From a virus: a DNA stretch of 64,000 bases. The DNA lies in IMG/VR virus record IMGVR_UViG_3300045988_173593, positions 1 to 64,000 of that record; one strand, written 5' to 3'. Below the pieces are notes generated by a model. It worked only from the letters and a program-made list of their open reading frames with translations, searched no databases and was not told where the DNA came from. The translations under genes and the position numbers were made by a program. This document shows positions 1 to 64,000 of this stretch, piece by piece; the first letter of the stretch is position 1, and each line of letters starts with the position of its first letter.

Positions 1-29
1 GACATGAACAAAAATATGGAGATGAAATC

Positions 30-440
30 ATGGATGCATTCCTGGATGTCCTGCGGGGGCTTGTTTCCGATAAACTGTTTATTTTCATTGCCGGTTTTAT
101 TTTCGGTGTTCTTGCCTGCTGGCGTTTCTGTCCGGCTTACTGGACATGGAGAACTCACCGGTTCGATGTCGAGCGCGAAGACCGGCTGCGCAAGGAGCAG
201 GAAGAGAAAGAACGCAAATACGAGGAAACGAAACATGCTTTTCACAAAGAATGCGCCGAACGCGGGATTGATTATTCTTTCTCTCATGGTGTTTACCTTT
301 CCACGGACGAAGTTCTGTATTGTCCGTCCTGTTACAGTTTTTACAAATTATCCGAAATGACTCCGAACAGTAAAAGCAGAATGCTTTACTGTTGCGAATG
401 CGGAAAAATAATCAGTATGGAGCCTAAAAGAATATTCTGA
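30..440 (+). CDS. hypothetical membrane protein with C-terminal zinc ribbon (CPSC...CCECG)
   Basis: ORF with one TM helix and Cys pairs. The alternative frame 4..360 looks non-protein-like. Confidence 0.4.
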   Translation: MDAFLDVLRGLVSDKLFIFIAGFIFGVLACWRFCPAYWTWRTHRFDVEREDRLRKEQEEKERKYEETKHAFHKECAERGIDYSFSHGVYLSTDEVLYCPSCYSFYKLSEMTPNSKSRMLYCCECGKIISMEPKRIF

Positions 441-666
441 ATTTCTCGGTTTCAAGTAATCCGCCGGACTGAATATCTTCAGATTTCTTTCTGGCTTCTC
501 TCTGTTTTATTTTCAGAATTTTGCTCTGCCTTTGTTTCGTGTTGATCTTCTTGCATTTTATCTTCGAAAGATGTATTGTAATGTTTTGAACAGGATGAAT
601 CCGAACAGGAGACCGCAGAAGAGTCCCCGGCAGATTCCGGAAAAATAAGGGTAGGGAGAATCCATA

Positions 667-1128
667 ATGTTCCTTTTCAGTTGGTTCAATGTTTTCGGGC
701 ATGACTACCGCAATGGGTTTGCGGACGGTTTTGCAATCGGCGGCTCGTTTTGGCTTCTTCTTTTTATATTCCGTGCCTGTTACGTCTGGCGTGTGCATGT
801 GGAGGCAACGCGTCTTGTGATTCAGACATTCCTGATTGAAGCAAAATACAATAACATCAATGCGTCCGGAATTGGAAAGTTCCGTTCCTGTATTGTTAAT
901 GATGAGATCCTGAACGTTCCGCAGAAAGCAAAGCTTTTTGACTTCTGTGATTTTCTTGATTCATACGCCATACGGAAAACCAATGTTATGGAACTGAAAA
1001 AAGATGCTGCCGTTTCAGATATTCAGGACTGGCTGAATAAAACGTATTTCCCGCTCCTGAAGATTTTCTTCCGTTCTCCATTACGGAACTTCTGCTTTAT
1101 TCTGACTCATTCTTTAGGCAAAGCGTAG
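667..1128 (+). CDS. hypothetical protein
   Basis: 153-aa ORF, no recognisable motifs. Confidence 0.3.
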   Translation: MFLFSWFNVFGHDYRNGFADGFAIGGSFWLLLFIFRACYVWRVHVEATRLVIQTFLIEAKYNNINASGIGKFRSCIVNDEILNVPQKAKLFDFCDFLDSYAIRKTNVMELKKDAAVSDIQDWLNKTYFPLLKIFFRSPLRNFCFILTHSLGKA

Positions 1129-1135
1129 ACAGGCA

Positions 1136-1459
1136 TCATTTCCTGATCCCTCTCAGCCTGTCGTTTTCCTTTTCAAAGAGCGCAATCAGCGTTTTATGCA
1201 ATTCAATCTGCCGCTTTTGCGCCTGTATCTGCATGTCCTTGTAATGCTCGGACAGCAGAATCAGATAACACGTAAGCGACATCACCGCCGCTATGAAATA
1301 CCCCATCGAGGCATTTATGTCATTGCTGCCGTAAAACTGATACAGCGATACGCCTGAAAGCATGACTGAAACCAGCACAAATAAAATCATGATTGCCATA
1401 GCAAAATCTCCCTTGTTGATTATTGAACCATGAATCATAGACAGAATAACTCCGTCCAT
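1136..1459 (-). CDS. hypothetical small membrane protein (2 TM)
   Basis: Two hydrophobic helices. Lies downstream of the Gly-rich gene on the same strand. Confidence 0.45.
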   Translation of the reverse strand: MDGVILSMIHGSIINKGDFAMAIMILFVLVSVMLSGVSLYQFYGSNDINASMGYFIAAVMSLTCYLILLSEHYKDMQIQAQKRQIELHKTLIALFEKENDRLRGIRK

Positions 1460-1490
1460 GATTCATTTCTCAATGATTTGAAATTGTATT

Positions 1491-1676
1491 TCATCCTTCG
1501 CCGTCGCCGTCGCCGTTGCCGGAGCCGTTGCCTTCGCCGTAGCCGGAGCCGTCGCCGTTGCCGGAGCCGTTGCCGTAGCCGGAGCCGTCGTCGTAGCCTT
1601 CGCCGTTGCCGTCGCCGTGGCCTTCGCCGTAGCCGGAGCCTTCGCCGTGGTGCTTAGTCCTCAATAAATTTTTCAT
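1491..1676 (-). CDS. small Gly/Asp/Glu-rich low-complexity acidic protein (MKNLLRTKHHG then GEGSGYGNG repeats)
   Basis: Start ATG overlaps the 3' end of the upstream gene by about 20 nt in another frame. Encoded by a GC-rich tandem DNA repeat. Confidence 0.35.
   Translation of the reverse strand: MKNLLRTKHHGEGSGYGEGHGDGNGEGYDDGSGYGNGSGNGDGSGYGEGNGSGNGDGDGEG
1495..1652. repeat. tandem short repeat (GCCGTNGCCGGAGCC-like, 6/9-nt periodicity)
   Basis: Visible periodicity. It produces the Gly-rich ORF on - and a mirror Arg/Cys-rich ORF (1430..1657) on +. Confidence 0.7.
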
Positions 1677-2049
1677 AGGTATTTTTCGCTCCGTCTGCAA
1701 CAGGAATGTATTCAATCGCGTTTGTGAGATAGACTTCACCGGTCCGGTTCAGCCGTCCGCCTTTGATTCCGTTGTTTGCGACCGCTGAAAGGCTCAAGCC
1801 TCCGCCTTCCCATGCCCAGAGGCGCAGCGCATCGGTGAGTTTGACTTCCATGCTGTTATCCGGGTTAACCCAGGCGACCGTTCCGATATGCACACCGGCG
1901 CTGTATGTCCTGATGACGCAATACTTGCCGAGCATCGGGTGCGGTGCGCTCTCTCTTGCGGTTGTCTTTGTGTCGTCCTGAAGGTTGAAGCCTTTTGCCA
2001 GCTTCACGATCTCTTTCAGTTCTCTGATTGTGAGATTGTCAATATCCAT
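1654..2049 (-). CDS. hypothetical protein
   Basis: RBS AAAAGGGGAAACAAA-ATG. 131 aa. Confidence 0.5.
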   Translation of the reverse strand: MDIDNLTIRELKEIVKLAKGFNLQDDTKTTARESAPHPMLGKYCVIRTYSAGVHIGTVAWVNPDNSMEVKLTDALRLWAWEGGGLSLSAVANNGIKGGRLNRTGEVYLTNAIEYIPVADGAKNTYEKFIED

Positions 2050-2267
2050 TTTGTTTCCCCTTTTTTGTATGAGTTGAAATTATGCCGGTTCGGCGGTAAC
2101 AGTTTTTGCTGAAAACCGCCGGAACCGGCGAAAAGTGTTACATCAGTTTTCACCGCCCCATCCTTGTCGGTTTGCTGGTTCGCCCGGGGACTGTGCCGGG
2201 CTGGATGGCGTATATTCGTATTGTCAAAAAGCACCTTTTAAGCGGAAAGGCTAAGCATCCTTTCTTT

Positions 2268-2295
2268 ATTGTGATTTATTGTTCTTAATCACAAT
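2268..2295. promoter_or_regulatory. candidate operator: ATTGTGATT-N10-AATCACAAT palindrome that also contains TTGTTCTTAATCACA
   Basis: Perfect 9-bp inverted repeat. It shares the TTGTTCTTAATCACA core with the site at 2521-2548. Confidence 0.45.
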
Positions 2296-2494
2296 TTTTG
2301 ATAAAAAAATCCCTGTATTCTTTAGGTAGAGTAAGATATTTTTCATGAATGATTTCTTCAAGACAAAGTTTTTTTGTCTGTTTCTGATACCGACGAATTG
2401 CCTCAAGTTCATTCTTTGCTGAAATTGTCACGGTAACAGAGCTATCTACATTCATTGTTTTCTTTCGCTTCTTCATTTTATCCTCACTCCTCAC
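2285..2494 (-). CDS. small ribbon-helix-helix-like DNA-binding protein, a candidate Cro/Mnt analogue divergent from the repressor
   Basis: RBS GAGGAGTGAGGA. A beta-strand VTVTIS followed by a helix ELEAIRRYQ fits an RHH fold. Operators lie on both sides. Confidence 0.5.
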   Translation of the reverse strand: MRSEDKMKKRKKTMNVDSSVTVTISAKNELEAIRRYQKQTKKLCLEEIIHEKYLTLPKEYRDFFIKNCD

Positions 2495-2514
2495 TTGTTG
2501 ATCTGATATAATAC

Positions 2515-2548
2515 AATATAATTGTTCTTAATCACATTTCAAGAACAA
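2515..2548 (-). promoter_or_regulatory. early lytic-type promoter on the minus strand (TTGAAA-16-TATATT) with an operator (TTGTTCTTAATCACA...AAGAACAA) filling the spacer
   Basis: -35 and -10 read directly on the minus strand. An inverted repeat overlaps them, as in classic phage immunity regions. Confidence 0.5.
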
Positions 2549-2612
2549 AATCAAATATTTTTCTATTATTTTTTATTTTCTGCTGTATAATAGAAGCGAA
2601 AGGAGCTTGATT

Positions 2613-3623
2613 ATGCCATATATTACACCGGAAATAAAAAAGGCCCTGCTGAACTTAATAGAAGATGAAGGTTCAGCGCTTGAACTATCCAGAAAGACGG
2701 GAATTTCTCATTCCACATTCAGCAAGTATATTTCAGGGGGAATCTCGCGAATAAATCAGGCAAATTGGAACCTGATAGCCCCCTTGCTATTACCATATTT
2801 ACCGGAAATAGAACGCGACAAAGTAAGAAGTCAATTAACAGTTCGACAGCAAATCAATCCGGAAAGACATACCCCCCCGGCCACTCGCAACACAATCCGC
2901 AACACTCCGGAACTCCGCGAGTGTATTAAAGATGCGATGCTGGAACAGGGAATCCGTGGCGCGTCTGAGTTGTGTAAACAGATTGGATATGATACTCCCG
3001 GGACTTTGGAGCGGCTTCTCTCCGGCAAGATCAACTGGTTTCCAGACATGCTGTCCGCTGTTCTGGATAATCTGAAGATCAACCATGATGATGCGCCGAT
3101 GTCGCCGGCGGAACGTGGTTTGTTGCAGCCGGAGGGAATTTATTACAATGACGGAACACCGAAAACCCGTGCAGTTCTTGTGCATTATCAGCCCGTGATA
3201 TCATGGGCGAATGCAGCAAGTTATATTGATTGTTTGATTAGCAACGATGGAGCAGTAATGAAAAAATGGAGTCCGGATGAGGTAGATGAAACGGTTCCGG
3301 TGCCTCTGGATATACGCGGAGTTTGTTCAATTTTCCGGATTTCCGGTCAGTCGATGGAACCGGCGATTAATGACGGAGATATTATTTATTGCGAACAGAT
3401 GATGGATTTGCATACCATTCCTGACAAGCGTGTTGTGGTTGTAAAGTTTTCGGACTGCAACAAGTTTGAGGATTGTATTGTCTGCAAACGTTTCCGCCGA
3501 ATCGGTGATAAGATTCTCTTGACCAGTGACAATCCAGCCGGTCGTGAGTTTGAACTTGAACCGCAGGATATTACATGGATCGGAATCCTCCGCAAATTGA
3601 CCAAGAACGGTGATACTATATGA
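2613..3623 (+). CDS. CI/LexA-like repressor: N-terminal HTH regions plus C-terminal S24 peptidase (SGQSMEP ... K)
   Basis: Ser-Lys dyad motif GQSMEPAINDGD and a downstream Lys. RBS AAGGAG before the ATG. The ORF opens at a TTG at 2607. Confidence 0.85.
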   Translation: MPYITPEIKKALLNLIEDEGSALELSRKTGISHSTFSKYISGGISRINQANWNLIAPLLLPYLPEIERDKVRSQLTVRQQINPERHTPPATRNTIRNTPELRECIKDAMLEQGIRGASELCKQIGYDTPGTLERLLSGKINWFPDMLSAVLDNLKINHDDAPMSPAERGLLQPEGIYYNDGTPKTRAVLVHYQPVISWANAASYIDCLISNDGAVMKKWSPDEVDETVPVPLDIRGVCSIFRISGQSMEPAINDGDIIYCEQMMDLHTIPDKRVVVVKFSDCNKFEDCIVCKRFRRIGDKILLTSDNPAGREFELEPQDITWIGILRKLTKNGDTI

Positions 3624-3720
3624 ATTGCAAAAGAAGCTTAAAAGAATAACTTTGAAAAAATAATGACACCATGTTACCATTTTCCCCGTACGGGGAAAAT
3701 GGACAAAAAAGGGAAACGGC

Positions 3721-3996
3721 ATGGAAGATGAAATTAAATTTCTGAAAGAACGTATTGCAAGACTGGAAGAACGTATCCAGTATGCAGATGAAAAAATAAG
3801 ATCCAATAAGGTATCTGTTTATTTCATTTTTTTAATCTTGATAGTGTTCTTTTTTCTCGTGATGGAATTATACTATCGGGACGGAGAAAAAGCCGAAGTC
3901 CTTAAGGTGCTTGATTCAAAAGAGACAACGGAACAACGTTATATGCTGATGGATGATAAAAGGGAGCAGATAAAAAGTGGCACTCAGAATCATTAA
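3721..3996 (+). CDS. small coiled-coil/TM protein
   Basis: RBS AAAAAGGGAAACGG. One TM segment. Confidence 0.4.
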   Translation: MEDEIKFLKERIARLEERIQYADEKIRSNKVSVYFIFLILIVFFFLVMELYYRDGEKAEVLKVLDSKETTEQRYMLMDDKREQIKSGTQNH

Positions 3997-5080
3997 AAAC
4001 AGATACTATATGTATTTCCGGGACGAGCACGGAAAGCTCCGGACAATTGCCACTCATGCTTCACTTAATGAAAAAGAAGAGGCTCTGGCGTTTGAAAAAG
4101 AATACATGACACAACTTCGTGCCAAAAAGCGACGCCTCCGGATTTTAAAGGACTTCCCCGAATATGTCGCCATCCAGCCGGAAGCCAAACCGGATTTTGT
4201 AGCGGAAGCCCAGCAGCAGAGACGCGGAAGTATGAAATTATCTGAAATGTGGGAAACCGCTTGTAAATACAGGCAACTTTCCGACACTCATAAAAAGGCG
4301 TTGGAACGCTTCATAAAATCAACAAAATTGAAGTATGTATCTGATGTAACTCCCCAAATTGCACTTGCCTACCTTACAAATACCTATGGAGCAGGGAATG
4401 GAAAAACATTCAATAATAATAAAACATACTTGAATACTATTTTCAAACTTTGTGTTGTGGAGTCTGGTATTTCTGGTTCTCCTTTTGATTCAGTTTTGAA
4501 TATGCGCTTGAAAAATGTTGAAGTCCACAGGAAAATAACAGTTGAAGAGTTCAACCGTCTGTTTCATGCCGCTGCTGAACCATGGAAAACAGCCCTTTTA
4601 ATGTCATGGCATACAGGAATGAGGGTAAGTGATTGCTTTACCTTGAAATGGGACGAAATTCAAGGTGATGCGATTATAAAAATTCCTAATAAGACATTGC
4701 GCTTCAATCGTTCTGTTTATATCCCAATACATAAAGAGTTGCAAGATCATTTGAATACATTACCGAAGCCAAAAGACAAAAAACAAGCTGTTTTATCGCC
4801 GTTTCTTACATCAAGATTCAAACGGGTTTCCGGTGCTAGAATGCGCTATATCCAGAATCTTTTCAAAACATGTAAGGTTTTAGATACAAAAGATGGAAAA
4901 GCCAGCTTTCACAGTCTTCGTGCAACGTTTATTACACGTTGCGAAGAAGCGGGAATTCCCCGTTCGGCAATTCGTGGTATGGTAGGTCATGTATCCGATG
5001 TTACAACAGATAATTATAGTCAGGACAAGGTAACTCCACGCCTGATATTAAACTTGCCATCTGTATGTAAAAATGTATGA
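3977..5080 (+). CDS. int: tyrosine recombinase / phage integrase
   Basis: C-terminal HSLRATF...GH...Y catalytic signature. Arm-binding-type N-terminus. Lies adjacent to the att core. Confidence 0.9.
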   Translation: MALRIIKNRYYMYFRDEHGKLRTIATHASLNEKEEALAFEKEYMTQLRAKKRRLRILKDFPEYVAIQPEAKPDFVAEAQQQRRGSMKLSEMWETACKYRQLSDTHKKALERFIKSTKLKYVSDVTPQIALAYLTNTYGAGNGKTFNNNKTYLNTIFKLCVVESGISGSPFDSVLNMRLKNVEVHRKITVEEFNRLFHAAAEPWKTALLMSWHTGMRVSDCFTLKWDEIQGDAIIKIPNKTLRFNRSVYIPIHKELQDHLNTLPKPKDKKQAVLSPFLTSRFKRVSGARMRYIQNLFKTCKVLDTKDGKASFHSLRATFITRCEEAGIPRSAIRGMVGHVSDVTTDNYSQDKVTPRLILNLPSVCKNV

Positions 5081-5106
5081 GTATATTATAATTTTATACT
5101 TAAATA

Positions 5107-5135
5107 GCAGGGTTCGATTCCCTTCACCCGCTCCA
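5107..5135 (+). other. att core: 3'-terminal tRNA fragment (T-stem, TTCGATT T-loop, acceptor 3' strand CACCCGC, discriminator T, CCA)
   Basis: Perfect T-loop and a CCA end, with no 5' half present. Flanked by TGTATGTA direct repeats (5063-5080, 5216-5239) and a 10-bp inverted repeat (5257-5293) that could be arm sites. Confidence 0.6.
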
Positions 5136-5398
5136 TATTTTTATTCTGTTTGAGTTCAAAATATAGATTTTTTGGCTAATCCTCGCTCAAAATATCAGCC
5201 TCAATATTAATTTGCAATGTATGTAGTAATGTATGTAACTCCGATAATAAAAATAAGCGGTATCACGCCATTTCTCAATAGCAGTGATACCGCGTTGGAT
5301 ACATCAAAGAAACAAAATCCGTTCCGCAAATTCAGGATCAAACTCCCATAAAGCTTCAAAAATTTTGTTTTCTTTGAAAATATAATCCATTCTGAACC

Positions 5399-6184
5399 TC
5401 ACTTGAAGCGTCCCATGGAATCACGGGAACGACCGCGCCGCCCGTATTCCTCAACTTCAACAATCGGAAGCATACGGTCTCTGCGTCTGCTTCGGTCATT
5501 GTAGCCGAGTTCTCTGTTACTTCTGTAGGAATGCCCGCCAAGGAACATCCTGGCATAACCGGATATCGCTTCTTCCTTGGCTTGTTCCTCAAGTTCCTCT
5601 GGCTGGTTCTCTGAATATCCCGTCATCGCCATACAAAGTTCATTAAACTCTTTCATGGCTTCATAAGGCTCACATTCAGCAATTTTCTTGATCAGTGAAG
5701 CGGCTTCTTTGATGATCAGGCATTTGATTTCCTCATCGTCAAGTTCATGTCCGACAGCCTCGCCGATACGCTCTTTGGCTTCGTGCATTCTGTCTTCAGA
5801 AGCGTATCTGGAACGCCGTCTGGAACGATAGGAATACTCACGACCGGAATCACGGTCGTAATCATAATCCGGATTATACTCCCGATTTGCCGGGTAGCCT
5901 CCAAGTCCACGTTCGTTATATTCCAGCCGTCGCGCATACCCGCGACTGGAACTGTTATCCATACCCTGTGACCGTGAATCAGAATAGCGTCCGCCGGAAT
6001 AACGGGTAGCCTCTCCGTCATTTTGGACACCATCAGCCATTTTCTGGACAAGGTAATTCAACATCAACCATGACATTTTATCGGGGTCGCTACTTTTCAG
6101 CTCCTCAATAAACGTCTCCTTATTGTATTTTTCGGGATACATTTCGTGATGCTCCCCCGATTTCATTTCGTTTTGTTTATCCAT
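5399..6184 (-). CDS. hypothetical low-complexity (R/S/Y/D-rich) protein
   Basis: ORF only. Confidence 0.4.
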   Translation of the reverse strand: MDKQNEMKSGEHHEMYPEKYNKETFIEELKSSDPDKMSWLMLNYLVQKMADGVQNDGEATRYSGGRYSDSRSQGMDNSSSRGYARRLEYNERGLGGYPANREYNPDYDYDRDSGREYSYRSRRRSRYASEDRMHEAKERIGEAVGHELDDEEIKCLIIKEAASLIKKIAECEPYEAMKEFNELCMAMTGYSENQPEELEEQAKEEAISGYARMFLGGHSYRSNRELGYNDRSRRRDRMLPIVEVEEYGRRGRSRDSMGRFK

Positions 6185-6290
6185 TTTTAACCTTTCTAGC
6201 CGAATTTCTTCAGCCGGATTTTTTTGTGAAGTAAAAATTCAAGATTATGCTCAAGGTTGGAAACGCCAGGGAAGCTCGTCACTTCTTCCC

Positions 6291-6608
6291 TCACCGTCCA
6301 CCCCCCATGAACATATTCATCATGGGATTGAATCCACCTCCGCCCATCGGAGGCATCATTCCTCCCCCGCCGCCCATCATACGCTGAAACATCTGCTGCA
6401 TGATGCCCTGCGGATTCTGCTGCGCCTGCTGGATCATATTCACGGCTTGCGGGTCGCGCAAGCGCCCGTCAAGCTGAAGTATCCAGTTTGCCACCTTCTG
6501 ATCGATTCTGTTTCCGTTTTTTGCCTCGCTTTCAACGATTTCCATCGCATAGGATTTTCCATCATCTCCGGCGGTGATTTTAATTGTCGTAAAACCTTTT
6601 TCAGCCAT
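6291..6608 (-). CDS. hypothetical protein with Gly/Met-rich tail
   Basis: ORF. An ATGA overlap links it to the upstream gene. Confidence 0.45.
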   Translation of the reverse strand: MAEKGFTTIKITAGDDGKSYAMEIVESEAKNGNRIDQKVANWILQLDGRLRDPQAVNMIQQAQQNPQGIMQQMFQRMMGGGGGMMPPMGGGGFNPMMNMFMGGGR

Positions 6609-7179
6609 GATTGTTTCCTCCGTTTGAACTCATATTGTTTCCGAATGCCGGAGGCATTGTGATTGCCGGGGCATAAGTCGGCGTTTGTATAAACGGTAAT
6701 GCGGGTGCCGGCAGAATCGTCGATGTCTGAAACATCGGAGGATAATATGCCTGAGGCGGCCCCTGCTGAAAAAACTGCGGAGCCTGCTGATATTGAAACC
6801 CCTGTTGAAAACCCTGATTTGGATTCTGAGGTGTGGCTTGCTGCGGTTTTTGAAGCAGCTCTTTCAGCTCAGAAAAACTGTTCTTCAGTTCACCGACTTC
6901 ACCATAGAGCTTTTTTACCGGATCATCCTCAACCACATCAGACGGATTGACAGGATACTTTTTCCGAATGTCGGCAATTTCTTCCCGCAATGCGGCAAAA
7001 TGTTTTTCATAAGCCTCATTTTCAAGGCGTATCCGTTCCTCTGAAACTTTTCCTGCCTCATTCTTCTGCTCCCCGACTTTCTCTTCAGTCGCAACTCCTT
7101 CAGGCACAGGAGTCTCTTTCAATACATCCGCGCTTTCATCTTCCGGAATCAGTGTCTTTTCAGCTTCTTCGCTCATCAT
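6601..7179 (-). CDS. hypothetical acidic N-terminus / Q,P-rich C-terminus protein
   Basis: ORF. Confidence 0.45.
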   Translation of the reverse strand: MMSEEAEKTLIPEDESADVLKETPVPEGVATEEKVGEQKNEAGKVSEERIRLENEAYEKHFAALREEIADIRKKYPVNPSDVVEDDPVKKLYGEVGELKNSFSELKELLQKPQQATPQNPNQGFQQGFQYQQAPQFFQQGPPQAYYPPMFQTSTILPAPALPFIQTPTYAPAITMPPAFGNNMSSNGGNNHG

Positions 7180-7390
7180 GGCTCCTTCTTTTTCTGTTTC
7201 CTGATACCATGATCGCGGTCACGTGGATATGGAAACAGCATGATAAAAGTGTTTTAGGAAAAGTCACAGTTTTTTTTAGATTTCCATCTCCTAGTGATTG
7301 CTTTTATCTTTTACCAGCAAGACAGAGTCCGGAATCTGTTGAGCACTCGAACAATCAAAAAAAAACTCAAAAAAACACGAGGTATCAATT

Positions 7391-8131
7391 ATGGATGCGG
7401 TTCCGATTTACAACGTAAATCCCGGTGCTGGAAGCGGTTTCAACGGCTGGGAAGCAATGGCGCTTTTGAACAATGGCAACAGAAACAACGGCTGGGGTGA
7501 CGGCGGCTGGTGGATCTGGATTCTTCTCCTGTTCTGCTTCTGGGGCTGGGGTGGTAATGGCTGGGGTGGCAATGGAGGACGCGGTGGTTGCGGATGTTGC
7601 TGTAACTCCGGAATCGGTGCTCTCGGTGCCGATCTCGCAATCACTGACGCAACCAATATTGCGGAAATCAAAGCCGGTCTCAACTATACGGCACAGACGC
7701 AGGTGGGACAGACCAATCTGATGGGGCAGATCAAGGACAATATGTTTGCCGGTTTTGCCAATCTGAACAATGCGGTAACAAACTCCGCATTCCAGAATCA
7801 GCTCGGCCAGCGCGATCTTCAGGCTCAGATTGCGTCCTGCTGCTGCAATACCCAGTCCAGCATTGCGGCTGTGAACAACAACATCACACAGCAGTTCGCC
7901 CAGCTGAATTACAACAACGCGATGCAGACTTGCGAAGTCAAGCAGGCCATTGCGGCAGAAGGCGCGGCGACTCGTGCGCTTATCAATGCGCAGTACACAC
8001 AGAACCTGGAACGCCAGCTGGCGGAATCCAAACAGCAGCTTTTCGTTTATGAAAAGTTCGGCCGTTATGCCAATAACGGCTGCTGCGGATCGACTCCTGC
8101 TTGCGGCTGTGCTTGCGCGACGGGTTGCTGA
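7391..8131 (+). CDS. hypothetical Gly/Trp/Cys-rich (GWGGNGWGG, CCC motifs) and N/Q-rich protein with a TM segment
   Basis: ORF with an RBS. Unusual composition. Confidence 0.5.
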   Translation: MDAVPIYNVNPGAGSGFNGWEAMALLNNGNRNNGWGDGGWWIWILLLFCFWGWGGNGWGGNGGRGGCGCCCNSGIGALGADLAITDATNIAEIKAGLNYTAQTQVGQTNLMGQIKDNMFAGFANLNNAVTNSAFQNQLGQRDLQAQIASCCCNTQSSIAAVNNNITQQFAQLNYNNAMQTCEVKQAIAAEGAATRALINAQYTQNLERQLAESKQQLFVYEKFGRYANNGCCGSTPACGCACATGC

Positions 8132-8201
8132 TGTTTTCCGTGACTCCCTGTTTTTTAACAGGGAGTTTATTTGAACTTAACTCTTAATAGGAGAATGAAA
8201 A

Positions 8202-8540
8202 ATGGCTTGCAGACGTAATTTCTTTTGTCGCTATGCCCTTGGCGCTCCGGTTGTCGGATCAGCGAATGTCATTTATTCGATGCGAACAACCCTCTGCCGC
8301 TTGATGAATCAGGATTTGTTTATTGTAACAATTCCTGCTTCGACAACTTCAACACTTCCTCCGCAAGTGCAACTTTGCAACGGAACCGTGTTGCCGATTG
8401 TCTTTTCAAGCACGGAAGCAGCGGCACAGGCATCCGGCCTGCTTGGCCAGCGTGCCTATCTCGCGACAATCCTTTGCGTAGATGGTGCGCCGACGCTGAA
8501 CATTCTGAATGCAATGAATGCCGCTACGGCTTCCGCCTGA
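8202..8540 (+). CDS. hypothetical protein
   Basis: ORF followed by an intrinsic terminator. Confidence 0.4.
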   Translation: MACRRNFFCRYALGAPVVGSANVIYSMRTTLCRLMNQDLFIVTIPASTTSTLPPQVQLCNGTVLPIVFSSTEAAAQASGLLGQRAYLATILCVDGAPTLNILNAMNAATASA

Positions 8541-8568
8541 TGCTGGCTGATTGATTCTTTTTCTGTTT

Positions 8569-8600
8569 CCCGGCTGAAATATGCCGGGTTTTATTTATTT
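8569..8600 (+). terminator. rho-independent terminator (CCCGGC-loop-GCCGGG plus T-run)
   Basis: Hairpin followed by a T-run. Confidence 0.6.
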
Positions 8601-8611
8601 TGAGGTAAAAT

Positions 8612-9163
8612 ATGAACGATATTTTTATCTGTAAACTGGACTTTGATACATATGCCCGCGAACTTGCAATTCCGGTTGCAATTAGTTGCAGGTTCGGAAA
8701 ATGCCATGACTTCGGCAATCCTCAAAGAGATTGCAAGGCGATCTTTGATACAGGGGCAACAGCCTCAATGATCTCCTCCGATATTGCAAATGAATTAGGG
8801 CTGATACCCTATGATACAGCAACTGTTTCTGGAGTCCACGGAACAGAGTCATCCAATATTTACATCATTGACATGATCTTCCGTAACGGGTTCAAAATAC
8901 CGAATATCAGTGTTTCGGAGGCGGGAGGCTCAGCCGGCTTCGATCTTCTCATCGGAATGGATATTATCTCTAAAGGGACAATGCTTCTTTCCGGATCCCA
9001 TGGCAGAACATTTTTTTATTTTGCTTATCCGTCTCAAATCAAACAGCCTGAACCTTTGCTTTCATTGCCTTCAGAGCATTTTCCAGAGCTTGAATCATCT
9101 TGCAATCGGGCTTGCAGCGTGTGCAATCTCCATGACATGAAAAATTCAGAACCAGCTTTTTAG
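8612..9163 (+). CDS. retropepsin-like aspartic peptidase (FDTGAT active-site motif)
   Basis: D-T-G-A motif in a hydrophobic context typical of clan AA peptidases. Confidence 0.55.
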   Translation: MNDIFICKLDFDTYARELAIPVAISCRFGKCHDFGNPQRDCKAIFDTGATASMISSDIANELGLIPYDTATVSGVHGTESSNIYIIDMIFRNGFKIPNISVSEAGGSAGFDLLIGMDIISKGTMLLSGSHGRTFFYFAYPSQIKQPEPLLSLPSEHFPELESSCNRACSVCNLHDMKNSEPAF

Positions 9164-9443
9164 CTTGGCAATCAGAACAAAGCCCGCTTCTCAGTTCACA
9201 TTTTTCACATGCTTTTCGGCAATGATAACAACTGACCTTACCCTTCCGTTGCGCCTTGATACATCGGTTGCATTCGAGTTCTTTCTTTTTCTCGCAAACA
9301 TGCGATTTGCTGTAAAGATACCGTATCCCGACTTCCGACCGTTCGATTTTATCAGGTGCTCCGAGATAATCTCTTGTATAGCGCAAGCTGGAAAATCCGA
9401 GGATTGCCGCCGCCTCTTTTGATGATAGCAATTGTTCCTCCAT
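9039..9443 (-). CDS. HTH (excisionase/MerR-like N-terminus) plus Cys-rich zinc-finger protein
   Basis: N-terminal SSKEAAAILGFS HTH. Many CxxC pairs. Convergently overlaps 8612..9163 by about 125 nt. Confidence 0.45.
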   Translation of the reverse strand: MEEQLLSSKEAAAILGFSSLRYTRDYLGAPDKIERSEVGIRYLYSKSHVCEKKKELECNRCIKAQRKGKVSCYHCRKACEKCELRSGLCSDCQAKKLVLNFSCHGDCTRCKPDCKMIQALENALKAMKAKVQAV

Positions 9444-9445
9444 TC

Positions 9446-9775
9446 TTACCTCACACGATGCACAACGGTTCCATTTTCAAGAACTTCGGGCATAAACTTT
9501 TCTTTTTCGATGATTTCTGCTCTCCGTGCGGCATTTTCAGCAATCCACGGCATTGGATCAGAATCATCTGTCAAAGGATTGGAGCGTTTTTTTATTTGCA
9601 TGATTTTCATATAGGGGGCGTGCATTTCTTCCAAAGCATGAGGCGGTCCGAGTTTTGGAGTATTCCAATAGGCAAAATAAGGTTTGTCTTCAGAACTGAA
9701 TTCAATGATAAAATCTTTGCCGGGAATGGCATCCGGCATTAATGTTGTAACAACCTTTTCCAGTTTTTGCTTCAT
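9446..9775 (-). CDS. hypothetical protein
   Basis: ORF adjacent to 9039..9443. Confidence 0.5.
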   Translation of the reverse strand: MKQKLEKVVTTLMPDAIPGKDFIIEFSSEDKPYFAYWNTPKLGPPHALEEMHAPYMKIMQIKKRSNPLTDDSDPMPWIAENAARRAEIIEKEKFMPEVLENGTVVHRVR

Positions 9776-9859
9776 GCTTCATTCTCCTGTTTTTTTTCAA
9801 AAACATAAAGCAAGACACTGATTTTCAAAAGTCCGGAAAATAAGTGTTCCGTTATTTAT

Positions 9860-9950
9860 GTGATCGTCGTGTGACTGTCACGTGATCGTCGTGTGACTGT
9901 CACGTGATCGTCGTGTGACTGTCACGTGATTGTCGTGTGACTGTCACGTG
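9860..9950. repeat. about 4 tandem copies of the 22-bp unit GTGATCGTCGTGTGACTGTCAC (contains GTGAC-T-GTCAC and TCACGTGA palindromes)
   Basis: Read directly. Lies upstream of the 9775 operon start. Confidence 0.8.
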
Positions 9951-9963
9951 ACAAGATATGCCA

Positions 9964-10371
9964 TTATCTTCTTGCTCGTTCAAGTGTCTTTCTGGCATTT
10001 ACGTATGCCCTCTGAGCCTCATCAGCTTGTGAAATTATATTATCTGTTCGTATTTTGAATTCATAAAGTTCTCTCCTGAGAGCATCCATATCACGCAAGG
10101 CAGTCCATCCGACAAAGAGAGAAATTAAAGATATTGTGATTGCGACAACAACAGAAATTTTGATGTCACTGTTTCTTTCTTTGATGAAATTATTACGTTC
10201 ATCCAATCTGCCGAGTTTTTCTTCCGTTCCTGAATTGCAACTTCCGAGTGCCATTTTTTCATTCCCTTCTTTTTTGTTATTTTCATTTTTGTTGAGGATT
10301 TCATCCAGTTTAGGAGCAACCTTGCTTAAAGCGCAAGGGGTTTTGCATTCTCCACAGTTATGATCGCACAT
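9964..10371 (-). CDS. hypothetical membrane protein (Cys-rich N-terminus, one TM, coiled-coil C-terminus)
   Basis: ORF. Confidence 0.45.
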   Translation of the reverse strand: MCDHNCGECKTPCALSKVAPKLDEILNKNENNKKEGNEKMALGSCNSGTEEKLGRLDERNNFIKERNSDIKISVVVAITISLISLFVGWTALRDMDALRRELYEFKIRTDNIISQADEAQRAYVNARKTLERARR

Positions 10372-10377
10372 TTTCTG

Positions 10378-10719
10378 CTAATCCCTTCTCGATTTAAAAT
10401 TTGCGCATTTTGTTGTGCATCTGTCGCAAGTCTTTGCAAATTCATTGATCTCATTGTTGATCAAGTTTTTCATTCTGCTTTCACTCCACAAAGAAGCCTG
10501 TAAAACACCTAGTGCCTCTCTGTTTTCAGATAATTCATGTTTGATATCTTCTAATTGTTCCGGCATTTTTTCAAATGGCTTCAAACGACTGTTTATCATC
10601 TTGTCAACAATGATATAAATAGCTCCTGCAAGCAACAATCCTAGCATGACAAGAATAATAATTTGGGCTGGTGTTGCCCCCTGTATGACTGTTTCAACAT
10701 GTTCAGGTGTTACTTGCAT
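10378..10719 (-). CDS. hypothetical membrane protein (N-terminal TM)
   Basis: RBS AAGAAAGAGGAC. Preceded by motif copy 1. Confidence 0.5.
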   Translation of the reverse strand: MQVTPEHVETVIQGATPAQIIILVMLGLLLAGAIYIIVDKMINSRLKPFEKMPEQLEDIKHELSENREALGVLQASLWSESRMKNLINNEINEFAKTCDRCTTKCANFKSRRD

Positions 10720-10751
10720 TGATAGTCCTCTTTCTTGAATGGTTTTATATA

Positions 10752-10766
10752 CCCCGGATTGTCAAT
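10752..10766 (-). promoter_or_regulatory. CCGGATTGTCAAT motif copy 1 (minus orientation: TTGACAATCCGGGGTATATAAAAC)
   Basis: Intergenic, 40 nt upstream of the 10719 start. Confidence 0.55.
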
Positions 10767-10776
10767 CTGAGTCTTT

Positions 10777-11229
10777 TTATCCATGGTTGCTTTCATTCTT
10801 TTCTGCCTTAGTCCATCCGTCCCATCCGAAGAACTGGCAGTAGTTGCCCCAGCGGCGCGCCTTGTTCAGCCAGAGATAGCGGCGCGGGTCATACCAGCCG
10901 TAACGGTCTTTGACCAGCGTATAACAGTTCCGCTTGAAGCGTTCGTTGGAAGCGTCGAACTGCTCCCTGGTTCCGCCCTCGTGATATTCCACATCATGAA
11001 TCAGCGCGGCGGGCTCGAACAGTCCCGCACTTGCTGTGACGATCTCCCGAAGCCAGTCAGGGAACCGGTCGGGACCGATGCCGTTGTAGATTTTCCCGAT
11101 TTCCGTGATGCTGTATTTGTCAAGGATATGAACGTTCTCAAGCTTGAGATCATATGCCTTGCGGACAAGTTCAAGTGTTGCAGTGCTCATTTTCGTGTTT
11201 TTCCTTCCATTGTTTGATTCTCCGATCAC
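10777..11229 (-). CDS. hypothetical protein (possibly DUF1353-like). The true start may be M14 at 11190
   Basis: ORF. Confidence 0.45.
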   Translation of the reverse strand: MIGESNNGRKNTKMSTATLELVRKAYDLKLENVHILDKYSITEIGKIYNGIGPDRFPDWLREIVTASAGLFEPAALIHDVEYHEGGTREQFDASNERFKRNCYTLVKDRYGWYDPRRYLWLNKARRWGNYCQFFGWDGWTKAEKNESNHG

Positions 11230-11584
11230 CGAGCCATTCTGTAGCGTCCAGTTCAGCTTGCTTCGCAGGAGCCTCCAACTTCTTACGCCGGAATGTCTTC
11301 ATCAGGAGATATTTCACGAGCCCCATCACGTGCCGCTGGTAGGCGTGATAGAGCTCATGGATTACGCTCCCGAAGAACACCTCATCCGACCGGTCACCGG
11401 CTATTTTAAGCGTGTCCGTCAGGGCGCAATACATTGCTGTAACTACACCCTCAACGCCAAATTTCAGAGGCTCGTCTGGTATCTTCTGCCATGCAAACTC
11501 ATTCAGCCAGTCGGCTCGTCCGGAGTCAGCGTATTTCCAAGTGTTGCAGTATAGTTGAGTGTTCATGATTTTATTTACCTTCAC
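11171..11584 (-). CDS. hypothetical small protein with an HExxH motif (HELYHAYQRH)
   Basis: ORF. Possible metallopeptidase motif. Confidence 0.4.
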   Translation of the reverse strand: MKVNKIMNTQLYCNTWKYADSGRADWLNEFAWQKIPDEPLKFGVEGVVTAMYCALTDTLKIAGDRSDEVFFGSVIHELYHAYQRHVMGLVKYLLMKTFRRKKLEAPAKQAELDATEWLGDRRIKQWKEKHENEHCNT

Positions 11585-13392
11585 ATGTCATAGGTTTCCA
11601 GTTCAACAATGGTAGGATAGTTTGCAGCTACGGTAATGTCTGCCAACCTATGGTAGTAGTAGCTCTTGCTGTTCGAGAACGTGAACTCTTTCCACTCATA
11701 TCCAGTAGTCCATGTCAAGCCTGACGCAGTATACAAGTCTGTCCATGTGCTGCCGTCATCAGAGCCCTGAAGGATGAAAGAGGTGATAGCCTGCTGTGCG
11801 ATATCACCGGAAGCTGTACCCTGAAATCTGAGCTTCTGCACAAGCACTGGTTTCGTCTTATTTTGCCACTGAAGCCACCACGAAGAATTTGATGCTCCTG
11901 TCCATCCAGAAGAGCTACCTGTTACCCCGTCGAAGGCTTTCCACGGAGCAGAGTTAGTGCTGTAGAAACTGCTGGCACTGATTTCCCACTCGTCGGAGCT
12001 CTCGCTGGTCATGCCGGTAGGACTGGTCAGCGTTGGCGTGCCTGTGTAAAGCAATGACACAATCACCAATGCATCCGCGCTGTAGATTCCGCCGACGACC
12101 GGCGTGACGCTGGTATATGCCAGCCCCGCTGTGACATCGCTTTCGAAACTCCACGTTCCGGCTGTCGAGTCGAATACCGCCTTGTAGCCGCTCCATGTCT
12201 TCGCGGATACGTCCACGCTGGCGCACTTGTAATACTCCGCCGAGGTGCCGCCTGTGCTTTCGCCCTCATACGTTCCTGCGACATTGAAGATAGTTACGCC
12301 GCTCTTGATATTTGCAGCAGTCAAGTTCGTATCACCTGCGACGGTAACTTCTCCCTTGAGATACGAACCTTTAGAAATTACTTGTGCGTTTGCCGCCGGT
12401 GTAATCGTAAAAGCATTCAACGCGGTTCCGACTGTCAGTGTTTGCGCGCTCTTAACATAGCCCTTTGGCACTGTAACAACGTTATCAGACATTGAGGCTG
12501 TCACTGTGGGGATTGTGCCTGTTATCTTTTCGTCCTTAGCGTATGCCGTCTTGTCCTGTAAAATATCGCTGGCTGTCGCTGTCGCGTCGCTGGTGTCCGT
12601 TCCGGTGCTGATTTCGTTTACCGCATTGGCACACTGGTACAATGTCGAATCCTGCGCCAGACTTCCGCCTTTGGCATTGATCGCCGTCACGAGCGCATCA
12701 CGGGCGCCGTCCAGAGCCGAAAGCACAGTATCGAGCGAGCCCCCTGTAGTGCTGAACTCTTTGGATAGCTCTGTGATTTCGCTATCACTAAGAGCACGGT
12801 TGTAGACGCGGCAGGCGGCAAGGTAGCCGGTCATTTTTGTATCTCTCCCAATAGAACCTGAAGAAGTAAAGTTTGTGCCTAAAGCAATACCAGCCCCGAT
12901 TGTTGCGGAAAATGTCCGGCTTGCTGAAAGATTACCGTCTACATATAATTTTTGTGTTGTTCCGTCGTATGTGCACGCAATATGGTGCCAGCCATCTTTA
13001 ATATTAGTCGTAGCATCTATTAGGTTTTCATCAGACCCGTTTTTGTAGGTATATAATCTAGGATACCCATTATTTGTCATGACTTCCATGTTATGACTGT
13101 TAGTCCACGGTCCTAACGCAAACAAGCAGTCACCTGATTGGAAATAGGCATGGAATGAAAATGTGAAAGCATCTGCAACTTGAAAAGAGTTGTTATAAAG
13201 CGCACTGCTTCCATCAAAATAGGCACACTGCCTGCCTCCAAAAGTCTGAAACGTAACTGAACCTGAATTTGTGAGCGTATATGCACAATCTGCATTTTCA
13301 GCCAGTGGTGCATAAAATACAAGTCCATTTGTTGGTATTGCCATAAATAACCTCCTTAAGTTAATCTGTTGTGACTGTCCAACCACGATCAA
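11581..13392 (-). CDS. tail fibre / receptor-binding protein with an N-terminal LamG/concanavalin-like region
   Basis: N-terminus MAIPTNGLVFYAPL shared with the next fibre gene. Large beta-rich protein. Confidence 0.65.
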   Translation of the reverse strand: MIVVGQSQQINLRRLFMAIPTNGLVFYAPLAENADCAYTLTNSGSVTFQTFGGRQCAYFDGSSALYNNSFQVADAFTFSFHAYFQSGDCLFALGPWTNSHNMEVMTNNGYPRLYTYKNGSDENLIDATTNIKDGWHHIACTYDGTTQKLYVDGNLSASRTFSATIGAGIALGTNFTSSGSIGRDTKMTGYLAACRVYNRALSDSEITELSKEFSTTGGSLDTVLSALDGARDALVTAINAKGGSLAQDSTLYQCANAVNEISTGTDTSDATATASDILQDKTAYAKDEKITGTIPTVTASMSDNVVTVPKGYVKSAQTLTVGTALNAFTITPAANAQVISKGSYLKGEVTVAGDTNLTAANIKSGVTIFNVAGTYEGESTGGTSAEYYKCASVDVSAKTWSGYKAVFDSTAGTWSFESDVTAGLAYTSVTPVVGGIYSADALVIVSLLYTGTPTLTSPTGMTSESSDEWEISASSFYSTNSAPWKAFDGVTGSSSGWTGASNSSWWLQWQNKTKPVLVQKLRFQGTASGDIAQQAITSFILQGSDDGSTWTDLYTASGLTWTTGYEWKEFTFSNSKSYYYHRLADITVAANYPTIVELETYDM

Positions 13393-14146
13393 TGAGTGTC
13401 TGTTTATCTGTTAATCCCTGACCAGTTGGTGGTGCTGATGTTTCCTGATAGTTTATGTCCAAAGTTCCATTGGTTTTCGCATTCAAGACAAGCGATGCCA
13501 GTATATTATTCACAACATCAGAGGTAAATTTGTTAGAGTAGGCGGCAAGGTATTTTAATGCTGTGTTTTGCGCTATATTCAGCATAGTTAAACCGTTATT
13601 ATTGCACGCTAACGTCATTAGGTTTGCATTATTACTGATATCAAGAGCTGACAAAGCGTTCCCCTTACAATCCAGTGAAGTTAATGTGGGACATAAACTT
13701 ATGTCGATGGATGTTAATGTGCTAGTCGTACAATTTAATGCTGTAACTGCTCCTTGTATCGTTGTTGTTCCTGCTGACAAGGTAAATTCAGCAGGGAATT
13801 CCGTATAGGTCTGGGATGTAGCTCCATTTGTTACAATGACAGAGCCTGTTGCATTGATTGCTACTTTACTTTGTCCTTGTGATCCGCTTTCTGATACGAG
13901 TGTAATTATTTCATCTCCTGGTTCTCCGCCTCCTGTCGGCGTCCCGATGATCGCCATTGCGTCGGATTCAAATGCGGATGTGTCGCCGCCGGAACTTCCG
14001 GAACTATTCGCGAACGGGATGAAGAACTTATTGTTGACCAGCAAGCCTTTCTGATTCGCTGTCGGCTTGGAAGTGCTCAGAAAGAGCCCGTCGATCACAA
14101 CCCCGGTGCCACAAACAACTCCATCTGTCGGTATCGCCATAATCAA
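13361..14146 (-). CDS. tail fibre protein with leucine-rich repeats
   Basis: MAIPTDG N-terminus. LxxLxLxxN repeats (LTSLDCKGNALSALDISNNANLMTL). Confidence 0.6.
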   Translation of the reverse strand: MIMAIPTDGVVCGTGVVIDGLFLSTSKPTANQKGLLVNNKFFIPFANSSGSSGGDTSAFESDAMAIIGTPTGGGEPGDEIITLVSESGSQGQSKVAINATGSVIVTNGATSQTYTEFPAEFTLSAGTTTIQGAVTALNCTTSTLTSIDISLCPTLTSLDCKGNALSALDISNNANLMTLACNNNGLTMLNIAQNTALKYLAAYSNKFTSDVVNNILASLVLNAKTNGTLDINYQETSAPPTGQGLTDKQTLIDRGWTVTTD

Positions 14147-16422
14147 GCCTCCTCTGCTGGGATGTTGAAGTCATAGAGCACGGTCTGCGCGGAACCGCTA
14201 TAGACGCTGGAACCGTCCGCCGAAACCGTAACCGTCCGGATGGAAACGGTTTTCGTGGACTCGTCGCCGTCCGCCTGCGCAACCGCGAACTGCAACCCGG
14301 CGGCAAGCGAACCTTGCAGCGTCCACGCGCCGGAAGCCTTCAGATACAGATTCAGTGCGTTGGTGTCGAGATAAAAATCACCGTCCGTGCCGAGCTCATT
14401 TGACGGCGCACCTGTCCCGTTGAAGATCGTTTTTCCGTCCGTGCCTTCCGCCTTGACATTGGTATCGGTTTCGCCGATCATCCAGTGCTTTGTGTCCGGG
14501 TCAATGCTCGGAGTCAGCCCGTCGGAACCGTCCTGACCGTCCGTGCCATCCGTGCCGTTCGTAACCGTAAACGTTGACGTCGTTTCATCAGTATAAGTGA
14601 TGGTGTAGGTATCAACATTGCCGCTGGTTCCGGTTTTTTCAATGGATGCGATTCCACGGCCGTCCGAGCCGGTTTCTCCCTTCGCGACAAGGAGCGTCCA
14701 GTAGTCGTTCGAGACAGTCGCCGCACTCGCGGGCGGAGCGTTGCCGGAACCGGCAGCAGCGTTGATGTATCCCCAGAGCGAGCCGTTGTATTGAACGGCA
14801 TCCATTGCGGTGTCGGTCTTCTGGTAAGTCGAGGCGGCATCATACGCGCCGCGCACTGTCAGCCCGGTTCCGTCGGAGCCGCGATAGGCATTGAAAAAGT
14901 CGTCGAGGCTCTTTCCTTCGTTGCCCTCCTGTTCCAGCCAGAGCTGATACGCTGATTTGCCGTCCGCGCCGTCCGCGCCTTTCGGGATTCCAAAACTGAA
15001 ATGAAACTCTTTCTCCGTATTCTCGCCGGATGCGGTAATGCTTGCCGTGGCTTCGCTTCCCGCCGCCAAAGTTTCGGCTGTTGCATCCGGAGTCCCGAAA
15101 CCGGCGCTGGTTCCACTGGTTCCGTCGTTTCCGATATACTTCACCCAGACCGCACCGCTGAAATCTTCGGCGTCCGGACTTTCAACCTCTGTTTCGGAGT
15201 GTATTTCCGCGCGATATTTCAACGTGTCGGAAGGCGTGAGGCTGAACCCTGTCCCGCTTGCGTCGGAGGCATACGCCACATACATATAGGAACTGGAACC
15301 CGCCGTTCCCTGTTGCCCGAGAATCCGGATTGCACCGCTCCAGCTTCCGCCGTTGTCGTTCGATGTTCTCATATAGGCGTCGCCCCCGGCATATTCGTCA
15401 TGCCAGAGCGTCGAACCGTCCACGCTGTATTGCGTCTTGAGTTCCGGCGCGGGAGTTCCGTCTTCGCCCGCCGGTCCTCTGGGGATATACATGGCGTCCG
15501 ACCAGTCCGCTCCGACCACGGAAATTCTCTGCCGGTAATATTGGTCCGTCTCCTGATTTTGTATATCATGCCAATCAGTTGATCCGTCTGCGCTGAACTG
15601 GAATTCAAACTTGTTTCGGAGAAGCGACAATACCCATGACTGGCTTGCTATCCCCATTGCATTGGATTCCGGGACATCTGCCGACCTCTGAAAGGCGATT
15701 GGTTTGTTGATATAGATTCGGAACTGGAATCGTTTGATCGTTTCACCGTTGGAAAGAATCGCATGTTCCGCTGTAAGTTGCAGAGATTCGGTGTTTGTGA
15801 ACTCAAAGTTCTCCATGAGTTTGTCGGACATGGTCAGGAAATGAACTCCGAAGATACCTTCCGACTTTCTGGAATCATCCACATAGTTCACGGCGTTTGT
15901 TTCCGCGTCGTAATCGCCTTCCGCAAGAATCATAAGGCTTTCGGGAACCGAAACCGTCGCGCCTTCTTCAAACGCATAATCGGCGGTTTCCGCCGCGCCG
16001 AGTGTAAAGGCATAACCTTTTTCTATTGCGCTTCTTGAAACATAAGCGAAGCTCTGTTCTTCTCCGCCGGCGTTTCTGAGCACCAGGACACCCGTTTTCG
16101 GGATATACCGTTCTGTCGCGGAGACTTCTACGGAAATACTGGAAACGCTTCCACCGGATTCAATTGCGGAAAGATTCTTTCCCTCATAGCTGGAGATGAA
16201 ATTGTTGTCAATAGCAAAGAGTGACGATACCGACATGCTTTCAAAGCCGGTGTAAGGCGTCCATTCCGATGGCGTTTCGGAGGTTCCTCCGTCCGTCACA
16301 TAGTGAATCTCATAGTCTTCCGTGTTTTCCAGATAGGAAATCAGTTGATTCTGATTTGCAAATGGAGCACCTTTTGCATCATAAATGTCGCCGCTGGTAA
16401 AATCAATATAAATGATCTTCAT
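14143..16422 (-). CDS. large tail fibre / baseplate protein with collagen-like G-x-x stretches
   Basis: 759 aa with GPAGEDGTP and GTDGTDGQDGSDG segments. Preceded by motif copy 2. Confidence 0.65.
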   Translation of the reverse strand: MKIIYIDFTSGDIYDAKGAPFANQNQLISYLENTEDYEIHYVTDGGTSETPSEWTPYTGFESMSVSSLFAIDNNFISSYEGKNLSAIESGGSVSSISVEVSATERYIPKTGVLVLRNAGGEEQSFAYVSRSAIEKGYAFTLGAAETADYAFEEGATVSVPESLMILAEGDYDAETNAVNYVDDSRKSEGIFGVHFLTMSDKLMENFEFTNTESLQLTAEHAILSNGETIKRFQFRIYINKPIAFQRSADVPESNAMGIASQSWVLSLLRNKFEFQFSADGSTDWHDIQNQETDQYYRQRISVVGADWSDAMYIPRGPAGEDGTPAPELKTQYSVDGSTLWHDEYAGGDAYMRTSNDNGGSWSGAIRILGQQGTAGSSSYMYVAYASDASGTGFSLTPSDTLKYRAEIHSETEVESPDAEDFSGAVWVKYIGNDGTSGTSAGFGTPDATAETLAAGSEATASITASGENTEKEFHFSFGIPKGADGADGKSAYQLWLEQEGNEGKSLDDFFNAYRGSDGTGLTVRGAYDAASTYQKTDTAMDAVQYNGSLWGYINAAAGSGNAPPASAATVSNDYWTLLVAKGETGSDGRGIASIEKTGTSGNVDTYTITYTDETTSTFTVTNGTDGTDGQDGSDGLTPSIDPDTKHWMIGETDTNVKAEGTDGKTIFNGTGAPSNELGTDGDFYLDTNALNLYLKASGAWTLQGSLAAGLQFAVAQADGDESTKTVSIRTVTVSADGSSVYSGSAQTVLYDFNIPAEEA

Positions 16423-16449
16423 GCTATCTCCGTTCCGTGTTTTCCTTAT

Positions 16450-16463
16450 CCCGGATTGTCAAT
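16450..16463 (-). promoter_or_regulatory. CCGGATTGTCAAT motif copy 2
   Basis: 34 nt upstream of the ATG at 16422. Confidence 0.55.
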
Positions 16464-16476
16464 CACGAAGCGTTTT

Positions 16477-16965
16477 TTACTCTTTTTCAGTTGCTTTCAA
16501 CTGATCACTGACCACTTTCAGCTGATCACTGATTTTCCCCCAGTCGGGCCCGAGCCCTTCGTAACGGTAATTGCGCTCCGTCTCGATGAGCATAGCGTTG
16601 AGTTCCGGGTAGTCTTCGGACTCCTCAATCGCGCATCCGAGGTGCCCTAAGATTTTCAGGTGATTTTTCATGACGGATACGGACGCCGTTCCGTCCGCCG
16701 TGCCGGAGCCCTGCGCGGTCATGAGTTCTTCGTAATAAATCATGGCGCGGCTGACATGCTTCTGTACGCACAGGATACACGAGTCCATTTTGACGAACCG
16801 GTTTTCCCGCAGAAAACGTCCGATTTCATCCTCGAACCGGCGCATCATGGATTCCCGGTTCCGCCTTGCACCGCACGTCGGACACTTTTCCGATGCCTCG
16901 CGCTCCGCCCGCTGCTGTTTGAGTTTCGCTTCCAGTTCTTCTTTGGTAATGTTTGAGTATGACAT
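16477..16965 (-). CDS. hypothetical protein
   Basis: ORF. Confidence 0.5.
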   Translation of the reverse strand: MSYSNITKEELEAKLKQQRAEREASEKCPTCGARRNRESMMRRFEDEIGRFLRENRFVKMDSCILCVQKHVSRAMIYYEELMTAQGSGTADGTASVSVMKNHLKILGHLGCAIEESEDYPELNAMLIETERNYRYEGLGPDWGKISDQLKVVSDQLKATEKE

Positions 16966-16974
16966 ATCTTCTCC

Positions 16975-18573
16975 TTATGAATTGCAGTAGTCTGTAGTTC
17001 CGTCTTTCGTCCGGTAAACATGATGGCATGGGTCGTGACATCCGGATGAATCATAAAAGCCGCACGCCTGTTCAGTCTCTCTAAAATTCCCACCGGAATC
17101 CGGCGTTGCGGAAGCCGAAGCCGAAACGGATGCCGAACAGTTATAAACGTTATCACAATTATGAAAAGCGATGCATTCCGCGGATGCTATGTAGCCGTTC
17201 CCTCTCACAGAAAGAGTCATGTCGGCAGTGCATTGGACCATCAATCTGCTGTTTACAACGCCATATAAAACGCAGGATTGATTGCTGGCAACAGACGCCG
17301 TAATGTTGCAGTAAAAACAGGTTGCGGTTAAAAAGCCATAGTAAGCACTAGCGTAAATATCATTGACGTGTTGGTCTGTGTAAGACATGACAACTTGGCA
17401 ATGAAACGCGGCATTATGTGACGTAAAAAAGCCATAAAAGGTATTGGCTACCGCCTGCATATCAACCTTGCAGGAATAATATGCGGACGCATTTGCCATG
17501 GTTTCGTAATACCTGTTATTATAAAATCCATAAAGATAATAGGCATATCCATGGAAAGCTGTGGAACATCGGTAACAGACAGTGTTCCCCCAGAAACCAT
17601 ATTTATCGGAGATTCCATCATATTCCGTATACACGGCATCCAGTGTGCAAAGATAAAATACAGCTCTGGTTTTTTCGCTGCCGGTGTTCGAATAATACCC
17701 ATACAGTTGCTTACAATCGAAGGCGTGAACGGAACAGCCATAGAAGATATTGTCTTCATACGCATAAAACCCATAAACGGAATAAACATTTTTCAAATTT
17801 GCCGTGCAACGATAAAATACAGAGTCTCGCGGGTAATCTCCCCTGTAAGCAGTATAGGAATTATAAGTTTGATTATCTTCAAAGGTTACTTCGCAATTCA
17901 TGCAGATCGACGGTCTGTAAACGGCTATAACGATACCTGTCCCGGTGATCTTGATGTGAAAGCCGGACAGAATGCAGAAAACATTGATCCCATGTGGTTT
18001 TCCGTCATTGTAAATCCTGTCAAGGTTGATTTCCTGTTTTCGGTTTTCATCATCGTTCCATGGCGTTACAATCAGCCTGCTGTAATGTGATACATCAGCA
18101 TTGCTCACCGTAATCCGGTAATCAACAACGCCCTTTACACACAGTCTTGCATATCCGCAGAAATTACTTAAAAGACAGCTTAGTTTTTTTATCGCGTAAT
18201 TCACGTTCCGCCAGGGATTTTCCCTGGAACCGTCGCCGGACTTGTCCACCATGTCATCCGCATTGGCGGCGGTGTCATCCCATGAGACGGAGTCACAGTA
18301 AAAGGTCAAGGGGCGGACTCTCCGCTCGGACACGGACAACACCCCGGAACCGTAATCTTCCGGGATGTCGCCGGCGACCAGTTGTTCTTCACTCAGGCTC
18401 GCAAATTCCCCCTTCTTCAGGGCTGGCAGAGTATAATCTGTAATCTCAACCGGGTAATGCGGCATGCAGACCATACGCGGCCAGGAGCGGCTGTATCCGA
18501 GCAAGGCTCCTGTTTGTGATAAAAGAATCGGACACGGAGTCGTCATTTCAATAGTCCTCCGCACAATATCCAT
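16975..18573 (-). CDS. Tyr/Cys-rich repeat (YGFY...) tail-associated protein, possibly beta-helix tail spike-like
   Basis: Internal amino-acid repeats. Sits in the tail region. Confidence 0.5.
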   Translation of the reverse strand: MDIVRRTIEMTTPCPILLSQTGALLGYSRSWPRMVCMPHYPVEITDYTLPALKKGEFASLSEEQLVAGDIPEDYGSGVLSVSERRVRPLTFYCDSVSWDDTAANADDMVDKSGDGSRENPWRNVNYAIKKLSCLLSNFCGYARLCVKGVVDYRITVSNADVSHYSRLIVTPWNDDENRKQEINLDRIYNDGKPHGINVFCILSGFHIKITGTGIVIAVYRPSICMNCEVTFEDNQTYNSYTAYRGDYPRDSVFYRCTANLKNVYSVYGFYAYEDNIFYGCSVHAFDCKQLYGYYSNTGSEKTRAVFYLCTLDAVYTEYDGISDKYGFWGNTVCYRCSTAFHGYAYYLYGFYNNRYYETMANASAYYSCKVDMQAVANTFYGFFTSHNAAFHCQVVMSYTDQHVNDIYASAYYGFLTATCFYCNITASVASNQSCVLYGVVNSRLMVQCTADMTLSVRGNGYIASAECIAFHNCDNVYNCSASVSASASATPDSGGNFRETEQACGFYDSSGCHDPCHHVYRTKDGTTDYCNS

Positions 18574-19165
18574 ACCATAAAATCTGCGGTATGCCGTTGG
18601 CTGCCGTCCCCTGATGATCCTGCTGTATCGTCACATTGAGCGTGCCGTCTTCGTTTGCGGAAACAATCGCCCTGCCGAGCTGATACCAGCAGTTTTCGGA
18701 GGTGTCGGAGGGTAGATAACTCCTGCCTTCCTCCGCAAGATTGACGATTTCGACTTTTGCCGCTTGCGCTTCGGTTCCGGCGTCCGGATCGGCTGCCACC
18801 GGAGCCGTATATTTGAGCGCGAAAATGCTTGTCTCCGCAATCATGCCCGACCGGTAAGGGTCAAGCTGATACGTCACATTGTTGACTTTGCACACGCTTT
18901 TCCCGCTGACCGGATTCTGTTCCGCGTCATACGTCGACCCGTCCACGATATTCACGTAATAATCGACGTTCGCCCCCGGTTCATCGCTTACCGGCTGTGA
19001 TTCAAGCACCAACTTGAAATAACCGGTGTATTCATAGGATGCCGCCCTTGTTCTCTTTTGCGGGGCAATTGCCTGTCCCGGCTGTGATGTTACATGATTC
19101 CTGCGCGGAATCACACCGAGAATCTTATCACGTTCCGGTGTCCTGCGGTAAACTTCAATTGCCAT
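18548..19165 (-). CDS. hypothetical tail-region protein
   Basis: ORF. Confidence 0.5.
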   Translation of the reverse strand: MAIEVYRRTPERDKILGVIPRRNHVTSQPGQAIAPQKRTRAASYEYTGYFKLVLESQPVSDEPGANVDYYVNIVDGSTYDAEQNPVSGKSVCKVNNVTYQLDPYRSGMIAETSIFALKYTAPVAADPDAGTEAQAAKVEIVNLAEEGRSYLPSDTSENCWYQLGRAIVSANEDGTLNVTIQQDHQGTAANGIPQILWYGYCAEDY

Positions 19166-19167
19166 AT

Positions 19168-20244
19168 TTATGATTCTCCAAACGCTTTTTCAGGCATGGA
19201 AAGCGGTTTCCAGTCCAGCTTTTCATGAAAACCAAACAGTTTGTAACGAGTTTTCTGATACCCTGTCTTTTTATCAATCGGAGCCGGAAGCCCATTTTTA
19301 TCGAGCCATATGGGCTCCGTCAGACGTTCAATAGAGTTTTCATAATCTTCAAATTTATCTTTACCCCATTTATCCTTGAATCCTTCATAACTGTTCCATA
19401 CGACCTGTCCCGTTACCCCTCCAGGATATTTGCCTTTCTTGTTCTCATAAGCATAAATTGGAACGAATCCACCATTTTCACCTTTCATATAAATTGACAT
19501 ATCCCCGACAACTTTCCGCCATGCTCTTTTCGTCTTGACAAGTTTTCCCTCGTCATTTTCCAGCACATAAACCACCGGATCACCGATCAAACGAATAGAA
19601 ATATCCCAGTAACTCCATTTAACTTCGCCGTTTGTTTCACGCGTAACTTTCCTTTCGGCTTTCAGATTATCCATTTTCCACTGATTCGCAGTTAATTTCG
19701 TGCCTCCTACTACAATGCTTTGAGCATTGATGCTTTGGCGGTATGTCATAATCCACGCCGCCTTGAAATCTTCCAGACTGTAGGCAAGGTCTATCACTGG
19801 ATAGCTTACATCGCGTGATACAAGCAGCCGGCTTCCTGAACTGGACTGAATCGGATTCCCGTCAATATCCTGTTCCGGTGTTTCCGTGATGATGTCGCTG
19901 GTAAGGCTCCATGAAGTCAATCCCATTTCCCACGGCGGAGTATCTTCCGTGATTTCATTTCCGTTGACATCTGTCAACAGATTGGAAGAGTAAGAACATG
20001 TCACAATGACTTTTGCGCCGTCTCCCTCATTGGAAATACTCCGCTCTCCGGTCGCCTTGAACTGCGGATAGCTCGGATGCGCCGCATATTTGGACGGCAG
20101 ATTGCTGTCGCCTAAAACAAGATAAGGCTTGCGGATATCTTCTCCGCTGAGTTCATAAATGTATTGCCGTGTTGCGGTCTTGTTTCCGTCTTTGTCAACG
20201 GAAATATCGTTGTTGTCACTGACACCCCTGAAAGCGATTGCCAT
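19168..20244 (-). CDS. hypothetical tail/baseplate-region protein
   Basis: ORF. Confidence 0.5.
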   Translation of the reverse strand: MAIAFRGVSDNNDISVDKDGNKTATRQYIYELSGEDIRKPYLVLGDSNLPSKYAAHPSYPQFKATGERSISNEGDGAKVIVTCSYSSNLLTDVNGNEITEDTPPWEMGLTSWSLTSDIITETPEQDIDGNPIQSSSGSRLLVSRDVSYPVIDLAYSLEDFKAAWIMTYRQSINAQSIVVGGTKLTANQWKMDNLKAERKVTRETNGEVKWSYWDISIRLIGDPVVYVLENDEGKLVKTKRAWRKVVGDMSIYMKGENGGFVPIYAYENKKGKYPGGVTGQVVWNSYEGFKDKWGKDKFEDYENSIERLTEPIWLDKNGLPAPIDKKTGYQKTRYKLFGFHEKLDWKPLSMPEKAFGES

Positions 20245-20356
20245 ATTCTTGCCTCATATATAACGATGTTTTATAAAAAGAGGAAAAGCCATATCATGAC
20301 TACGGCTCTTGTCGGCGCAACAAAAAGGGTAAAAAAAACGCCTATCCTCTCCTAAC

Positions 20357-20372
20357 TGCAATTGTCAATTTA
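20357..20372 (-). promoter_or_regulatory. motif variant (CTGCAATTGTCAATTT) with upstream CCTATCCTC extension
   Basis: The stop codon of the Bro gene is embedded in it. Lies upstream of 20244. Confidence 0.45.
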
Positions 20373-20970
20373 TGAGATTGAGAAGCGGAACTTCATCAAA
20401 CAATCCCGGCTGGTCGATCCGCTCAATGAGTGCAACGGCCGGCTTTCCGTTCCCGCTGGTGTAATACCCCCTGCGGAAATTGTTTTTGGGGACTCCGTTG
20501 CGATTCAGGTCGCCCGGATTACCGGACGGGAGGAAATTCTTTGCAAATTCGAGTTGGCATTTCATTCTTTCGTTTTCATGGATGGAAGCAACGAGCCGAT
20601 CAACCAGCAGTTCCGGCGATACGGCATAGGCTCCATATTTTCTGATGGACGGCAGGACTTCTGCCGTTACCCACTTCTTGAACTTTTTGGCATCCGGTTT
20701 GTTGCTTCCGAGGATTGCATTGTAAAGACCGGATTCGTTGATGATGTTAAATTCACGCGCCATTGAATTTGCACCTGCCATTTCCGCAGACGCAATTTTC
20801 TGAATTTCATCCTCATCCAGCCGCCGCGTCATCATTGCCGTTTCGGAATACCCGAGAATCTCCGCGACGTCCTTTGCCACGAACCACGGTTCATTGTCAA
20901 CGATTACGGTTCTGACTTCACGCTTTCCGAACTGGAAAGCAACCAACTGCCGGCTGTTCTTCTCTGCCAT
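20365..20970 (-). CDS. Bro-N domain antirepressor-type protein
   Basis: VIVDNEPWFVAKDVAEILGY Bro-N signature. RBS AGGAGA before MAEKNS. Confidence 0.7.
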   Translation of the reverse strand: MAEKNSRQLVAFQFGKREVRTVIVDNEPWFVAKDVAEILGYSETAMMTRRLDEDEIQKIASAEMAGANSMAREFNIINESGLYNAILGSNKPDAKKFKKWVTAEVLPSIRKYGAYAVSPELLVDRLVASIHENERMKCQLEFAKNFLPSGNPGDLNRNGVPKNNFRRGYYTSGNGKPAVALIERIDQPGLFDEVPLLNLIN

Positions 20971-21076
20971 TCTGATTTCTCCTGCCGTGATGTTTTGCTG
21001 TGGGAGGAAGATTTGCCACAGCAACGAGCAAATCTTGTCGGCGGCAAGGGGAGGGAGACCGCCTATCCTCACCTTA

Positions 21077-21093
21077 CCCCGGATTGTCAATTT
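21077..21093 (-). promoter_or_regulatory. CCGGATTGTCAAT motif copy (extended form with CCTATCCTC)
   Basis: Upstream of the Bro gene. Confidence 0.5.
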
Positions 21094-21124
21094 GCTTGAA
21101 AAACAGACGGCGGCGAGCTATAAT

Positions 21125-21141
21125 AAATTGACAAATTGAGG
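21125..21141 (+). promoter_or_regulatory. plus-orientation AAATTGACAAATTGAGG motif-like element before 21146
   Basis: Weaker match. Confidence 0.3.
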
Positions 21142-21145
21142 AATA

Positions 21146-21595
21146 ATGAACATGAGAGAAACATTGATTGCCCTGCTGGGCGTTTTAACGGGAGTGGCAA
21201 CAGAAAGTGTTGCTTACTTTATAAAAAAGAGAGGTTATGATATGCAGGAACTGATTGATTCTTTGATTGAGGAGCTTGAAAAGCTGGAAGTCATGTATAC
21301 TCTGAAGCATCCGTCCGATCCGGATGATCCGGAAACGCGGATATGCCTTGCTTCGGTCAAACATAAATTCGCACGCCTGATACGCAGACGGCATTTTTTC
21401 TGGCATCGTGCGACAAACCGGAATCTGATTTTCTGTTATGAAAACTTCCTGAATGCTGACGGCGGAACAAAACCTTTTGAATATACCCATGGAAAGTTTG
21501 TCGATATTCCGGACAGTCGCAAGACCTGCTGCATGAAAGCTGATAAACTGGCTGTGCTTATCCGTATGCTGGAAAGAATCCACCCTGTTTTCTGA
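21146..21595 (+). CDS. hypothetical protein
   Basis: ORF. Confidence 0.45.
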   Translation: MNMRETLIALLGVLTGVATESVAYFIKKRGYDMQELIDSLIEELEKLEVMYTLKHPSDPDDPETRICLASVKHKFARLIRRRHFFWHRATNRNLIFCYENFLNADGGTKPFEYTHGKFVDIPDSRKTCCMKADKLAVLIRMLERIHPVF

Positions 21596-21655
21596 AAAGG
21601 TGCAGTTTTTCGGCGTGAAAAAAAGACCGGGATTTTTCATCCCGGCTGCGTATCA

Positions 21656-22024
21656 TCAGGCTATCAGGGCATCCGCCGGGCATCCGAGCACAACGCGGAG
21701 TTTCTTGATCATGGCAAGGGTAAGATTGCGTTTGCCGCTTAACACCTCATAGGCGCGGCTGAGCGTCCCGAAGCACGGCGCAATGTCTTTCATCTTCAAG
21801 CCCTTTTGTTCCATCATGAATTTGATGAAGTCTATCGGGTCTGGATCAGGGAAATGAAACCGCTTGTCCTCGTATGCACCAAGAACAAGGCTCATCAACT
21901 CCAATTCTTCGGCATCCTCCGGCGTGAGATTGTCCAGTTCGTCGGCATGAGCTTCAAGGAAAGCATTGATTCGCGCGGTCATGGCGCGCATTTCATCATC
22001 ATTTTTTATCGTGCTGATTTCCAC
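21656..22024 (-). CDS. HigA-like / XRE-family HTH protein (antitoxin-like)
   Basis: C-terminal HTH LKMKDIAPCFGTLSRAYEVLSGKRNLTLAMIKKL. Confidence 0.5.
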   Translation of the reverse strand: MEISTIKNDDEMRAMTARINAFLEAHADELDNLTPEDAEELELMSLVLGAYEDKRFHFPDPDPIDFIKFMMEQKGLKMKDIAPCFGTLSRAYEVLSGKRNLTLAMIKKLRVVLGCPADALIA

Positions 22025-22194
22025 TTGTCCACCTCATCAAAACTTCTTTTTGCTGTATTCGGCGTGTGTGCCGATCCACAAAACATAAACTCGCCCCTGT
22101 GCATAAACTACTAATATAGTCCCAAAATGGGAAAAGTCAAATCACTAAAATATTCAATTATTCCAGGAATTTGCGCTGTTCTCGGATTATCCGC

Positions 22195-22223
22195 TTGACT
22201 TTTTTCTTAAAGTGTGGTATAAT
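22195..22223 (+). promoter_or_regulatory. sigma70-type promoter TTGACT-17-TATAAT
   Basis: Read directly. CCGCTTGACT context. Confidence 0.6.
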
Positions 22224-22250
22224 AAATACCACAAAGAATAGGAGGTAGCC

Positions 22251-22619
22251 ATGAATAATAAAAAATTTCATGAATTCCTGCGGGAAAAGAGAATGAAAAA
22301 AAGAATCACACTCCGTGAATTTTGTCGCATCGTAGGTGAAGACCCTTCCAATTACAGCAAGATTGAACGAGGTTTAAAGGTTCCTCCGAATGATGAAACA
22401 TTGGAACGTTACGGAAAAGGGTTGCAGATGTCCGGTGATGCCCTGCATGAGTTTATTACTATGGGAGCATTATTCAGGAAAGAGTTGCCTGTCAGGTTGA
22501 CCGATGAAGAGTTGATAGGAAAACTTCCGGCATTATTACGAATCATAAACGGAGAAATGCCTACGGAAGAGCAACTAAGGGAGGCTGCTGCAATAACAAG
22601 GGAGGCGAATCGTTCATGA
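22251..22619 (+). CDS. XRE-family HTH transcriptional regulator
   Basis: ITLREFCRIVGEDPSNYSKIERG HTH. RBS AGGAGG. Confidence 0.7.
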   Translation: MNNKKFHEFLREKRMKKRITLREFCRIVGEDPSNYSKIERGLKVPPNDETLERYGKGLQMSGDALHEFITMGALFRKELPVRLTDEELIGKLPALLRIINGEMPTEEQLREAAAITREANRS

Positions 22620-23191
22620 GTCAAAAGATATGGACACCAGGTTATGAATATAAGGAAGTTTCCGCAAAGGCAGAGGAGTATCGTAAAAAATATCCTTCTT
22701 TGCGGGAAATACCTATTGATATTGACTCCTTTCTACAGTTTGATTTGGCGATTGATGTTGTCCCTTATGCAGGCTTAAAGGATCGGGTTCAGGCAGAAGC
22801 AATGTTATCCCTTGATTTTTCAACCATTTATGTTGATAATGATTCTTACAAGAGCGAAAAACAATGGAATAGACTGAAATTTTCATTGGCACATGAACTT
22901 GGACATTTTGCACTGCACAGAGAGTTTTTTGAAAAACAGAATATTCTATCGGAAGAAAATTGGATTAATTTTATGGAAGCGATTCAATTGAAATATGGTT
23001 TTCTGGAAAATCATGCCAATTGGTTCGCTGGTGCTCTTTTAGTCCCGGCTAAGGAACTTTTGAAATGCTTGAAATCTAAACCACTTCCATCACTTCCATC
23101 ACTTTCAAGAAAATTTGAAGTTTCAAAAAAGGTAATCGAGAAACGTTTATTATCTGAGGATATTGCTCCGTTCCTTGATTTCCCCGCTTGA
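22616..23191 (+). CDS. ImmA/IrrE-family metallopeptidase (HEXXH)
   Basis: AHELGHFALH. An ATGA overlap couples it to the XRE gene. Confidence 0.7.
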   Translation: MSQKIWTPGYEYKEVSAKAEEYRKKYPSLREIPIDIDSFLQFDLAIDVVPYAGLKDRVQAEAMLSLDFSTIYVDNDSYKSEKQWNRLKFSLAHELGHFALHREFFEKQNILSEENWINFMEAIQLKYGFLENHANWFAGALLVPAKELLKCLKSKPLPSLPSLSRKFEVSKKVIEKRLLSEDIAPFLDFPA

Positions 23192-23245
23192 CTTTTTCCA
23201 CGGAACAATTATTTTTATTACCGTCAACAAAAGGGGAGAATAATT

Positions 23246-23704
23246 ATGCCTGACATCAAAGTTTTTTGCGTGACATGTGAAAAATATTACTCCGTTGATT
23301 CTTCATACGCCGGGCTGGATGTGGAATGCCCGGAATGCGGGAGGAAGCTTCATGTTCCGGGAGAACCGCCAAAGGATGAAATCCCGGAAACAATGAAGGA
23401 TTTGGTGGAAGAGCAGGAGAAAAAACAGAATGCCGCAAAGAAATATCTGTTCCTGAATCAGTTCAAGACTCCGATTCTGTCATCAATTTATGAGGGATTA
23501 GCTGTTACTAATATTATTTTTGCCGTCCTTGTTATTATAATAGGAATTTTTCATGTAGAAGATTTTGAATCATACATTGCGGCATCCATTGGTCTTTTTT
23601 TTGCTGCAATGGTTTTTCTCGGCATTGCCCAAGTCATTACTGCCGTATGCAAAACGGCATTTTATGCACAACTGAGTTTTGAGTTGCAGGCAAACCAAAA
23701 GTGA
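23246..23704 (+). CDS. zinc-ribbon (CVTCEKY...CPECG) plus 2-TM membrane protein
   Basis: ORF with its own promoter-like region. Confidence 0.5.
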   Translation: MPDIKVFCVTCEKYYSVDSSYAGLDVECPECGRKLHVPGEPPKDEIPETMKDLVEEQEKKQNAAKKYLFLNQFKTPILSSIYEGLAVTNIIFAVLVIIIGIFHVEDFESYIAASIGLFFAAMVFLGIAQVITAVCKTAFYAQLSFELQANQK

Positions 23705-23707
23705 TAA

Positions 23708-26614
23708 TCAAACAGCGACAAATCCCTCTTTAGGCATTTTGTCATAAATAGCTTTCAGGGTATTGACCATGACACCGGCTTGCTGTTTCAAATATTTTGT
23801 ATTTTCCTGCGTCTGTTTTGCATACTCATCTGCTGCACTCTTGTAATATCTCCGTGATTCAGCCTGTGCCGCCTGAGCGGTTCCGTATTCAACCGCCTGA
23901 AAAGCAGTCTGTAAACCATTTGCAAAATCCATAGAGTTTTTTACAAGGTTTTTTAATTCAGAATTTATATTGTGCATCTCTCCAAAGATACTTGCTTTTT
24001 TACCTTCATCGGTTGTTGATTCAAGTTGTTTCGAAAGTTCGTTGAATCTATTTTGAAGCATTTCTCTTTTCTTTGCAGAACTGTTCTCATACGAAAGTTG
24101 ATACTGAAAAAGCTGATTTTCCGTTGATTCCATATTTTTTCTGACATCTCTCAATTTATCCACTTTTGAGAAATAATCTTGCGTAAGTTTAAGATATTCA
24201 TCAGGATTTCTGAGTTTAAGATTTTCCACATCCGCTTTTTTTAACGCATCTTCTGCATTTTTTACCTGCAATTCATAAGCAGATATTTGGGTTGAATAAT
24301 CTTTACCTATCAAAGAACGTTCAACATAAATGTTTTTCAATCTTTCTTGATATTCTTTGATTCTGTTTTCATTTTCTTCAATCTTTTTCAGAAGCTCTAT
24401 TTTCTCTTTCAGAAGTTCATTTTGTTTTTTTACATTTCCTGCGGATTCTGCAAAACCATACGCTACATTGATAGCGCCAATTCTTCCTTTATCATGCTGT
24501 ATTTGCTCTTGGACAGAAAGTCTTGAATATCTGTATTGATTGACTGTTTCATTCAAGGCTTTGATATCTGCTGCTCTTTCTTGTTGTTCAGCATCTGCTT
24601 TCTCTTTTGCGGCTTTTTTTAGTTCAGCTTCTTCCTGTTCTTTTGCGGCTTTCTCAAGTGCTTTTGCTTCTCTCTCTTTTCTCATGTTTTCTACATTTGC
24701 TTCGTATTTTCTCTGTCGCTCTAAGTCACCATATTTTAAACCGTCAAGTGTTCCCAATGTTTCAATAAGAAAATCTGTTTCAGATAAATAGTTTATACCT
24801 CTATAAAGACCATAACCTATCAAACCTACCACTCCGGCTTTCGCTGCTAATTTAAGACCGGCAAGTTTACCAATACCACTAGCCGCGGTGACACTTGTAG
24901 CGGCTTTAAGTCTACTAGTCCATTCCTTTAATTTACCAATGTGACTTCCTATACCCTTGGTTACTTTTCCAATGCTCCCCATAACACCAATACCAATAAC
25001 TCCTGCAATACCTCCTAACCCTTTATCGAGTTTTTTAGTATTTTTTATAACTTTTCCTGTTGTTTTTCCAAGGTTGGAAAAAGTTTGTTTCAACCCCTTA
25101 TCACGCATATTAACGGGGATTGCTGTTCGGCTTCCTGCGATAGATTTTTCCAACTGTCTATACCTGTTTGCCTGATGCTGGTTGAAGCGTATCTTTGCAT
25201 ACTGCTCATTTGTTAGGGCATTCGCCAAATCGGAAAGCGTGGCATCTGCCACCGGAATACTTCTTCCTCTTTGAAGTGCCGCTGTCCGCTGGTTGATAAG
25301 CGCAATCTGCTGTGCAAGCGCGGCATTTTGCGCGTTCAGTGCTGTTGTGTTTGCACCGGTTGCAACTGTATCAGCCGCCGTTGCCGCCGTAGCCTTTGCC
25401 TGAATCGCAAGCTGGATTGTCTTTATGGTGTTGATTGCAGCCACGGCTCCTTTGACCGTGACATACCCCCCGGTAAGAAGCGTCAAATCCGCAATCAGCT
25501 TCTGCGTGCTTTCATCCATATTGTTGAATGAGGCGAGAAGCGGTGTAAGCGCACCGTTCAGAGTAAGGATGTTTTTTGCAGACTCTCCGACCTGAATACT
25601 GATCTTGTTGAAAGTATTCGGCAGGCTCGCAATCTGTTTATCCAGATTCTGTGCCTGTGTCGCAAATGCTTCTGCGGATGAACCTGCCTTGTCTTCGAAG
25701 ATTTCCATATTGTCGGCGAACATCTTGTATTGTCCTCCGGCAAGCGCGACTGCCGCCCTCATTCCCTCGATGGACGGCACAATTTGCGCTATGGCTTCGG
25801 TATTGGTTCCGACTTTCGAGTTGAGTTCCGCCATAACTCCGGAAAGCCCCTTCAACTTCAACGCAGCGGCATTCAGCTCGATTCCGTATTTCTGCGCGAC
25901 TTTTGTCGCTTCGTCTGTCGGCTTGATGAAAGCGGTAATCAGTGCGGAAAGCGAAGTGATAGCCCGTTCCGTCGGCATTGTCGTGGTAAGGGTTGCCGCC
26001 GCTGCGCCGAGTTCATCAAGTGACACTCCGGCATTTGCCGCCACTCCGGCAACAGAACCGATGGTATTTGCAAAAGAGCTTCCCGTTGTTTTTCCCTGTT
26101 TGACGACTTGAAAAAACATATCGGAAATTTCCGTCACATCGTTTGCGGTTTTTCCGTATGCGTTCATAATGGACGTGACGGCGTCCATGGTCGGAATCTG
26201 GTCTGCGACAATCGCCTGAGAGAGTTTTCCGACTTCTCCGGTAAACTTCACCAGTTCTTTTTCCGTCCCTCGGACGCCGGACGAATACGCAAAGTAAAGC
26301 GCACCGGCATTGTCTGCCGCGGAACCAAGACGGGAATCCAGTGAAAGCAGTTCACTTCTTACCTTGCTTAAATCAAGTTCTGAGGCAATGGATTTGATAT
26401 TGTAAAGCTCGCGGTTGAATGCCATGGAAGCGGCGGCAGCCCGCTTCATATAAGCAATGACGGACGCCGAACCGAACGCCAGCCCCAGGTTTTTCATAAC
26501 CTCTCCGGCAAGCGTGCTCGACTGATTCAATTTCTGATTGAACGCATTCAGACTGCTTTCTGCATTTCTGCTTTTGCATTCGATCGCTAACGTTACAATA
26601 TCTGCTTCAGCCAT
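23708..26614 (-). CDS. tail tape measure protein
   Basis: 968 aa. Coiled-coil and Gly-rich hydrophobic segments. Lies downstream of the G/GT pair. Confidence 0.85.
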   Translation of the reverse strand: MAEADIVTLAIECKSRNAESSLNAFNQKLNQSSTLAGEVMKNLGLAFGSASVIAYMKRAAAASMAFNRELYNIKSIASELDLSKVRSELLSLDSRLGSAADNAGALYFAYSSGVRGTEKELVKFTGEVGKLSQAIVADQIPTMDAVTSIMNAYGKTANDVTEISDMFFQVVKQGKTTGSSFANTIGSVAGVAANAGVSLDELGAAAATLTTTMPTERAITSLSALITAFIKPTDEATKVAQKYGIELNAAALKLKGLSGVMAELNSKVGTNTEAIAQIVPSIEGMRAAVALAGGQYKMFADNMEIFEDKAGSSAEAFATQAQNLDKQIASLPNTFNKISIQVGESAKNILTLNGALTPLLASFNNMDESTQKLIADLTLLTGGYVTVKGAVAAINTIKTIQLAIQAKATAATAADTVATGANTTALNAQNAALAQQIALINQRTAALQRGRSIPVADATLSDLANALTNEQYAKIRFNQHQANRYRQLEKSIAGSRTAIPVNMRDKGLKQTFSNLGKTTGKVIKNTKKLDKGLGGIAGVIGIGVMGSIGKVTKGIGSHIGKLKEWTSRLKAATSVTAASGIGKLAGLKLAAKAGVVGLIGYGLYRGINYLSETDFLIETLGTLDGLKYGDLERQRKYEANVENMRKEREAKALEKAAKEQEEAELKKAAKEKADAEQQERAADIKALNETVNQYRYSRLSVQEQIQHDKGRIGAINVAYGFAESAGNVKKQNELLKEKIELLKKIEENENRIKEYQERLKNIYVERSLIGKDYSTQISAYELQVKNAEDALKKADVENLKLRNPDEYLKLTQDYFSKVDKLRDVRKNMESTENQLFQYQLSYENSSAKKREMLQNRFNELSKQLESTTDEGKKASIFGEMHNINSELKNLVKNSMDFANGLQTAFQAVEYGTAQAAQAESRRYYKSAADEYAKQTQENTKYLKQQAGVMVNTLKAIYDKMPKEGFVAV

Positions 26615-26616
26615 TT

Positions 26617-27374
26617 TTATCTGTTCCGTCCTTCGTATATTCTCATTGCCTCGCGCCGCTTCCGTTCCTCAAGCGGAAGTTTTTCTTCTTCTGCCTTCTG
26701 CTGTTCCAGAATTTCCCTGAAAACGGGAAGTTCCGCCCGGTCTAACGGCTCTTTTCTCTGATATTTCTTTTTATGATCGCAGGTCAGGTCAAACAGAATT
26801 TCCTGAATCCCGTGAAGATAGAGCATCAGCTTATGCTGATATTCGAATTCAGATTTCAGTTTTTCCTGTTCGATCTTCTCTTTTTCAAGTTCAAAATATG
26901 CTTCCGCCTCCCACAGCCAGATGGCGTCTTTCAGTGAAAGAGGCAGAAGCGGGGAAAAGTCTTTGTATTTTGCGCAAAGATAAATCAGCCTTGCGTAACT
27001 GTCGCCGATGCAGAATCTGCCGGAAGAGATTTTTTTTTAGCCTCCTCGGTTTCTTCTTCAATGGCTTTTTTATACCTGTTGGTCAACTCGTAAACGGCAT
27101 TGGCGATTTTGACCGCCGCCTCACGTGCGTTTTCAATCAGATAAGGCGCAACAAACACATCCATATCCGCGCCGTAAATCAGCGCGGTCTGGACAAGCTG
27201 TTCATGATTTGCCGTTGCCGGAAGCCCGTCAAGGGCAAGCTGTCCCCTTCCTCCGAGCGCATGAACAGTGACAAGCTGCTTTTCTCCTGCAATCTCAACT
27301 TCCACATCCTCATGCGGCAGCTCAAGCACCTTTAGTTTTGACAGGTCAAGCCGTTTTGCTTTGTTCTCTTCCAT
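26617..27374 (-). CDS. tail assembly chaperone GT-like fusion product via a -1 programmed frameshift at the A9 run (+ coords 27030-27038)
   Basis: The -1 frame stays open from the slippery site down to 26617 (hand-translated, no stops). Confidence 0.55.
26985..27374 (-). CDS. tail assembly chaperone (gpG-like)
   Basis: Position between the major tail and tape measure genes. Acidic C-terminus. A9 slippery run near its end. Confidence 0.6.
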   Translation of the reverse strand: MEENKAKRLDLSKLKVLELPHEDVEVEIAGEKQLVTVHALGGRGQLALDGLPATANHEQLVQTALIYGADMDVFVAPYLIENAREAAVKIANAVYELTNRYKKAIEEETEEAKKKSLPADSASATVTQG

Positions 27375-27404
27375 TATGGTTCATCCCTTCCTTAATTGTG
27401 AAAC

Positions 27405-27815
27405 TCAACCCTCTGAAACCGGACCGTTGATTGTAAACGTCACTGTAAAGCCCGGCTGTCCTTCGGCAACATCCCCGGACGGCGAACCGACGTTCTTCAC
27501 CTGTGCATTGTAGGATTTCGTCCACGTTGCTCCGGTGACTTTCGACTCAAACTTCAGGACTTTTGAAGTTCCTGCCTCTTTGTCTGTAATGAGGGAGTCA
27601 CGAACCGTGTTGTCAAAGAATACGTCGATGTCATAATCGGCATATTTCTGGTTTGGCGTGTTTTTCGTAAAACTCCGCTCATTGGTTTCCACTTCGTAAG
27701 AAGTGTTTTCCGTTGTCGCCGGAAGCCCGGAAAATGTTCCGAGAAACTCAATCGCGTTTTCTCCCCAACTTACGACAATGTCTTTGCTGCTGAGCAGCGG
27801 TGCTGTTCCTGCCAT
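27405..27815 (-). CDS. major tail protein (by position)
   Basis: Immediately upstream of G/GT. Confidence 0.5.
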   Translation of the reverse strand: MAGTAPLLSSKDIVVSWGENAIEFLGTFSGLPATTENTSYEVETNERSFTKNTPNQKYADYDIDVFFDNTVRDSLITDKEAGTSKVLKFESKVTGATWTKSYNAQVKNVGSPSGDVAEGQPGFTVTFTINGPVSEG

Positions 27816-27850
27816 TTTTTAATCTCCTTATATTTGGTTTGGCGTGTTTT

Positions 27851-28492
27851 TTATTCTTCAATATAAAGTGGCAAAAGGTATTGAATAAATTCAGGAATTC
27901 TTACCTGAATATTTCGTCTGTCACTGCGGAAACAGGAACGCATGAAATGAGTTCTCGGAAGTCCGTTTCTTTCTGATATTTCCCCGTATTTCGTTTTCGG
28001 CAATGCATCCTGTGCAATTACCTTCACGAGTCGCTCAAGAGCTTTCATTTCGGCTTCTGCGGAAATCCTGCGTTCCATTTCTTCGGTTAATGTCTGATAG
28101 AGTGCCTGCAACTGTTCATCAGTCGCGTTTGGATTAACTGCTGCGCCTTTGTGGAAGTAATCAAAAAGAGCCTTGTAGCATTCTTTCTGATACATTATGA
28201 TAGCCTCGCGTTTCTTTCCTGTGTATCTGCTTGCCGGAATTTTGAAAAGCCACCCGTTCAAGTAATCGAGAGGCAGACAAACCATTTCTCTTTTTTTCCC
28301 GTCTTCCGCAACTATCCCCGTAACGGTGACAGTTGAACTTAAAACAGGATCACGGTGAATCAGCGCATGCTGTTTCTTCCAATCCAGCCCCATAGCTTCA
28401 ACAATGGGTTTCATTGCCACATACTGCTTACCGTCCTTTTCAATGACGGCAATCTCGTTTCCATGAAAGTTAACTTTTTGTAATTTGCTCAT
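27851..28492 (-). CDS. antirepressor-like protein (ORF6N / P22 AR N-terminal type)
   Basis: N-terminus VNFHGNEIAVIEKDGKQYVAMKPIVEAMGL. Has its own motif promoter. Confidence 0.5.
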   Translation of the reverse strand: MSKLQKVNFHGNEIAVIEKDGKQYVAMKPIVEAMGLDWKKQHALIHRDPVLSSTVTVTGIVAEDGKKREMVCLPLDYLNGWLFKIPASRYTGKKREAIIMYQKECYKALFDYFHKGAAVNPNATDEQLQALYQTLTEEMERRISAEAEMKALERLVKVIAQDALPKTKYGEISERNGLPRTHFMRSCFRSDRRNIQVRIPEFIQYLLPLYIEE

Positions 28493-28597
28493 ACCATTTT
28501 CTCTTTTCTCTGAGTTTTGTTAACTGAAGGAGGAAAGCGGCGCTCAGTCCTACACCGCCTTGTCAGACTGCCTTTCAGCAGACCTATCCTCCCTTAA

Positions 28598-28613
28598 CCC
28601 GGATTGTCAATTT
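28598..28613 (-). promoter_or_regulatory. CCGGATTGTCAAT motif copy (extended CCTATCCTC form)
   Basis: Upstream of 28492. Contains the stop codon of 28607..29044. Confidence 0.5.
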
Positions 28614-29044
28614 GCGAAAACCTGAAGATAGAAAAGCAACTTCTGTGAATACCATTCTTCTTCCGTTGCCGTGCTCAAACGAATGCGTTTCACTTCAACT
28701 TTCAGTTGCGGCATTCCGGAAATCTCGACTCTTGATTTTTCACCTGCAATGTCAAACTCTTCCTCAATCGCATTTGCGATCTGCCCTACCGTCATGGTTC
28801 CGGTATTCAGCGGGACAAAAATATCGTATTGAATCAGTGGACTTGTCGGAATCCATACGCGCCTGTTTGTGAGAAGCTGTTCTTCCCCTCCCAGCCATGT
28901 TTCCCGAATCCACAATTTTTTCCCTTTGGGATCGAAGTTCTTGTTTTCAAACTGAAAATCTTTATCCGTTGCAATATCTTTCTCAATGATACGGACTCGC
29001 ATTGCGTTTCTTATGACTTCATCCAGAATAGCCATATTATTCAC
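28607..29044 (-). CDS. tail completion / terminator-type protein (by position)
   Basis: ORF in the neck module. Confidence 0.45.
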   Translation of the reverse strand: MNNMAILDEVIRNAMRVRIIEKDIATDKDFQFENKNFDPKGKKLWIRETWLGGEEQLLTNRRVWIPTSPLIQYDIFVPLNTGTMTVGQIANAIEEEFDIAGEKSRVEISGMPQLKVEVKRIRLSTATEEEWYSQKLLFYLQVFAN

Positions 29045-29453
29045 CTGCCTCTCTGACTGCTTCGCTTACAAGTTTATTGATCTGATTTTGAACCCCGGAA
29101 ACGGTGATTTCCACAAAACGCGCCGGAGCCTGTCTGCTCCATCCCTCATTCAGTCTTTTGGCATAAGGAGCCGAATTGCAGATAAACAATGAATCTTTCA
29201 AATCGAAATTGGAGAAAACGGTAATCGGTCTGTTCAGGTCTATTCCCTTGTTTTCATGCAGTTCATACCGTGTCGTGACTCCGTTGACCTGACACCACCA
29301 GTTCCAGCGGAAATTCCCGGTATCGACCGGCGATACGATCATAAGCTGACGATACAGTTCAATCGTTGCCATTTTCATAAAGGATTTGATGCGCCGTTCA
29401 TTGCGTTCCTGGAATCTCCGCATGGCATTGCTGTCATTGATGTTGAATTTCAT
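29037..29453 (-). CDS. HK97 gp10-family head-tail protein
   Basis: SPVDTGNFRWNW motif. Confidence 0.55.
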   Translation of the reverse strand: MKFNINDSNAMRRFQERNERRIKSFMKMATIELYRQLMIVSPVDTGNFRWNWWCQVNGVTTRYELHENKGIDLNRPITVFSNFDLKDSLFICNSAPYAKRLNEGWSRQAPARFVEITVSGVQNQINKLVSEAVREAGE

Positions 29454-29456
29454 AGA

Positions 29457-29915
29457 TTAAGCCCTCAGCGTAAAATAATAATCTGCCGGCTGATTCTGCA
29501 TCCATTGTTCGCCGCGAATTGCGCCGATGCGGTAAGTTGTGCTGGAAAAAGTGATAGTGTCAATCCCTGCAACAATTCCTCCGGTGACAGGGTTAAACGG
29601 GCGCATGTCTTCAAGCGTCTTTTTTACCTGGTTTACAATAATTTCCGGGTCATCGCCGTGACTTGCCCGTGATGCCGCAATGACATCATAGGGTATCCGC
29701 ATGATTTGATCTCCGGCAAGATAATTTTTCCCGTCAATAAGGCGCACATTCACCGGTTCCGGAGGGTAACAGATGATATTGCGCTTGATTTCCGTGTTGA
29801 TGTCAAGTCCTGTCGCATAATCATAATCATTGATTATATAAGTCAGGATTGCCTCATTTTTAAAAATCTTAGCCTTGACCAGCTTACTGCTTATCTTTTG
29901 AAACGGTGTAGCCAT
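29457..29915 (-). CDS. head-tail joining protein (by position)
   Basis: ORF. Motif 25 nt upstream. Confidence 0.45.
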   Translation of the reverse strand: MATPFQKISSKLVKAKIFKNEAILTYIINDYDYATGLDINTEIKRNIICYPPEPVNVRLIDGKNYLAGDQIMRIPYDVIAASRASHGDDPEIIVNQVKKTLEDMRPFNPVTGGIVAGIDTITFSSTTYRIGAIRGEQWMQNQPADYYFTLRA

Positions 29916-29939
29916 AAAAAGTAATCCTTTTTACAGTAA

Positions 29940-29954
29940 CCCGGATTGTCAATT
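29940..29954 (-). promoter_or_regulatory. CCGGATTGTCAAT motif copy
   Basis: 25 nt upstream of the ATG at 29915. Confidence 0.55.
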
Positions 29955-29990
29955 AAATCAGAGGAGATATATTATCCTAAGGAGGTTGCA

Positions 29991-30251
29991 ATGCGTTTTA
30001 AAAAAAATCATATCATAATAACAGCCGTAACAGTATTTATTATTTTTGCGATAATTGCATTAATCTGTTACCGTCATGCGCACCGCAACGATCACAAATA
30101 CTGGATTAATCACCGATCAGGCGTGATACATAATTACAGATGCAGACACTTTGACGGCAAGCCTGACAATCAGCTTACCGATCATTTGCCCGATGCCGGA
30201 GATACCTTTTATCGCGATTGCCGCATTTGCGGCGGGCGCAGCCCCAAATAA
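29991..30251 (+). CDS. small membrane protein with a C-terminal CRICGG
   Basis: RBS TAAGGAGG. Confidence 0.4.
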   Translation: MRFKKNHIIITAVTVFIIFAIIALICYRHAHRNDHKYWINHRSGVIHNYRCRHFDGKPDNQLTDHLPDAGDTFYRDCRICGGRSPK

Positions 30252-30315
30252 TATTTTTTTAGCCTTAAAAATAAAAAAAAATATGAAAAAATACGTATTT
30301 TTATTGGATTAACCC

Positions 30316-30343
30316 TTGACAAATGCGAAAAATAGCGTATAAT
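30316..30343 (+). promoter_or_regulatory. sigma70 promoter TTGACA-16-TATAAT
   Basis: Read directly. Confidence 0.6.
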
Positions 30344-30413
30344 ATATAATATAACAGGGGCGATAACGACAACAGCCCTAAACAAAAAACTAAAACGCCA
30401 TAGGAGGCAAAAA

Positions 30414-30668
30414 ATGAAAAACGAAATGAACACAACAGTCTTGGTCATCACAGACACCGTTTACCACGCAGAAGCGCCCGAATATCTTTTCCGCGGCATA
30501 CTCCCACAGGTTGTATGTGATGACCGTCTTATCCTCGGCTGGGGCGAATGCTATGACGGACACCGCAAGGTCTACCGTTACGCGGAAGCCGGATATGATT
30601 TTGTAATTCCGAACGGATATGAATCTGTTGAGGAATACGCAAAGTCTTTGAATGCGCTTTTAGTTTGA
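30414..30668 (+). CDS. hypothetical protein
   Basis: RBS TAGGAGG. Confidence 0.45.
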   Translation: MKNEMNTTVLVITDTVYHAEAPEYLFRGILPQVVCDDRLILGWGECYDGHRKVYRYAEAGYDFVIPNGYESVEEYAKSLNALLV

Positions 30669-30777
30669 CAAAAAAATCCCCGTGCAGGTAACGACTCCGG
30701 CACGGGGAAACTAAAACGCCTCGCAAGAGGCATGGAAAATATAACAGACACCCATAAAAAATCAAGGAGAGACAGAG

Positions 30778-31047
30778 ATGAAATTAAAAGTTTGCAGAGG
30801 ATCGAGGCTGAAAATGTGGCATCTGATGAACAAAGGGACTGACCGAATTGCCCCGAATGCGGAATTTCTCTGCCCGGTAGTTGGCGTGATTGAAAATAAT
30901 GTTGAGTCTACATGGAGCCTTGTAAGGTTCGACGGGATACGCTATGCTGTCATAAGCGGGGCGGTGATCAAGCCGGTGGAGCAACATGAAGCTGAACGGG
31001 TATATCAGGAAACGCTGAACGATAAGGATCTGGAAAATGCCTATTGA
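30778..31047 (+). CDS. hypothetical protein
   Basis: RBS AAGGAGAGA. Confidence 0.4.
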   Translation: MKLKVCRGSRLKMWHLMNKGTDRIAPNAEFLCPVVGVIENNVESTWSLVRFDGIRYAVISGAVIKPVEQHEAERVYQETLNDKDLENAY

Positions 31048-31423
31048 TGTGACAAAAGACGAATACATTGCAATCGCGGCCAAGCTGACGATTGAGAATA
31101 AAGAAAATGTCCTCAAGACGATCCCGAAGCCGGAAATTGAGATCAAAGATTATTTCCTTGCATCCGGACTGAAAAAAGATGCTTGGTGCAAAGCCCTTGA
31201 TATCAGTATCAGCACCTGGGACAAATATGTTTGCGGAGACCTCCCGGTCAAACCCGCGCGATTGGCGGAGGCGCGCCGGATTGCACTCGGAGTCCGCGCG
31301 ATCACCGAGGGCTGGATGCAGATCGAGCACGAGGCCGATTACCGGCGCATCTACCGCATATTCCACCCGCACCCGGAGCAGGAGTTGAAAGAGCTGGTCG
31401 ACTATCTGAAACAGGAAAAATGA
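31037..31423 (+). CDS. hypothetical protein
   Basis: ORF. Confidence 0.45.
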   Translation: MPIDVTKDEYIAIAAKLTIENKENVLKTIPKPEIEIKDYFLASGLKKDAWCKALDISISTWDKYVCGDLPVKPARLAEARRIALGVRAITEGWMQIEHEADYRRIYRIFHPHPEQELKELVDYLKQEK

Positions 31424-31574
31424 AGTGTCCCTACCGTGTAAAAATATATACGCGTATCTGTCCTGCCTGCGGAAAAGAGTTTAGGCAGACGGGCATAGAT
31501 TCCATACTTCGGGGCAATCAACCTGCTCAGCGCAATGCCATAAAGCCTTACGTAGCGCCATAGCATCAAAGAGG

Positions 31575-31883
31575 ATGCCAGACACGATATCAAGACCGGA
31601 CATAATAACCAAACGCCGGGATGCTGTCCGCACGAGCCCGAAAAGCGGCGCATACGAGACCAACACTAAGGCTAAGGAGTGGCGGCTCTGCTCTCCTGCT
31701 GGCGATACCTACATTTTCCGCAATCTTGCCAAATTCCTACGGGATCATCCTGATCTCTTTACCGAGGCTGAATTAGCTTCCAATAAAACTGGCATTACCC
31801 TTGCGCAAAGCGGGTTGAGACGTTTGCGCCCTGAATCAAAAGACCTCCGCGCCTCATGGCACGGCTGGACGTGGCTTTCCTGA
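31575..31883 (+). CDS. hypothetical protein
   Basis: ORF. Confidence 0.4.
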   Translation: MPDTISRPDIITKRRDAVRTSPKSGAYETNTKAKEWRLCSPAGDTYIFRNLAKFLRDHPDLFTEAELASNKTGITLAQSGLRRLRPESKDLRASWHGWTWLS

Positions 31884-31937
31884 TAAAAAAACACCCCGGA
31901 AAGTTGAGCATCGTTGAGAGGCCTCCGGGGTTCGCTG

Positions 31938-32444
31938 TTATTCCGCTTTGGCGGAGGTCGTTTCCGACTGGCTGTTTTTTGCGGACTGGTCGGACTGTTC
32001 CGTTTTGTCCGCCGTCTGTTTCTGATTCGCGCGATATTTCCAGTAGTATTTCAGGCTCTCGACATACAGCTTTGCCATTTCCGGGTCCTTTTCCGCGAGG
32101 TCTACCAGGTAGCCGGTAATTTGCGGCCCGACATCGCGCCGGATGCGTTTCACACCTTTGATGCTGCCGTTCTGCGTATCCACGGACACCCCGTTGTCAG
32201 CGTCGATTTCCAAATCCCAGCTGCTGTTTTCGCGGCTGACATCCACCACGTTCAGGCCATCTGTATAGCTTAGATTCGCCGTTGCGTTCTGCGGGTCAAG
32301 CCCCGCGTTTACCCTTGTTCCGATTGTAAACGCGCCGGTGTTATGGCTGCATCCCGTCAGCAGGAGCCCGATCAGCAGCAACCCTACGAGATACAGCAGG
32401 GCAAGCGTCGTGTGAGGCAATGCGTTGATGAGTTTGTCATTCAT
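31938..32444 (-). CDS. lipoprotein (signal peptide plus LLTGC lipobox)
   Basis: N-terminal hydrophobic segment ending LTGCS. Confidence 0.6.
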   Translation of the reverse strand: MNDKLINALPHTTLALLYLVGLLLIGLLLTGCSHNTGAFTIGTRVNAGLDPQNATANLSYTDGLNVVDVSRENSSWDLEIDADNGVSVDTQNGSIKGVKRIRRDVGPQITGYLVDLAEKDPEMAKLYVESLKYYWKYRANQKQTADKTEQSDQSAKNSQSETTSAKAE

Positions 32445-32555
32445 AATTTCAATCCTTTTCTTGATTCTTGATTTTCGCGTTTTATATTATTATTCATCCT
32501 GATTGACCGGTTTTCCTTATATCTCCCCCCCCATAGGCTGCTGGTCAATCAGGAC

Positions 32556-33026
32556 TTATCTTATATATCTTCCCGTTGCTATTCCAAGTTCTGTTCCGCC
32601 GATGGCTTCCGGCAAAACCTCACCTCCCATCTGCCCGATCAGAACACGAACCGAAGCAGTAAGAATATCGCCCTGAAAATCTTTTGAAAAAACAACTCCG
32701 TTTGCAGACTGGATTCCCATTGTAAGCAGGGAATTGGGTTCAATGATTGACTCGTCAAGTGACAATAAATAAATCGCTTCCTTTGCCGTTGCTTCTTTCA
32801 AAAGATCTGGCATTTCATTCTCAGACGGGTCAAAGACAAATACCTCTCCCTCGTCATCATAGAAAATAACATAACGTTGAATCAGATTGGTTGCTGTCTT
32901 CAATGCTGCCTCTTTCTGTTCCTGCGTCGCTCCTGTCCAGTTTGTGTTCCACAGAAAAGACGCAAAGAAAGCGTCTGCCCATTCGACAGAACAAAACATT
33001 GGAAGGTTAGGCAAAGTCTCAGGCAT
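32556..33026 (-). CDS. head-tail connector-type protein (by position)
   Basis: ORF. Start chosen at the internal Met to avoid overlap. Confidence 0.45.
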   Translation of the reverse strand: MPETLPNLPMFCSVEWADAFFASFLWNTNWTGATQEQKEAALKTATNLIQRYVIFYDDEGEVFVFDPSENEMPDLLKEATAKEAIYLLSLDESIIEPNSLLTMGIQSANGVVFSKDFQGDILTASVRVLIGQMGGEVLPEAIGGTELGIATGRYIR

Positions 33027-33429
33027 TGTTCGGTTCTCCGCTGAAAGACTGTTCCAGTTTTGTATATTCACCAGCACCAAACTTTTTGATATAAAGTTCT
33101 TTTGTAGCGTCAAACTTCAAAGTTGCGCAATCAACTTTTGTGTTTGCAAGACGGGTTTTCATCGCAAGCAGGATACGTTTTTTCTGCTCTTTTTCGTCAA
33201 GATTGCTTTTCATTTGCTCCGGCGGAGGCTGAAACTTTGAAGTATCCTTTTTTTCCTTTGTTTCTTTTTCAGGAGCAGTATTGACATTTTCGCCTTTGAT
33301 AGCGGAAACAACCTGAGCATCATTCCATTGCACCGGAAAAGAGCCGATACAGGTATCTCCTTTTTCATCCATCCAGATAGCTTTACAATCATGTGCCATA
33401 CGCATGATTCTGACAATCTTCTTTCCCAT
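33019..33429 (-). CDS. hypothetical head protein
   Basis: ORF downstream of the capsid gene. Confidence 0.45.
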   Translation of the reverse strand: MGKKIVRIMRMAHDCKAIWMDEKGDTCIGSFPVQWNDAQVVSAIKGENVNTAPEKETKEKKDTSKFQPPPEQMKSNLDEKEQKKRILLAMKTRLANTKVDCATLKFDATKELYIKKFGAGEYTKLEQSFSGEPNNA

Positions 33430-33464
33430 GTTTCATCTTCCCTTTAATTATTGATATGAATAGA

Positions 33465-33502
33465 AAAAGCGGGCTTTGATATCATCTCAGCCCATCTTTT
33501 TT
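33465..33502. terminator. bidirectional intrinsic terminator after the capsid gene
   Basis: GGGCT...AGCCC hairpin flanked by an A-run and a T-run. Confidence 0.55.
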
Positions 33503-33513
33503 ATCGCAGATTA

Positions 33514-34713
33514 TCAGCCAGCAACTTCCTTTGTATTTACAGGATCGCTGGTCGTGTTCGTAATTTTGACATTACGCGTCTTTGCCCGTTTGGCCGCCAG
33601 AGCTTCCATGCTTCCCATCAATCCGTAAATCTTGGAAATACGCTGAAGCGAATTTTTGAACTCAAACGTATATTCTCCAATGATTTTTCTGCGGATAGAG
33701 TCGCAGGTTGCGGTGGTTGCATCGGAATCAGCTATAGACCGACCGCCGAGCGGAGTCAAACCGAGACCGGTGGGGTCAAGGACAAACGCGATATTATCCG
33801 GCATCATCGGCTCAGAAAAGATCGTCTGCTGCGCTCCGGTGATATCGTTGGTGACACGGGCGACATAACTGCCGCGAGCGTTATTGTCCTGATTGATAAT
33901 TACCTGGTCAACCATATCAGCGGAAAGAACTCGCGCCTGTCCGGGAGAGCACAGGATGATAGAGGGCTGCGCACCCTCATCGGTAATCTGCTGCGCTCCG
34001 TCATTGACAAGGAAACTGTCAAACATATTTCCATTGGCATTGATTGAAAGACCGCCAGCCTGACTACCGAAGTGAAACAGACCACCAGCCATTCCGGTGG
34101 TAGATGCAGTATGCGCTCTCGGAATTCCGAAGATTGCCGCGTTGTTCATATCACGTGCCAGCTTCTGCATCTCAATGTTGGTCTGATAGTTGATTCTGTT
34201 TTCCAGTCCGTAAACCTTGACTTCCTGAGAAGTTCCGGTGATTTCAATATCTCCCCGGAAAATCTGAGTATAGTTCTGTGCCGTGCCCGACTGATGGAAA
34301 GACTTCTTACCGTCACAGGACCCCTCTTCTCTCGGAGTGTATGCAATATACATCACGTCCGAAGCTGCCGGCATAGACTTTGCTGAACCGTTCGCCGCGA
34401 CAAGTGTCAGAGTTATATTTGTGCCGGAAACGGCGGACACCTCAAACAGTGCCGGGTCATCTTTCACGCGAAGAATAGAACCCTCAGCAATTTTCGCAGC
34501 ATCCGCAGCGGAAACAGTAGCGGTGGAACTGCTGATTGAGGAGATTGTCACCGTCATCGGTGCAATCTGATCTTCCAACCATTCATGGGTTGTACTGGTT
34601 GCAGGAGCGGTGGTCGTGAACAGTGAAATAAATCTCGGCTGACCCTTGATAATTGTGCTGAGCACATCCGAAAGATCACGCTTCACATTTGCGAGTTCAT
34701 AAGAAGTTGTCAT
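33514..34713 (-). CDS. major capsid protein
   Basis: 399 aa. Position after the scaffold gene. Strong terminator downstream. Confidence 0.75.
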   Translation of the reverse strand: MTTSYELANVKRDLSDVLSTIIKGQPRFISLFTTTAPATSTTHEWLEDQIAPMTVTISSISSSTATVSAADAAKIAEGSILRVKDDPALFEVSAVSGTNITLTLVAANGSAKSMPAASDVMYIAYTPREEGSCDGKKSFHQSGTAQNYTQIFRGDIEITGTSQEVKVYGLENRINYQTNIEMQKLARDMNNAAIFGIPRAHTASTTGMAGGLFHFGSQAGGLSINANGNMFDSFLVNDGAQQITDEGAQPSIILCSPGQARVLSADMVDQVIINQDNNARGSYVARVTNDITGAQQTIFSEPMMPDNIAFVLDPTGLGLTPLGGRSIADSDATTATCDSIRRKIIGEYTFEFKNSLQRISKIYGLMGSMEALAAKRAKTRNVKITNTTSDPVNTKEVAG

Positions 34714-34732
34714 TTTTCAAACCTTTCTTTTT

Positions 34733-35473
34733 TCAGTTTTGCTTTAACGGTAAATTGTTCAGCATAGCGAGGGAATCACCATTTGCTTTTGCCTCGTCAT
34801 ATGCTTTCTGTTTTGCCGCATCTGCGGAAACAGAATTTATGTTTCCGGGGTTTGATTTTCCCGGTGTTGAATTGACGGTGAAGTTGTAAAGGTCGGCTCT
34901 TGCCTGAATCCACTCCTTGACAGCCTTTCCCTTGTAAGGCGCAATATCGCCGACATCGTCAAGATCGAAATTGTCTTCAAAATCTTCCAGCATGGAATTG
35001 ATTTTATTTCGGTCATATTTTGCATCAAGAGATTCTACAATCTCTTTCAGCTTGCCTTTGACTTTGCTTGCCTTTTCCAGCTTGATCAGCTCATCCAGTC
35101 GCGTTTTCTGGCTTTCAAACTGCGTCTTGAAGGAATCACGTTCCTTTTCCGCAGTCCTCAGACGCTTCTTGTAGTCCAGAAGTTCTTCGTTTGCCTTTCC
35201 GCCGCCGTCTTTGAGAGTGTCGTATTCATCAATTTTTTCGCGCAACTCTTCCGGAGTGCCGAAATCCTCAAATGCCTTGAGTTTTTCTCTTGTGGCTTTG
35301 TGGTCTTTACGCTCCTTCTCAAGCGCGCCGTTGAGCCGCCTTACATCATCATCTGTTTTTGAGGACGGCATATCCTCAACGTCCAGATAATACGCGCCAT
35401 CGCGTTCCGTGTAAAACTCTCTCTGCGCTTCCGCTACTTCCTCGATGTTTCCGACTTTGAATTTCAATCCCAT
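34733..35473 (-). CDS. scaffolding protein
   Basis: Charged coiled-coil. Position. Confidence 0.65.
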   Translation of the reverse strand: MGLKFKVGNIEEVAEAQREFYTERDGAYYLDVEDMPSSKTDDDVRRLNGALEKERKDHKATREKLKAFEDFGTPEELREKIDEYDTLKDGGGKANEELLDYKKRLRTAEKERDSFKTQFESQKTRLDELIKLEKASKVKGKLKEIVESLDAKYDRNKINSMLEDFEDNFDLDDVGDIAPYKGKAVKEWIQARADLYNFTVNSTPGKSNPGNINSVSADAAKQKAYDEAKANGDSLAMLNNLPLKQN

Positions 35474-35526
35474 GATTGACTTCTCCTGTTATTTTTCTTG
35501 CAGGCTTCATGCCTGTTTTCATATAC

Positions 35527-35543
35527 CCCGGATTGTCAATTTG
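35527..35543 (-). promoter_or_regulatory. CCGGATTGTCAAT motif copy (TTGACAATCCGGGGTATATGAAAAC)
   Basis: Upstream of the scaffold gene. Confidence 0.55.
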
Positions 35544-35553
35544 AGACTTTTCA

Positions 35554-36768
35554 TTACAGCAGACCAGCCTTTTTAAAAGCGTCAATGTCACGCCTTTTCA
35601 GTTCGGCAATTGTAAAAAATCCGCCGGCATTAGGCTTGAGCATCTCATTCAGACTTAGATTTCCTTTGCTGTAAAGTTTATATTTTACAGGTCCCAGCCA
35701 GTCGCGCTTGAACTTGCTGTCCCTGCTTTCAAAATAATCGGTGAACTTCATTGATCCCGGAACCTGTTCAAACGCCGGCTTTCCGGTTCTTGCTTCGTAT
35801 TCACTGATTGCTTCATAATAATATTTGTGCTTCGTCGACTCGGACAGGCTGTCCCATGATCTGCCGGTATTTTTCTCCTCATAGGCGCGTTTCGCATCGC
35901 CCATGAAATCGGAATTTGCGGCAGGGCGTTTTACGCTTGCGGAATCAGAGAGCTCCGTAACGGGCAGATAGACGCAACGACAACGCGGATGAACTGGCAA
36001 CGCGGGAATATCCTTTGCATTTACCGGAAATCTCTTTCCGCCGATCTCGGCACATCTCGGGCATACACGACCGTCAAGCGTGTTCAGTATTTCAATTTCC
36101 TTCACCACGTCTGAATTTTCGCTGTAAAGCGCAAGTTTCGCGTCGTTCGCAATCCCGTTCGCGCACGTCAGACCCATTGCATAAGCCTGGTCATTGGAAA
36201 TATCAAACGCCTTCTGGACACTTTTTTTCAGACTGCCCGGCGTCGCTCCGGTCTTGATCGCCTGTGAAACCGCCTTGAAAATCCTGTCGGCGTCGGATAC
36301 CGCCATGGAATTGAACATCTCGGCCAGATTCAAACCATTGTAACGCCCGTATTTCACAATGTTGTTCAGGGTTCTTCTGCCAACCTGAGAAACAGTATGA
36401 CCGCTTACAGCCCGTGTAAAACTGCCAGTCCATTTAGCTTCATTCTCGGCAAGGGAAACAGAATTATCCCTGATTCCCTCCATTGCTTGACCATACGCCT
36501 GATTCAGAAGTGTTTCTATTCTTGATTTGATTAAATCAAATTTCTTGTTTGTTCCAGCATCAATTCCGATTGCCCCGAAATGTTTCTGCGTATTGAGGAA
36601 ATATTCCAGAAGCTCTTTCTGTGCCTCTTTCAACTGCCGCAGAATGTCGCCAGACCAGGTCGCGCCGATCATCTGCAAATGCGCGATATGATCATTAATC
36701 AATTCTGAAAGCTCTGATGCAATTTTTTTTTGCATTGACAGTTTTCCTTTTATGAGGAGGTTATTCAT
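35554..36768 (-). CDS. head morphogenesis protein, SPP1 gp7 / Mu F-like
   Basis: LDGRVCPRCAEIGG...HPRCRC signature. Confidence 0.8.
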   Translation of the reverse strand: MNNLLIKGKLSMQKKIASELSELINDHIAHLQMIGATWSGDILRQLKEAQKELLEYFLNTQKHFGAIGIDAGTNKKFDLIKSRIETLLNQAYGQAMEGIRDNSVSLAENEAKWTGSFTRAVSGHTVSQVGRRTLNNIVKYGRYNGLNLAEMFNSMAVSDADRIFKAVSQAIKTGATPGSLKKSVQKAFDISNDQAYAMGLTCANGIANDAKLALYSENSDVVKEIEILNTLDGRVCPRCAEIGGKRFPVNAKDIPALPVHPRCRCVYLPVTELSDSASVKRPAANSDFMGDAKRAYEEKNTGRSWDSLSESTKHKYYYEAISEYEARTGKPAFEQVPGSMKFTDYFESRDSKFKRDWLGPVKYKLYSKGNLSLNEMLKPNAGGFFTIAELKRRDIDAFKKAGLL

Positions 36769-36959
36769 GAATACGGAGAATGAAGAAAAAACAGCGGCTT
36801 ATAACATGCGGGAAATCACGAACAACGTAATCGGCGACTTCCTGTATGATCAGGCGTCCGGAAATGCCGGAACACTTTCGCTCATCGCTTCTCTTTTGTA
36901 TCTCAATCATGTTGAACTTGTTCATATTCATGGAAAAATAGAAAATCTTGAAAAGAAAC

Positions 36960-38459
36960 TTATTCTTCTTCAGAATCATTGTTCTGCTCTTTTTTCGCAA
37001 AAGGATTCCCGTTCCCCTGAATAACCGGACTGTTCTGCATGGATTCCTCTCTTGCCTTTTCTTTTTCTTCCAGGAATTCCTCAATTGTCTTTTTTGGGTC
37101 GCCATAACCGTTTTCAAGCCAGATATTTCTCTTTTCTTCGGTTGTCAGGCTGTCGGTTCCATCTACCGCAACAAGCTCCTGAACAGACAGATTTGCCTCG
37201 GCAAAATCTTTACTCGGCGTGTAACGTGTTCCCAGAATCTCTTCTTCATCCACTCCAATCCACATTGCCGCATAACGCAATTGTTCTGTAATCGCATCCC
37301 CTGCGACAGAGTTGATGATCTGCAACGGCGAAGTATTGGAATCCTGAATCAGCTGAATCGCGACTCCTGACTGATTGCTTTTATTGTCGGAAAGACTCAA
37401 GGCATCGGACGAACAGAGCTCTTTCAGCTTTTCCACTTCCTGTGAAAGAATGGAAAGCGATTGTGCAGGAACTTCAAGGTATTGCGGCTGTGCCCCCTCT
37501 GGAAGCGCATTGAGCGCACCTGAGTTTACATACAACTCTTTCAGCAATGAAGTGATCTTATTATCATCTCCTTTTAGTCCAGTGATAAACAAGGGACTTT
37601 GCCCTGTCATGTAAAGAACCTGCCTGTAATCAGCATAAAGTTGATAAAGTGAAATTTCAGAATCTGCAATATTCAGAATTGGCGGTTCATCAATTGACGT
37701 TCCGGAAAGACTGGACACGCCGCACCAGGTAAACGGAATCCGATTCATCCTTTTTCCGTGATAATCCGGATACACAATGTTCCCTGAATTCGGTTCCAAT
37801 AGATCAAAATCAGGCCATGCGCCAAATTCAATTCCCGCCTGATAATATTCATTGTTCCGGTCGAGTCCGAGAACCCTCAGCTGCTTTTTTTCAACATCCT
37901 GCTTTGTCGCGGTGTCATATTCATATCCGGATTCGTCCAGAAGCACAAAACGGGCAAAAGACCTGCCATTCTCAGTATCAAATTTTGTCCGGATGAAATC
38001 TCTCGCACGGTAAGTCTGAATCACGAACGGCGCATCGTCTCTTCCGGTGGATTCCAGCAGACAGCAAATTAATCCATGTGACAGTTGCGCTTCATTCAGT
38101 CTGCGCTGTAGGGATTTCAGTCCGTCTCCGTATTGCGTTGCTCTGTCTTTCAGAAAATCAAGCTTTCCATTTTCCGGTAGGGATATGTCCGGCTCGCCCA
38201 TGTTGAGCATTCCCACATAACGGTTAAGCGCTTTCCGGGTGTAGTCGAAAAAGAGAGCCCGGAAAAGATACGCTTTGTAATCATCGTTGTTTTTCAGTTG
38301 CCACTTATCGGCAGGAAGATACTTAACAGTTTTTTCTTTGATCTTTTTTTGACCGCCAAGACAATCTTCCACTCGTTCACGGCAGGCTGCCAGTTTGTCA
38401 TATCCGTAATAGGCGAACTCCGCCGCCGTTGCAACTTCAGTTTTTCTTCCCGTTCCCAT
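36960..38459 (-). CDS. portal protein
   Basis: 499 aa between TerL and the gp7-like gene. Acidic C-terminus. Confidence 0.75.
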   Translation of the reverse strand: MGTGRKTEVATAAEFAYYGYDKLAACRERVEDCLGGQKKIKEKTVKYLPADKWQLKNNDDYKAYLFRALFFDYTRKALNRYVGMLNMGEPDISLPENGKLDFLKDRATQYGDGLKSLQRRLNEAQLSHGLICCLLESTGRDDAPFVIQTYRARDFIRTKFDTENGRSFARFVLLDESGYEYDTATKQDVEKKQLRVLGLDRNNEYYQAGIEFGAWPDFDLLEPNSGNIVYPDYHGKRMNRIPFTWCGVSSLSGTSIDEPPILNIADSEISLYQLYADYRQVLYMTGQSPLFITGLKGDDNKITSLLKELYVNSGALNALPEGAQPQYLEVPAQSLSILSQEVEKLKELCSSDALSLSDNKSNQSGVAIQLIQDSNTSPLQIINSVAGDAITEQLRYAAMWIGVDEEEILGTRYTPSKDFAEANLSVQELVAVDGTDSLTTEEKRNIWLENGYGDPKKTIEEFLEEKEKAREESMQNSPVIQGNGNPFAKKEQNNDSEEE

Positions 38460-38483
38460 TCATCTGCTCCTGGTTTTTACTAA

Positions 38484-38497
38484 CCCGGATTGTCAAT
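38484..38497 (-). promoter_or_regulatory. CCGGATTGTCAAT motif copy
   Basis: Between the TerL stop and the portal start. Confidence 0.55.
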
Positions 38498-38504
38498 CTT
38501 GCAG

Positions 38505-39947
38505 TCACCCCACGTTTCCGGCGGCAACCACAATGATCTTTCTGTTCGAGTATTCGCCGAGCAGAAAATACCCGGTCAGGTCGTAAAGATGGTCTTCCTG
38601 CGTTGTGTCTACATCATCCGGGTCGCGCTGGCTTCTCTGAAGCACTGGAACAGTCCTGATAAAGTTCCGGCAGTGATCGAAAACAAACAGCCCCGGGTCG
38701 GCATCGCGTTCAATTGCCCCCGTCAGCCTGTCTCGAAGAAAAGTAAGCATCTGGTGCCGTGTTCCAGGAGCCTTGCTGCACGGTTTGAAGAATACTCCGT
38801 AATCCTCAAATTGTTTGGCAACAGTAGACTGCGAAGCGGACGATGAAGCAAAAATTGCGGAGTCGGCAATGCTTTCATGCACATGATACCCCAGCATTTT
38901 CTCTGTTTCCCTGATCCGTTCCGCACGGTCACGGATCGTTGATTTGTCGCCTTCGTTTGGTTTTCCTGTGGATCCGTAAAGTTCCTGAATCAGGAACGCA
39001 TCGCCGGGAATCGTAGGACGCCGTTCTCCGCTTGGCAGAACATAATCGGTTCCGTCCGACACGGCGAACCATCCAACCGCCCACGGGTGCGAATTTCCGT
39101 CATCGTAGCTTTTGACGATATACCACGAATCAGGAATACGGAATCTTGGCATGACATGAATTGATTCACGCCATAAGTCATCCACCGCGCCGCCGGCGGT
39201 GATGTTCCAGTCGCCTTCCAGCATCGCCTTGACAAGCCAGTCCTGTCCCAGACCTTTCAGACGGTTCGCATATTCTTCCTGGTTCAGCGAAGGATTGTCG
39301 GAAAGTTTCGCAGGAATGAACTGCCGGAGCATCCCGCCCTCTGCCGCCGGAGTCCGCCAGATTTCCCCGGCTGGCTGAGGATCAATGAACATCGCCTTGA
39401 CCCAGTTATGCCCCGGACCACCCGGATTGGAACCGCAAAGGATTTTCGGAAATGTCAGATTCGGGATCATTTTCACAACGGCGGGATCGGCTTTTATCTG
39501 CTTCGGAACACGGCATCTGCCTCGCAGAAACCGATATTGATATTCCGTGAAATGTGTCAGTTCGTCAATCATCAGAACCCCGATTTCCGCGCCCTGATAC
39601 TTCATCACGTCTTTTTCATATTGGCAGTGGCAGAGATGAATCACGCTTCCTGATTCCATGAATCGAATCTTAGGCGGTGCTGTCGTAATCTTGACTTTTC
39701 CGGATTCAACCTCGCTTGCAAGAAGACCGGGAAAACCGGTTTCCCCCTCGAAGTGGTTTTTCAGAAGATCGTCGCTCAACCTTCGGAACAAATAAACCTG
39801 CAACTCCCTCACGTTCATGCAGAGAAAGATTGCAAGGGCGCGGATCAGAAAACTTTTCCCCCCGCCGGCTGCCCCTCCGAATAAAATCTCGGTCGCGTCG
39901 CTTTTCAGAACTTCGCCCTGCCGTTTGTGCAGAATCAGATTACTCAT
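38505..39947 (-). CDS. terL: terminase large subunit
   Basis: Walker A GGAAGGGKS. Nuclease-domain Asp residues. Confidence 0.9.
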   Translation of the reverse strand: MSNLILHKRQGEVLKSDATEILFGGAAGGGKSFLIRALAIFLCMNVRELQVYLFRRLSDDLLKNHFEGETGFPGLLASEVESGKVKITTAPPKIRFMESGSVIHLCHCQYEKDVMKYQGAEIGVLMIDELTHFTEYQYRFLRGRCRVPKQIKADPAVVKMIPNLTFPKILCGSNPGGPGHNWVKAMFIDPQPAGEIWRTPAAEGGMLRQFIPAKLSDNPSLNQEEYANRLKGLGQDWLVKAMLEGDWNITAGGAVDDLWRESIHVMPRFRIPDSWYIVKSYDDGNSHPWAVGWFAVSDGTDYVLPSGERRPTIPGDAFLIQELYGSTGKPNEGDKSTIRDRAERIRETEKMLGYHVHESIADSAIFASSSASQSTVAKQFEDYGVFFKPCSKAPGTRHQMLTFLRDRLTGAIERDADPGLFVFDHCRNFIRTVPVLQRSQRDPDDVDTTQEDHLYDLTGYFLLGEYSNRKIIVVAAGNVG

Positions 39948-40848
39948 TTACTGCATCCTTTCGTTCAAACAGCGGAAGACTTTCGGCGAAAATCTCGTCC
40001 GAAAACCGCTTATGCAAAAACAAATGCTCCGTGGTCTTCCGGTTGTTATGTGTGCCACAGGTTGAAACCTTGTCCCTGCTCCAAACCGAGAAAAAATCAT
40101 CCGGCATCGCGTATTCCGAAACCCATACAGGGTAATCACGTGTCCGGAGCCAATCATAAAAACGGGAATAATCAAAGCAACCATCCTTATATTCCTTCGT
40201 CCCTCTGTATGGGATATCGCAGTAGACTACCGAATCATGCGGAATTTCAACAGACTGATAATCTAAGGAAAATATCTGTAAATTGCTTTCCATACTTTCC
40301 AGACTTTGCAGTCTTTTCAGATTTTCCAGACTTTGCAGACTTTGTAGGCGTCGCAGACTGTATTTCAGCTTGTCACGTAATTTCCACGTATCAGCATTCT
40401 TTGCAATGTTTTGTCTTGAAGCATCATCCGTATCAATCCCGAAGTCGCGTTTCAGCAACGAAAAATCGCCTAAGACACGTGCGTAATGCAGAGCCTTTTT
40501 CCACGGTTCGATTTTGCGCCCGTAGATATAAGAATGTCCATCGTTCCCGAAGCTCCAGCAAGTCCTGACATAAGTGTCCGTGTCTTTCAGACGCTCGAAG
40601 TTCTCGCGGCTGATCCAGCGTTTCTCGTTTCGGTATTTTCCGTTGATCGCATCCACAAACAGGCGCGGCATGTCTGGCGCAATGTCGTTGACGATGAACT
40701 TTTTATATTTCCCGCTGAGCATCGCCGCGTGAGTTACGGCGCAACCGCCGCAGAACAGATCGACAAAGTATTCTGCCGATGGCAGTTGTTCCACAATATC
40801 ACGGGCGATTCTGTTTTTGCTTCCCATATAGGGCATTCCATAATTCAT
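39940..40848 (-). CDS. N6-adenine DNA methyltransferase (Dam/D12-like)
   Basis: PYMGSK motif I and a DIPY motif IV. Confidence 0.8.
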   Translation of the reverse strand: MNYGMPYMGSKNRIARDIVEQLPSAEYFVDLFCGGCAVTHAAMLSGKYKKFIVNDIAPDMPRLFVDAINGKYRNEKRWISRENFERLKDTDTYVRTCWSFGNDGHSYIYGRKIEPWKKALHYARVLGDFSLLKRDFGIDTDDASRQNIAKNADTWKLRDKLKYSLRRLQSLQSLENLKRLQSLESMESNLQIFSLDYQSVEIPHDSVVYCDIPYRGTKEYKDGCFDYSRFYDWLRTRDYPVWVSEYAMPDDFFSVWSRDKVSTCGTHNNRKTTEHLFLHKRFSDEIFAESLPLFERKDAVNE

Positions 40849-40865
40849 AGAACATGCCCCCAGCG

Positions 40866-41399
40866 TCAGTTGTTTTCAATCGTAAGCGTGAAGCGGTCGG
40901 TTGTCTGAACTGAACCCGAAAGCTCTGTCTCCATCTTTTCGCTGTATCCGCGCCGTTTCCCTACGGTTTTCAGCAGAAAGAAGATTGCATCCTTGTCTCC
41001 TTCCCTGACAAGTTTCACCAGCTGGTTTTCGGCAAGGTCGATAATCGTTTCCTTCTGGCTTTGAAAGTAATCATTTGCTTCCGGAACCAAAGTCAGATAT
41101 TTTGCCGCTGTCATCCGGTCGATTCCGGCAAGCTGGGCAAGGGCTGTCATGATTCCGCCGCTTCTCTTGGCGCATTCGATGAATTTCTCTTTGCTGACTT
41201 TCATCCGAAAAGCACGCCCGCGCGATTGCTGATTTCCCGCAAGAAACCGACCATGTTCATCTCTCCACGGTTTCTGCTCTTCCGATCCTGTCGTTTCGGA
41301 TGTTGTCTTTTCTTTCTGAGAGTTCTTGACGGAAGAAGCCATCTTCTTCCCGGACGCAGTGGCATTTCTTTTCTGTTTGCTCATAACACATAATCCCAT
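40866..41399 (-). CDS. terS: terminase small subunit
   Basis: HTH-like GGIMTALAQLAGIDRMTAAKYL. Position before the methylase and TerL. Confidence 0.65.
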   Translation of the reverse strand: MGLCVMSKQKRNATASGKKMASSVKNSQKEKTTSETTGSEEQKPWRDEHGRFLAGNQQSRGRAFRMKVSKEKFIECAKRSGGIMTALAQLAGIDRMTAAKYLTLVPEANDYFQSQKETIIDLAENQLVKLVREGDKDAIFFLLKTVGKRRGYSEKMETELSGSVQTTDRFTLTIENN

Positions 41400-41480
41400 G
41401 ATTACAAGTTATCGCCGGAACGGATAAACAAAGCCTCATGCAGTGTTATTTCAACGTCTCCGGTTGTTTCTCTGCCATAT

Positions 41481-41495
41481 CCGGGATTGTCAATT
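41481..41495 (-). promoter_or_regulatory. CCGGGATTGTCAATT motif copy
   Basis: Upstream of TerS. Confidence 0.5.
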
Positions 41496-41606
41496 AAAAC
41501 ATCTTGCAATTGAATCAGTTCATGTGTTGCGTATTCATGGTACAATACATAAACATGTTTTTCTTTCCTGTAATCCCCCCTATAGTCCCCCCTTAATGGT
41601 TTTCAT

Positions 41607-41620
41607 AAATTGACAATCAG
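41607..41620 (+). promoter_or_regulatory. plus-orientation AAATTGACAATCAG motif before the + gene 41726
   Basis: Same TTGACAAT core, oriented with its downstream gene. Confidence 0.45.
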
Positions 41621-41725
41621 AGCTGTATGAGAATAGACGGCTTCCTCCTTCCGTTGACAAGGGCCGCTCGTGACTATGGCGGCCTTTTCTCCCATAGTCA
41701 ATTCATAGTTTGAGAAAAAAACATC

Positions 41726-42373
41726 ATGAAAGAACTTGTCAGGATTGAAGAATCCGTAATCGGAACTGAAAAACGGAAAACCGTAAACGCCCGCGACCTT
41801 TGGAAGGCTCTGGGAAGCAAACGCCAGTTTGGAAACTGGATTGAAGACCGTCTTTCCGAATTCATCGAAGAACAGGATTTCACCGTTAACAATTTTGTTA
41901 ACGGGCGCGATGCAAACGGAAGATTTACCGCGAAAGATTACCTTCTGACTCTCGACGTCGCCAAACATCTGGCAATGCTGGAACGCAACGATCAGGGACG
42001 CAGAATCCGACAGTATTTCATTGAGATCGAAAAAGCGTATCGGGAAGAGTCCCGCAAAGAATACGCCGATATCGCATTGCTTCTTGAGACAATCCGACGG
42101 CAGGAACGCGAGCTTTTCGCCGCTGAACTGGAGTTGAAGGAGTGGCGCAAACTTGCCCCGTCCTGCGAGCCGGGCGAAATTTCAAAAATCACGGGAATGC
42201 CGCGTAATTTCCTGCGCCGGGTATCAGCCACCAGCAAGCCGACGAAGCATTCTTATCACCGCTTGAAAATGGCTTTGGAGGAAGCGGAAAACATTCTCCC
42301 GGGCTTCTGCGAGGCTTTGGCATCCGGACGCATCCGGGCGGCTTCCGTTCCCGTGATTGAGTTCAAGCAATAA
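41726..42373 (+). CDS. AntA/AntB-type phage antirepressor
   Basis: VNARDLWKALGS...DYLLTLDVAKHLAM...RQYFIEIEKAY. Confidence 0.7.
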   Translation: MKELVRIEESVIGTEKRKTVNARDLWKALGSKRQFGNWIEDRLSEFIEEQDFTVNNFVNGRDANGRFTAKDYLLTLDVAKHLAMLERNDQGRRIRQYFIEIEKAYREESRKEYADIALLLETIRRQERELFAAELELKEWRKLAPSCEPGEISKITGMPRNFLRRVSATSKPTKHSYHRLKMALEEAENILPGFCEALASGRIRAASVPVIEFKQ

Positions 42374-42447
42374 ACACCCCTGGCAATAACGCAGGCACAA
42401 AAAAAAGCCGGGGAAATGCCCCGGCAAAATAAAAAAACTTGTTTTAA

Positions 42448-42876
42448 TCAGTCTTCCTTTTGTTCTTCCTCCTCCAGCCTCGGCGCGTCCATGATGTTCT
42501 CGACCGTTGGCTCGTAGTCCCATACGATACGGACAATACCGGAAAATTCGCGCGTAATCCCGTAAGCGGAGAATTTCCCGAACTGCTCGAACTTCTGCTC
42601 CCACTGACCGGAATCAAGCTTCACCGGCTTCTCGTCAATGACTTTCATGCTCCTGCCGCTTCCGATCTTGACAACATAATCTTTTTTGGCTGAGACAGGC
42701 AAATGCTTTAAAAGCGACCGCGCCGACCGGACGGAAGCCGCCTTTTTAGCGTTTTGCTGACTGGCTGCCTTGCAGTTGGGATCGGTTGATCTTTTAGCCC
42801 TTGCCTTAGCCAGGTTTGCAAGTTGTGCAGCTTTTAGAGCCGGTGTCACTGTACGTTTAGATTTACCTTTTGGCAT
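42448..42876 (-). CDS. hypothetical basic protein
   Basis: ORF. Confidence 0.45.
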   Translation of the reverse strand: MPKGKSKRTVTPALKAAQLANLAKARAKRSTDPNCKAASQQNAKKAASVRSARSLLKHLPVSAKKDYVVKIGSGRSMKVIDEKPVKLDSGQWEQKFEQFGKFSAYGITREFSGIVRIVWDYEPTVENIMDAPRLEEEEQKED

Positions 42877-43108
42877 GAATAATACCCCCTTATGTTATTT
42901 TGATAATATGGCTAAACTATAACATATAGCATATTGTTGCATTTGTCAAGCATTCAACCCCTTAAAAATCTTTTTTTCAAACTTTTTTAGCCTCAAAACT
43001 AAAAAAAACGGATTTTTTTTGATTTTGGACTTGCAATGTATTATTTTAGATGTATATTAGCCTCATAACAAGAACAAAAGACAAACAAAATAAAAAGGAG
43101 ACGGAAAA

Positions 43109-43387
43109 ATGGATACACTTACAGCAATCAAACTGCCGGTTATGACAGGCACCCCGAAACAGATTGCATGGGCGGAAAGTATCAGACAATCAATTGTAGA
43201 TCAGTTTTTTGCGGTTGCCGATTATGCTAGAACGCATGAGCTTACACAAGCGCAGAGAGATTTTTTCGAGTTTGGGAAGTCAGTGTTCAAAAAAATCATT
43301 AACGAAACATCCGCTAAGTTTTGGATTGATAACAGGTTTAACACTCTCAAAGATTTTGTTAATGAGGCAAAAAAGGAAAATGCATGA
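43109..43387 (+). CDS. hypothetical protein
   Basis: RBS AAAGGAGA. Confidence 0.45.
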   Translation: MDTLTAIKLPVMTGTPKQIAWAESIRQSIVDQFFAVADYARTHELTQAQRDFFEFGKSVFKKIINETSAKFWIDNRFNTLKDFVNEAKKENA

Positions 43388-43431
43388 ACAACCACGCCGG
43401 AGAAACCCCGGCATAACATGGAGAAAGAAAA

Positions 43432-43764
43432 ATGATGAAAGAAGAATTTGAACAGTTAGCGATGAGGGGACACGGAACGATCACTGCCATGCTGTATGAC
43501 GCAATCGAAAGCTATTACATCTCGGACAGCTACTATCATCAGCAGTTCGGCGGACAGAATGAGAATAAGTTTTCGTTCGTAAAACGTGTCTTCGGCGGCA
43601 AAGTGAATACTCCGAAAAGCATCATGAAGAAGATCACTTCCGAAGCCATCCGAGCAAACCGCTGGTGCTTGCGGAATCACAACCTGACAGAGCAAGAACT
43701 AAAGCAGATGGACGAAAGACTTACGGATCATTATCAATTCCTTGCGACATGCAACTATCTTTAA
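43432..43764 (+). CDS. hypothetical protein
   Basis: ORF. Confidence 0.45.
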   Translation: MMKEEFEQLAMRGHGTITAMLYDAIESYYISDSYYHQQFGGQNENKFSFVKRVFGGKVNTPKSIMKKITSEAIRANRWCLRNHNLTEQELKQMDERLTDHYQFLATCNYL

Positions 43765-43900
43765 CAACCCCGCCGGGGCGGTAAAACCCCGGTACTTAAC
43801 ACTAATCAAATTATAAGAAGTTACCAAAATGACAAGCCTTGCATTATGTTATTTAAATATTATATTAACTAAAAAAGGCAACAAAATAAAGAGGTGAATC

Positions 43901-44485
43901 ATGATTACAATCAAATTTATGGATGATAGAAAGTCGATTGAGATAGACGCTGAAACAATTGTCGAAGCATTAGAAACGGCGCTCTCTGATGGTGTTGACT
44001 TACGCCATGTAGACTTGCGCGGGGCTTGCTTGACCGGTGTTGACTTGCGCGATGCCTGCTTGCGCGGGGCTTGCTTGACCGATGCTGACGTTAGCTATGC
44101 TGAGTTGATCGGGGCTGATTTGACCGGTGCTGAGTTGACCCGTGCTGATTTGACCGGTACTGATTTGACCGATGCCTGCTTGACCGATGCTTGCTTGCGC
44201 CATGCTTGCTTGCGCCGTGCTTGCTTGACCCGTACTGATTTGACCGGTACTGATTTGACCGATGCCTGCTTGACCGATGCTTGCTTGATCAATGCTGATC
44301 TGCTCGGGGCCTGCTTGACCGATGCTGACGTTAGCTATGCTGATTTGACCGGTGCTGATTTAACCCGTGCTGATTTGACCGGTGCTGATTTGACCCATGC
44401 TGATTTGAGCGGTGCCCGCTTGACCGATGCTTGCTTGATCGATGCTTGCTTGATCGATGCCTGCTTGACCGGTGCAATTCGATAA
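43901..44485 (+). CDS. pentapeptide-repeat protein
   Basis: Dozens of A(D/C)L(T/R)x pentapeptides. RBS AAAGAGGTG. Confidence 0.75.
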   Translation: MITIKFMDDRKSIEIDAETIVEALETALSDGVDLRHVDLRGACLTGVDLRDACLRGACLTDADVSYAELIGADLTGAELTRADLTGTDLTDACLTDACLRHACLRRACLTRTDLTGTDLTDACLTDACLINADLLGACLTDADVSYADLTGADLTRADLTGADLTHADLSGARLTDACLIDACLIDACLTGAIR

Positions 44486-44503
44486 ATAGAGTGGAAACGA
44501 AAA

Positions 44504-44704
44504 ATGAAACAGAACCGCGTAATCTTGGGAATAATCGTAAACGGAGAGCTTTACAGAGGAGGCGCTGCCGCATCGCTGGCCGCATACGAAATTAATAGAA
44601 TTTCAGGAAAGCATGTGACATATAGCAAGGATATCCAGAACCGCCTTGATAAAACAGGCCATGCAACTATTCACGGATGTAACGTAAGTTACTATTACCT
44701 GTGA
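44504..44704 (+). CDS. hypothetical small protein
   Basis: ORF. Confidence 0.35.
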   Translation: MKQNRVILGIIVNGELYRGGAAASLAAYEINRISGKHVTYSKDIQNRLDKTGHATIHGCNVSYYYL

Positions 44705-44742
44705 GCAAAACTATATTATAACAATCACAAGGAGAACAAATT

Positions 44743-45102
44743 ATGCGTTGTCTTATCATTCGCGCCCCGTTTGCAGGGGAAATAGTCGACGGAGAAAAGC
44801 CCGTGGAATTTCGGAAGCGTCATACCCGAATACGTGAGAGGATCGGCATTATCGAGGCAGGAACAGGAACGGTAATCGGCGAGTGTGATCTTGTAGACTC
44901 AATAGACAGAAGCGATTATGATGATGATTACTGCGTCGGCTGGGTCTGCTTGCGCCCCTTGAGATATGCAGAGCCCAAGCCCTACATACACCCAAACGGC
45001 GCTCAGCAGTGGGTTAACGTGCCGATAGAGCCGGAACAGGCTTACAGCTCTAAAATAACAGCAAAACAATACGATAACGCATATAATTATACGGATTGTT
45101 AA
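44743..45102 (+). CDS. hypothetical protein (possibly ASCH/PUA-like)
   Basis: ORF. Weak motif resemblance. Confidence 0.4.
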   Translation: MRCLIIRAPFAGEIVDGEKPVEFRKRHTRIRERIGIIEAGTGTVIGECDLVDSIDRSDYDDDYCVGWVCLRPLRYAEPKPYIHPNGAQQWVNVPIEPEQAYSSKITAKQYDNAYNYTDC

Positions 45103-45146
45103 GGGTAGTAAGGCCGCGAATCTGCAATAAGTAGCGTCTTTGGTTG

Positions 45147-45914
45147 TTACTGATTTTTAGTCGGTCTTCCAAAGGCGTCTTTTTTTGTTGTTTCAAGTTT
45201 TAAGCCTAATTTTTCCGCCAGTTCCTCCCCTGATATGTATTTCTCTTTTGCGTTTAATTGAAATCCGGTGATAAATTTATTCATGTTTTCAGGCGTATCA
45301 AAAACGATAACCCGGTAATAATCTTCGTTTTCAAGATTTTTATATTTCGCCATTGCGTCTTTACGCTTCTTCTTCATCTCGTTGATTTTTTCAACATCAG
45401 ACTGAACTTCTTCAGGCAGATCATAACCGTTGATTTTTGAAAGCTCAGTTTCGTTGAACATGATTTCAATATCCGCCTGGGTGAATCCGACGTCTGCAAA
45501 CTCGACCCCGTCATCAATAAATAAATCCGCAAGTTTACTGTAATCGAAAACTCCTTGCATATTTGGATTATTCAGGCGGATATTCAATTTGCGTTCCATT
45601 TTGTCATCAACGTCAATAGCCAGAACATCGAGTTCATAATCTTTTGTCTTCATGAGTTCATCAAGTACGGATAATCTTTGATGACCCCCTACAACGTTTC
45701 CAGTGCGCTGATTCCACACAATCGCATTCGCCAGCCCTTCCTTTACGCTTTTTTTTAGCTTTTTCCGGCTTTCATCATCTATTTCTCGCGGGTTATATTC
45801 CGCCTCATGCAGTTGTGACCTATGGACACGTTGCGGTGTAAATATTTGATATTTGCATAGTTTATTAACTTGTTCAGCTGTTTCGTTAAACTCATTTTTT
45901 TTATTGTTGGACAT
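45147..45914 (-). CDS. ParB/Srx-like nuclease domain protein
   Basis: GGHQR motif context. RBS AGGAGAGG before MSNNKK. Confidence 0.65.
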   Translation of the reverse strand: MSNNKKNEFNETAEQVNKLCKYQIFTPQRVHRSQLHEAEYNPREIDDESRKKLKKSVKEGLANAIVWNQRTGNVVGGHQRLSVLDELMKTKDYELDVLAIDVDDKMERKLNIRLNNPNMQGVFDYSKLADLFIDDGVEFADVGFTQADIEIMFNETELSKINGYDLPEEVQSDVEKINEMKKKRKDAMAKYKNLENEDYYRVIVFDTPENMNKFITGFQLNAKEKYISGEELAEKLGLKLETTKKDAFGRPTKNQ

Positions 45915-46590
45915 AAGAACCTCTCCTGTATTGAAAAACATCACGCGCGTGAATAACATTTGCCAACGGGAATTTATTTTCGACCTTTGCCCAGTCATCC
46001 GGGTAATAGGATTGAAGCATTATTTGAGCATCAGGAAAAAAAGGACAGCTTAAGCTTCGTTCGGAAAACTGATATTCTGTAGGCGGCAATATCTTGTTGA
46101 GTTTCAGATATTGAAAAACTTTACTGCTGTTCCAAAACGCCAGCGGAAATAGTTTTGAATGCTTATAATCCACCCCTCCGTGCTCATTTATCATTGCTTG
46201 TCTTTCTATGCTTTCATACGCCATCATCCCGTATGCAATCCAGTTACATTGAAAAAAATCACGGACATAATTTTCAATATCAGAAAAATATATTTTAGGC
46301 ACACGGGAAAGCTCAATGCTTTTGTGCATATATTTTTGCTCTTTATAAATATCACTCAGCTCAAAATGCGGAACATGCAGAATTTTTACCCTATAACGGT
46401 TTTCAATATACCGGAAATAATTGTCCTGAAGAGTGCAATGATCCACATAATACATATAGAATACATATACCGTTCTGAAATACTTTTTGCACAAATCAAG
46501 AAGACAGACGCTATCTTTTCCGCCGCTGAAACCTACAATGATTTTTTGAGTTTCGCACTGTCCTTTTTTTATGACATCATACAAATCCAT
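45901..46590 (-). CDS. PAPS-reductase-like PP-loop ATP pyrophosphatase
   Basis: VGFSGGKDS P-loop. Confidence 0.7.
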   Translation of the reverse strand: MDLYDVIKKGQCETQKIIVGFSGGKDSVCLLDLCKKYFRTVYVFYMYYVDHCTLQDNYFRYIENRYRVKILHVPHFELSDIYKEQKYMHKSIELSRVPKIYFSDIENYVRDFFQCNWIAYGMMAYESIERQAMINEHGGVDYKHSKLFPLAFWNSSKVFQYLKLNKILPPTEYQFSERSLSCPFFPDAQIMLQSYYPDDWAKVENKFPLANVIHARDVFQYRRGSYVQQ

Positions 46591-46623
46591 AAGAACCTTA
46601 TATATAATTCAAACTTTAATAAC

Positions 46624-46645
46624 AAAAGAGCTTTAAAGCTCTTTT
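46624..46645. terminator. bidirectional terminator AAAAGAGCTTTAAAGCTCTTTT
   Basis: Perfect hairpin with flanking runs. Confidence 0.55.
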
Positions 46646-46656
46646 GTTAATTGATC

Positions 46657-46773
46657 TCAAAGCGTCAATGCATACATCACGCGTCCATATTCTCTCTCAC
46701 GTCTTGTCTGCCACGCTTTCCGGGCAGCTCTACGCCTTGCCGCTCTTTTTGCTTTTGCTTTTTCACTCGCCAT
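46657..46773 (-). CDS. 38-aa highly basic small protein (MASEKAKAKRAARRRAARKAWQ...)
   Basis: RBS CAGGAGATAATT. Below the ORF-track length cutoff. Confidence 0.3.
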   Translation of the reverse strand: MASEKAKAKRAARRRAARKAWQTRREREYGRVMYALTL

Positions 46774-46823
46774 AATTATCTCCTGTTTTTTGCCATCATC
46801 ACCATGATAACGGCTTATACTTA

Positions 46824-46840
46824 CCCAGGATTGTCAATTT
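46824..46840 (-). promoter_or_regulatory. CCAGGATTGTCAATTT motif copy
   Basis: Upstream of the small basic gene. Confidence 0.5.
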
Positions 46841-46980
46841 GAGAATAGGCTGCATTCGGAAATATTCATGCAGAAACGGCGGTTTGTTCTTGTCTTTTGC
46901 TCAATGAAGGGAAAAAATATTGACGCATCGTGTATCTTTGAACGTAGAAAAAAAAATCTGAAAAAAATACAATTTTTCTT

Positions 46981-47694
46981 TCAAAAGGAATTTTCATTGT
47001 CCCATTTTTTAACCTGTTTACGCTCGTTTTTTGTCCCATTTTTGCGTTCAGGATTCAAACGCAGCTTTGCTCTTATTCTTTGCAGAATTCTTCCCGCCTT
47101 GCTTTTGGAAACCCCCATCTGTATGGCAATACTGCGGATCGTGCAGCCGTCTTCATATTTCAAACGGTAAAACTGGAATTCCTGCGGTGTCAGCTTCTTG
47201 AAACTGGAGTCTTTCAATACCCGGTTCCCGATGCCGAGTTCATTTTGAATTCCTGTATGGATTGCCTGCCGGGTAACGCCGAGATACTCCGCGACATCGG
47301 ATAAACTCTTACAACCGGACAATCTCAAAGCAAGCGCACGTGCTGTCCGGGGCTTTTCCGCTCCAAGTATGAGACATGAAACCGCTAATTTAAGATTTAC
47401 TCCTGAAACTTCAATTTCTTGCCCGTCTTTCTTAAAATAAAATGCTTTTTCATCTTCATCAAGGACAAGATCGTTTTCACCATAGACATTGCCAAGTTCT
47501 TCATTTAATGGAGCCGTTGATTTGGCAAAATGCTTGATTCCGCTTTTTTCTGTATGGTTGAGAATTCCATAAATTCTACATGACTCGTCAAACTCGCAAT
47601 CGGGGCAACGTCTTCCTATTTTTCTTTTCCCGAAACATTCAGGACACCCGGAACTGATTGCTTTTGAGTCTTTTTTCTCCGTAAATTCACTCAT
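46981..47694 (-). CDS. zinc-ribbon protein with two sigma70 region-4-like HTH domains, a candidate phage transcription regulator
   Basis: LTPQEFQFYRLKYEDGCTIRSIAIQMGVSKSKAGRILQRIRAKL resembles sigma region 4. Confidence 0.55.
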   Translation of the reverse strand: MSEFTEKKDSKAISSGCPECFGKRKIGRRCPDCEFDESCRIYGILNHTEKSGIKHFAKSTAPLNEELGNVYGENDLVLDEDEKAFYFKKDGQEIEVSGVNLKLAVSCLILGAEKPRTARALALRLSGCKSLSDVAEYLGVTRQAIHTGIQNELGIGNRVLKDSSFKKLTPQEFQFYRLKYEDGCTIRSIAIQMGVSKSKAGRILQRIRAKLRLNPERKNGTKNERKQVKKWDNENSF

Positions 47695-47878
47695 AACCCC
47701 TCTCTTTCCCTTGAAGATTCAATATTTGGTGATATTTGTATCCTTGGTTTCAGAGATGATCTTCAAGTTTTGAGAGGATGAAATCATAAAAAAGCCGGAA
47801 TTGCGGGTTCCGGCTTTTGCTTTTCACCGCCTCATACAGAAGCGGATTTTGTCAACTTGTAAATTTTGGCAACTTATA

Positions 47879-48271
47879 TTATGGACAATCCTCCCGGCTG
47901 TATCTGTGATCTCCTTCGTATCTTGCTCCGGCTGTCCTGTGTCCGTTTCCTTCAGGCTGATCCAGGAATTTTATATTCTGAACATAAATCCGTGTTTTGC
48001 TCCGAGTTTCACCGGTTTTTCTGTCCTGCCATTGCTCATTCTTAAGGAAACCCTCAACCAGAACGGAGGAACCTTTTCCGGTGAATCGCGGGATAACCTC
48101 CGCCGTTTTACCGAAACATACGCATTCCCCGAAGTAAGTATCGGGCTTCTCGCGTGTCCCCTGATTGACCGCGATCCCGAAGGAACATATTGCCGTCTGA
48201 TTGTTTGTATACCGGATTTCCGGATTCCTGGTCAGATTCCCCATCAGAAAAACCTTGTTATAGCTTGCCAT
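47879..48271 (-). CDS. ssb: single-stranded DNA-binding protein
   Basis: NKVFLMGNLTRNPEIRYT OB-fold signature. Confidence 0.85.
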   Translation of the reverse strand: MASYNKVFLMGNLTRNPEIRYTNNQTAICSFGIAVNQGTREKPDTYFGECVCFGKTAEVIPRFTGKGSSVLVEGFLKNEQWQDRKTGETRSKTRIYVQNIKFLDQPEGNGHRTAGARYEGDHRYSREDCP

Positions 48272-48683
48272 TGGATTGCGTTCCTTTCAATTTCAGATAA
48301 AGCTCCAATGCACTTCCGGCATCAGTCGGATAACTGTAACATTTGCCCTTAGATATAATATGCATATCAGTAAAATCAGTATTTGGAAGTTCGCAAATCG
48401 CATCAAAAATCTCTTCTAAAGTCGGTGCCGGAAAACAATACTCAGGATGGTTTCTGGAAAAAACAACTATCCGAGCCGTATCCATAACCGCTTCTTTAGG
48501 TAAATGTTCAAGGAGTTCAGATAACCTAAATCTGAACTCCTTGAACTCTTCTTTAATATATTCTATTTCATCCCACCGAAACACTGTATTCTGAAATGCA
48601 TCAGCTGGTATTTTTCTGCATGCTTCAAAATCAGGAACAATATCCTCAATTTCTCGTAATTTTTCCATTATTTCACCCTCCAT
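48258..48683 (-). CDS. hypothetical protein
   Basis: ORF. Confidence 0.5.
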   Translation of the reverse strand: MEGEIMEKLREIEDIVPDFEACRKIPADAFQNTVFRWDEIEYIKEEFKEFRFRLSELLEHLPKEAVMDTARIVVFSRNHPEYCFPAPTLEEIFDAICELPNTDFTDMHIISKGKCYSYPTDAGSALELYLKLKGTQSNGKL

Positions 48684-48750
48684 AGAATGATTCCGAGAAT
48701 CAGGGCAATGCCGAGCCCCGGAATCAGATTTGAAATCAGTTCAGACAAGT

Positions 48751-49140
48751 TCATTTCTTCTCTCCGACCAGTTTTTCTTTCAACGCCTCTTTTGCCAGCA
48801 TGTAAATCTCTCCGGCTTCTTTCGGTAACTCCTCAGACACAAACCTTGAATTGGAAATTGCCGGGAGAACCTTTATCAGCGCCATTTCCTTTGTTGTCGG
48901 AACGAATACCGAAACAAGGAAAAATACCACGAGTAAAGCGATACTTATAAAACAAGCTCGCAATTCAAGTTTCATTGCCGGGTGAAATTCTTCTTCACCT
49001 TCAGAGGCCATAAAAGTCGAAAATAATATGATAAGGCTTAATACCACCAGAATACTGGTAATAATGCATAAACCGATTAGAAAGTCATGTATTCCATCCA
49101 TCCTTGTAATCCAGTAAACTGTGCTTTCCGTAATTTCCAT
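48751..49140 (-). CDS. hypothetical membrane protein
   Basis: 3 TM segments. Confidence 0.5.
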   Translation of the reverse strand: MEITESTVYWITRMDGIHDFLIGLCIITSILVVLSLIILFSTFMASEGEEEFHPAMKLELRACFISIALLVVFFLVSVFVPTTKEMALIKVLPAISNSRFVSEELPKEAGEIYMLAKEALKEKLVGEKK

Positions 49141-49167
49141 GATTATTTTCCTTTCCCTTTGAGTTGT

Positions 49168-49446
49168 TTACCATTCATTTCCGTCTTGTTCCTTCTGTTT
49201 CAGCAAGTGCTCAATCGTTCGAAGCGACGTCACGGCGACATGCGCCGCTTCCTCCAGAATATGTTCCCGAGTCGCCCCCTCGATACAATTCATAAAATCG
49301 TTGACCGCCTGACAGAGTTCTCCGTATTCCTCTCCGATCACCATACATTGCATACTGTAGGCTGCCGGAAACCCCGGATGCTTTTTCTTTGCCTTTTCAA
49401 GTTCGATCAAAACCAGACCGAATACATCTTTCATTTTTTCGCCCAT
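49168..49446 (-). CDS. MazG-like nucleotide pyrophosphohydrolase domain protein
   Basis: EEYGELCQAV ... EE motifs. Confidence 0.45.
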   Translation of the reverse strand: MGEKMKDVFGLVLIELEKAKKKHPGFPAAYSMQCMVIGEEYGELCQAVNDFMNCIEGATREHILEEAAHVAVTSLRTIEHLLKQKEQDGNEW

Positions 49447-49449
49447 ATT

Positions 49450-49716
49450 TCACTCATCTCCTTCATTTTTTCTTTCAAACTTGCATCCCGGATTGAAAGA
49501 GTGCATCTTAGTGCACCCGCCGAACATCTCGTCAAAATAACGGCACTCCTCACAATTGGTCAGAGGCTCCGGCATTCCATGATGCTTCAGAATCACATCC
49601 ATAGCATGCCCGACCTCCTTTCTTACAAGCCCGGCCTCATCAAAAGTCCGGCAATCCTTTCCGGAATGCCAGTCACGATAGCGCCTCAGAATTTTAACGG
49701 CGTTTTTCAGTTTCAT
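49450..49716 (-). CDS. hypothetical Cys-containing protein
   Basis: ORF. Confidence 0.45.
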   Translation of the reverse strand: MKLKNAVKILRRYRDWHSGKDCRTFDEAGLVRKEVGHAMDVILKHHGMPEPLTNCEECRYFDEMFGGCTKMHSFNPGCKFERKNEGDE

Positions 49717-49718
49717 TT

Positions 49719-49925
49719 TTATTTGGTTCCTTCCAAAGTCTTTTTTACAATGTATTTTGTCATGGACACGAATTCAGGGTCTTTGTCATGCGTCTCCAGA
49801 ATATCCAGCAAACCGGAACGCAATCTTGCATTTTCCTGTTTCAGTTCGTCAATTCGTTTCAGGAGCCTTGTATTCTCCTCCGCCTGTTTCATCAAAAGAA
49901 TTTCAGTCTCAATATCGCAAGACAT
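49719..49925 (-). CDS. hypothetical coiled-coil protein
   Basis: ORF. Confidence 0.4.
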   Translation of the reverse strand: MSCDIETEILLMKQAEENTRLLKRIDELKQENARLRSGLLDILETHDKDPEFVSMTKYIVKKTLEGTK

Positions 49926-49947
49926 TTTTTATCCTTTTCACTTCATA

Positions 49948-50577
49948 TTATCCGTAATATGCTGCTCTCCACCGTGCCTTGATTTCCTCGGCGTTGAGCG
50001 GATGTTCTGCATTGTATTTTTTCGCCTGTTCAAGCAATGCCGTTTCCGACTCAAGCGAGTTGTTCAGCTTCGGCATTTTCTTGCCCTGACATTGGCAGCA
50101 GATACCAGCCAGCGAGCGTGTCATTGTTCCGCAAATTCTGCACGGCTCATATTTCCTGGTGCGGATATACGGGTATCTGTCGTTCTGACGGATGTTGTAG
50201 CACTTCCGGCAGATTGCGCCGCGTCCGCCGCCCATCGCCGGGGCTCCGCAATATTTGCAGGTCTTTGCCTCGCGTTCCGTAGGCTCATGCCTCTTATGGT
50301 ATTGCTGTTCGCGACGGTGCTTGTTATAACACTCCCGGCAAATCAGCCCGTTGTTGCACTCCTTAGGCAATGCCGGGGCGCCGCAGATGCGGCAGACGCG
50401 CGGGAGATCGCGAGATCGTGAGAGTGCAAAGTTGCGAGGTGAGGCAGACGCATCAGGCGGGACGGGTGATTTTTCATTTTTCATATTTTGCCTCCTCCGC
50501 ATTCCACGGAACCTGCCGGATTTGGAGTTCCGGCGGGAACTTTGCGATGTCTTTAAGGCTGGCGACGATTTTTTCAA
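49948..50577 (-). CDS. protein with three CxxC...CxxC zinc-ribbon repeats
   Basis: CRICGAP...CRECY x3. Confidence 0.5.
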   Translation of the reverse strand: MKKSSPALKTSQSSRRNSKSGRFRGMRRRQNMKNEKSPVPPDASASPRNFALSRSRDLPRVCRICGAPALPKECNNGLICRECYNKHRREQQYHKRHEPTEREAKTCKYCGAPAMGGGRGAICRKCYNIRQNDRYPYIRTRKYEPCRICGTMTRSLAGICCQCQGKKMPKLNNSLESETALLEQAKKYNAEHPLNAEEIKARWRAAYYG

Positions 50578-50585
50578 GGCCTTGT

Positions 50586-51944
50586 TTACTCATTATTTTC
50601 CTCCTGATCGTATTCATCGGTCAAGCCTGTATTTTCAAGTTCCATCATATCACCTATCTCATCATAAGCACATGGGCGCACACGGCGGAATTCGTCCATG
50701 TCGCCACAGGAAAAAAGTAGACGGGCAGTCTTACCCTGTGGTGTCATAGCCTCATAAATACCTTGTTTTTTGTATTTTCGGAAAAGAGCGTTCAATGCTT
50801 TCCTGTATCCGAACTTTTCCATACAGAGATCATAGGCTTTCGGGTGTGTCTGCCGCAATACAGACAGATGATTGTTCCGATAGAGCAGATCAGTTCCGCA
50901 GAACATACAACCATTACGCTCAATACGCCTGGTATTTCCGTCTTTGTTTTCATATTCAATATCATAGAGGGGCGAATATTCCAGCCGATAATAGCTGATG
51001 TAATTCCAAATGTCTTTTTCCGTCCAAAGCGCAATTGGCGAAACATGGTAAAACGCCCCGTCTTTAATATGATCTCTGCGACTTTCGAAAATATGCCCTC
51101 TTGTTGATACGTTGATCATGCGCGTATGGCTTTCTTCCGCCATCAGCCCTTTGATAATGACATCCACATCAAGTTGCTTTTGCAGCTCTTCCGAAGGCTT
51201 CTTTTTCAGGAGTGTGCAACAATGCTGGGAAAATTTGCATTCACGCAGAATATCGTAGTATTCTTTCAATTTGCCGTTTTCACTGGCTGTCTTTGAGTAT
51301 TTCAAAAAACACTCAATATTAATTCTGTGAGCATCCAGCTTGCTTGCCGATTTTCCGAGCAGAGGCAGACCATACTGTTCCATGCAGTATAGGAAATTCA
51401 TAGGATGTCCGGAGAAAAAGCAGTTCTCTTTCGTGAGTTCATACCCGCGTTTTTTTGCCGCGGCAATCAGAGCTTTCTGTCCGGCGAGTTTGCCGTCGTC
51501 CTTCAAAATCTCTGCGAGGCACCCTTCAGATTCAAGCTGTGCCACAAGCTGACGTGCGAACTCATAACGCAGCTCATCTTCCGGCAATGGACGCGGTTTC
51601 GTCTCATAAAAACGGTCTCCGTAATGTTCTTTCCCATACTTGCGGGCAAACGCCAGACTTTCCGGAAATTCGACACCCGTATTGCCGAAAATGCAAAGAA
51701 TGCGCTTGTGAAGTTCCGGACAAAAACGTTCGATTAAATCAGCAACGACTTCCGAATCTTTCCCTCCTGAAAATGCAAGTGCGATATTGTGGCGGCTCAA
51801 CACATCCGACTGCCTCAAAACCTCAACAGAAAGTTTAATTTTTTCATTTAACGGTTTTTTTTGAAACTCGTTGATTTCCTGAAATGTATATTTATCTTTT
51901 AACATTCCCCCGCTCCTTTCAATTTTTGAATCAACTCGTCCCAT
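50586..51944 (-). CDS. large PAPS-reductase-family PP-loop protein with a Cys-containing C-terminus (DndC/SspD-like architecture)
   Basis: ALAFSGGKDSEVV P-loop. 452 aa. Confidence 0.65.
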   Translation of the reverse strand: MGRVDSKIERSGGMLKDKYTFQEINEFQKKPLNEKIKLSVEVLRQSDVLSRHNIALAFSGGKDSEVVADLIERFCPELHKRILCIFGNTGVEFPESLAFARKYGKEHYGDRFYETKPRPLPEDELRYEFARQLVAQLESEGCLAEILKDDGKLAGQKALIAAAKKRGYELTKENCFFSGHPMNFLYCMEQYGLPLLGKSASKLDAHRINIECFLKYSKTASENGKLKEYYDILRECKFSQHCCTLLKKKPSEELQKQLDVDVIIKGLMAEESHTRMINVSTRGHIFESRRDHIKDGAFYHVSPIALWTEKDIWNYISYYRLEYSPLYDIEYENKDGNTRRIERNGCMFCGTDLLYRNNHLSVLRQTHPKAYDLCMEKFGYRKALNALFRKYKKQGIYEAMTPQGKTARLLFSCGDMDEFRRVRPCAYDEIGDMMELENTGLTDEYDQEENNE

Positions 51945-52195
51945 GAATCAAGCGCCATTGAGATTGTCGCGGGTTCTATCGACCCCCATACATCCTCAAC
52001 GCAATAACCCGTGCATCCCTCGATATTTTCATAGTCGTGAAAAGGATCGTAACCGCATTTTCGGCAACTGACCCATATTTCGCAACCGTCTTCGCAAACC
52101 TGTTGAGAGTGAGCGTAAAACTCCTCTTTGTTTCCACACTTCGGACAAGGCAAATAAGGATTGTCGGGAGCGATTTTAAATTTTCTGCTGGCCAT
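51899..52195 (-). CDS. zinc-binding small protein
   Basis: CPKCG...CRKCG. Confidence 0.45.
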   Translation of the reverse strand: MASRKFKIAPDNPYLPCPKCGNKEEFYAHSQQVCEDGCEIWVSCRKCGYDPFHDYENIEGCTGYCVEDVWGSIEPATISMALDSWDELIQKLKGAGEC

Positions 52196-53042
52196 GGTTG
52201 ACTCCTTTCAGGGCTTTTTCAGCATACCGTTTGATTGTCATAAATTTCGGGCATGACGGATCGGGAATCCTTTTCCAGTATTCGTTATTCGCGAGTTCTG
52301 CAATCTCTTTCAGAGCCTCCCGCAGCCGCTTGTTTTCGGCTTCAAGAGCCTCAATACGGACGGCTTGGCGCTCCCGTCTCGCTTTCATGGTTGCAAGACG
52401 CTCTTTATATCTCCGGATATTCGCACTGTTATTGCTCAGCGCCCATGACTCAAATCCGGCAGACTGCCAACTGTATTCAGGCGCGAAAATTTTTCGCGCT
52501 GATTCTTCCGATGCTCCGAGCGCAACAATGGCAGAAATTTTCTCCGCTTCATTGAGTTTTCTGTTGCGGCAAATCTTGTTCACGGCAAGCATGAATTCGT
52601 GTTCTTTTTCAAGGCGGGCAATCTTCTGTTCAACCTTTTCGATTGCATCCGGATCATCATCAAAAATCGTATTTTCGAGGTAATCCGAAAGACCCGCCGC
52701 CTTTTCCAGATGATGCTTTGCCAAATTGCTTTCCTCAACCGCCCGTGTTCCGGCTGCCTGTGCGCGGGCAACAGCCGCACGGTGCCGTTTTTCGCTGTGA
52801 TGCCCGACAAGTATCGGCTGCCCGAATGAGATACCCTCAACGGCTTTTTCTGATTTTTCCCATTCCTTACGGCTGCGCTGTTCTGCTTTCTCTGCCCATT
52901 CCCTACGCTTTGCCAGCTTGTTTTCCAATCGTTCGCGTCTGTTCATGTTCTTTGTCCTTTCACGCATGTATTGCTTCATTTTCAAACAGAGTCGGAGCAT
53001 CCTGTTCCGCTTCGACCTGTTCCAGATATTTAACTCCGTCAC
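52176..53042 (-). CDS. hypothetical protein (DUF3560-like GHHSEKRHR motif)
   Basis: ORF. Confidence 0.45.
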   Translation of the reverse strand: MTELNIWNRSKRNRMLRLCLKMKQYMRERTKNMNRRERLENKLAKRREWAEKAEQRSRKEWEKSEKAVEGISFGQPILVGHHSEKRHRAAVARAQAAGTRAVEESNLAKHHLEKAAGLSDYLENTIFDDDPDAIEKVEQKIARLEKEHEFMLAVNKICRNRKLNEAEKISAIVALGASEESARKIFAPEYSWQSAGFESWALSNNSANIRRYKERLATMKARRERQAVRIEALEAENKRLREALKEIAELANNEYWKRIPDPSCPKFMTIKRYAEKALKGVNHGQQKI

Positions 53043-55461
53043 GGCAATAACCGGGATTCAGTTCAATCCCGATTCCGTTACGCTTCATTTTCAGCGCCAT
53101 ATACGGCACGGTCATAATGCCGCCGAACGGATCCAGTACGGTCTCTCCGGGATTACTCCAGCGCTCAATGACACGCTCCACAATATCGAGCTGCAAAGGG
53201 CAGATATGTTTTTCAACGCATTTCCGCGCCTGTTCGCTGTTCAATGTCCGCATCCGCACAACATCGTCCCATACCCACGGCGACCGCGCAGGAATCCGCA
53301 AGGTCTCAAAGGTGGACGGCAACCGTCCGCGTTTTTCCAATTTCTCCGCCGTCCGCACGTGCTCCGCATAGCTGTAAACCCATGTCGCCGCCCGTTCGTG
53401 AAAAAATTCATTGACATTTTCAAGAGTATAATTTTCAAGTTCCTCATCACTCAAAAGCCGGTTGCCGGAGCTGTTCCATTTTGCGCGGGCGTCGATCTGC
53501 CAGCGTCCCCGCGTGTATTCCGCTTTCGAATGCGTGACAGGGACATCGGCATAGCCTTTTGTGCGGTCGGTCTGCGGCTTCCGGAACAGCAGAAGATACT
53601 CCGGACACCCGACGCCCATCTTTGTGCCGTCCTTGCAGTCTTCGCTCCAACCGAGGCGGTAGGTCTGGTTGTTCTCGCGCACAACATCCGTCTCAATGGT
53701 GACCCGGCCGAAAAACAGAAAACCATGTTTGCGGAAATGCGATACCGTCTCATCGCTGAACGGGTCAACGATCGGCGCGCCCGTATGCTCCACGGCGCCG
53801 AACAGAATCCGGTCTTTCACATGGATTGCGGCGACACGGCCGGGTTTCAGAATCCGGAAAAGTTCAGGAGTCAGAAAGTCCATCTGCTGAAAGAACTTTT
53901 CATTGTTCAGATTGTGCCCGAAGTCATTGTAATTCGGCGTGTATTCGTAATGGTTGGAAAACGGGATCGAGGTATGAATCAGGTCAATGCTGTTTTCTGA
54001 CATGCGGGATGTTTCGTCCACGCAATCATTGTTGATCGCGGTGTAATGCCGTCCGGAAAATTCCTGTCGGTTGATTCCGAGAGCGCGGCGTGTCCCCGCC
54101 CGGATTGCATCGGCGGAAAGTCCATACTTCCGGATGATCTCCGCCATCGTTTCCAACAGTTCATCGTGCCGTTTCCACTTCTGCAGAAGTACATTTTTAA
54201 TCTCATCCTCGCTGTCCGCATAAATGATGTGAATGTTGACCTCGCGCGTCTGCAAGAAGCGGTAGACGCGGTGGATTGCCTGAATGAAATCGTTGAACTG
54301 GTAATTGATGCCGACGAAAACGGCGTCGGCGCAATGCCTCTGGAAATTGCATCCGGAACCGGAAAGTTCCGGTTTCGTGGCGAAATATTTGATTTTCCCG
54401 TCGGAAAAATCAATCACCGACTGTTCCCGTGTTTCGATGTCCTGCTCTCCCCAGATTGCCACCGCTTCCGGCAATGCCTGCTGAATGGCTTTCCGTTCAT
54501 CCTCTAAATGATGCCACAGGATGAAACTCTTTTCCGGTTCCGCATTCACGATTTCCAACATCTTTGCGACACGAAGCGGAATCGTTTCCCGCTTTTCCCG
54601 CGCGGCGTCCGGGAGGCTCCGTGCCGCGTCATGAAAGAATTCCATCTGCCCGTTCCGGCGATCGATGCGGATTTTCTTCATGTGGTCGATATCGACGCGG
54701 TGCCAATGCACTTTCAGCGGCGGGAGGTCGTAACCCTCATCGGAATAGCCGAGATCGGACGGGCGATTCAGGAACACCGCCCAACTGGATATCCACATCC
54801 AGAACTCACGTTCCATGTGCGGGTAAAGCGTCAGATTTCCGGCTTTCTCACTATCGCGCTGAAAGAACCGCGTCAATGCTTCGCCGGTGTCCATGACGCC
54901 GAGGAATCCGGCGTAATGGATCAGTTCCTTGTATTCATTCGGAGACGGCGTTGCCGTTGCGACGAATTTGTATTTCACGTTCCGGCAGAGCGGCAGGAAC
55001 TCCTGATAGGTCTTCGTCCCGAAGCCGCGCAAGATACTTGCCTCATCCAGCGTGACAGCCGCGAACTGTTCCGGGTTCAACTGCCCATCCCGGACGCGCT
55101 CATAATTCGTGATGCAGTACCGGCCAGCGGCTTTCGCTTCCGCATCAGTCCGGACATACTGCAAATCCATTCCCAGCAGATCACGGCCGTCGCGCACAAA
55201 CTCCTGTTTCACGCCCAGCGGCGCAATAATCAGAGTCTTGCGCTTTTCACGTTCGGAAATGATTTTCATGATGGAGAGCTGAATCACGCTTTTTCCGAGT
55301 CCGAAACCGGCGAAAATCGCGCGGCATCCTCCGCGGATCGCCCATTTCACAATGTCCCTCTGGTGCGGTTTCAACACAGACGGTATTTCACTGTCCGCAA
55401 CCTCAAAACCGCCGATTTTCGCAATCGCGATCTTGTTTTTTATAAAATCCTGATAGTTCAT
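52960..55461 (-). CDS. SNF2-family helicase fused to an N6/N4-type DNA methyltransferase-like domain
   Basis: Walker A GFGLGKS, DEAS box, helicase motif VI QAIHRVYRF. Then IDLIHTSIPF (a degenerate DPPY) ... DPFGGIMTVP. Confidence 0.75.
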   Translation of the reverse strand: MNYQDFIKNKIAIAKIGGFEVADSEIPSVLKPHQRDIVKWAIRGGCRAIFAGFGLGKSVIQLSIMKIISEREKRKTLIIAPLGVKQEFVRDGRDLLGMDLQYVRTDAEAKAAGRYCITNYERVRDGQLNPEQFAAVTLDEASILRGFGTKTYQEFLPLCRNVKYKFVATATPSPNEYKELIHYAGFLGVMDTGEALTRFFQRDSEKAGNLTLYPHMEREFWMWISSWAVFLNRPSDLGYSDEGYDLPPLKVHWHRVDIDHMKKIRIDRRNGQMEFFHDAARSLPDAAREKRETIPLRVAKMLEIVNAEPEKSFILWHHLEDERKAIQQALPEAVAIWGEQDIETREQSVIDFSDGKIKYFATKPELSGSGCNFQRHCADAVFVGINYQFNDFIQAIHRVYRFLQTREVNIHIIYADSEDEIKNVLLQKWKRHDELLETMAEIIRKYGLSADAIRAGTRRALGINRQEFSGRHYTAINNDCVDETSRMSENSIDLIHTSIPFSNHYEYTPNYNDFGHNLNNEKFFQQMDFLTPELFRILKPGRVAAIHVKDRILFGAVEHTGAPIVDPFSDETVSHFRKHGFLFFGRVTIETDVVRENNQTYRLGWSEDCKDGTKMGVGCPEYLLLFRKPQTDRTKGYADVPVTHSKAEYTRGRWQIDARAKWNSSGNRLLSDEELENYTLENVNEFFHERAATWVYSYAEHVRTAEKLEKRGRLPSTFETLRIPARSPWVWDDVVRMRTLNSEQARKCVEKHICPLQLDIVERVIERWSNPGETVLDPFGGIMTVPYMALKMKRNGIGIELNPGYCRDGVKYLEQVEAEQDAPTLFENEAIHA

Positions 55462-55502
55462 TTATTTCCAACTCTTTCACATTATGTTCTTTGTCCCTTG
55501 AA

Positions 55503-55979
55503 TTAAAATTTCAGCGGGAGTGTATCCCATGTTTCAGCCACCGGCTCCGGCGGCGGTAAATCCGCGATCTCGAACACCTCCAACAGCGTGCTTGCCTGCA
55601 TACCATAAAGTTTGGAGCTCCGAACCTCGCAAATCTGCTGATCCTGCACCCACACGATACCGGAAAGTGCATCAATCAAGCCTTTCATCAGATTGTCGGT
55701 CAGATCGGGTTTTGTCGTTTTGTAAAATCTGCCTCCTCTCTCCAGCATGGAAAGTTTTTTTTTGCTCCATGAGCGGGGCGCGGAAAACGTAAAAACAGCG
55801 CTCACCATCAGTGGCGAATCCAATATCACAAATCCCGGCGGCAACTGTTGCTGTGCCGCAAGGCGGATATAGTTTTTCCAATCGGTCACACTGAAGGGCT
55901 GATAACGCATCCCGCTTTTCGTGTAGCGGAAAGACTGCACCGCTTTCGGATTGCCCGTGAAATGCAATTTCAGATTCAT
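55503..55979 (-). CDS. rusA: RusA-family Holliday junction resolvase
   Basis: KPDLTDNLMKGLIDAL...VWVQDQQI. Confidence 0.75.
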   Translation of the reverse strand: MNLKLHFTGNPKAVQSFRYTKSGMRYQPFSVTDWKNYIRLAAQQQLPPGFVILDSPLMVSAVFTFSAPRSWSKKKLSMLERGGRFYKTTKPDLTDNLMKGLIDALSGIVWVQDQQICEVRSSKLYGMQASTLLEVFEIADLPPPEPVAETWDTLPLKF

Positions 55980-56005
55980 CTGCCGTTCTCCTGTCCGCTC
56001 ATGCC

Positions 56006-57265
56006 TTATCTCGCAATCGGACTGTATTTCTGCCTTGAGTCATATCCGGTGCCGTTCCATATCAATTCGCATTCCAGGTGCGGCATGTTGCGCTCCTTGT
56101 TCGAAACCAGCGCCGTCCGGTTCGTCTTTCGGTCGCGGGTCATGAAGAACACCGCGTGCGCCAGTTCCCCGATATACCCGGTGCCTTTCAGGTGTTCCAG
56201 ATCGGGTTCAACTTTCACGCCTTCCTTGCGGTTCAGCTGCGCAAGCACAATTCCCGCCGCGTGGAGCTCCGCAAACATCGCGTGAAGTTCATCGGTGCAG
56301 TAGTTGAGCTGACTTAAACGATCCTGCCGCGCCATATACGCCGGGGCTTTCAGATTCTGGAAAAAGTCGATGATGATCAGATCCAGCCTGCCGTATTCTG
56401 CGATAATCCGTTTCGCCTCGCCGCGTATCTTCTCCGGCGTGTTGATTCGCGTCTCATTCCCGCGGATGAACAGCGTGTCGGAATACTCCTTGCTGATTCT
56501 TGCGCTTTCCCTTGCAAAGTCATGTAGACGGCGGTCTCCGTAATCGTTGACGATGTAATGCGGAATTCCGGAAAAAACCGCCGTGATGCGTTCCATGATA
56601 TCAATGCTGCTCGATTCCGTGCAGAGATACAGCACACGGTTGCCGAGCAGGAGATTCGTTTTCGTGATGGAAGCCGCAAGAGCCGTCTTCCCCTGTCCTG
56701 ACCGGCAGCCGATCACATACATGTCGCCGCGCTGATGTTTGATCGCAATCCCCGCCTCGGTATGCTCATCAAACCACGGAACGCAATTGTTCACGCTGTG
56801 CTGAATCTGATCAATCATCTCCGCGGCAAGCTCGCGGGTGGTCTTCGTGTTCGCGCCAGCCATGATTTCCTGCGCTTCGGATTCGGCTTTCAGCCAGAGA
56901 TCAAGCGCTTTTGCCGCATCGGGTTCCGCCTTGACGGTCTCCGCCGCCCGAACAAGTGCCGCTTTCGCCGCGTCCGCCTTGAAAAGACGAATCCAGCTTT
57001 CAATTCCGGCGGTCGAAGCCGCCGCGCTCTGAATCTCCATCAACACCGCGCCGGGATCGGTAACACTTGAACCGAGTTCACCCGCAAGGTCTGTCAGTTC
57101 CACGGTGCCGGAAACGCGGTATTGCTTCTCCGCCGCTTCAAACAGCCGCCGGTGAACAGGCGCTTCAAACAGCTCCGCCCGGACTCCCTGATTGCGGAGC
57201 ATGTCGATGTAATCGGGCTCGATCATGACAGCCGCAAGCAATTTCTGTTCATTTTCAAAACTCAT
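56006..57265 (-). CDS. replicative DNA helicase, DnaB family
   Basis: DnaB N-domain. Walker A GCRSGQGKT. LDLIIIDFFQ. Confidence 0.85.
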   Translation of the reverse strand: MSFENEQKLLAAVMIEPDYIDMLRNQGVRAELFEAPVHRRLFEAAEKQYRVSGTVELTDLAGELGSSVTDPGAVLMEIQSAAASTAGIESWIRLFKADAAKAALVRAAETVKAEPDAAKALDLWLKAESEAQEIMAGANTKTTRELAAEMIDQIQHSVNNCVPWFDEHTEAGIAIKHQRGDMYVIGCRSGQGKTALAASITKTNLLLGNRVLYLCTESSSIDIMERITAVFSGIPHYIVNDYGDRRLHDFARESARISKEYSDTLFIRGNETRINTPEKIRGEAKRIIAEYGRLDLIIIDFFQNLKAPAYMARQDRLSQLNYCTDELHAMFAELHAAGIVLAQLNRKEGVKVEPDLEHLKGTGYIGELAHAVFFMTRDRKTNRTALVSNKERNMPHLECELIWNGTGYDSRQKYSPIAR

Positions 57266-58065
57266 CTTTTCGCATCCAATCTCCGGAACACATCCGGTGT
57301 TTCATTGTCGTTTTCATCGTCGGAAAGATTCCATAGCGCCGGGTTATCGTCGTAATGCCCAGCCTCAAAAAACTTCTCCATCGACCACGTGTAACGCTTC
57401 TTTGAGTCCGGAACATCCCGGTAGAACACGGCATAGTTTTTCACAACCTCAAGCAGACGTGTTTCAGCCTCCTTCAGACTTTCGCTCCCGTCAATGAGCC
57501 GTTTCAGGACTTTCAGCGCGGAACGTTTTCCGGCTTCCATTGCAAACCGTTTTGGGTATGCGGCAGCCAGTTTTTCCACAGCCTGAACAATCCTGATGTC
57601 TTCCGCCGGGGTCTTATCTGGAACAACTGAAGATTTTTCCGCTTCTGCTTCTTCGTCACGAAGTGACACTTTTTTTAGAGACGTAGTCTCTTTTTTTATT
57701 TCCCTTTCCCTACGCGCGTGGGAGCATGAATCAGTACCGTTTTCAGTACTGAAATCTGACTGATTAAGATTCTTATTCAGTACTGATTCAGTACCGTTTT
57801 CAGTACTGAAATCTTTCTTGTTCAGCGCCTTGTTATGATAGTAATTTTCATTGTTCTTTTGTCTCCTGATGTTCATGTCAACAGACGGCTTGATAAGCTC
57901 AAATATGACCTTGCCGTGCCCTTTCAGAACCGGTTCCGTTCCATACAGAAAATACTCCATGTAGGCACTGTAGAAGCGTCCTTTTTCGGCATCCGACAAT
58001 CGCGATTCCTTTACGGCTTTCACAACGGATTCAAACACTGTTACAGTCTTGTATTTATTGCTCAT
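57262..58065 (-). CDS. replication initiator/organizer candidate containing internal iterons
   Basis: Position upstream of DnaB. Internal tandem DNA repeats that encode DFSTENGT x2. Confidence 0.45.
   Translation of the reverse strand: MSNKYKTVTVFESVVKAVKESRLSDAEKGRFYSAYMEYFLYGTEPVLKGHGKVIFELIKPSVDMNIRRQKNNENYYHNKALNKKDFSTENGTESVLNKNLNQSDFSTENGTDSCSHARREREIKKETTSLKKVSLRDEEAEAEKSSVVPDKTPAEDIRIVQAVEKLAAAYPKRFAMEAGKRSALKVLKRLIDGSESLKEAETRLLEVVKNYAVFYRDVPDSKKRYTWSMEKFFEAGHYDDNPALWNLSDDENDNETPDVFRRLDAKR
57728..57815. repeat. iteron cluster: 5 copies of TCAGTAC(C/T)G within about 50-nt direct repeats, a candidate origin
   Basis: Read directly. Adjacent AT-rich stretch with the palindrome TAGAGACGTAGTCTCT. 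Confidence 0.5.
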
Positions 58066-58382
58066 TGTTCTTTCTCCAGAATGTATTCCGCTTTCGGAAT
58101 CATTGCTTCAATCTCGGTGCCAAGCTTCGCAATTTGCGAACCGTAGTTCACCGGATTCCTGATATGTGCGTTAAGGATTGCGCGTACCTGATACGGCGTG
58201 AAACGCCTGATCGGCTTGTGAATGGAGAACGGTAACAGTTTTACTTGATTTTCTTCCGAATCGCATTTTTCTGTTACCAGTTCCCCTGACAGGAACCGCT
58301 CAAGCGCCGCATACAGCGTATGGATGCCGCCGCGGTCGCGCAAATACCTGATCTGCTTTTCCGTCAAACGGATCGAAGCCAT
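58062..58382 (-). CDS. hypothetical protein
   Basis: ORF. Confidence 0.45.
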   Translation of the reverse strand: MASIRLTEKQIRYLRDRGGIHTLYAALERFLSGELVTEKCDSEENQVKLLPFSIHKPIRRFTPYQVRAILNAHIRNPVNYGSQIAKLGTEIEAMIPKAEYILEKEQ

Positions 58383-58383
58383 G

Positions 58384-59475
58384 TCACACCGCCATAAGCT
58401 GCTTTTTCGGCGGCTTGAAGGTGATAAGCTCGGAGAGCTCGGCGTTGAACTTCTCCTTGCCCTCCTTTTCGGTCTTGAACACGCCGGATTCCTTCAGCTC
58501 TTTTGCATACGCTTTTTCAAGTTTGGAAACAGACGCCGTGCAACAGTTCAGGAATGTTGCCGCATCCATACCGCTTTTGTCAAATGCCGCCTGAATGTCC
58601 TTGATTTCGCGCCCGCCGGAAGACTCTTTCAGGCGATACGGCCCGCATGAACCGGACTCTTCGCAAATCGCCTTGATCCGGTTGTCCACACGTTCACCGA
58701 GTTTTGCGACAAGATCGCATTTCCGTTTCAACTCCACCAGCGTTTCCGCCGGGAGCTCAGCCAGCGACGGCATCGGAACCAGCGTTTCCGCTTTGACGGC
58801 GACCATTTCGGCGGTTTTAGCCAACGCAGGGCAAGTTCCATGCGCCGCCGCCTTGCAATAGCGGCATTGCGTTTCGCCTGGCACCAGCGGCGCATTTTCT
58901 TTCATACATGCCGCCATAACCCGCGCCGCATACGCCGCAATTTTTGCCTTGTCGTTGAATGTGCAACTGGAATACTGACGAATGACCGGATTGATGAAAT
59001 GCACATCGGCAACGTCTTTCTTGAACTCCTGCATTGCCGCAAGAGCGTACAGCGCGCCTTGCGGGTTGTCGTTTGCGGCGTTGACCGCCCGATGTCCGAA
59101 CTTGAAATCAACGATGATTACTTTTTCCGGCGTGATAATGACAACGTCGGCAGTGCCGCGGTATTTCTCGATTCCGCAATAGGAATAGGAAAGCCGGTAT
59201 TCCGTCCTGACATCGTCGCCGTTTCCTGAAACGATCTCTGCCACCTTTTCCATCGCATCTCTGATATCGTCGTCGTTGATTTCAAGTTTGCCCTCGCCGT
59301 GGTAAAATGCGTCAATTGCCTTCGCGATCTCCTCATGTTTCCTCGTCCCCTCCTGTGAGTCCGGCGACTCGACGGACGGCAAATCCATTTCCATACGGTA
59401 GGAGCCAGGGCAGAGCTCCCGCCGCTCGAAGCTCGACGGCCCGAACGGACGGTGTTTCATTTCTTCTTCCTGCAT
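58384..59475 (-). CDS. PD-(D/E)XK nuclease with a C-terminal 4-Cys cluster (Cas4/DUF2800-like exonuclease)
   Basis: ADVVIITPEKVIIVDFKFG. CRYCKAAAHGTCP. Confidence 0.65.
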   Translation of the reverse strand: MQEEEMKHRPFGPSSFERRELCPGSYRMEMDLPSVESPDSQEGTRKHEEIAKAIDAFYHGEGKLEINDDDIRDAMEKVAEIVSGNGDDVRTEYRLSYSYCGIEKYRGTADVVIITPEKVIIVDFKFGHRAVNAANDNPQGALYALAAMQEFKKDVADVHFINPVIRQYSSCTFNDKAKIAAYAARVMAACMKENAPLVPGETQCRYCKAAAHGTCPALAKTAEMVAVKAETLVPMPSLAELPAETLVELKRKCDLVAKLGERVDNRIKAICEESGSCGPYRLKESSGGREIKDIQAAFDKSGMDAATFLNCCTASVSKLEKAYAKELKESGVFKTEKEGKEKFNAELSELITFKPPKKQLMAV

Positions 59476-59487
59476 AATACAAATTCC

Positions 59488-59802
59488 TCAGTAATTTAAT
59501 TCACATGACCCTTGCGCTACTATTTTTCCGTTGAACAGGATGTCAATACATGTAGAATAATAGCCACTCTGAATTGAATAACATGGAATAAAGAACATTT
59601 TGTTTTCATTCCCGAAACGGAAACCGCTTTCTTCAACAAATTCAAAAGTCAAAGGCTTTTGAAACTCTGTATTACGTGCAATATCATCAAGTTGTGAAAA
59701 ATCAGCGTAATTGTTTTCACAGCAATTTTGTTCATGGTAGCATGTGATTTCATCTCCTGTATCGAACAGGATGCTGTCTAAATCAACTTTTATGATTTTC
59801 AT
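59488..59802 (-). CDS. hypothetical protein
   Basis: ORF. Confidence 0.45.
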   Translation of the reverse strand: MKIIKVDLDSILFDTGDEITCYHEQNCCENNYADFSQLDDIARNTEFQKPLTFEFVEESGFRFGNENKMFFIPCYSIQSGYYSTCIDILFNGKIVAQGSCELNY

Positions 59803-59805
59803 TTC

Positions 59806-60630
59806 TCACTCTCCCATTTCCATTTTCTCGACGATCTGATTGAGGTTCGGCGCAACCATGTCAAAGCTGAAAATCTCGCCCTTTGACTCGACGTAAGCCT
59901 TGACTTCTTCGGCGGTCGACGGAATCCCCTTTTCGTCGATGAGCGCCTGAAGCTTTTCAACGTCGGACGGCTCGGCTTTCGGTGTTTCCGTCTGAGATTC
60001 AGCTTTCACCGCCGCGCTGTTCTGTTCAAACCGTGACGGACGCGCCTCGGTGACAATCGGCTGAACGTCGATCACTTCCTCCTCCGTATGGATTCCCATT
60101 GTCAATTCGGGAGCATACAGACGCGCAAACAGAGTCGCGCACCGGTAACGGAGCATCAGTTCCGGCATCGTCTGCCACTTGGAACCGTTCTTGCTGAACC
60201 AGCCCTCTTTTTTCGCCATGCCGATTGTGACTTCGGGCGATTCCAGAGTTTCCCCGGAAGCGTCTTTCGCCCATGCAATGCAGCCGTAGGAGTCGTCGCC
60301 CTTCTTGCCGGTCATCTTATACCGTAGCGGCGAAAACTTCTTTGACGCATTGACGCACGCCACAAGAAATTGCGAGCTCCACGCCGGTTTGCCGTGAACA
60401 ATATAAAGGTTCTGCATAACCATCAGCGGACTTGCCCCGATCCGCTGTGACATTTCAAGCGCGATCATGCAGTTTTCTGTCCGTTTCTGGAATGTTTGCG
60501 GAATAAGGTCAGACTTCGAAAGAAGCGAAGCAACCTTGTATGCGCTCGTGTAAAACTCGAAAAAATTCGGTGTTGCGTTGTCGTTCTGTGTTGCGACCGC
60601 CGTTTCAGTTTTCAGTAATTCGTTTGCCAT
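59806..60630 (-). CDS. RecT-like single-strand annealing protein
   Basis: Size, composition and pairing with the nuclease. Confidence 0.55.
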   Translation of the reverse strand: MANELLKTETAVATQNDNATPNFFEFYTSAYKVASLLSKSDLIPQTFQKRTENCMIALEMSQRIGASPLMVMQNLYIVHGKPAWSSQFLVACVNASKKFSPLRYKMTGKKGDDSYGCIAWAKDASGETLESPEVTIGMAKKEGWFSKNGSKWQTMPELMLRYRCATLFARLYAPELTMGIHTEEEVIDVQPIVTEARPSRFEQNSAAVKAESQTETPKAEPSDVEKLQALIDEKGIPSTAEEVKAYVESKGEIFSFDMVAPNLNQIVEKMEMGE

Positions 60631-60675
60631 TTGACTTTTTTCCTTTCTCCTGTATATTACAGGCAGTTTTTGTTT

Positions 60676-60933
60676 TTATGATGCCCGGAGCTTTTCCCCG
60701 TTCCGGGTTTCGTTTTCTATGACCTCTTTCAGCTTTCTTGCAAATTCGCCGTTCAGCCTCAGATAACGGACTTTCCGACCGCGAACCAGGGCGGCGGATG
60801 TGATCTCGTCAACGACAAAATGATATTCGTTGACGTAAGTCTCCACGATCCCGCCCCGGAACCCGACGCATACCGTATGCTCTCCGATCGGAACATCGGC
60901 GTAACAGTAATCAATCCGCCCGTTCAGCTTCAT
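60676..60933 (-). CDS. hypothetical protein
   Basis: ORF. Confidence 0.45.
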   Translation of the reverse strand: MKLNGRIDYCYADVPIGEHTVCVGFRGGIVETYVNEYHFVVDEITSAALVRGRKVRYLRLNGEFARKLKEVIENETRNGEKLRAS

Positions 60934-60960
60934 TTTTTATTTCCGTTCTTTTTGTCCATT

Positions 60961-61083
60961 TCAAAACCTGTGCGATTCTGTAATCTTTTTGATTCTGAAA
61001 AGCCGCCCCGCCGCCGCGATTGCCAGAATCGCCAGCGCCGGCGCCATCAGAGGCAGGCACAGCCTGAGAAACTCATTCATCAT
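60961..61083 (-). CDS. small membrane peptide (MMNEFLRLCLPLMAPALAILAIAAAG...)
   Basis: An ATGA overlap couples it to the upstream small gene. Confidence 0.3.
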   Translation of the reverse strand: MMNEFLRLCLPLMAPALAILAIAAAGRLFRIKKITESHRF

Positions 61084-61252
61084 CCGCCTCGCTTTCTTCG
61101 TCTTCTTCGTTTTCCGGTTCGCCGTTGATATTTCCGCTTTCTTCATCGCCGTAGTCGTAATCGGGATTCTCCGTTCCGCATTCCGGGCAGACGGCATGAC
61201 CGATGTAAAAGTGACGCCCGCACTCGTCGCATTGCGTTGTCTCGTCTTTCAT
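61073..61252 (-). CDS. 59-aa zinc-ribbon protein with an acidic tail
   Basis: RBS GAAAAGAGAGG. CDEC...CPEC. Confidence 0.35.
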   Translation of the reverse strand: MKDETTQCDECGRHFYIGHAVCPECGTENPDYDYGDEESGNINGEPENEEDEESEADDE

Positions 61253-61268
61253 GAAAAACCTCTCTTTT

Positions 61269-61496
61269 CTAAAGGCTGATTGTCAACCCGGCGTTGACCG
61301 CCGCCTCATAAGCCATGACCGTATCGCGGAAGCCGCCGAACCACTGAACCCCCTGCGACGGACCGCCGCGAAACAGAAAAAACTCGATCAGCTTCTTTTT
61401 CTTTTCGCGCAAGAGATTGAGCGCGCATTTCCGTCCGAGTTCATACCGGTAGTCTTTGCCGGTTCTGATGATTTCCAGAAGTTCCTCGTCGCTCAT
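61269..61496 (-). CDS. hypothetical protein
   Basis: ORF. Confidence 0.45.
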   Translation of the reverse strand: MSDEELLEIIRTGKDYRYELGRKCALNLLREKKKKLIEFFLFRGGPSQGVQWFGGFRDTVMAYEAAVNAGLTISL

Positions 61497-61607
61497 TGAC
61501 CGTTCCTCCTTTCCGGTTGATTTTTTTTAACGTGTGATGTATATTCTGACATACCAGCCGACAACGAAACCGGCTGTCACCCCTGAAACAAGAAGGAAGA
61601 ATCTGTT

Positions 61608-61976
61608 ATGAGTGAAATCATAAAACTCTTCACCGCTGCCCTTGAGTTCATGAGTCCGTTTTGGACTGGCGTCGCGTTTGGTTTTCTGTTCGGATTTCTT
61701 GCTTTCCCCCGGATCAGCGGAAGCCCCGTTGCCAAGGAATGGCGCGATAAGCAGACCGCCAAGAAGAACCGGAAGAAGCGCCTTGCGCAGGTTCGGTTTC
61801 TTGCGGATCGCGGGCTTGAGTTCGACGCCGTTCAGACCATTTCCAGCCTTGAGACCGGAGAACGGTTTTGTCCGGAGTGTTTTGAAATGGACTGGACAAT
61901 TCACAAACTCAAACCCATGCACGAGCGATATAAGCCCGCAATTTTCTGCTCCCGGTGCGGGAGCCGTTACATTTGA
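61608..61976 (+). CDS. membrane plus zinc-ribbon (CPEC...CSRCG) protein
   Basis: RBS AAGGAAGAA. Preferred over the overlapping minus ORF 61527..62087. Confidence 0.45.
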   Translation: MSEIIKLFTAALEFMSPFWTGVAFGFLFGFLAFPRISGSPVAKEWRDKQTAKKNRKKRLAQVRFLADRGLEFDAVQTISSLETGERFCPECFEMDWTIHKLKPMHERYKPAIFCSRCGSRYI

Positions 61977-62275
61977 ACGATCGGACATTTTGTTCTTCAT
62001 GCTGTTAACGTCCTTTTGTATTTGAAACTTTACGTTGATTCGATTACAAGACGGATTGCAAGGGCTGATGATGCCGGAGCAATCCATCTGTGAGTTTTTT
62101 TGCGGGATTATTCCGTTACATCTTCAGCAGATTCATGCAGAGCGCGATAAGCGCAAGAATGAACGCTGTAATAGCGATGTGCTTCACGCTGATTCCGAGC
62201 GCGTTGTTTGCGCTGTATCTCAGCTGGCAGTATTCGCATTCGTGCTTCGGATTTTTGCACTGTTTCGGATTCATT

Positions 62276-62563
62276 TTACCGCCCTCCGAGCTGATAATCC
62301 AGTATCAGGATGCCTTTGATCTCCTGCTTGAGCTTGCCCTCTATCGGCAGGGTGTCGATGTAGCGGTAGATTGCCTCCCGGTCGGCGATGGCTTCCGCGG
62401 CGAGCGTGATAGCCCCGAACGGATTGCGTTTGATTCTCTGTTGCACCGTTGCCGGGAAACCATACCAGATCGGACGTGTCGGGAATTGTTCCTGGTCGTG
62501 GCGTTGCGCCAGTGAGATTGCTTCTTCATTCAGTGGAAGCCGGTTTGTGTGTCTGCAATTCAT
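62276..62563 (-). CDS. hypothetical early protein (MNCRHTNRLPL...)
   Basis: RBS GGAGG. First gene after the triple promoter-terminator array. Confidence 0.55.
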   Translation of the reverse strand: MNCRHTNRLPLNEEAISLAQRHDQEQFPTRPIWYGFPATVQQRIKRNPFGAITLAAEAIADREAIYRYIDTLPIEGKLKQEIKGILILDYQLGGR

Positions 62564-62634
62564 GCTCTCGCCTCCTTGTGATTAGCGAACATTTTTAATG
62601 TGTTTCTTTTCTGCCGGTTCAGAGCAAAAAAGAA

Positions 62635-62695
62635 GGCTTGCGGGGTTGAACCACGAGTCACAAGTCTCGCCTGTCCGAAGACAGCCCCGCAAGCC
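62635..62695 (-). terminator. cassette 1 terminator-like hairpin (11-bp perfect stem GGCTTGCGGGG, 39-nt loop) followed by a U-run on the minus strand
   Basis: Read directly. Confidence 0.5.
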
Positions 62696-62787
62696 AAAAT
62701 AAAACGCTTGCATGAAAAAATCGGGAGTGTGCCGTTTGACGGTACGACTGCCGCTTGTGAATCGAGTGGTTCAGACCCAATGCCTTT

Positions 62788-62816
62788 ACAATAGCCTGAG
62801 CTTTCACCGAAGTCAA
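62788..62816 (-). promoter_or_regulatory. cassette 1 promoter (minus: TTGACT-17-TATTGT) with CCGCTTGACT context
   Basis: Read directly. Confidence 0.5.
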
Positions 62817-62826
62817 GCGGCTTTCT

Positions 62827-62913
62827 GAAAAAAGTTGCGATTTTTTTCGTGTCCGCGCTCTGCGGCGCGGCGGCGTCCCGGATCGGTATCCGGCTCGTGT
62901 GTCGGCAAATCAT
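62827..62913 (-). promoter_or_regulatory. conserved 87-nt block copy A: A/T-rich UP-like tract, two small hairpins, a GGAGG-N6-ATG pseudo-start
   Basis: Near-identical to 63182-63267. Confidence 0.5.
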
Positions 62914-62978
62914 GGTTACCTCCTTCTGCAAAGGTTATTGATTGCTTTTTTGAGCCGTTTTCACGCGGGCACAAAAAA

Positions 62979-63049
62979 GGACTTGAAGAGGTTGAAAACA
63001 CGGCAGAAGACGTGCGCCGATCCTTACGGGTACAGCCCTCTCCAAGTCC
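62979..63049 (-). terminator. cassette 2 terminator-like hairpin (13-bp stem, 1 mismatch) plus a U-run
   Basis: Read directly. Confidence 0.5.
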
Positions 63050-63142
63050 AATAATAGACCTGAGGTATAAATGTTGGGATTTGTTGCCTTGACGGAAACA
63101 ACGCCCGCTTCTGCTTTCAGAGTTTTCAAGCTCCTTGCCTTT

Positions 63143-63171
63143 ACAATAATCGGCAGGGCTTGCGATTTCAA
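63143..63171 (-). promoter_or_regulatory. cassette 2 promoter (minus: TTGAAA-17-TATTGT)
   Basis: Read directly. The downstream TATTGTAAAGGCA is shared with cassette 1. Confidence 0.5.
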
Positions 63172-63181
63172 GCGGGTTTTC

Positions 63182-63267
63182 GGAAAAGTTGCGATTTTTT
63201 TCGTGTCCGCGCTCTGCGGCGCGGCGGCGTCCCGGATCGGTATCCGGCTCGTGTGTCGGCAAATCAT
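63182..63267 (-). promoter_or_regulatory. conserved 87-nt block copy B
   Basis: Near-identical to copy A. Confidence 0.5.
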
Positions 63268-63333
63268 TGCTTGCACCTCTATTGCTAAGGATTTTCGTTA
63301 TCCTCTTTCGCGCCGTTCCAAGGGCACAAAAAA

Positions 63334-63394
63334 GGGCTTGAGGGTTGGAACACGTGACTAACGACACGCCAGCCTTACGGCTGCCCTCAAGCCC
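63334..63394 (-). terminator. cassette 3 terminator-like hairpin (11-bp perfect stem GGGCTTGAGGG) plus a U-run
   Basis: Read directly. Confidence 0.5.
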
Positions 63395-63500
63395 AAAATC
63401 AAAACACAATGATTCGGTCTTGTAAAAATTACGGGAATCGTGCGCCGAGTTGACGGAACGACTGCCGCGTTAGTAAAGGGGTTCCAATCCCAATACTGGG

Positions 63501-63529
63501 AATATAACTCTAAAACCCCGTAATATCAA
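63501..63529 (-). promoter_or_regulatory. cassette 3 promoter (minus: TTGATA-17-TATATT)
   Basis: Read directly. Confidence 0.45.
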
Positions 63530-63557
63530 ACGCAAACTTATATTTTTTTTGAAAAAT

Positions 63558-63586
63558 TTGACTTGTTATAAAATAATTATATATTG
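63558..63586 (+). promoter_or_regulatory. sigma70-type promoter (TTGACT, about 17-nt spacer, ATATTG) for the + gene at 63611, divergent from cassette 3
   Basis: Read directly. Confidence 0.45.
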
Positions 63587-63610
63587 ATATAGAAAAAGGG
63601 GAAACAAAAT

Positions 63611-64000
63611 ATGCAAATAAAATGTAGCAAGTGTGGTCAATTATATAACGTTGACTTTTCCTTGGTTGGAAGAAAAGTTGAATGTGTTTGCGGTTTCAAG
63701 TGGTTTTTGCGTGAGCCTATGCCGCAAATAATGCCAGCTCGATCTCTTAACGAAGAACTTGAAGCAATATCTATGGAAGATATAGCGCGGTTCCCGGAAA
63801 AAACTGCTCAAAGAATATCAAATGCTATTTCAGCGCAATACATGAATTACATTAAAAAGACAAATATTATACAAGAAGAGTCTTTTAATGACGCTTATGA
63901 AAGTTTGAAAAATAATTGTGCATACGGTAATCCGGTTCCTGGCGTCTTTAAAGAGTTTTTCAAGTTATGCCGTAAAAAGAATACTGAAGATAAAAAGGCA
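63611..64000 (+). CDS. partial ORF (runs off the window) with an N-terminal zinc ribbon (CSKCG...CVCG)
   Basis: RBS AAAAAGGGGAAACAAA-ATG identical in style to the RBS of 1654..2049. No stop before the window end. Confidence 0.5.
   Translation, partial: MQIKCSKCGQLYNVDFSLVGRKVECVCGFKWFLREPMPQIMPARSLNEELEAISMEDIARFPEKTAQRISNAISAQYMNYIKKTNIIQEESFNDAYESLKNNCAYGNPVPGVFKEFFKLCRKKNTEDKKA

Follow-up and report, generated by a model that had tools for sequence, protein, structure and literature searches.

A recurrent oriented box ahead of late genes in a temperate phage: probable recognition sequence of a regulator-dependent promoter class

Distribution of the box

The window analysed here is the whole 64,000-nucleotide (64-kb) stretch of DNA. 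Its source is a temperate phage with a siphophage-like genome and a gut Firmicute host, and within the window almost all lytic genes are located on the minus strand. To our knowledge, hardly any work has addressed how temperate phages of gut Clostridia control their late genes. The 64 kb do not encode an RNA polymerase. The genes needed for orientation, including the three largest open reading frames, are:

2607-3623: CI-like repressor
3977-5080: integrase
14143..16422: tail-fibre-like gene, 759 aa
23708..26614: 968-aa open reading frame, assigned as tape measure by size and position only
833-aa open reading frame: SNF2 helicase-methylase
46981..47694, minus: candidate cognate regulator, 237 aa

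When the 64 kb were scanned with a position-weight matrix (positions -3..+17, threshold 12 bits), the 19-base box aAATTGACAATCCGGGnTA was found in exactly 11 copies, ten on the minus strand and one on the plus strand. These copies, together with one degenerate site, are (L plus a number marks a related phage):

10750..10768, minus: box AGATTGACAATCCGGGGTA, 31.7 bits, 46 nt ahead of gene 10378..10719, the first of the lysis-side cluster
16447..16465, minus: box, 29.2 bits, 40 nt ahead of the tail-fibre-like gene
20353..20371, minus: variant box TTGACAATTGCAGTTA, 21.7 bits, containing the Bro TGA stop and followed by a structured leader and gene 19168..20244
21075..21093, minus: box, 32.8 bits, heading the Bro-N antirepressor unit (ATG at 20968) in a divergent region
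28595..28613, minus: box, 32.6 bits, containing the stop of gene 28607..29044 and heading the Ant (phrog_524) unit 27851..28492
29937..29955, minus: box, 37 nt ahead of gene 29457..29915 (head-tail region), immediately following a moron cassette on the opposite strand; L126 (at 12688) and L155 (at 1428) have syntenic copies
35524..35542, minus: box, 32.8 bits, 66 nt ahead of the scaffold gene 34733..35473; syntenic in L126, L145, L121, L122, L124 and L139
38481..38499, minus: box, 37 nt ahead of the portal gene 36960..38459; syntenic in L126, L120, L145, L121, L122, L124 and L139
41478..41496, minus: box TTGACAATCCCGGATA, 28.5 bits, 94 nt ahead of the putative small-terminase gene (terS) 40866..41399, where the packaging/head operon begins; L120 has an identical copy at 2109
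46822..46840, minus: first box TTGACAATCCTGGGTA, 29.9 bits, immediately downstream of the regulator gene, with a conserved counterpart in L119 at 10185
41607..41625, plus: variant box TTGACAATCAGAGCTG without CCGGG, 22.9 bits, the sole plus-strand copy, heading a structured leader and AntA 41726..42373
47790..47855, minus: degenerate box-like site TTGACAAAATCCGC followed by a hairpin and an intrinsic terminator, located between the SSB and regulator genes; conserved in L119 at 9182, with the L120 counterpart TTGACAATTCAGG at 1008

Nine of the 11 copies scored 28-33 bits and the variants at 20368 and 41610 scored 22-23 bits. The sequence CCGGATTGTCAAT occurs seven times without mismatch (plus-strand positions 10754, 16451, 21079, 28599, 29941, 35528, 38485) and twice with one mismatch (41482, 46826). 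Allowing up to two mismatches, we counted 15 matches against 2.46 expected, a number that was reached in 0 of 100 shuffles. For the core ATTGTCAAT, 13 occurrences compare with 1.4 expected; those at 2035 and 60098 were rejected as boxes since they lie within coding sequence and the rest of the box is missing.

All 11 copies fall into the non-coding 10.8% of the window, are co-oriented with the next gene, contain an exact TTGACA and are situated downstream of gene 46981..47694. Measured from the first T of TTGACA, the start codon is 37-124 nt away. The conserved block is asymmetric and covers about 17-19 bp with a 13-base core. In the early region (47.9-64 kb) no box exceeded the matrix threshold. 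A sequence-only reading of this DNA had proposed a motif in at least 11 copies, always intergenic and oriented with the downstream gene, and both statements hold, with a copy number well above shuffled expectation. The same is true for its observation that the TGA stop of the upstream gene is twice embedded in TTGACAAT (20365-20367, 28607-28609). From its two plus-orientation variants, the one at 41607 passes the matrix, but the one at 21125 fails; only ATTGACAA is found there, between the -10 of a canonical promoter (TTGAAA-17-TATAAT, 21096-21124) and the ribosome-binding site of gene 21146.

Related phages and the candidate regulator

Eight related metagenomic phages have a box in syntenic positions (terS, portal, scaffold, connector, major tail, tape measure). 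Here TTGACAA is constant and the next 6-9 bases vary with the phage's version of the regulator gene. The close relatives L126, L120, L119, L145 and L155 carry an identical box ahead of portal, scaffold, connector, terS and Ant, while the flanks drift. In L121, L122, L124 and L139, for which portal identity is about 60% and regulator identity about 30%, TTGACAA is retained at the same sites, but it is preceded by G instead of A at position -1 and followed by a different, phage-specific pyrimidine-rich continuation. A homologous regulator is encoded just upstream of the first site in L121, L122 and L124 (the L139 contig ends short of this region), and homologues occupy the same position in all relatives where the region is available. 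L140/L146, which encode a more distant member of the regulator family, have gTTGACAAA...CATT sites ahead of portal and other genes. A change of regulator goes along with a change in the phage-specific half of the box.

These comparisons also bear on the idea that the boxes are mainly recombination junctions, which allow moron cassettes (Ant, Bro) to move between phages and do not themselves regulate anything. The Ant and Bro cassettes are flanked by boxes, two boxes overlap the stop codon of the preceding gene, and the Ant cassette with its box is found at different places among the relatives. However, boxes are also located ahead of core genes (portal, scaffold, terS, tail fibre) that are syntenic at about 60% protein identity, and the box sequence has co-evolved with the regulator. 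We therefore regard this idea as extremely unlikely; exchange at promoters would follow from their being there and is no alternative to it.

In the product of gene 46981..47694, a Cys-rich N-terminus (CPEC..CPDC..C) is followed by two tandem sigma-region-4-like HTHs. HTH1 (aa 110-146) resembles sigma region 4.2 (GVTRQAIH) and gives a weak ECF region 4 match, and HTH2 (aa 167-211) matches Sigma70_r4_2 at 3.3e-10. Profile searches in Pfam, NCBIfam and PDB matched region 4 or LuxR-type HTHs only and detected no sigma region 2. The match to TIGR02937 covers positions 108-162 of 165 and its score (41.4 bits) is below the cut-off of 42.9. Because region 2 is absent, we rejected a sigma factor identity of this protein. 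It also had no match to RinA, ArpU, DUF1492 or LtrC in Pfam, PHROGs and NCBIfam, where only domain-level similarity to Sigma70_r4 (LtrA-like) was obtained. The family is rare, with 41 matches at E<=1e-10 in a library of 1.84 billion representatives; among the matches listed, roughly 25-30 span nearly the whole profile.

The regulator gene follows the SSB and replication genes and precedes terS, which it directly adjoins in L121, L124 and L120. Its location immediately upstream of the first copy, the corresponding location of its homologues and the co-variation of one half of the box make its product the best candidate binder, as had been suggested from the sequence. The pairing is weakened by L119, since the HTH2 recognition helix of its homologue (P0002) differs and yet its single known box is unchanged. 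Moreover, the variant copies at 20368 and 41610, which lack CCGGG, may be independent of the regulator.

Proposed transcription start geometry and structured leader RNA

The phage carries canonical host-type promoters with TATAAT (2580s, 21096, 30316, 42943) and, since these do have a -10, the box sites form a distinct class. A consensus scan found a -10 hexamer (TAnnnT) 16-18 bp downstream of the box at none of the 11 sites, which is in line with the previous remark that a canonical -10 at 17-bp spacing is missing. When compared with a canonical sigma-A/sigma-70 promoter, the box thus offers the -35 hexamer TTGACA and no -10. Across 35 sites (11 here and 24 of the relatives), positions 24-29 and the bases upstream of -4 carry no information. 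T15 is invariant, position 16 is a purine, and the conserved block ends at T15-R16. In at least five sites, TTGACA is followed at about 20-26 nt by the beginning of the Shine–Dalgarno sequence (SD). Box and ATG are at least 35-38 nt apart, and the SD always lies in between.

Four of the 11 boxes run straight into a covarying structured leader, the first helix (P1) of which starts at base 16-21:

20986..21091, minus: leader of the Bro gene, three-way junction and pseudoknot, P1 5' strand GAGGA corresponding to the CCTATCCTC extension
20262..20369, minus: second copy, ahead of gene 19168..20244, pseudoknot not evident
28512..28611, minus: third copy, ahead of the Ant gene 27851..28492; near-identical copy in L155 with compensatory P2 changes
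41609..41709, plus: fourth copy, ahead of AntA, compensatory P1 GAGAA/UUCUC

The CCTATCCTC (that is, GAGGATAGG) extension, which the sequence-only reading assigned to three box copies, is present in these three, but a fourth copy has it as well in the form of GAGAATAG at 41629 (plus). It is one strand of this new structured leader ahead of antirepressor genes. Searching the window with the Rfam 15 covariance models gave no match of the leader at gathering score, and the best match in E-value mode reached 19.6 bits against a threshold of 60. The argument from P1 rests on seven leader copies, which perhaps share ancestry with their boxes, and a compensatory change is seen in one pair only. The leader RNA is a candidate for a new element that controls antirepressor expression in cis.

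Since there is no -10, the SD begins about 20 nt after the box and the leader helix starts at base 16-21, transcription appears more likely to start at the conserved T15-R16, some 15-16 nt from the first T of TTGACA, than at +35. We know of no established structural precedent for a sigma-70-type holoenzyme that starts 15 nt after a TTGACA box. The ordinary -35 reading is still alive because TTGACAA is also the -35 of the phage's canonical promoters. According to this reading, TTGACAA would be a true -35 for region 4 of host sigma-A, a regulator bound to CCGGGnTA in the spacer would replace the -10, and the transcription start would lie about 35 nt from the first T. In favour of this, TTGACA matches the -35 consensus exactly, and a terS promoter is where LtrA-type sigma70_r4 activators of Gram-positive phages act (PMC3753634). 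However, in at least five sites with 35-38 nt to the ATG, a +35 start would lie at or beyond the SD or the start codon. It would also remove the covarying P1 and half of P2 from the leader, and neither the uninformative positions 24-29 nor the end of the conserved block at T15-R16 conforms to it. We consider this geometry rather unlikely, and the earlier description of the box as a -35-type element was not retained, as nothing -10-like lies at 16-18 bp and both the SD and the covarying helix are too near the box.

The terS box follows terminator 42425-42407 and the convergent AntA gene; the Bro box follows terminator 21646-21626 and a divergent plus-strand gene; the AntA gene stands alone on the plus strand. 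The unit headed by the first box is self-contained and consists of a 5'UTR, a 38-aa basic open reading frame (46657..46773) and a terminator hairpin (46621..46648). In L121, a terminator abuts the box ahead of the major tail gene. The site at 29945 comes after an opposite-strand cassette, and the unit at 46830 ends in its own terminator. All of these are settings that call for a promoter. Two elements of the terS/AntA divergent region, a possible extended -10 (TGgTACAAT, 41538-41546, plus) and a 9/12 promoter-like site (41701-41673, minus), could be sources of upstream transcripts, which counts against reading the boxes as promoters.

If the box were transcribed from upstream, it might serve as a signal in RNA processing or translation, or an antiterminator might load onto RNA polymerase there, as at ops or at a Q-binding element with a sigma-dependent pause. 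In the case of lambda PR', a TTGACT near a -10-like pause element is bound by sigma region 4. The strict sense orientation of the boxes, their location just upstream of the SD and their occurrence inside long operons would suit such a function. On the other hand, there is no evident upstream same-strand transcript for AntA, Bro and terS (the latter after a terminator), the RNA structure begins after the box, which has no conserved pairing itself, and the co-variation is with an HTH protein of the DNA-binding type. A signal at the RNA or elongation level is thus quite improbable.

A proposed late-promoter class and known systems

The box is probably the recognition sequence of a phage-specific class of late promoters that constitutes a regulator-dependent regulon, and the most likely interpretation of its layout, which does not fit the standard bacterial promoter, is an unusual promoter geometry. 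Early transcription would proceed from about 63 kb down to terminator 47818-47790, and the next gene (46981..47694) would provide the regulator. This protein is predicted to bind the asymmetric 17-19 bp box as a monomer, one HTH reading the group-wide TTGACAA and the other the phage-specific CCGGGnTA half. The bound regulator would bring host RNA polymerase to 9-11 sites, at which transcription of the small basic gene, terS, portal, scaffold, connector, Ant, Bro, the tail fibre and the lysis-side cluster would be restarted or boosted. Initiation at T15-R16 would yield 5'UTRs of 20-110 nt that retain the SD. From the original interpretation, a phage-specific signal for late-gene transcription with a candidate binder is supported, but its -35 geometry and a sigma factor are not, and a CI operator is unlikely.

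More tentatively, the Cys-rich double region-4 protein might represent an undescribed way of redirecting host RNA polymerase (sigma appropriation or replacement), with TTGACAA at about -15 followed by a discriminator-like segment. It is possible that such compact single-block promoters dispense with normally spaced -10 and -35 elements, and that the regulon is coupled to the new leader controlling antirepressor genes. If the proposed start is right, a TTGACA-type element can work at a distance from the start that is about 20 bp shorter than the textbook one, which would matter for RNA polymerase research. One regulator gene, eleven sites and the natural specificity variants of the relatives make the regulon testable. 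The box is a practical marker for annotating late operons and useful for orthogonal promoter/activator pairs in Firmicutes.

T4 MotA boxes, P1 Lpa, Mu C and P2 Ogr (a zinc-binding protein) are systems in which one factor serves many dispersed promoters via a short factor-specific box replacing the normal -35. Their promoters keep a sigma-70 -10 at a fixed distance from the box, whereas here no -10 is detectable and the start would lie about 15 nt from it. Promoters of T7-like single-subunit RNA polymerases are contiguous blocks of about 17-20 bp, repeated ahead of many genes, that end at the start and include a phage-specific sub-region, but here the polymerase gene is lacking. The start-associated sequences of cluster K mycobacteriophages are sense-oriented, asymmetric 13-bp motifs repeated at many start codons, which include the SD and lie 3-8 bp from the start codon. 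In contrast, our boxes are 37-124 nt away and the SD is separate and downstream.

Stoperators of cluster A mycobacteriophages (L5 gp71, TipsytheTRex repressor) are asymmetric 13-mers in more than 20 copies, intergenic and co-oriented; their core is related to TGTCAA/TTGACA, and the protein that reads them is a monomer carrying two DNA-binding domains (PMC9283540). The boxes described here are likewise many, about 13 bp in their core, asymmetric, short, intergenic, strictly co-oriented and in part overlapping stop codons, and their candidate binder has two DNA-binding domains, so that a phage protein might halt RNA polymerase on them and silence late genes. However, stoperators halt transcription as targets of the immunity repressor, and they are distributed over both early and late regions, the early promoter included (PMC9283540). 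Here immunity is CI-like with different operators: the CI/cro intergenic region has other repeats (TTGTTCTTAATCACA) and canonical TGnTATAAT promoters and lacks the box, as do the early promoters and the early region as a whole. For these reasons, the proposal of a multi-copy operator for the CI-like repressor is also unlikely. The candidate binder gene is part of the lytic unit behind a terminator and not of an immunity cassette, and the sites are confined to the late region, where at terS, Bro and AntA transcription must begin and not stop. We thus judge a roadblock function very unlikely.

The closest described kind, by analogy, is the LtrA (Sigma70_r4) class of late activators of Gram-positive phages. 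The Ltr superfamily includes RinA, ArpU, LtrA (Sigma70_r4 family), LtrB and LtrC (PMC3753634, PMC3152322), and PBSX Xpf, a "positive control sigma-like factor", is also near these activators. As appears to be the case here, Ltr proteins resemble sigma region 4, use a phage-specific cognate site and start packaging, morphogenesis and lysis genes. The position of the regulator gene between the SSB/replication genes and terS, with a box 94 nt ahead of terS, is also of the Ltr type. However, Ltr proteins are described as small, with one repeat region and one promoter upstream of terS (PMC3753634, PMC3152322), whereas the present family combines 210-250 aa, a Cys-rich N-terminus and two tandem region-4-like HTHs with a single asymmetric box in 11 copies across 36 kb.

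Copies and genomic setting of the box

The window represents a temperate phage with the following gene order.

Main features of the window
2285-2494, minus strand: cro-like gene, divergent from CI
2607-3623, plus strand: CI-like repressor
3977-5080, plus strand: integrase
about 63.4 to 47.9 kb, minus strand: replication and DNA-modification genes
46981-47694, minus strand: regulator (237 aa), the candidate binder of the box
41.4 to 10.4 kb, minus strand: packaging, head, tail and lysis-side genes

Opposite-strand cassettes break up the late region, and neither tRNA nor tmRNA was found in the window. A Firmicute host is indicated by an XkdW domain, strong SD sequences and early promoters of the TGnTATAAT type. 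L155, a contig of 5.4 kb with 95-97% identity to window 25389-30294, has been binned into a MAG of the Oscillospiraceae.

The box, a repeated TTGACAA-containing element whose sites are named by, and numbered from, the first T of TTGACA, holds up as a genuine, biologically meaningful feature. Its 13-mer CCGGATTGTCAAT occurs in the window in seven exact copies and two with one mismatch; at up to two mismatches there are 15 matches (2.46 expected), and the 9-mer core is found 13 times (1.4 expected). On the strand of the downstream gene the copies align across the longer block aAATTGACAATCCGGGnTA, in which every copy has T15 and all but one of the 11 have A16; positions 21-23 form an A-rich patch, and no sequence conservation was found from -30 to -4 of the aligned copies. 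A weight matrix built from the aligned block gives exactly 11 sites and no weaker family members across the window. The repetition seen in the sequence-only reading is borne out, and so are the placement and orientation it described: all 11 boxes lie within the non-coding 10.8% of the window and face the next gene, and in two of them (20368 and 28610) the preceding gene's TGA stop is embedded. With respect to transcription, each box lies downstream of the regulator gene, and the first is 143 nt past the stop codon of that gene. The exact box 14-mer yielded 118 single-copy matches in IMG/VR, none of them in a relative and all consistent with chance.

Box copies in the window
Class 1 (seven copies): 10765, 16462, 29952, 35539, 38496, 41493, 46837; an A-rich stretch comes next, then an SD and a start codon 37-94 nt after the first T
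Class 2 (four copies): 20368, 21090, 28610 (minus strand) and 41610 (plus strand); GAGGATAGG after 12-13 nt, then a conserved leader

The boxes share formal properties of stoperators (PMC9283540), but a stoperator-like roadblock does not fit, since the CI-type immunity region carries different operators, the boxes are confined to the late region and the position of the regulator gene does not suit. Recombination at the repeats may account for the mobility of the Ant cassettes, but such exchange would itself follow from the repeats. The CI repressor was rejected as box binder because the CI/cro operators differ.

Several other elements were observed in the window. Copies of the repeat TTGTTCTTAATCACA (2279-2294 and 2521-2536) lie on either side of the cro-like gene and in the CI/cro intergenic region, beside TGnTATAAT promoters; these repeats are likely CI operators unrelated to the box. 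A perfect canonical promoter (TTGACA-16-TATAAT, 30316-30343, plus strand) precedes plus-strand ORFs at 30414-31883 and is conserved in close relatives (L126 12329 and L155 1074, both minus strand). This small opposite-strand cassette, set midway in the late region between head and head-tail genes, is probably a moron expressed in the lysogen. Another canonical promoter (TTGAAA-17-TATAAT, 21096-21146, plus strand) lies ahead of a 149-aa gene (21146..21595), with the half-box ATTGACAAAT between its -10 and the RBS; this half-box could be an operator for the late regulator to switch off the gene, or chance. The plus-strand copy previously placed at 21125 has to be withdrawn: just ATTGACAA is present there, between a canonical -10 and the RBS, and the matrix does not accept it as a member.

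DNA-modification-type genes are dense (45147-46590, 50586-51944, 52960-55461 and 39940-40848, all minus strand). They include two PAPS-reductase-like proteins, a ParB-like protein, an SNF2 helicase fused to an N6/N4 methylase and a Dam-like methylase gene between terS and terL.

Proposed promoter geometry and the leader RNA

Several boxes stand where a new transcript is needed. The terS gene is preceded by a terminator (42425-42407) and the convergent AntA gene, Bro by a terminator (21646-21626) and a divergent gene, and AntA is the sole gene on its own strand. Box 29952 comes after a cassette on the opposite strand, a terminator of its own closes the small basic ORF that follows box 46837, and in the related phage L121 a terminator abuts the box ahead of the major tail gene. 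An RNA-level or antiterminator-loading signal leaves boxes without an upstream transcript unexplained.

The canonical reading of TTGACA as -35 element is kept alive by the fact that the ordinary promoters of the window phage also begin with TTGACAA and by two sites in the terS/AntA divergent region that may serve as upstream promoters (TGgTACAAT at 41538-41546, plus strand; TTGACT-17-CATAGT at 41701-41673, minus strand). The -35 assignment of the sequence-only reading is nevertheless unsupported. The canonical promoters of this phage have TATAAT at 16-17 bp, which is absent from all boxes, and a -35 of normal geometry would put the start at about nt 35. At five sites in the phage group the ATG is located at nt 35-38 and the SD further upstream, and a start at nt 35 would leave the covarying leader without P1 and without half of P2. 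The conserved block ends at T15-R16 and leader P1 begins at nt 16-21. From the ATG/SD clash, the loss of P1 and the end of the block, we infer that transcription starts at about nt 15-17, and with such a start the box would be a single-block promoter carrying TTGACAA at about -15 to -9. Two other candidates were rejected: GACAAT as a -10 with a -35 upstream, because there is no information upstream of position -4, and a phage RNA polymerase as box reader, because no candidate ORF for such an enzyme is encoded in the window.

The leader is a predicted structured RNA directly after the four class 2 boxes, and its copies precede Bro-N (20968), a 358-aa gene without assignment, Ant (phrog_524) and AntA. 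The extension CCTATCCTC, reported earlier for three copies, is real and corresponds to the P1 5' strand of this leader; three copies carry it, and the fourth, 41610 (plus strand), has a variant form.

Leader copies
Window: 20986-21091 (minus), 20262-20369 (minus), 28512-28611 (minus), 41609-41709 (plus)
Relatives: L139 3514-3607 (minus), L145 3853-3957 (minus), L155 2770-2869 (plus)

For the four window copies RNAalifold predicted a three-way junction (P1 GAGGA/UCCUC, P2 hairpin, GACAAG, P3 hairpin), and single-sequence folds agree, with P1 extended back to nt 16-18. A covariance model from these copies retrieved the leader in L139 (E 7e-5), L145 (E 2e-7) and L155 (E 2.5e-16). We added a pseudoknot in which the P3 loop pairs with the 7 nt following P1. 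With it, 91% of cells pair in five sequences and 12 of 23 pairs carry compensatory changes, a sample that is small and in which the P1-P3 alignment was fitted to the model and the pseudoknot lies outside that model. This pairing level was reached by 0 of 500 shuffles, and sliding the partners lowered it to about 50%. P1 contributes one compensatory pair (GAGAA/UUCUC in AntA-type copies). No Rfam family matches the leader, and its pattern combined with TTGACAA gave 11 matches in IMG/VR, all of them chance. These folds and changes suggest that a conserved structured RNA precedes the antirepressor-type genes (Bro-N, Ant, AntA), in which the P1 3' strand UUCCUCC looks like an anti-SD.

Further upstream elements were noted. 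Ahead of the regulator gene (47790-47855, minus strand) a degenerate box TTGACAAAATCCGC is followed by a hairpin and a strong intrinsic terminator, with counterparts at L119 9182 and L120 1008 (TTGACAATTCAGG in L120); the layout resembles an attenuator or an autoregulatory entry point through which the regulator would be expressed. Within the 5'UTR of the 38-aa basic ORF, a conserved mini-ORF of nine codons, ATGGTGATGATGGCAAAAAACAGGAGATAA (46777-46806, minus strand; L119 about 10215-10245), overlaps the SD of that basic ORF. Hairpins with CAUGA(G/A)G-type loops occur in the terS and scaffold 5'UTRs and ahead of the regulator gene (41433-41441, 35504-35512 and 47829-47837, minus strand), and in syntenic 5'UTRs of L121, L122, L139 and L126. 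The second motif GCATGAGGC of the terS and scaffold hairpin loops shows no significant enrichment across the window (21 versus 14 expected; 4 of 100 shuffles).

The candidate regulator and its relatives

In Pfam the regulator matches Sigma70_r4_2 over aa 167-211 (3e-10), and another HTH lies at about aa 118-146. Profile searches of NCBIfam and PDB matched region 4 or LuxR-type HTH only, in either HTH depending on the member, and never sigma region 2 in the family, so that the label "sigma" cannot be retained. HTH1 contains G(V/R)(T/S)RQA, similar to the recognition helix TRERIRQ in region 4.2 of sigma-70. The AlphaFold model has a mean pLDDT of 49.8, with HTH2 as its only confident part, and is of too low quality for use. 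A HMMER scan of 1.84 billion representatives returned 204 matches at E<=1e-3, of which 41 reach E<=1e-10; among the matches listed, roughly 25-30 span nearly the whole profile, and 24 near-full-length members were aligned with the window protein. Judged from these profiles, the regulator family is real, rare and unannotated.

Neither the regulator nor the portal, each as a single protein, had relatives in IMG/VR. In INPHARED, megablast and tblastn found no close phage, the regulator had no match and the portal reached only about 31% identity, to Nonagvirus-type phages. Among GTDB species genomes nothing was found for the portal, as far as its pattern scan reached; a later DNA-pattern scan recovered the L155 contig. 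The relatives are metagenomic contigs obtained by exact-protein look-ups of portal and regulator homologues; they derive from sequencing runs and assemblies including SRR24653659, SRR25477890, SRR25533045, ERR11504329 and ERZ28614154.

In the close relatives (L126, L120, L119, L145, L155) the box is identical and its flanks drift. It precedes portal, scaffold, connector, terS, Ant and small basic genes, and the regulator, where present, is 75-98% identical. Position 16 is G in three of their orthologous sites and is therefore a purine. The distant relatives (L121, L122/L123, L124/L125, L139; portal about 60% identical) carry boxes at the same syntenic places and before major tail and tape-measure genes. 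These keep TTGACAA, have G, not A, at position -1, and continue over 6-9 bases with a pyrimidine tract that is specific to each phage and ends in T(A).

Box types of distant relatives
L121: TTGACAAnTTCCkTA
L139: TTGACAAnnnTyCyTTA
L124: TTGACAAnnTTTTCT..TA

L121, L122 and L124 encode, just upstream of the first box, a 209-223-aa homologue which is 29-34% identical to the window regulator and retains the Cys motif along with both HTHs; the contig of L139 stops short of this region. Since phage-specific box halves accompany these divergent upstream homologues, box and regulator co-vary. HTH1 is more conserved across the family and HTH2 more variable, which suggests that TTGACAA may be read by HTH1 and the phage-specific half by HTH2. 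This assignment is weakened by P0002, the L119 homologue, in which the HTH2 helix differs and the single known box is unchanged. L140/L146, with a still more distant family member, have gTTGACAAA...CATT sites before portal and other genes, and also canonical TTGACA-16-TATATT early promoters.

In L146 three canonical early promoters of nearly identical sequence, TTGACAAA(A)TG...TATATTAAAG (6388, 9917 and 16247, all minus strand), form a second repeated promoter family. The large terminase of several relatives measures 842-854 aa with a LAGLIDADG (intein-type) insertion, and the window copy is uninterrupted (480 aa). Hint/HNH insertions occur in the L126 MuF-like gene, and Hint interrupts the L138 DNA methylase. 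Listed jointly, the inserted genes lie at L120 3931-6477, L122 5900-8464, L126 344-2890 and 4660-6385, L139 5605-8133 and L138 1643-4336.

Comparison with known systems

The phage-specific promoter or operator class tied to a region-4-like protein, as proposed from the sequence alone, stands in outline. The system is neither a sigma factor system nor a stoperator system. Among described kinds, the Ltr superfamily of late activators from Gram-positive phages comes closest; its LtrA class is defined by Sigma70_r4 similarity. Regulator gene position, domain type and cognate specificity are alike. In contrast, the window regulator family measures 210-250 aa with a Cys-rich N-terminus and two HTHs, and here 11 dispersed single-box sites and the inferred promoter geometry differ as well. 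We would file the system as a phage late-promoter regulon with a dedicated candidate activator, a variant within a known kind.

Follow-up and report, generated by a model that had tools for sequence, protein, structure and literature searches.

The three tandem units at the head of the minus-strand early operon of this phage are very probably complete and autonomous copies of the c4 antisense RNA module of the P1 immI type, stacked one after the other as immunity locks. Accordingly, we read the array as a set of stacked RNA immunity locks on the early operon and not as a lambda Q-type antitermination system. This reading, drawn from sequence comparisons, rests on the fold of the RNAs and its covariation, on the complementarities between the RNAs and their sites and the covariation of these, on a layout identical to the one annotated for P1, and on the variation in copy number.

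In the window (the whole 64-kb stretch of viral DNA analyzed here), the array occupies positions 62560-63530 of the minus strand and consists of three units of about 355 nt (period 354-355 nt), each with a conserved sigma70-like promoter, an RNA of about 160 nt, and a U-run (Table 1). A first-pass annotation of this DNA had described three sigma70-like promoters, and a promoter scan recovered all three, at 63529-63501, 63171-63143, and 62816-62788; the same scan retrieved 8 promoter-like sites between 61000 and 64000, against 2.8 ± 1.4 in shuffled sequences. Moreover, the -35 and -10 boxes recur at the same place in all the homologous units from other contigs. The three hairpins with a U-run described by the annotation also proved to be real (61-71 nt, with closing stems of 11-13 bp), and their folding z-scores are -6.3, -2.3, and -4.2 in units 1, 2, and 3, respectively. 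Its interpretation of these hairpins as giant terminators holds in part. The GC-rich closing stems are immediately followed by UUUUUU, UUUUUU, and UUCUUUUUU, which are predicted to act as intrinsic terminators; however, the hairpins of all three units are branched C4-type three-way junctions and not simple stems, which is why a terminator scan limited to loops of 3-8 nt missed them. In the same way, its promoter-to-terminator reading is retained for three putatively autonomous units that would produce short RNAs (predicted length about 156-167 nt) and leave the early genes accessible only by read-through, but without the analogy to lambda or T7. Further elements are conserved in the leaders: site a1, carried by a small hairpin, is accompanied by site b1 and by another hairpin, which contains CCGUCAA. 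Scanning the window with R2, one of two covariance models of the family (R1 and R2), retrieved exactly three copies (87, 80, and 51 bits), the next match scoring 15.8 bits.

Table 1. Features of the array and of the adjacent regions, in window coordinates.
Feature	Position	Strand	Details or basis
Divergent Zn-ribbon gene	from 63611 (region 63549..64000)	+	194 aa in relatives; 99% identical in L301
Divergent promoter-like sites	63549-63585	+	promoter scan
Unit 1 promoter	63501..63529	-	TTGATA-17-TATATT; boxes conserved in L301 u1, L303 u1, and L295
Unit 1 leader sites a1 + b1	63468..63487	-	a1 63487-63481 TTGGAAC; b1 63474-63468 ACTAACG
Unit 1 leader hairpin	63433..63468	-	conserved CCGUCAA; folding
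Unit 1 C4-type core + U-run	63328..63394	-	core 63394-63334, U-run 63333-63328; Rfam, fold, covariance models
Unit 1 hairpin	63394-63334	-	61 nt, 11-bp closing stem, then U-run
Unit 1 a2	63315..63321	-	TTGGAAC, cognate; complementarity
Unit 1 b2 position	63279..63286	-	beside the ORF1 SD; AGCAATAG, non-cognate to unit 1 b'
Junction repeat D1, copy 1	63184-63278	-	95 nt, 95% identical to copy 2
ORF1	62935..63267	-	110 codons; 5' gene remnant of about 22 codons, then unit 2 promoter, RNA, and terminator
Unit 2 promoter	63143..63171	-	TTGAAA-17-TATTGT; promoter scan
Unit 2 a1 + b1	63108..63129	-	a1 63129-63122 TTGAAAAC; b1 63114-63108 GCAGAAG
Unit 2 leader hairpin	63076..63108	-	CCGUCAA; folding
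Unit 2 C4-type core + U-run	62973..63049	-	core 63049-62979; longer P2
Unit 2 hairpin	63049-62979	-	71 nt, 13-bp closing stem, then U-run
Unit 2 targets a2 + b2	62919..62963	-	a2 62963-62957 TGAAAAC; b2 62929-62923 GCAGAAG, fused to SD GGAGG
ATG2	62913	-	after the unit 2 targets
Junction repeat D1, copy 2	62830-62924	-	95 nt, 95% identical to copy 1
ORF2	62560..62913	-	117 codons; same 5' remnant as ORF1, then through unit 3
Unit 3 promoter	62788..62816	-	TTGACT-17-TATTGT; promoter scan
Unit 3 a1 + b1	62754..62773	-	a1 62773-62766 TGAACCAC; b1 62760-62754 TCACAAG
Unit 3 leader hairpin	62723..62754	-	CCGUCAA; folding
Unit 3 C4-type core + U-run	62626..62695	-	core 62695-62635; folding, covariance models
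Unit 3 hairpin	62695-62635	-	61 nt, 11-bp closing stem, then U-run
Unit 3 targets a2 + b2	62571..62621	-	a2 62621-62616 TGAACC; b2 62581-62575 TCACAAG, fused to SD GGAGG
First real early-operon gene	62276..62563	-	95 aa; no known family

All three cores fold into stems P1, P2, and P3 plus a single strand of 7 nt. Their P1 stems, the base of which is the site of 5' maturation of C4 by RNase P, begin with GG, as in C4, and P2 is capped by the tetraloops GUAA, GUAA, and UUCG (units 1, 2, and 3), that is, by the GNRA or UNCG loops expected of C4; the fold energy of the unit 1 core is -37.7 kcal/mol. Because MAFFT placed unit 2 wrongly when run on the full RNAs, the alignments were guided by structure through covariance models. 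The conservation of the hairpins, which the first-pass annotation had proposed to check, is borne out by these alignments: in 22 distinct cores, 100% of the cells are paired, with compensatory changes at 17 of the 21 pairs, against 32-55% of paired cells in slid controls. The R1 and R2 models score 90.8 and 87.1 bits on the core of unit 1, 39.8 and 51.5 bits on that of unit 2, and 90.4 and 80.3 bits on that of unit 3, respectively; the last is identical to the cores of L301 u4 and L303 u3.

The Rfam search, also proposed by the annotation, returned the C4 family (RF01695), which aligns with unit 1 over its three-way-junction structure at 33.1 bits (E = 8e-4), below the gathering threshold of 45 bits that none of the three window units reaches; units 2 and 3 were unreported at E <= 10 in the search with 511 nt. 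In the opposite direction, R2 matches the authentic P1 c4 at 545-622 of L306 (annotated at 544-620); the match is weak (16.9 bits, E about 1e-3) and the best one in 2.4 kb. No window unit matches sRNA-Xcc1 (RF02221, gathering threshold 53 bits), and the sole member of the family passing this threshold is the divergent L286 (66.4 bits), which has the same a1b1/a2b2 logic. These data point to a divergent C4 clade that is missed by the current Rfam models and that heads a whole early operon in temperate gut phages.

Every unit harbors four sites at fixed positions, a1 and b1 in its own leader and a2 and b2 after the U-run, and both pairs are complementary to the same two segments of the core, the P3 loop (b') and the junction strand (a'). 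In unit 1, b' is UCGUUAGU and a' is GUUCCAA; a1, located in the loop of a GGG/CCC hairpin that was recovered by RNAalifold, and b1 are 7-nt perfect complements of the junction strand and of the P3 loop of their own core, respectively. The corresponding b' and a' are UCUUCUGC and UUUUCAA in unit 2, and ACUUGUGA and GGUUCAA in unit 3. The complementarity to a2 and to the b2 site at the RBS is full in units 2 and 3, and limited to a2 in unit 1. The AGCAATAG found at the b2 position of the latter is cognate instead to the b' of L294 unit 1, and the same position holds ACTAACGAGG in L301 u1 and L295. This, in turn, would imply that the lock of unit 1 is incomplete in this contig, if the C4 model is right. 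L295 carries the RNA of window unit 1 as its only unit, with cognate a2 and b2 sites directly on the 95-aa gene.

The 24 distinct units contain 14 b' and 13 a' sequences in 20 combinations, and the sites covary with them. A b1 match of at least 6 nt was found in 96% of the cognate and 3.8% of the non-cognate comparisons, and a b2 match of the same length in 88% and 12% of them, respectively; within the window, pairs of a and b sites occur only inside the array. In the three window units, cognate and non-cognate combinations were not cleanly told apart by the duplex energies of short oligonucleotides (the matrix was not cleanly diagonal), and we therefore relied on the statistics of positional complementarity. 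A CUU that pairs beside the SD is common to all b' loops, which leaves only 4-5 variable bases per site to set the specificity.

Homologues were searched for with the sequence pattern of the CCGUCAA leader hairpin, which retrieved about 260 loci, mostly chance matches in coding DNA, 14 of them being real after filtering. A pattern combining the -10 box and CCGTCAA gave only chance matches besides L004, in which the module and a small gene are flanked by a 17-nt duplication of the gene junction, and a blastn search of the 1.1-kb region against 50,697 phage records retrieved nothing. The covariance models did not detect the RNA in any of 32 RecT-related viral loci; hence, the module is not linked to RecT. 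Related units are present in human-gut metagenomes and in Lentisphaeria MAGs, an assignment based on two MAG records, L109 (a short contig) and L142 (a chromosome). Every homologue has the same orientation and lies just upstream of an RBS and an ATG. Near-identical gut phages, whose first genes (the 95-aa one) are about 86-91% identical, carry one, two, three, or four units, and arrays of two to four units were found in independent samples and assemblies (L294, L300, L301, L303, and L309/L310). In L300 u2, as in window unit 1, b2 is non-cognate, yet the promoter, the fold, and a1/b1 are intact; in L303 u2, it is a1/b1 that are non-cognate.

Textbooks know RNA immunity of the C4 type, but from the narrow setting of P1/P7 and proteobacterial prophages. 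The C4 of P1/P7 (immI; RF01695, clan CL00128) shares with our units the three-way junction, the tetraloop-capped P2, the P3 closed by a G-U pair, the AAC preceding the 3' arm of P1, the location of b' in the P3 loop and of a' in the junction strand, and the upstream c4-a1b1 motif, with a1 in the loop of a small hairpin and b1 right after it. The order of the elements in P1 immI (promoter, a1, b1, RNA, a2, b2, RBS, and ATG) is that of the units, with similar spacings; b2 is likewise fused to the GAGG of the RBS, and P1/P7 heteroimmunity is likewise set by few bases. Unlike the units, in which the closing stem is followed by a U-run and would thus also be an intrinsic terminator, P1 c4 has no U-run. 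The units also differ in their extra CCGUCAA leader hairpin, in the length of the a2-b2 spacer (27-40 nt versus 22 nt in P1), and in occurring as one to four tandem copies, each with its own promoter. Furthermore, their target is the first gene of a RecT/exonuclease/DnaB operon, whereas in P1 it is icd-ant; control of an icd-ant (antirepressor) operon was not found here, the 95-aa product of the first gene having neither a Pfam nor a PHROG family and no similarity to P1 Icd. No relatives of this protein were retrieved among the viral contigs searched, and its AlphaFold model (pLDDT 58) is too poor for a fold search. The c4 and c4-a1b1 motifs are described in the supplement of PMC2864571; the published range of C4 covers Proteobacteria and their phages, in contrast with the Lentisphaeria MAGs and human-gut metagenomes that harbor relatives of our units.

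The first-pass annotation regarded a tandem array of this kind as undescribed. The module itself is already known, being of the P1 immI c4 type, and clustered sRNA-Xcc1 copies have been tabulated for Xylella; it is the stacked arrangement with a variable number of units that is barely described. Xylella fastidiosa (Temecula1, 1,313,466-1,315,082) harbors five sRNA-Xcc1 copies (sXF1-5) on one strand of a genomic island, with a spacing of about 385 nt (PMC12189769), similar to the 355-nt period found here, and sRNA-Xcc1 (RF02221) has a C4-like three-way junction. That cluster was read as Hfq-dependent trans sRNAs exported in vesicles (PMC12189769), and, in a comparison made by description only, neither a promoter/a1b1/a2b2/RBS module nor differences in specificity are described for it. 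Similarly, the C4-like "Group 1" sRNAs of Acinetobacter baumannii are a case of many sRNAs with the C4 fold in one genome, but they are proteobacterial and are not described as tandem arrays or as modules carrying their target. Phage morons, too, have their own promoter and terminator, and the 17-nt duplication flanking the L004 module recalls them; however, morons carry a protein gene, whereas the units carry a regulatory RNA with its own target site.

From the features described above, we infer the starts and stops of transcription, the action in trans, the processing, and the immunity. In each unit, a constitutive sigma70-like promoter would produce an untranslated RNA of about 160 nt, the 3' part of which would fold into the C4 three-way junction, while the closing stem and the U-run would also terminate most transcripts. 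In the minority of transcripts that run through the terminator, a2 and b2 would be bound by the exposed b' and a', and the transcripts of related phages entering the cell would be bound likewise. Given the fusion of b2 to the Shine-Dalgarno sequence, such pairing would keep the next ORF, and with it the early operon, from being translated. The leader a1/b1 may pair in cis with the same a'/b', acting as a decoy or folding partner, as proposed for P1. As each of the three RNAs has a specificity of its own, the array would represent three RNA immunity locks in a stack: the last one (unit 3) would control the real first gene, and the upstream ones would add specificities; RNA 1, for instance, is cognate to the only lock that the related phage L295 carries. 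Specificities shuffled into at least 20 combinations, together with one to four units varying among near-identical phages, have the signature of a superinfection-immunity arms race, which here would be fought with few RNA bases. The array gives testable predictions on which phages exclude which, and the family supplies orthogonal sets of riboregulators (promoter, sRNA, terminator, and target).

In principle, the same complementarities might work in cis only, a' and b' toggling between a1/b1 and a2/b2 within the read-through transcript and the short RNAs being by-products without a role in trans. A single transcript does carry both sets of partners, at no more than about 100 nt from the core; a competition between a1b1 and a2b2 has already been proposed for P1 (PMC2864571), and Weinberg et al. 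suggested a possible cis-regulatory role for C4 copies overlapping terminators (PMC2864571). However, a pure cis switch needs none of the 20 shuffled hypervariable combinations, which fit selection for heteroimmunity, and the upstream units with a non-cognate b2 (window unit 1 and L300 u2) keep their promoters, folds, and a1/b1. The C4 RNA of P1 is, moreover, known to act in trans, as reported by Citron and Schuster in 1990, and we consider a role restricted to cis rather unlikely. It is less probable still that only the gene-proximal unit is functional, the upstream ones being decaying relics of duplications or assembly mis-joins across the 95-nt repeat. Such repeats are long enough to confuse short-read assemblers, and the non-cognate b2 of window unit 1 and L300 u2 and the non-cognate a1/b1 of L303 u2 would be expected of relics; against this, arrays of two to four units recur in independent samples and assemblies, and the upstream units keep their promoters, paired stems with compensatory changes, mostly all four cognate sites and, when internal, a stop-free frame.

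The first-pass annotation had likened the array to lambda pR'-6S RNA-tR' or to T7-like promoters and terminators, with conditional read-through by antitermination. The threefold succession of a promoter and, about 160 nt further on, a strong stem with a U-run invites the idea of cassettes read through by a processive phage antiterminator of the Q or N kind, and lytic growth does need some read-through mechanism; lambda, too, opens an operon with a constitutive promoter and a short transcript that is terminated. The analogy fails, though, on the hairpins, conserved as C4 junctions with loops complementary to the downstream RBSs, and on the genes that follow, which serve early functions in recombination and replication (RecT, exonuclease, and DnaB) and are not late ones. 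Lambda has one unit only, ending in a simple terminator, together with an antiterminator protein and late genes downstream, none of which were found here: a search for Q/N/LoaP-like families among 40 window proteins (44 with four from related loci) turned up only a sigma-factor-like protein, beside the CI-like repressor, and no gene upstream of the first unit could supply such a factor in cis. An antiterminator-driven array is, thus, improbable. As for a dispersed repeat or MITE family without a regulatory role, which the annotation had named as a possible refutation, the unit is indeed repeated and has terminal inverted complementarity; yet no copies exist elsewhere in the 64-kb window or in the 32 RecT-related viral loci, and the homologues all lie in the same orientation just upstream of an RBS and an ATG, so that this explanation is almost certainly wrong.

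The stacked units are joined by the junction repeat D1, in which an RBS, an ATG, and a 5' gene remnant of about 22 codons are found together with the sequence preceding the next promoter; this repeat is also a place where metagenome assemblies can mis-join. The remnant at the start of ORF1, MICRHTSRIPIRDAAAPQSADT, matches the first gene of L109. Each internal unit is crossed by a stop-free ORF ending at or near the next start codon: the stop of ORF1 lies 24 nt ahead of ATG2, and the TGA of ORF2 and the ATG of the first real gene share bases (ATGA). One might speculate, although we regard it as doubtful, that RNA immunity "barcodes" are stacked and recombined in the array, which would act as a logic device. 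In that case, each added unit would make the lysogen immune to one more immunity type and would, at the same time, provide an infecting phage with a further, independent site of ribosome entry. Since the internal units are free of stops up to the next start codon, a ribosome entering from an unblocked lock could translate through the next sRNA gene; in doing so, it would melt the fold and the terminator, and could re-initiate downstream. The same DNA would have two readings, an untranslated repressor RNA when transcribed from its own promoter and a translated, unfolded read-through mRNA when transcribed from upstream. The stop-free frames across the internal sRNA genes point to a possible, undescribed interplay between translation and the folding of sRNA and terminator.

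Upstream of unit 1, promoter-like sites and a gene of the opposite orientation, coding for a Zn-ribbon protein that gave no match in a family search, place the array at a divergent control region. The tRNA and tmRNA scans of the window were empty. The phage is temperate, harboring a CI/S24 repressor and an integrase, and its TerL shares about 46% identity with those of proteobacterial phages.

The three promoter, hairpin and U-run units proposed in the first-pass annotation were all recovered on the minus strand (63530-62560), arranged in tandem with a period of 354-355 nt; eight promoter-like sites fall in 61000-64000, compared with 2.8 ± 1.4 in shuffled sequences. The structures read there as plain giant hairpins are instead branched. 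All three cores (the RNA structures preceding the U-runs) fold as a three-way junction, with a GC-rich closing stem of 11-13 bp (P1) bearing the U-run at its 3' side, a P2 hairpin capped by GUAA in units 1 and 2 and by UUCG in unit 3, a P3 hairpin of 5 bp with an 8-nt loop, and a 7-nt single strand. The folding energies of cores 1, 2 and 3 are -37.7, -24.9 and -35.1 kcal/mol (z = -6.3, -2.3 and -4.2, respectively).

Features of the array and of the surrounding phage genome
Feature	Position	Strand	Remarks
Unit 1 promoter	63529-63501	-	sigma70-like; promoter scan
Unit 2 promoter	63171-63143	-	sigma70-like; promoter scan
Unit 3 promoter	62816-62788	-	sigma70-like; promoter scan
a1, units 1/2/3		-	TTGGAAC, TTGAAAAC, TGAACCAC; loop of small GGG/CCC-type hairpin
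b1, units 1/2/3		-	ACTAACG, GCAGAAG, TCACAAG; 5-7 nt past a1
Leader hairpins	63433-63468, 63076-63108, 62723-62754	-	conserved CCGUCAA near apex; covarying; between b1 and core
Unit 1 core	63394-63334	-	61-71-nt structure, then U-run
Unit 2 core	63049-62979	-	61-71-nt structure, then U-run
Unit 3 core	62695-62635	-	61-71-nt structure, then U-run
Hairpin AGGAUAACGAAAAUCCU	63288-63304	-	between a2 and b2
Junction block, two copies	62830-62924 and 63184-63278	-	95% identical
ORF1	63267-62935	-	stop 24 nt before ATG2
ORF2	62913-62560	-	ATGA overlap with first gene
Divergent promoter-like sites	within 63549-64000	+	TTGAAA-17-AATAAT, TTGACT-16-TATATT; directly upstream of unit 1
Divergent gene	starts 63611	+	Zn-ribbon-like N-terminus; full 194-aa protein kept beside array in L301, L295
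CI/LexA-like repressor	2607-3623		HTH + S24
Integrase	3977-5080
Large terminase	38505-39947
PAPS-reductase-like proteins, two	50586-51944 and 45901-46590	-
ParB-like nuclease/methyltransferase-like protein	45147-45998	-
Sigma-region-4-like protein	46981-47694	-

Each unit presents two elements, the P3 loop (b') and the single junction strand (a'), that match two pairs of sites with perfect complementarity over 6-9 nt, apart from the b2 of unit 1 (see below). The first pair (a1, b1) is in the unit's own leader and the second (a2, b2) past the U-run. The a2 site begins 12-15 nt past the stem, and b2 runs directly into the Shine-Dalgarno sequence ahead of the following ORF (GCAGAAG-GAGG for unit 2, TCACAAG-GAGG for unit 3). 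No a+b site pair was found in the 64-kb window outside the array. The AGGAUAACGAAAAUCCU hairpin, kept in units of the unit 1 type (L109, L225, L293-L296; L-numbers denote viral, genome or metagenome loci with homologous units), would draw the two target sites nearer each other.

Homologues were searched for in viral, genome and metagenome collections with the leader-hairpin pattern GCGG..GT.GT..CCGTCAA...TCCC, and the neighbourhoods of genes homologous to the first early gene, which codes for a 95-aa protein, supplied extra units. In none of the 22 distinct cores does a predicted pair depart from standard pairing, and 17 of the 21 pairs show compensatory double changes, counts that lean towards the structure since the core alignment was fitted by the model; sliding the 3' partners by 1-3 columns left only 32-55% of the cells pairing. 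An independent MAFFT/RNAalifold run recovered the a1 hairpin, P2, P3 and part of P1. The 24 distinct units carry 14 b' loops and 13 a' strands in 20 combinations. At its expected position, b1 was complementary over 6 nt or more in 96% of cognate versus 3.8% of non-cognate comparisons, and b2 in 88% versus 12%. One a' can be combined with several b' sequences, and one b' with several a' (L225, L252/L293 and L109, for instance, have halves in common), indicating that these determinants are shuffled by recombination.

The Rfam C4 antisense RNA model (RF01695) aligned with unit 1 over exactly the three-way junction (33.1 bits, E = 8e-4, short of the gathering score, 45); no match to it was reported for units 2 and 3, even in a 511-nt search. 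A first covariance model, built on units 1 and 3 and one viral homologue, found exactly three copies within the 64-kb window, and a broader one (R2) scored them at 87, 80 and 51 bits, the next match reaching 15.8 bits. On the immI region of phage P1, the top R2 match, albeit weak (16.9 bits), was the authentic c4 at 545-622 (annotated 544-620). A distant high-GC member beside a tmRNA gene, L286, scored 66.4 bits as sRNA-Xcc1 (RF02221), thus linking the family to that C4-like group. This locus (1-1868) opens with the 3' part of the tmRNA gene (1-146); further along come an sRNA-Xcc1-type unit on the minus strand (1062-1149), with a2-b2 next to it, and a weak Proteo-phage-1 RNA match (1778-1868). 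The arrangement suggests a prophage inserted at the ssrA of a high-GC genome.

The annotated order of P1 immI (promoters, a1, b1, c4, a2, b2, icd start) is that of the window units, element for element; the P1 b2 (GTTAGTGA) likewise runs into the GG of the RBS, and the published c4 and c4-a1b1 motifs have the same description (PMC2864571 supplement). The module has this defining architecture in common with the P1/P7 c4 immunity RNA and probably acts in the same way. It differs in that P1 c4 lacks a U-run, whereas the window RNA would also act as a terminator, in the CCGUCAA hairpin, absent from the P1 leader, in scoring under the Rfam threshold, and in the set of genes that it would regulate.

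Starting from the anatomy, covariation and complementarity observed, we infer the remaining steps as follows. The RNA made from each promoter (about 156-167 nt, untranslated) would fold, end at its own P1 stem and U-run, and accumulate. Read-through transcripts would carry a2/b2, where the RNA would pair and so mask the RBS, in the manner of C4 acting on icd in P1. The a1/b1 copy could pair in cis with the same a'/b', leaving P1-P3 intact; in P1 it has been proposed as a competitor (PMC2864571 supplement). As the RNA doubles as terminator, the repressor would be made in excess over its target. Three specificities, in turn, should render a lysogen immune to three immunity types, and a window-type lysogen is predicted to exclude L295-type phages via RNA 1.

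One target site departs from this scheme. The b2 position of unit 1 (63279-63286, minus strand) reads AGCAATAG-AGG, which is non-complementary to its own b' (CGUUAGU) and complementary to that of L294 unit 1; L301 and L295, with the same RNA, have the cognate ACTAACGAGG there. Similar single mismatches occur in L300 and L303 (unit 2 of each) and in L296. These non-cognate sites look like recombinant junctions, and assembly chimeras across the junction repeat are possible; for unit 1, the mismatch points to either a recombinant or mis-assembled junction or a lock left open. In the single unit of L296 (1076-1210, plus strand), both a2 (GTAGAAA) and b2 (GCAATAG) are non-cognate to its RNA, whose a' pairs with GTAGCAA and b' with GCATAAG; by analogy with the P1 'vir' mutant, it could be an immunity-insensitive variant.

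Among relatives whose first gene is about 86-91% identical to that of the window (other common early proteins mostly 87-100%), the number of units upstream of this gene varies from one (L293, L295, L296, L307, L311) to two (L294, L309/L310), three (window, L300, L303) and four (L301). Window units 1 and 3 are identical to the first and last units, respectively, of L301 and L303; the sole unit of L295 is window unit 1 with one base change in the P2 loop, its cognate a2/b2 lying directly on the 95-aa gene. Each junction block, lying between two units, comprises an RBS, an ATG, a remnant of the first gene about 22 codons long (MICRHTSRIPIRDAAAPQSADT; the L109 first gene starts MICRHTSRFPTREAAAPQSADT) and the upstream region of the next promoter. 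These blocks indicate that the arrays arose by duplication or unequal recombination of promoter-RNA-gene-5'-end segments. Two identical units 546 nt apart on a 1.2-kb contig (L231, 106-735, minus strand) are explained either by a true duplication or by an assembly wrap-around.

The frames opening at the b2-RBS ATGs run past the gene remnant and meet no stop across the promoter, RNA and terminator that follow (dinucleotide shuffles lacked a stop in 139/5000 and 195/5000 cases). Each of the 11 internal units examined is crossed by an ORF that begins at the preceding ATG and extends to the next one, and each of the seven first or single units is interrupted by stops in every frame, counts inflated by shared ancestry, with at least four divergent unit types still showing the pattern. 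Operon-embedded units elsewhere have one fully open frame in L004, L142, L005/L182, L241 and L263, and none in L109, L225 and L286. We hypothesize that upstream ribosomes translate through the sRNA gene, block its folding and the terminator, and hand translation to the next start codon. In L004 a 164-codon frame leads from a duplicated start through the sRNA into a small gene; the module and a 69-aa gene (7560-8080, minus strand) lie between direct repeats (AAAATGCCTGATTATCC) matching the neighbouring genes' stop/start junction, and look like a moron-like cassette insertion.

Five sRNA-Xcc1 homologues with similar fold and spacing of about 385 nt have been tabulated in Xylella (PMC12189769), and multi-copy C4-like sRNAs are known in Acinetobacter; neither set was analysed as self-contained modules with distinct specificities, and we found no other tandem C4 arrays in the literature. 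The published C4 range is Proteobacteria and their phages; related units occur in human-gut metagenomes and in two Lentisphaeria MAG records, of which L142 is a 5-Mb chromosome. The clade is probably non-proteobacterial. What sets this variant apart is the divergent clade, the terminator fusion, the one to four copies, the combinatorial specificities and the putatively translation-spanned internal units.

The window belongs to a temperate phage, whose early operon runs leftwards from the array through the 95-aa protein (no known family), RecT, a DUF2800 exonuclease, DUF6291, DnaB and an SNF2/methylase protein. The divergent promoter-like sites and the conserved divergent gene place the array at a divergent control region; the 194-aa product matches no Pfam or PHROG family, and its gene may be the other arm of a genetic switch. 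The Q/N-type antiterminator anticipated in the first-pass annotation did not emerge among the 40 window proteins scanned, the only other transcription-factor-like protein being the sigma-region-4-like one. The minus-strand proteins at 45147-51944 may together represent a DNA-modification module and a late-gene activator. In L307 and L308, PAPS_reduct and Csf3 are found just upstream of the unit.

Follow-up and report, generated by a model that had tools for sequence, protein, structure and literature searches.

Organization of the Locus

In the stretch of viral DNA analysed here, which comprises 64,000 nt and is referred to as the window, three tandem units of ~355 nt each are located on the minus strand, between a divergent plus-strand gene starting at 63611 and a gene for a 95-aa protein at 62563..62276. 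The latter is the first real early gene and is followed by a RecT / DUF2800-PD-(D/E)XK early operon. The phage was identified as temperate from two genes of the window, one for a tyrosine integrase (3977-5080) and one for an S24/HTH repressor (2607-3623). Each unit, here called a cassette, contains a predicted promoter and a candidate antisense RNA of the c4 type with short sites complementary to it, and between the cassettes two blocks are found which are almost identical to each other. The features are as follows, in the direction of transcription, with the basis of each assignment in parentheses.

63501..63529, minus strand: predicted promoter of cassette 1, TTGATA-17-TATATT (consensus scan, 10/12 matches)
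63468..63487, minus strand: cassette 1 sites a1 (TTGGAAC, 63487-63481) and b1 (ACTAACG, 63474-63468) (exactly complementary to a' and b' of c4-like RNA 1)
63334..63394, minus strand: predicted c4-like antisense RNA 1, a P1/P2/P3 junction with b' loop UCGUUAGU, a' GUUCCAA and a U-run at 63333-63328 (Rfam C4, 33.1 bits; own covariance model, 85.5 bits; fold)
63315..63321, minus strand: cassette 1 site a2, TTGGAAC (exactly complementary to a'; position +12 is conserved)
63275..63286, minus strand: b2-like site of block 1 fused to the SD (AGCAATAGAGGT; b2 AGCAAUAGAGG, 63286-76) (non-cognate to c4-like RNA 1; matches b' of an L002A-type module)
63199..63267, minus strand: block 1, part derived from a P0019-family gene, ATG and 23 codons (MICRHTSRIPIRDAAAPQSADTK) (69 nt with identical sequence at the start of the intact gene in the related contig L048; family alignment)
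63172..63198, minus strand: block 1, promoter-upstream part belonging to cassette 2, an A-tract and T-tract, UP-element-like (same A/T pattern upstream of block-less first cassettes)
62935..63267, minus strand: spacer ORF 1, 110 codons, from the ATG of block 1 through promoter 2, a1/b1, c4-like RNA 2 and its U-run (TAA at 62937-62935, 5 nt before the b2 of cassette 2)
63143..63171, minus strand: predicted promoter of cassette 2, TTGAAA-17-TATTGT (consensus scan)
63108..63129, minus strand: cassette 2 sites a1 (TTGAAAA, 63129-63123) and b1 (GCAGAAG, 63114-63108) (complementarity)
62979..63049, minus strand: predicted c4-like antisense RNA 2, with a longer P2, b' UCUUCUGC and a' UUUUCAA, then a U-run (covariance model, 33.1 bits, E = 3e-5; fold)
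62958..62963, minus strand: cassette 2 site a2, TGAAAA (complementarity)
62919..62929, minus strand: b2 of block 2 fused to the SD (GCAGAAGGAGG), candidate cognate target of c4-like RNA 2 (complementarity)
62845..62913, minus strand: gene-fragment part of block 2, identical to the 23 codons of block 1 (repeat finder and alignment)
62817..62844, minus strand: block 2, promoter-upstream A/T tract of cassette 3 (alignment)
62560..62913, minus strand: spacer ORF 2, 117 codons, from the ATG of block 2 through cassette 3 (TGA overlapping the ATG of the gene, ATGA)
62788..62816, minus strand: predicted promoter of cassette 3, TTGACT-17-TATTGT (consensus scan)
62754..62773, minus strand: cassette 3 sites a1 (TGAACCA, 62773-62767) and b1 (TCACAAG, 62760-62754) (complementarity)
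62635..62695, minus strand: predicted c4-like antisense RNA 3, b' ACUUGUGA and a' GGUUCAA, then a U-run (covariance model, 70 bits; fold)
62571..62621, minus strand: cassette 3 sites a2 (TGAACC, 62621-62616) and b2 fused to the SD (62581-62571, TCACAAGGAGG; b2 UCACAAGGAGG), before the real gene (complementarity)
62276..62563, minus strand: first real early gene, 95 aa, then the early operon (12 homologues; no Pfam/PHROG match)

The promoter scan gave six promoter-like sites, compared to 1.4 expected. Each internal cassette has a promoter of its own, and read-through from upstream may be unneeded.

For the 95-aa protein, 12 homologues were identified, and their contigs (L001-L018) contain one to four cassettes before the gene. 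All relatives are ENA/Logan contigs which were reached via protein look-ups. The host belongs to the Lentisphaeria/Victivallales: a genome scan with a 19-nt leader motif (18 specified bases) gave 29 matches, of which only those in the Lentisphaeria MAGs L023 and L030 are real cassettes, and one homologue of the protein P0019, introduced below, originates from a Victivallales MAG. Pfam and PHROGs matched neither the 95-aa gene nor P0019, and likewise none of the neighbouring small genes and divergent genes. No icd-ant operon was recognised, as the 95-aa gene, the P0019 family and the downstream genes gave no match to Ant, KilA or Icd. A search of phage entries in GenBank returned nothing but a RecT similarity to unrelated phages, 0 matches to the block or to the internal-promoter pattern were obtained in scans of IMG/VR and JGI metagenomes, and a viral-contig search with the 95-aa protein gave none.

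Structure of the c4-Like RNAs

Giant hairpins with a conserved DNA and RNA structure had been described in an initial annotation of this DNA. They are predicted to be c4-type antisense RNAs as in the phages P1 and P7, an identity which had been missed together with the position of the b2 site. Minimum free energy folding gave the same three-helix junction for all three cassettes, with a U-run after it. In this junction, P1 encloses both P2, a tetraloop hairpin, and P3, which exposes b' in its loop, and a' is located in the 3' junction strand.

In an E-value scan, the Rfam model for the C4 antisense RNA (RF01695) was aligned across P1, P2 and P3 to positions 63334-63394 of the minus strand with 33.1 bits and E = 6e-4, the gathering score being 45; since this score is an operational threshold, the elements were filed as c4-type and not as curated family members. 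This type of scan was silent for C4 on the other two cassettes of the window and on six related loci, and a scan of the whole window at the gathering thresholds of Rfam gave no match.

A covariance model was built from nine such c4-like elements, and it detected exactly three matches in the 64-kb window, all on the minus strand, and 24 more in related loci. MAFFT aligned the full set of c4-like RNAs in a structurally inconsistent way, and the covariance-model alignment was used instead. Here, 99.8% of the cells are paired and compensatory changes are present in 15 of 21 pairs; these values were reached by 0 of 500 shuffles, and slid controls pair 28-48% of the cells. The P2 loops are mostly of the GNRA or UNCG type (GUAA, GAAA, GCAA, GUGA, GCGA and UUCG), as was described for the P2 loops of C4 (Weinberg 2010, PMC2864571 supplement), the exceptions being two variants with UUUU or an unpaired longer loop. 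Every P1 begins with GG, and the 5' GG of the P1 stem lies in the region of the RNase P site in the c4 of phage P1 (PMC5320573).

Predicted Antisense Targets

In the c4 RNAs of P1 and P7, a' and b' pair with a1 and b1 upstream and with a2 and b2 downstream, and b2 overlaps the ribosome-binding site (Weinberg et al. 2010, PMC2864571 supplement; PMC5320573). Here, also a' and b' are the exact complements of four sites, all of which co-change between modules. Relative to the c4-like RNA, these sites are positioned as follows.

a1: -78 to -93
b1: -65 to -82
a2: +12 to +15
b2: +45 to +53, directly abutting GGAGG or GAGG

The complementarity was counted over 29 distinct modules, among which 22 different b' loops occur, a site being scored when at least 6 nt of Watson-Crick complementarity were present. 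This was the case for b' and b2 in 26 of the 29 modules, for a' and a2 in 27, for b' and b1 in 28, and for a' and a1 in 27, and non-cognate combinations reached 6 nt in 8-14% of cases. Exact complementarity was relied on since duplex energies which included stem nucleotides were noisy.

Within the window, a1 and b1 are complementary by this measure in all three cassettes, and both a2 and b2 in cassettes 2 and 3, where b' UCUUCUGC matches b2 GCAGAAGGAGG at 62929-19 and b' ACUUGUGA matches b2 UCACAAGGAGG at 62581-71, respectively. In cassette 1 this applies to a2 only. The b2 downstream of cassette 1 (AGCAAUAGAGG) is of the type found in L002A and L004, and it is complementary to none of the three c4-like RNAs of the phage. 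Because its b2 matches no resident c4-like RNA, the ribosome-binding site of block 1 may be unregulated or a mere relic. By position and complementarity, the ribosome-binding site and ATG of each block occupy an antisense target position, which is cognate in block 2, whereas in block 1 it is non-cognate.

Origin of the Duplicated Blocks

The blocks had been reported as near-identical, and in the alignment they are perfectly identical over 84 nt on the minus strand, counted from each ATG (63267-63184 versus 62913-62830). A perfect repeat of this length in 64 kb far exceeds chance. With the repeat finder, 95% identity was obtained over 95 nt (62830-62924 versus 63184-63278) at a spacing of 354 nt, and the mismatches are confined to the 11 nt upstream of the ATG, in the region of the ribosome-binding site, and to positions beyond the T-run.

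On the minus strand, each block begins with SD-spacer-ATGATTTGCCGACACACGAGCCGG, and the start of the gene at 62563..62276 reads GGAGGCGAGAGC-ATGAATTGCAGACACACAAACCGG, so that the gene encodes MNCRHTNRLPL and the blocks MICRHTSRIPI. From this likeness, it had been suggested that the blocks mimic the start of the downstream gene, with a similarity ending after about 30 nt. The extent of the resemblance was correctly given: it is confined to the first ~33 nt after the ATG, and by BLASTP 8 of 15 N-terminal residues are identical to the 95-aa protein, with no match further on. However, the downstream gene is not the source of this start. A protein database search with ORF1 led to P0019, whose first 23 residues are the 23 residues encoded by the blocks. 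In contig L048, a w2-type cassette is followed by SD-ATG, an intact ORF of 77 aa and a gene of the Rha family (Phage_pRha), and 69 of 69 nt at the start of the 77-aa ORF are identical to both blocks of the window. After codon 23 the sequences diverge, the gene in L048 reading on TTCATCCTG... and the blocks AAAATCGCAAC... The P0019 family has six members of 75-79 aa with 64-86% identity, which are conserved over their full length.

The blocks are thus identical to the 5' end of an intact and conserved gene up to a discrete junction, as is expected of duplicated 5' gene fragments left by recombination, which was among the possible origins named at the outset. The parent is a gene of the P0019 family, a different gene from the downstream 95-aa gene. 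Fragments of the 95-aa gene itself were considered and rejected, merely 8 of 15 N-terminal residues being held in common, and the ~70% resemblance represents a short 5' stretch which is common to different 'first genes'. The apparent start-codon mimic is a recombination stub, and its true parent gene is found in another phage. Since L048 also contains a truncated copy of the block upstream of its cassette, the duplicated unit extends from the promoter through c4 to b2-SD-ATG-23 codons.

A comparison with related phages, which had been recommended by the initial annotation, identified not only the intact parent in L048 but also arrays with unrelated stubs. In L007, L050 and L053, stubs of the array's own first gene are present with different cut points. 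The two stubs in L007 comprise 16 and 22 codons of MNCRSTSTFPVNGEAIALAQRH, the one in L050 comprises 13 codons and reads MTYVQYQGQY... (its first gene starts MVHVNYQGRC...), and the one in L053 comprises 39 codons of a first gene similar to that of L050.

The remainder of each block has a different affiliation. Because the 3' ~25 nt, consisting of an A-tract and a T-tract, are also found upstream of first cassettes which lack a stub, this part belongs to the promoter. The 69-nt gene-stub part is missing upstream of first cassettes, and other arrays contain unrelated stubs in its place.

Reading Frames between the Cassettes

All stub ORFs located between cassettes cross the next promoter, the leader, the c4-like RNA and the U-run. 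The stop codon overlaps the next start as ATGA in ORF2 of the window, in L002, in L007 (three times) and in L009, and it is positioned 3-24 nt before the next start in ORF1 of the window, in L013 and in L050. The frame of the ORF has 0-1 stops versus 2-15 in at least one other frame, and dinucleotide shuffles gave p = 0.001-0.09 per ORF. For internal cassettes, which span four divergent types and do not represent independent examples, the cassettes being homologous and phylogenetically related, the frame of the upstream ATG contains no stop in 10 of 10, with 2-8 stops in at least one other frame. In the GGGCUUGAGGG type, which is only ever the first cassette, this frame is open in 0 of 9, with 1-4 stops each; five first cassettes of other types are likewise open in it. 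All indels between the six w2-type ORFs are 3 nt long.

The encoded peptide does not follow this pattern. Pairwise differences among the six homologous w2-type ORFs amount to 0.174, 0.191 and 0.205 at codon positions 1, 2 and 3, with no third-position excess, and the reading frame of homologous promoter DNA differs between cassette types. The frame of the spacer ORFs is thus kept and the peptide is not, which lends moderate support to a translation that matters in itself. The initial annotation had considered these frames unlikely to be coding, which holds at the amino-acid level, where codon periodicity is absent, but not for translation as such, since the frames are conspicuously open and probably translated.

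This suggested, again with moderate support, that the stub frames act as a relay of translated spacers whose sequence is indifferent. The spacer ORFs would carry ribosomes through the next module, where the P1 stem and U-run are terminator-like, to the next start codon. When ribosome-binding site n is blocked, both translation and transcription would stop before gene n+1.

Alternatively, the blocks may be inert recombination scars with no present role and the open frames inherited accidents, a possibility which we regard as doubtful. It would be in agreement with the free variation of junctions and stub content (13 to 39 codons, from different parent genes), with the fact that selection at the amino-acid level was not found, with the first cassettes which are open in the same frame, with the non-cognate ribosome-binding site of block 1, and with the modest p values of single-ORF shuffles (0.02-0.09). 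However, accidents of this kind do not account well for internal cassettes of four divergent types being open, without exception, in exactly the frame of the upstream ATG, for stops at or just before the next start, for w2-type indels of 3 nt throughout, or for the stops in the type which is always first.

Proposed Stacking of c4-Type Modules

The reading preferred here, to which we assign a probability of roughly 0.7, is that the blocks consist of a P0019-type gene stub and the A/T stretch of the next promoter, left by the stacking of c4-type modules, and that they may serve as relay spacers. Each block is composite: its first part is the 5' end of a related phage's 'first early gene' from the P0019 family, truncated after the start codon and 23 codons, and its second part is the A/T-rich stretch upstream of the promoter of the next cassette. 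The repeat unit would represent a complete antisense-RNA immunity module of the c4 type, like those of the phages P1 and P7, in the order promoter, a1, b1, a leader of ~60-90 nt, c4-like RNA (a', b') with U-run, a2, b2-SD and ATG. Three modules with different a'/b' specificities may have been stacked by recombination events in the initial ~40-120 nt of the first gene; because recombination would have fallen inside this gene, a target-type ribosome-binding site and a gene stub would remain at each internal junction. The two blocks would then be identical over 84 nt since one and the same junction is present on either side of cassette 2, as a direct repeat. By analogy with c4 of P1, the c4-like RNA would pair with a2 and b2 and block the ribosome site of block 2 and that of the real gene. 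The origin of the blocks is ordinary, and their setting is an unusual variant of the known c4 system.

More tentatively, the arrays might be a modular, RNA-only 'immunity stack', in which modules were gathered from heteroimmune relatives and stubs were co-opted as translated spacers, giving a serial AND-gate before the early operon. Temperate phages of the Lentisphaeria would acquire whole modules through recombination events falling in the initial ~70 nt of the first early gene. If true, a lysogen would silence several rival immunity types at once, and the antisense occupancy of ribosome-binding site n would be linked to termination at the c4 and U-run of module n+1.

Other roles for the blocks are less probable. 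The extra copies of a2 and of b2 with its ribosome-binding site might act as decoys or sponges, which we consider improbable. Block 2 has a perfect a2/b2 set for c4-like RNA 2, and in P1, a1/b1 have been proposed as competitors of a2/b2 for c4 (PMC2864571 supplement, citing Citron and Schuster 1990). However, an a1/b1 pair is already present in each module, the b2 of block 1 has no resident partner, and the sites would be reached only via read-through past the U-run. The ribosome or regulator decoy suggested in the initial annotation is unsupported in that form, although sequence alone does not separate a decoy from the stacking model.

Even less can be said for the blocks as protein-binding operator sites or UP elements conserved for the sake of the downstream promoters, which is very improbable. 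An A/T tract is indeed present before every cassette promoter, 30-55 nt upstream of the -35 box, and the A-tracts of the blocks precede the consensus-like promoters at 63171-63143 and 62816-62788 by 30-50 nt. This is consistent with the UP-element-like A-tract noted earlier, but the tract belongs to the promoter and precedes block-less first cassettes too. Only these last ~25 nt recur, the 69-nt stub being absent before first cassettes and replaced by unrelated stubs elsewhere, and no repressor-type protein was identified adjoining the arrays, so that operator sites were not substantiated. Two small hairpins had also been pointed out in the blocks. They are predicted by folding, but they are within chance, with z = -1.14 and 27 of 200 shuffles folding as well. 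A conserved RNA element in the blocks was ruled out by this z value and by the unrelated stubs in other arrays.

Least probable of all is that ORF1 (110 aa) and ORF2 (117 aa) represent true small protein genes with an N-terminal motif in common with the 95-aa protein: SD and ATG are present, the frames are maintained, and gene callers annotated both ORFs and their relatives P0013-P0018, but substitution is equal at the codon positions, homologous promoter DNA is read in different frames depending on cassette type, the ORFs cross a promoter, a covarying structured RNA and a U-run, and the database relatives of ORF1 span the same w2-type cassette, except for P0019, which matches in the block only.

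Comparison to Known Antisense-RNA Immunity Systems

Experimental work on immunity of the c4 type comes from P1 and P7, and bioinformatic reports extend it to Proteobacteria and their phages. The modules which were stacked here, as we propose, share with c4 of P1 and P7 (RF01695, a1b1 motif of Weinberg et al. 2010) the three-helix junction, the stable P2 tetraloop and the variable a' and b' with four sites. In both systems, b2 overlaps the ribosome-binding site of a small first ORF, the RNA gene precedes its target and shares its strand, the P1 helix starts with GG, and the temperate phage has a separate protein repressor. In contrast to P1 and P7, the host is a member of the Lentisphaeria/Victivallales and not of the Proteobacteria, the Rfam score is below gathering, each module has its own promoter, and the U-run follows right after P1 and is terminator-like. 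Two to four modules with different specificities are arranged in tandem, and the targets are not icd and ant but a gene of the P0019 or 95-aa family, followed by RecT and nuclease genes or, in L048, by the Rha-family gene.

Biere, Citron and Schuster reportedly found in 1992 that c4 of P1 blocks the translation of icd, which leads to premature termination before ant. The proposed relay resembles this c4-icd-ant arrangement and ribosome-dependent attenuation of the trp-leader type in that a blocked upstream ribosome-binding site leaves the transcript without ribosomes and transcription would end before the downstream gene. It differs from them in that the proposed spacer itself contains the next antisense-RNA gene and a terminator-like hairpin. 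Rho-dependent and intrinsic termination are indistinguishable from the sequence.

In the CI RNA immunity of P4 (seqA/seqB/seqC) and in the control of ant by sar in P22, a small RNA from the leader of the repressed operon pairs with the same transcript. A small-RNA immunity factor originating from the leader of a repressed operon is common to these systems and to the array described here, whereas the RNA folds differ from those of the c4-like RNAs. To our knowledge, stacked modules of several specificities have not been described for either of the two.

In Acinetobacter baumannii, C4-like sRNAs are present in multiple, dispersed chromosomal copies (PMC5320573). As in the present phages, many c4-type RNAs are found per genome which differ mainly in a' and b', but they do not form tandem modules with cognate a1/b1/a2/b2, ribosome-binding site and gene stub.

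The same c4 logic would accordingly extend to phages of gut Lentisphaeria/Victivallales, where it is unrecognised by Rfam at its threshold. The at least 22 natural specificity variants with their co-varying targets would provide ready-made orthogonal pairs of RNA repressor and target. The tandem stacking suggests a route by which phages exchange and accumulate RNA-based immunity, and the consistently open spacer ORFs suggest a coupling of antisense control, translation and termination. Compared to the known c4 systems, the host phylum, the sub-threshold Rfam score, the modules' own promoters and terminator-like ends, the stacked specificities and the other regulated genes are new, and the translated spacer ORFs are possibly a further difference.

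Gene starts and the antisense module

Within a given phage group, first genes (the first early genes behind the modules) which are otherwise unrelated were found to be alike only over their first ~11-15 codons. The start MxCRHTxRxPx is common to the P0019 family, represented in the window by 23-codon gene stubs, and to the family of the 95-aa gene downstream of the array (window 62561-62530 versus 63267-63235), while in YqaJ-type phages the common start is M(T/V)(Y/H)V(Q/N)YQG (L050 3001-3040 versus 3334-3375). The ORF start seems to travel with the c4-type antisense-RNA module and not with the gene.

Several first-gene alleles also contain a small hairpin at nt +21 to +38, with the versions CCGGAUACCGAUCCGG, CCCCGUCAACGGGG, CCCGAUCACGGG and CCCCGUCCACGGGG, and a similar motif, GUCGUUCCGUCAAC(U)CGG, is present in every cassette leader, 9 nt past b1, the upstream site complementary to RNA segment b'. 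The segments a1-b1-X and a2-b2-SD-ATG-X have the appearance of an ancient internal duplication.

Positions of the hairpin and of the leader motif
Window 63230-63247, small hairpin in first-gene allele
Window 62876-62893, small hairpin in first-gene allele
L001 4024-4040, small hairpin in first-gene allele
Window 63467-63440, leader with similar motif
Window 62753-62730, leader with similar motif

On the plus strand, the A/T tract of block 2, the second block of gene stub and promoter-upstream sequence, produces a weak terminator-like hairpin with a T-run (window 62817-62838), which is probably incidental.

Genes in and around the array

In the related locus L007, cassettes A and B are separated by an inserted basic ORF of 33 aa, MAKTQNGKKIVHVKGYTKPDGTKVRTHRRSTPN, on the opposite strand, and L002 contains the same insertion. 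The spacer ORF, running from the stub ATG through the next cassette, nevertheless remains open across it, with a length of 186 codons. Upstream of cassette 1 in L013 (around 330-480), sequence matching the promoter-proximal end of the insert, the 5' flank of the 33-aa ORF, was identified.

The gene divergent from cassette 1 has a zinc-ribbon-like CxxC...CxC motif at its start; it gave no significant match in a Pfam search and is not recognisable as CI or Cro. The repressor-like gene and the integrase are located at the window end opposite to the cassette array. One relative has genes encoding PAPS_reduct and Csf3 (PF27782) domains immediately upstream of its cassette (L011 2113-3469; L012 785-2141).

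Genes considered
L007 2879-2980, minus, inserted 33-aa basic ORF (same in L002)
Window 63611-64000, plus, gene divergent from cassette 1; its homologues include L007 1839-2423, minus
Window 2607-3623, plus, S24-peptidase/HTH repressor-like gene
Window 3977-5080, plus, tyrosine integrase
Window 43901-44485, plus, pentapeptide-repeat protein

Non-cognate b2 sites

In three modules, the b2 site beside the SD has no complementarity to the b' loop that the RNA immediately upstream carries.

Non-cognate b2 sites
Window 63275-63286 (cassette 1), L002A-type, GCAAUAGAGG
L004 1185-1197, L002A-type, GCAAUAGAGG
L018 ~240-255, AAACAAGGAGG

These modules appear to be mosaic recombinants or, possibly, variants that escape immunity.
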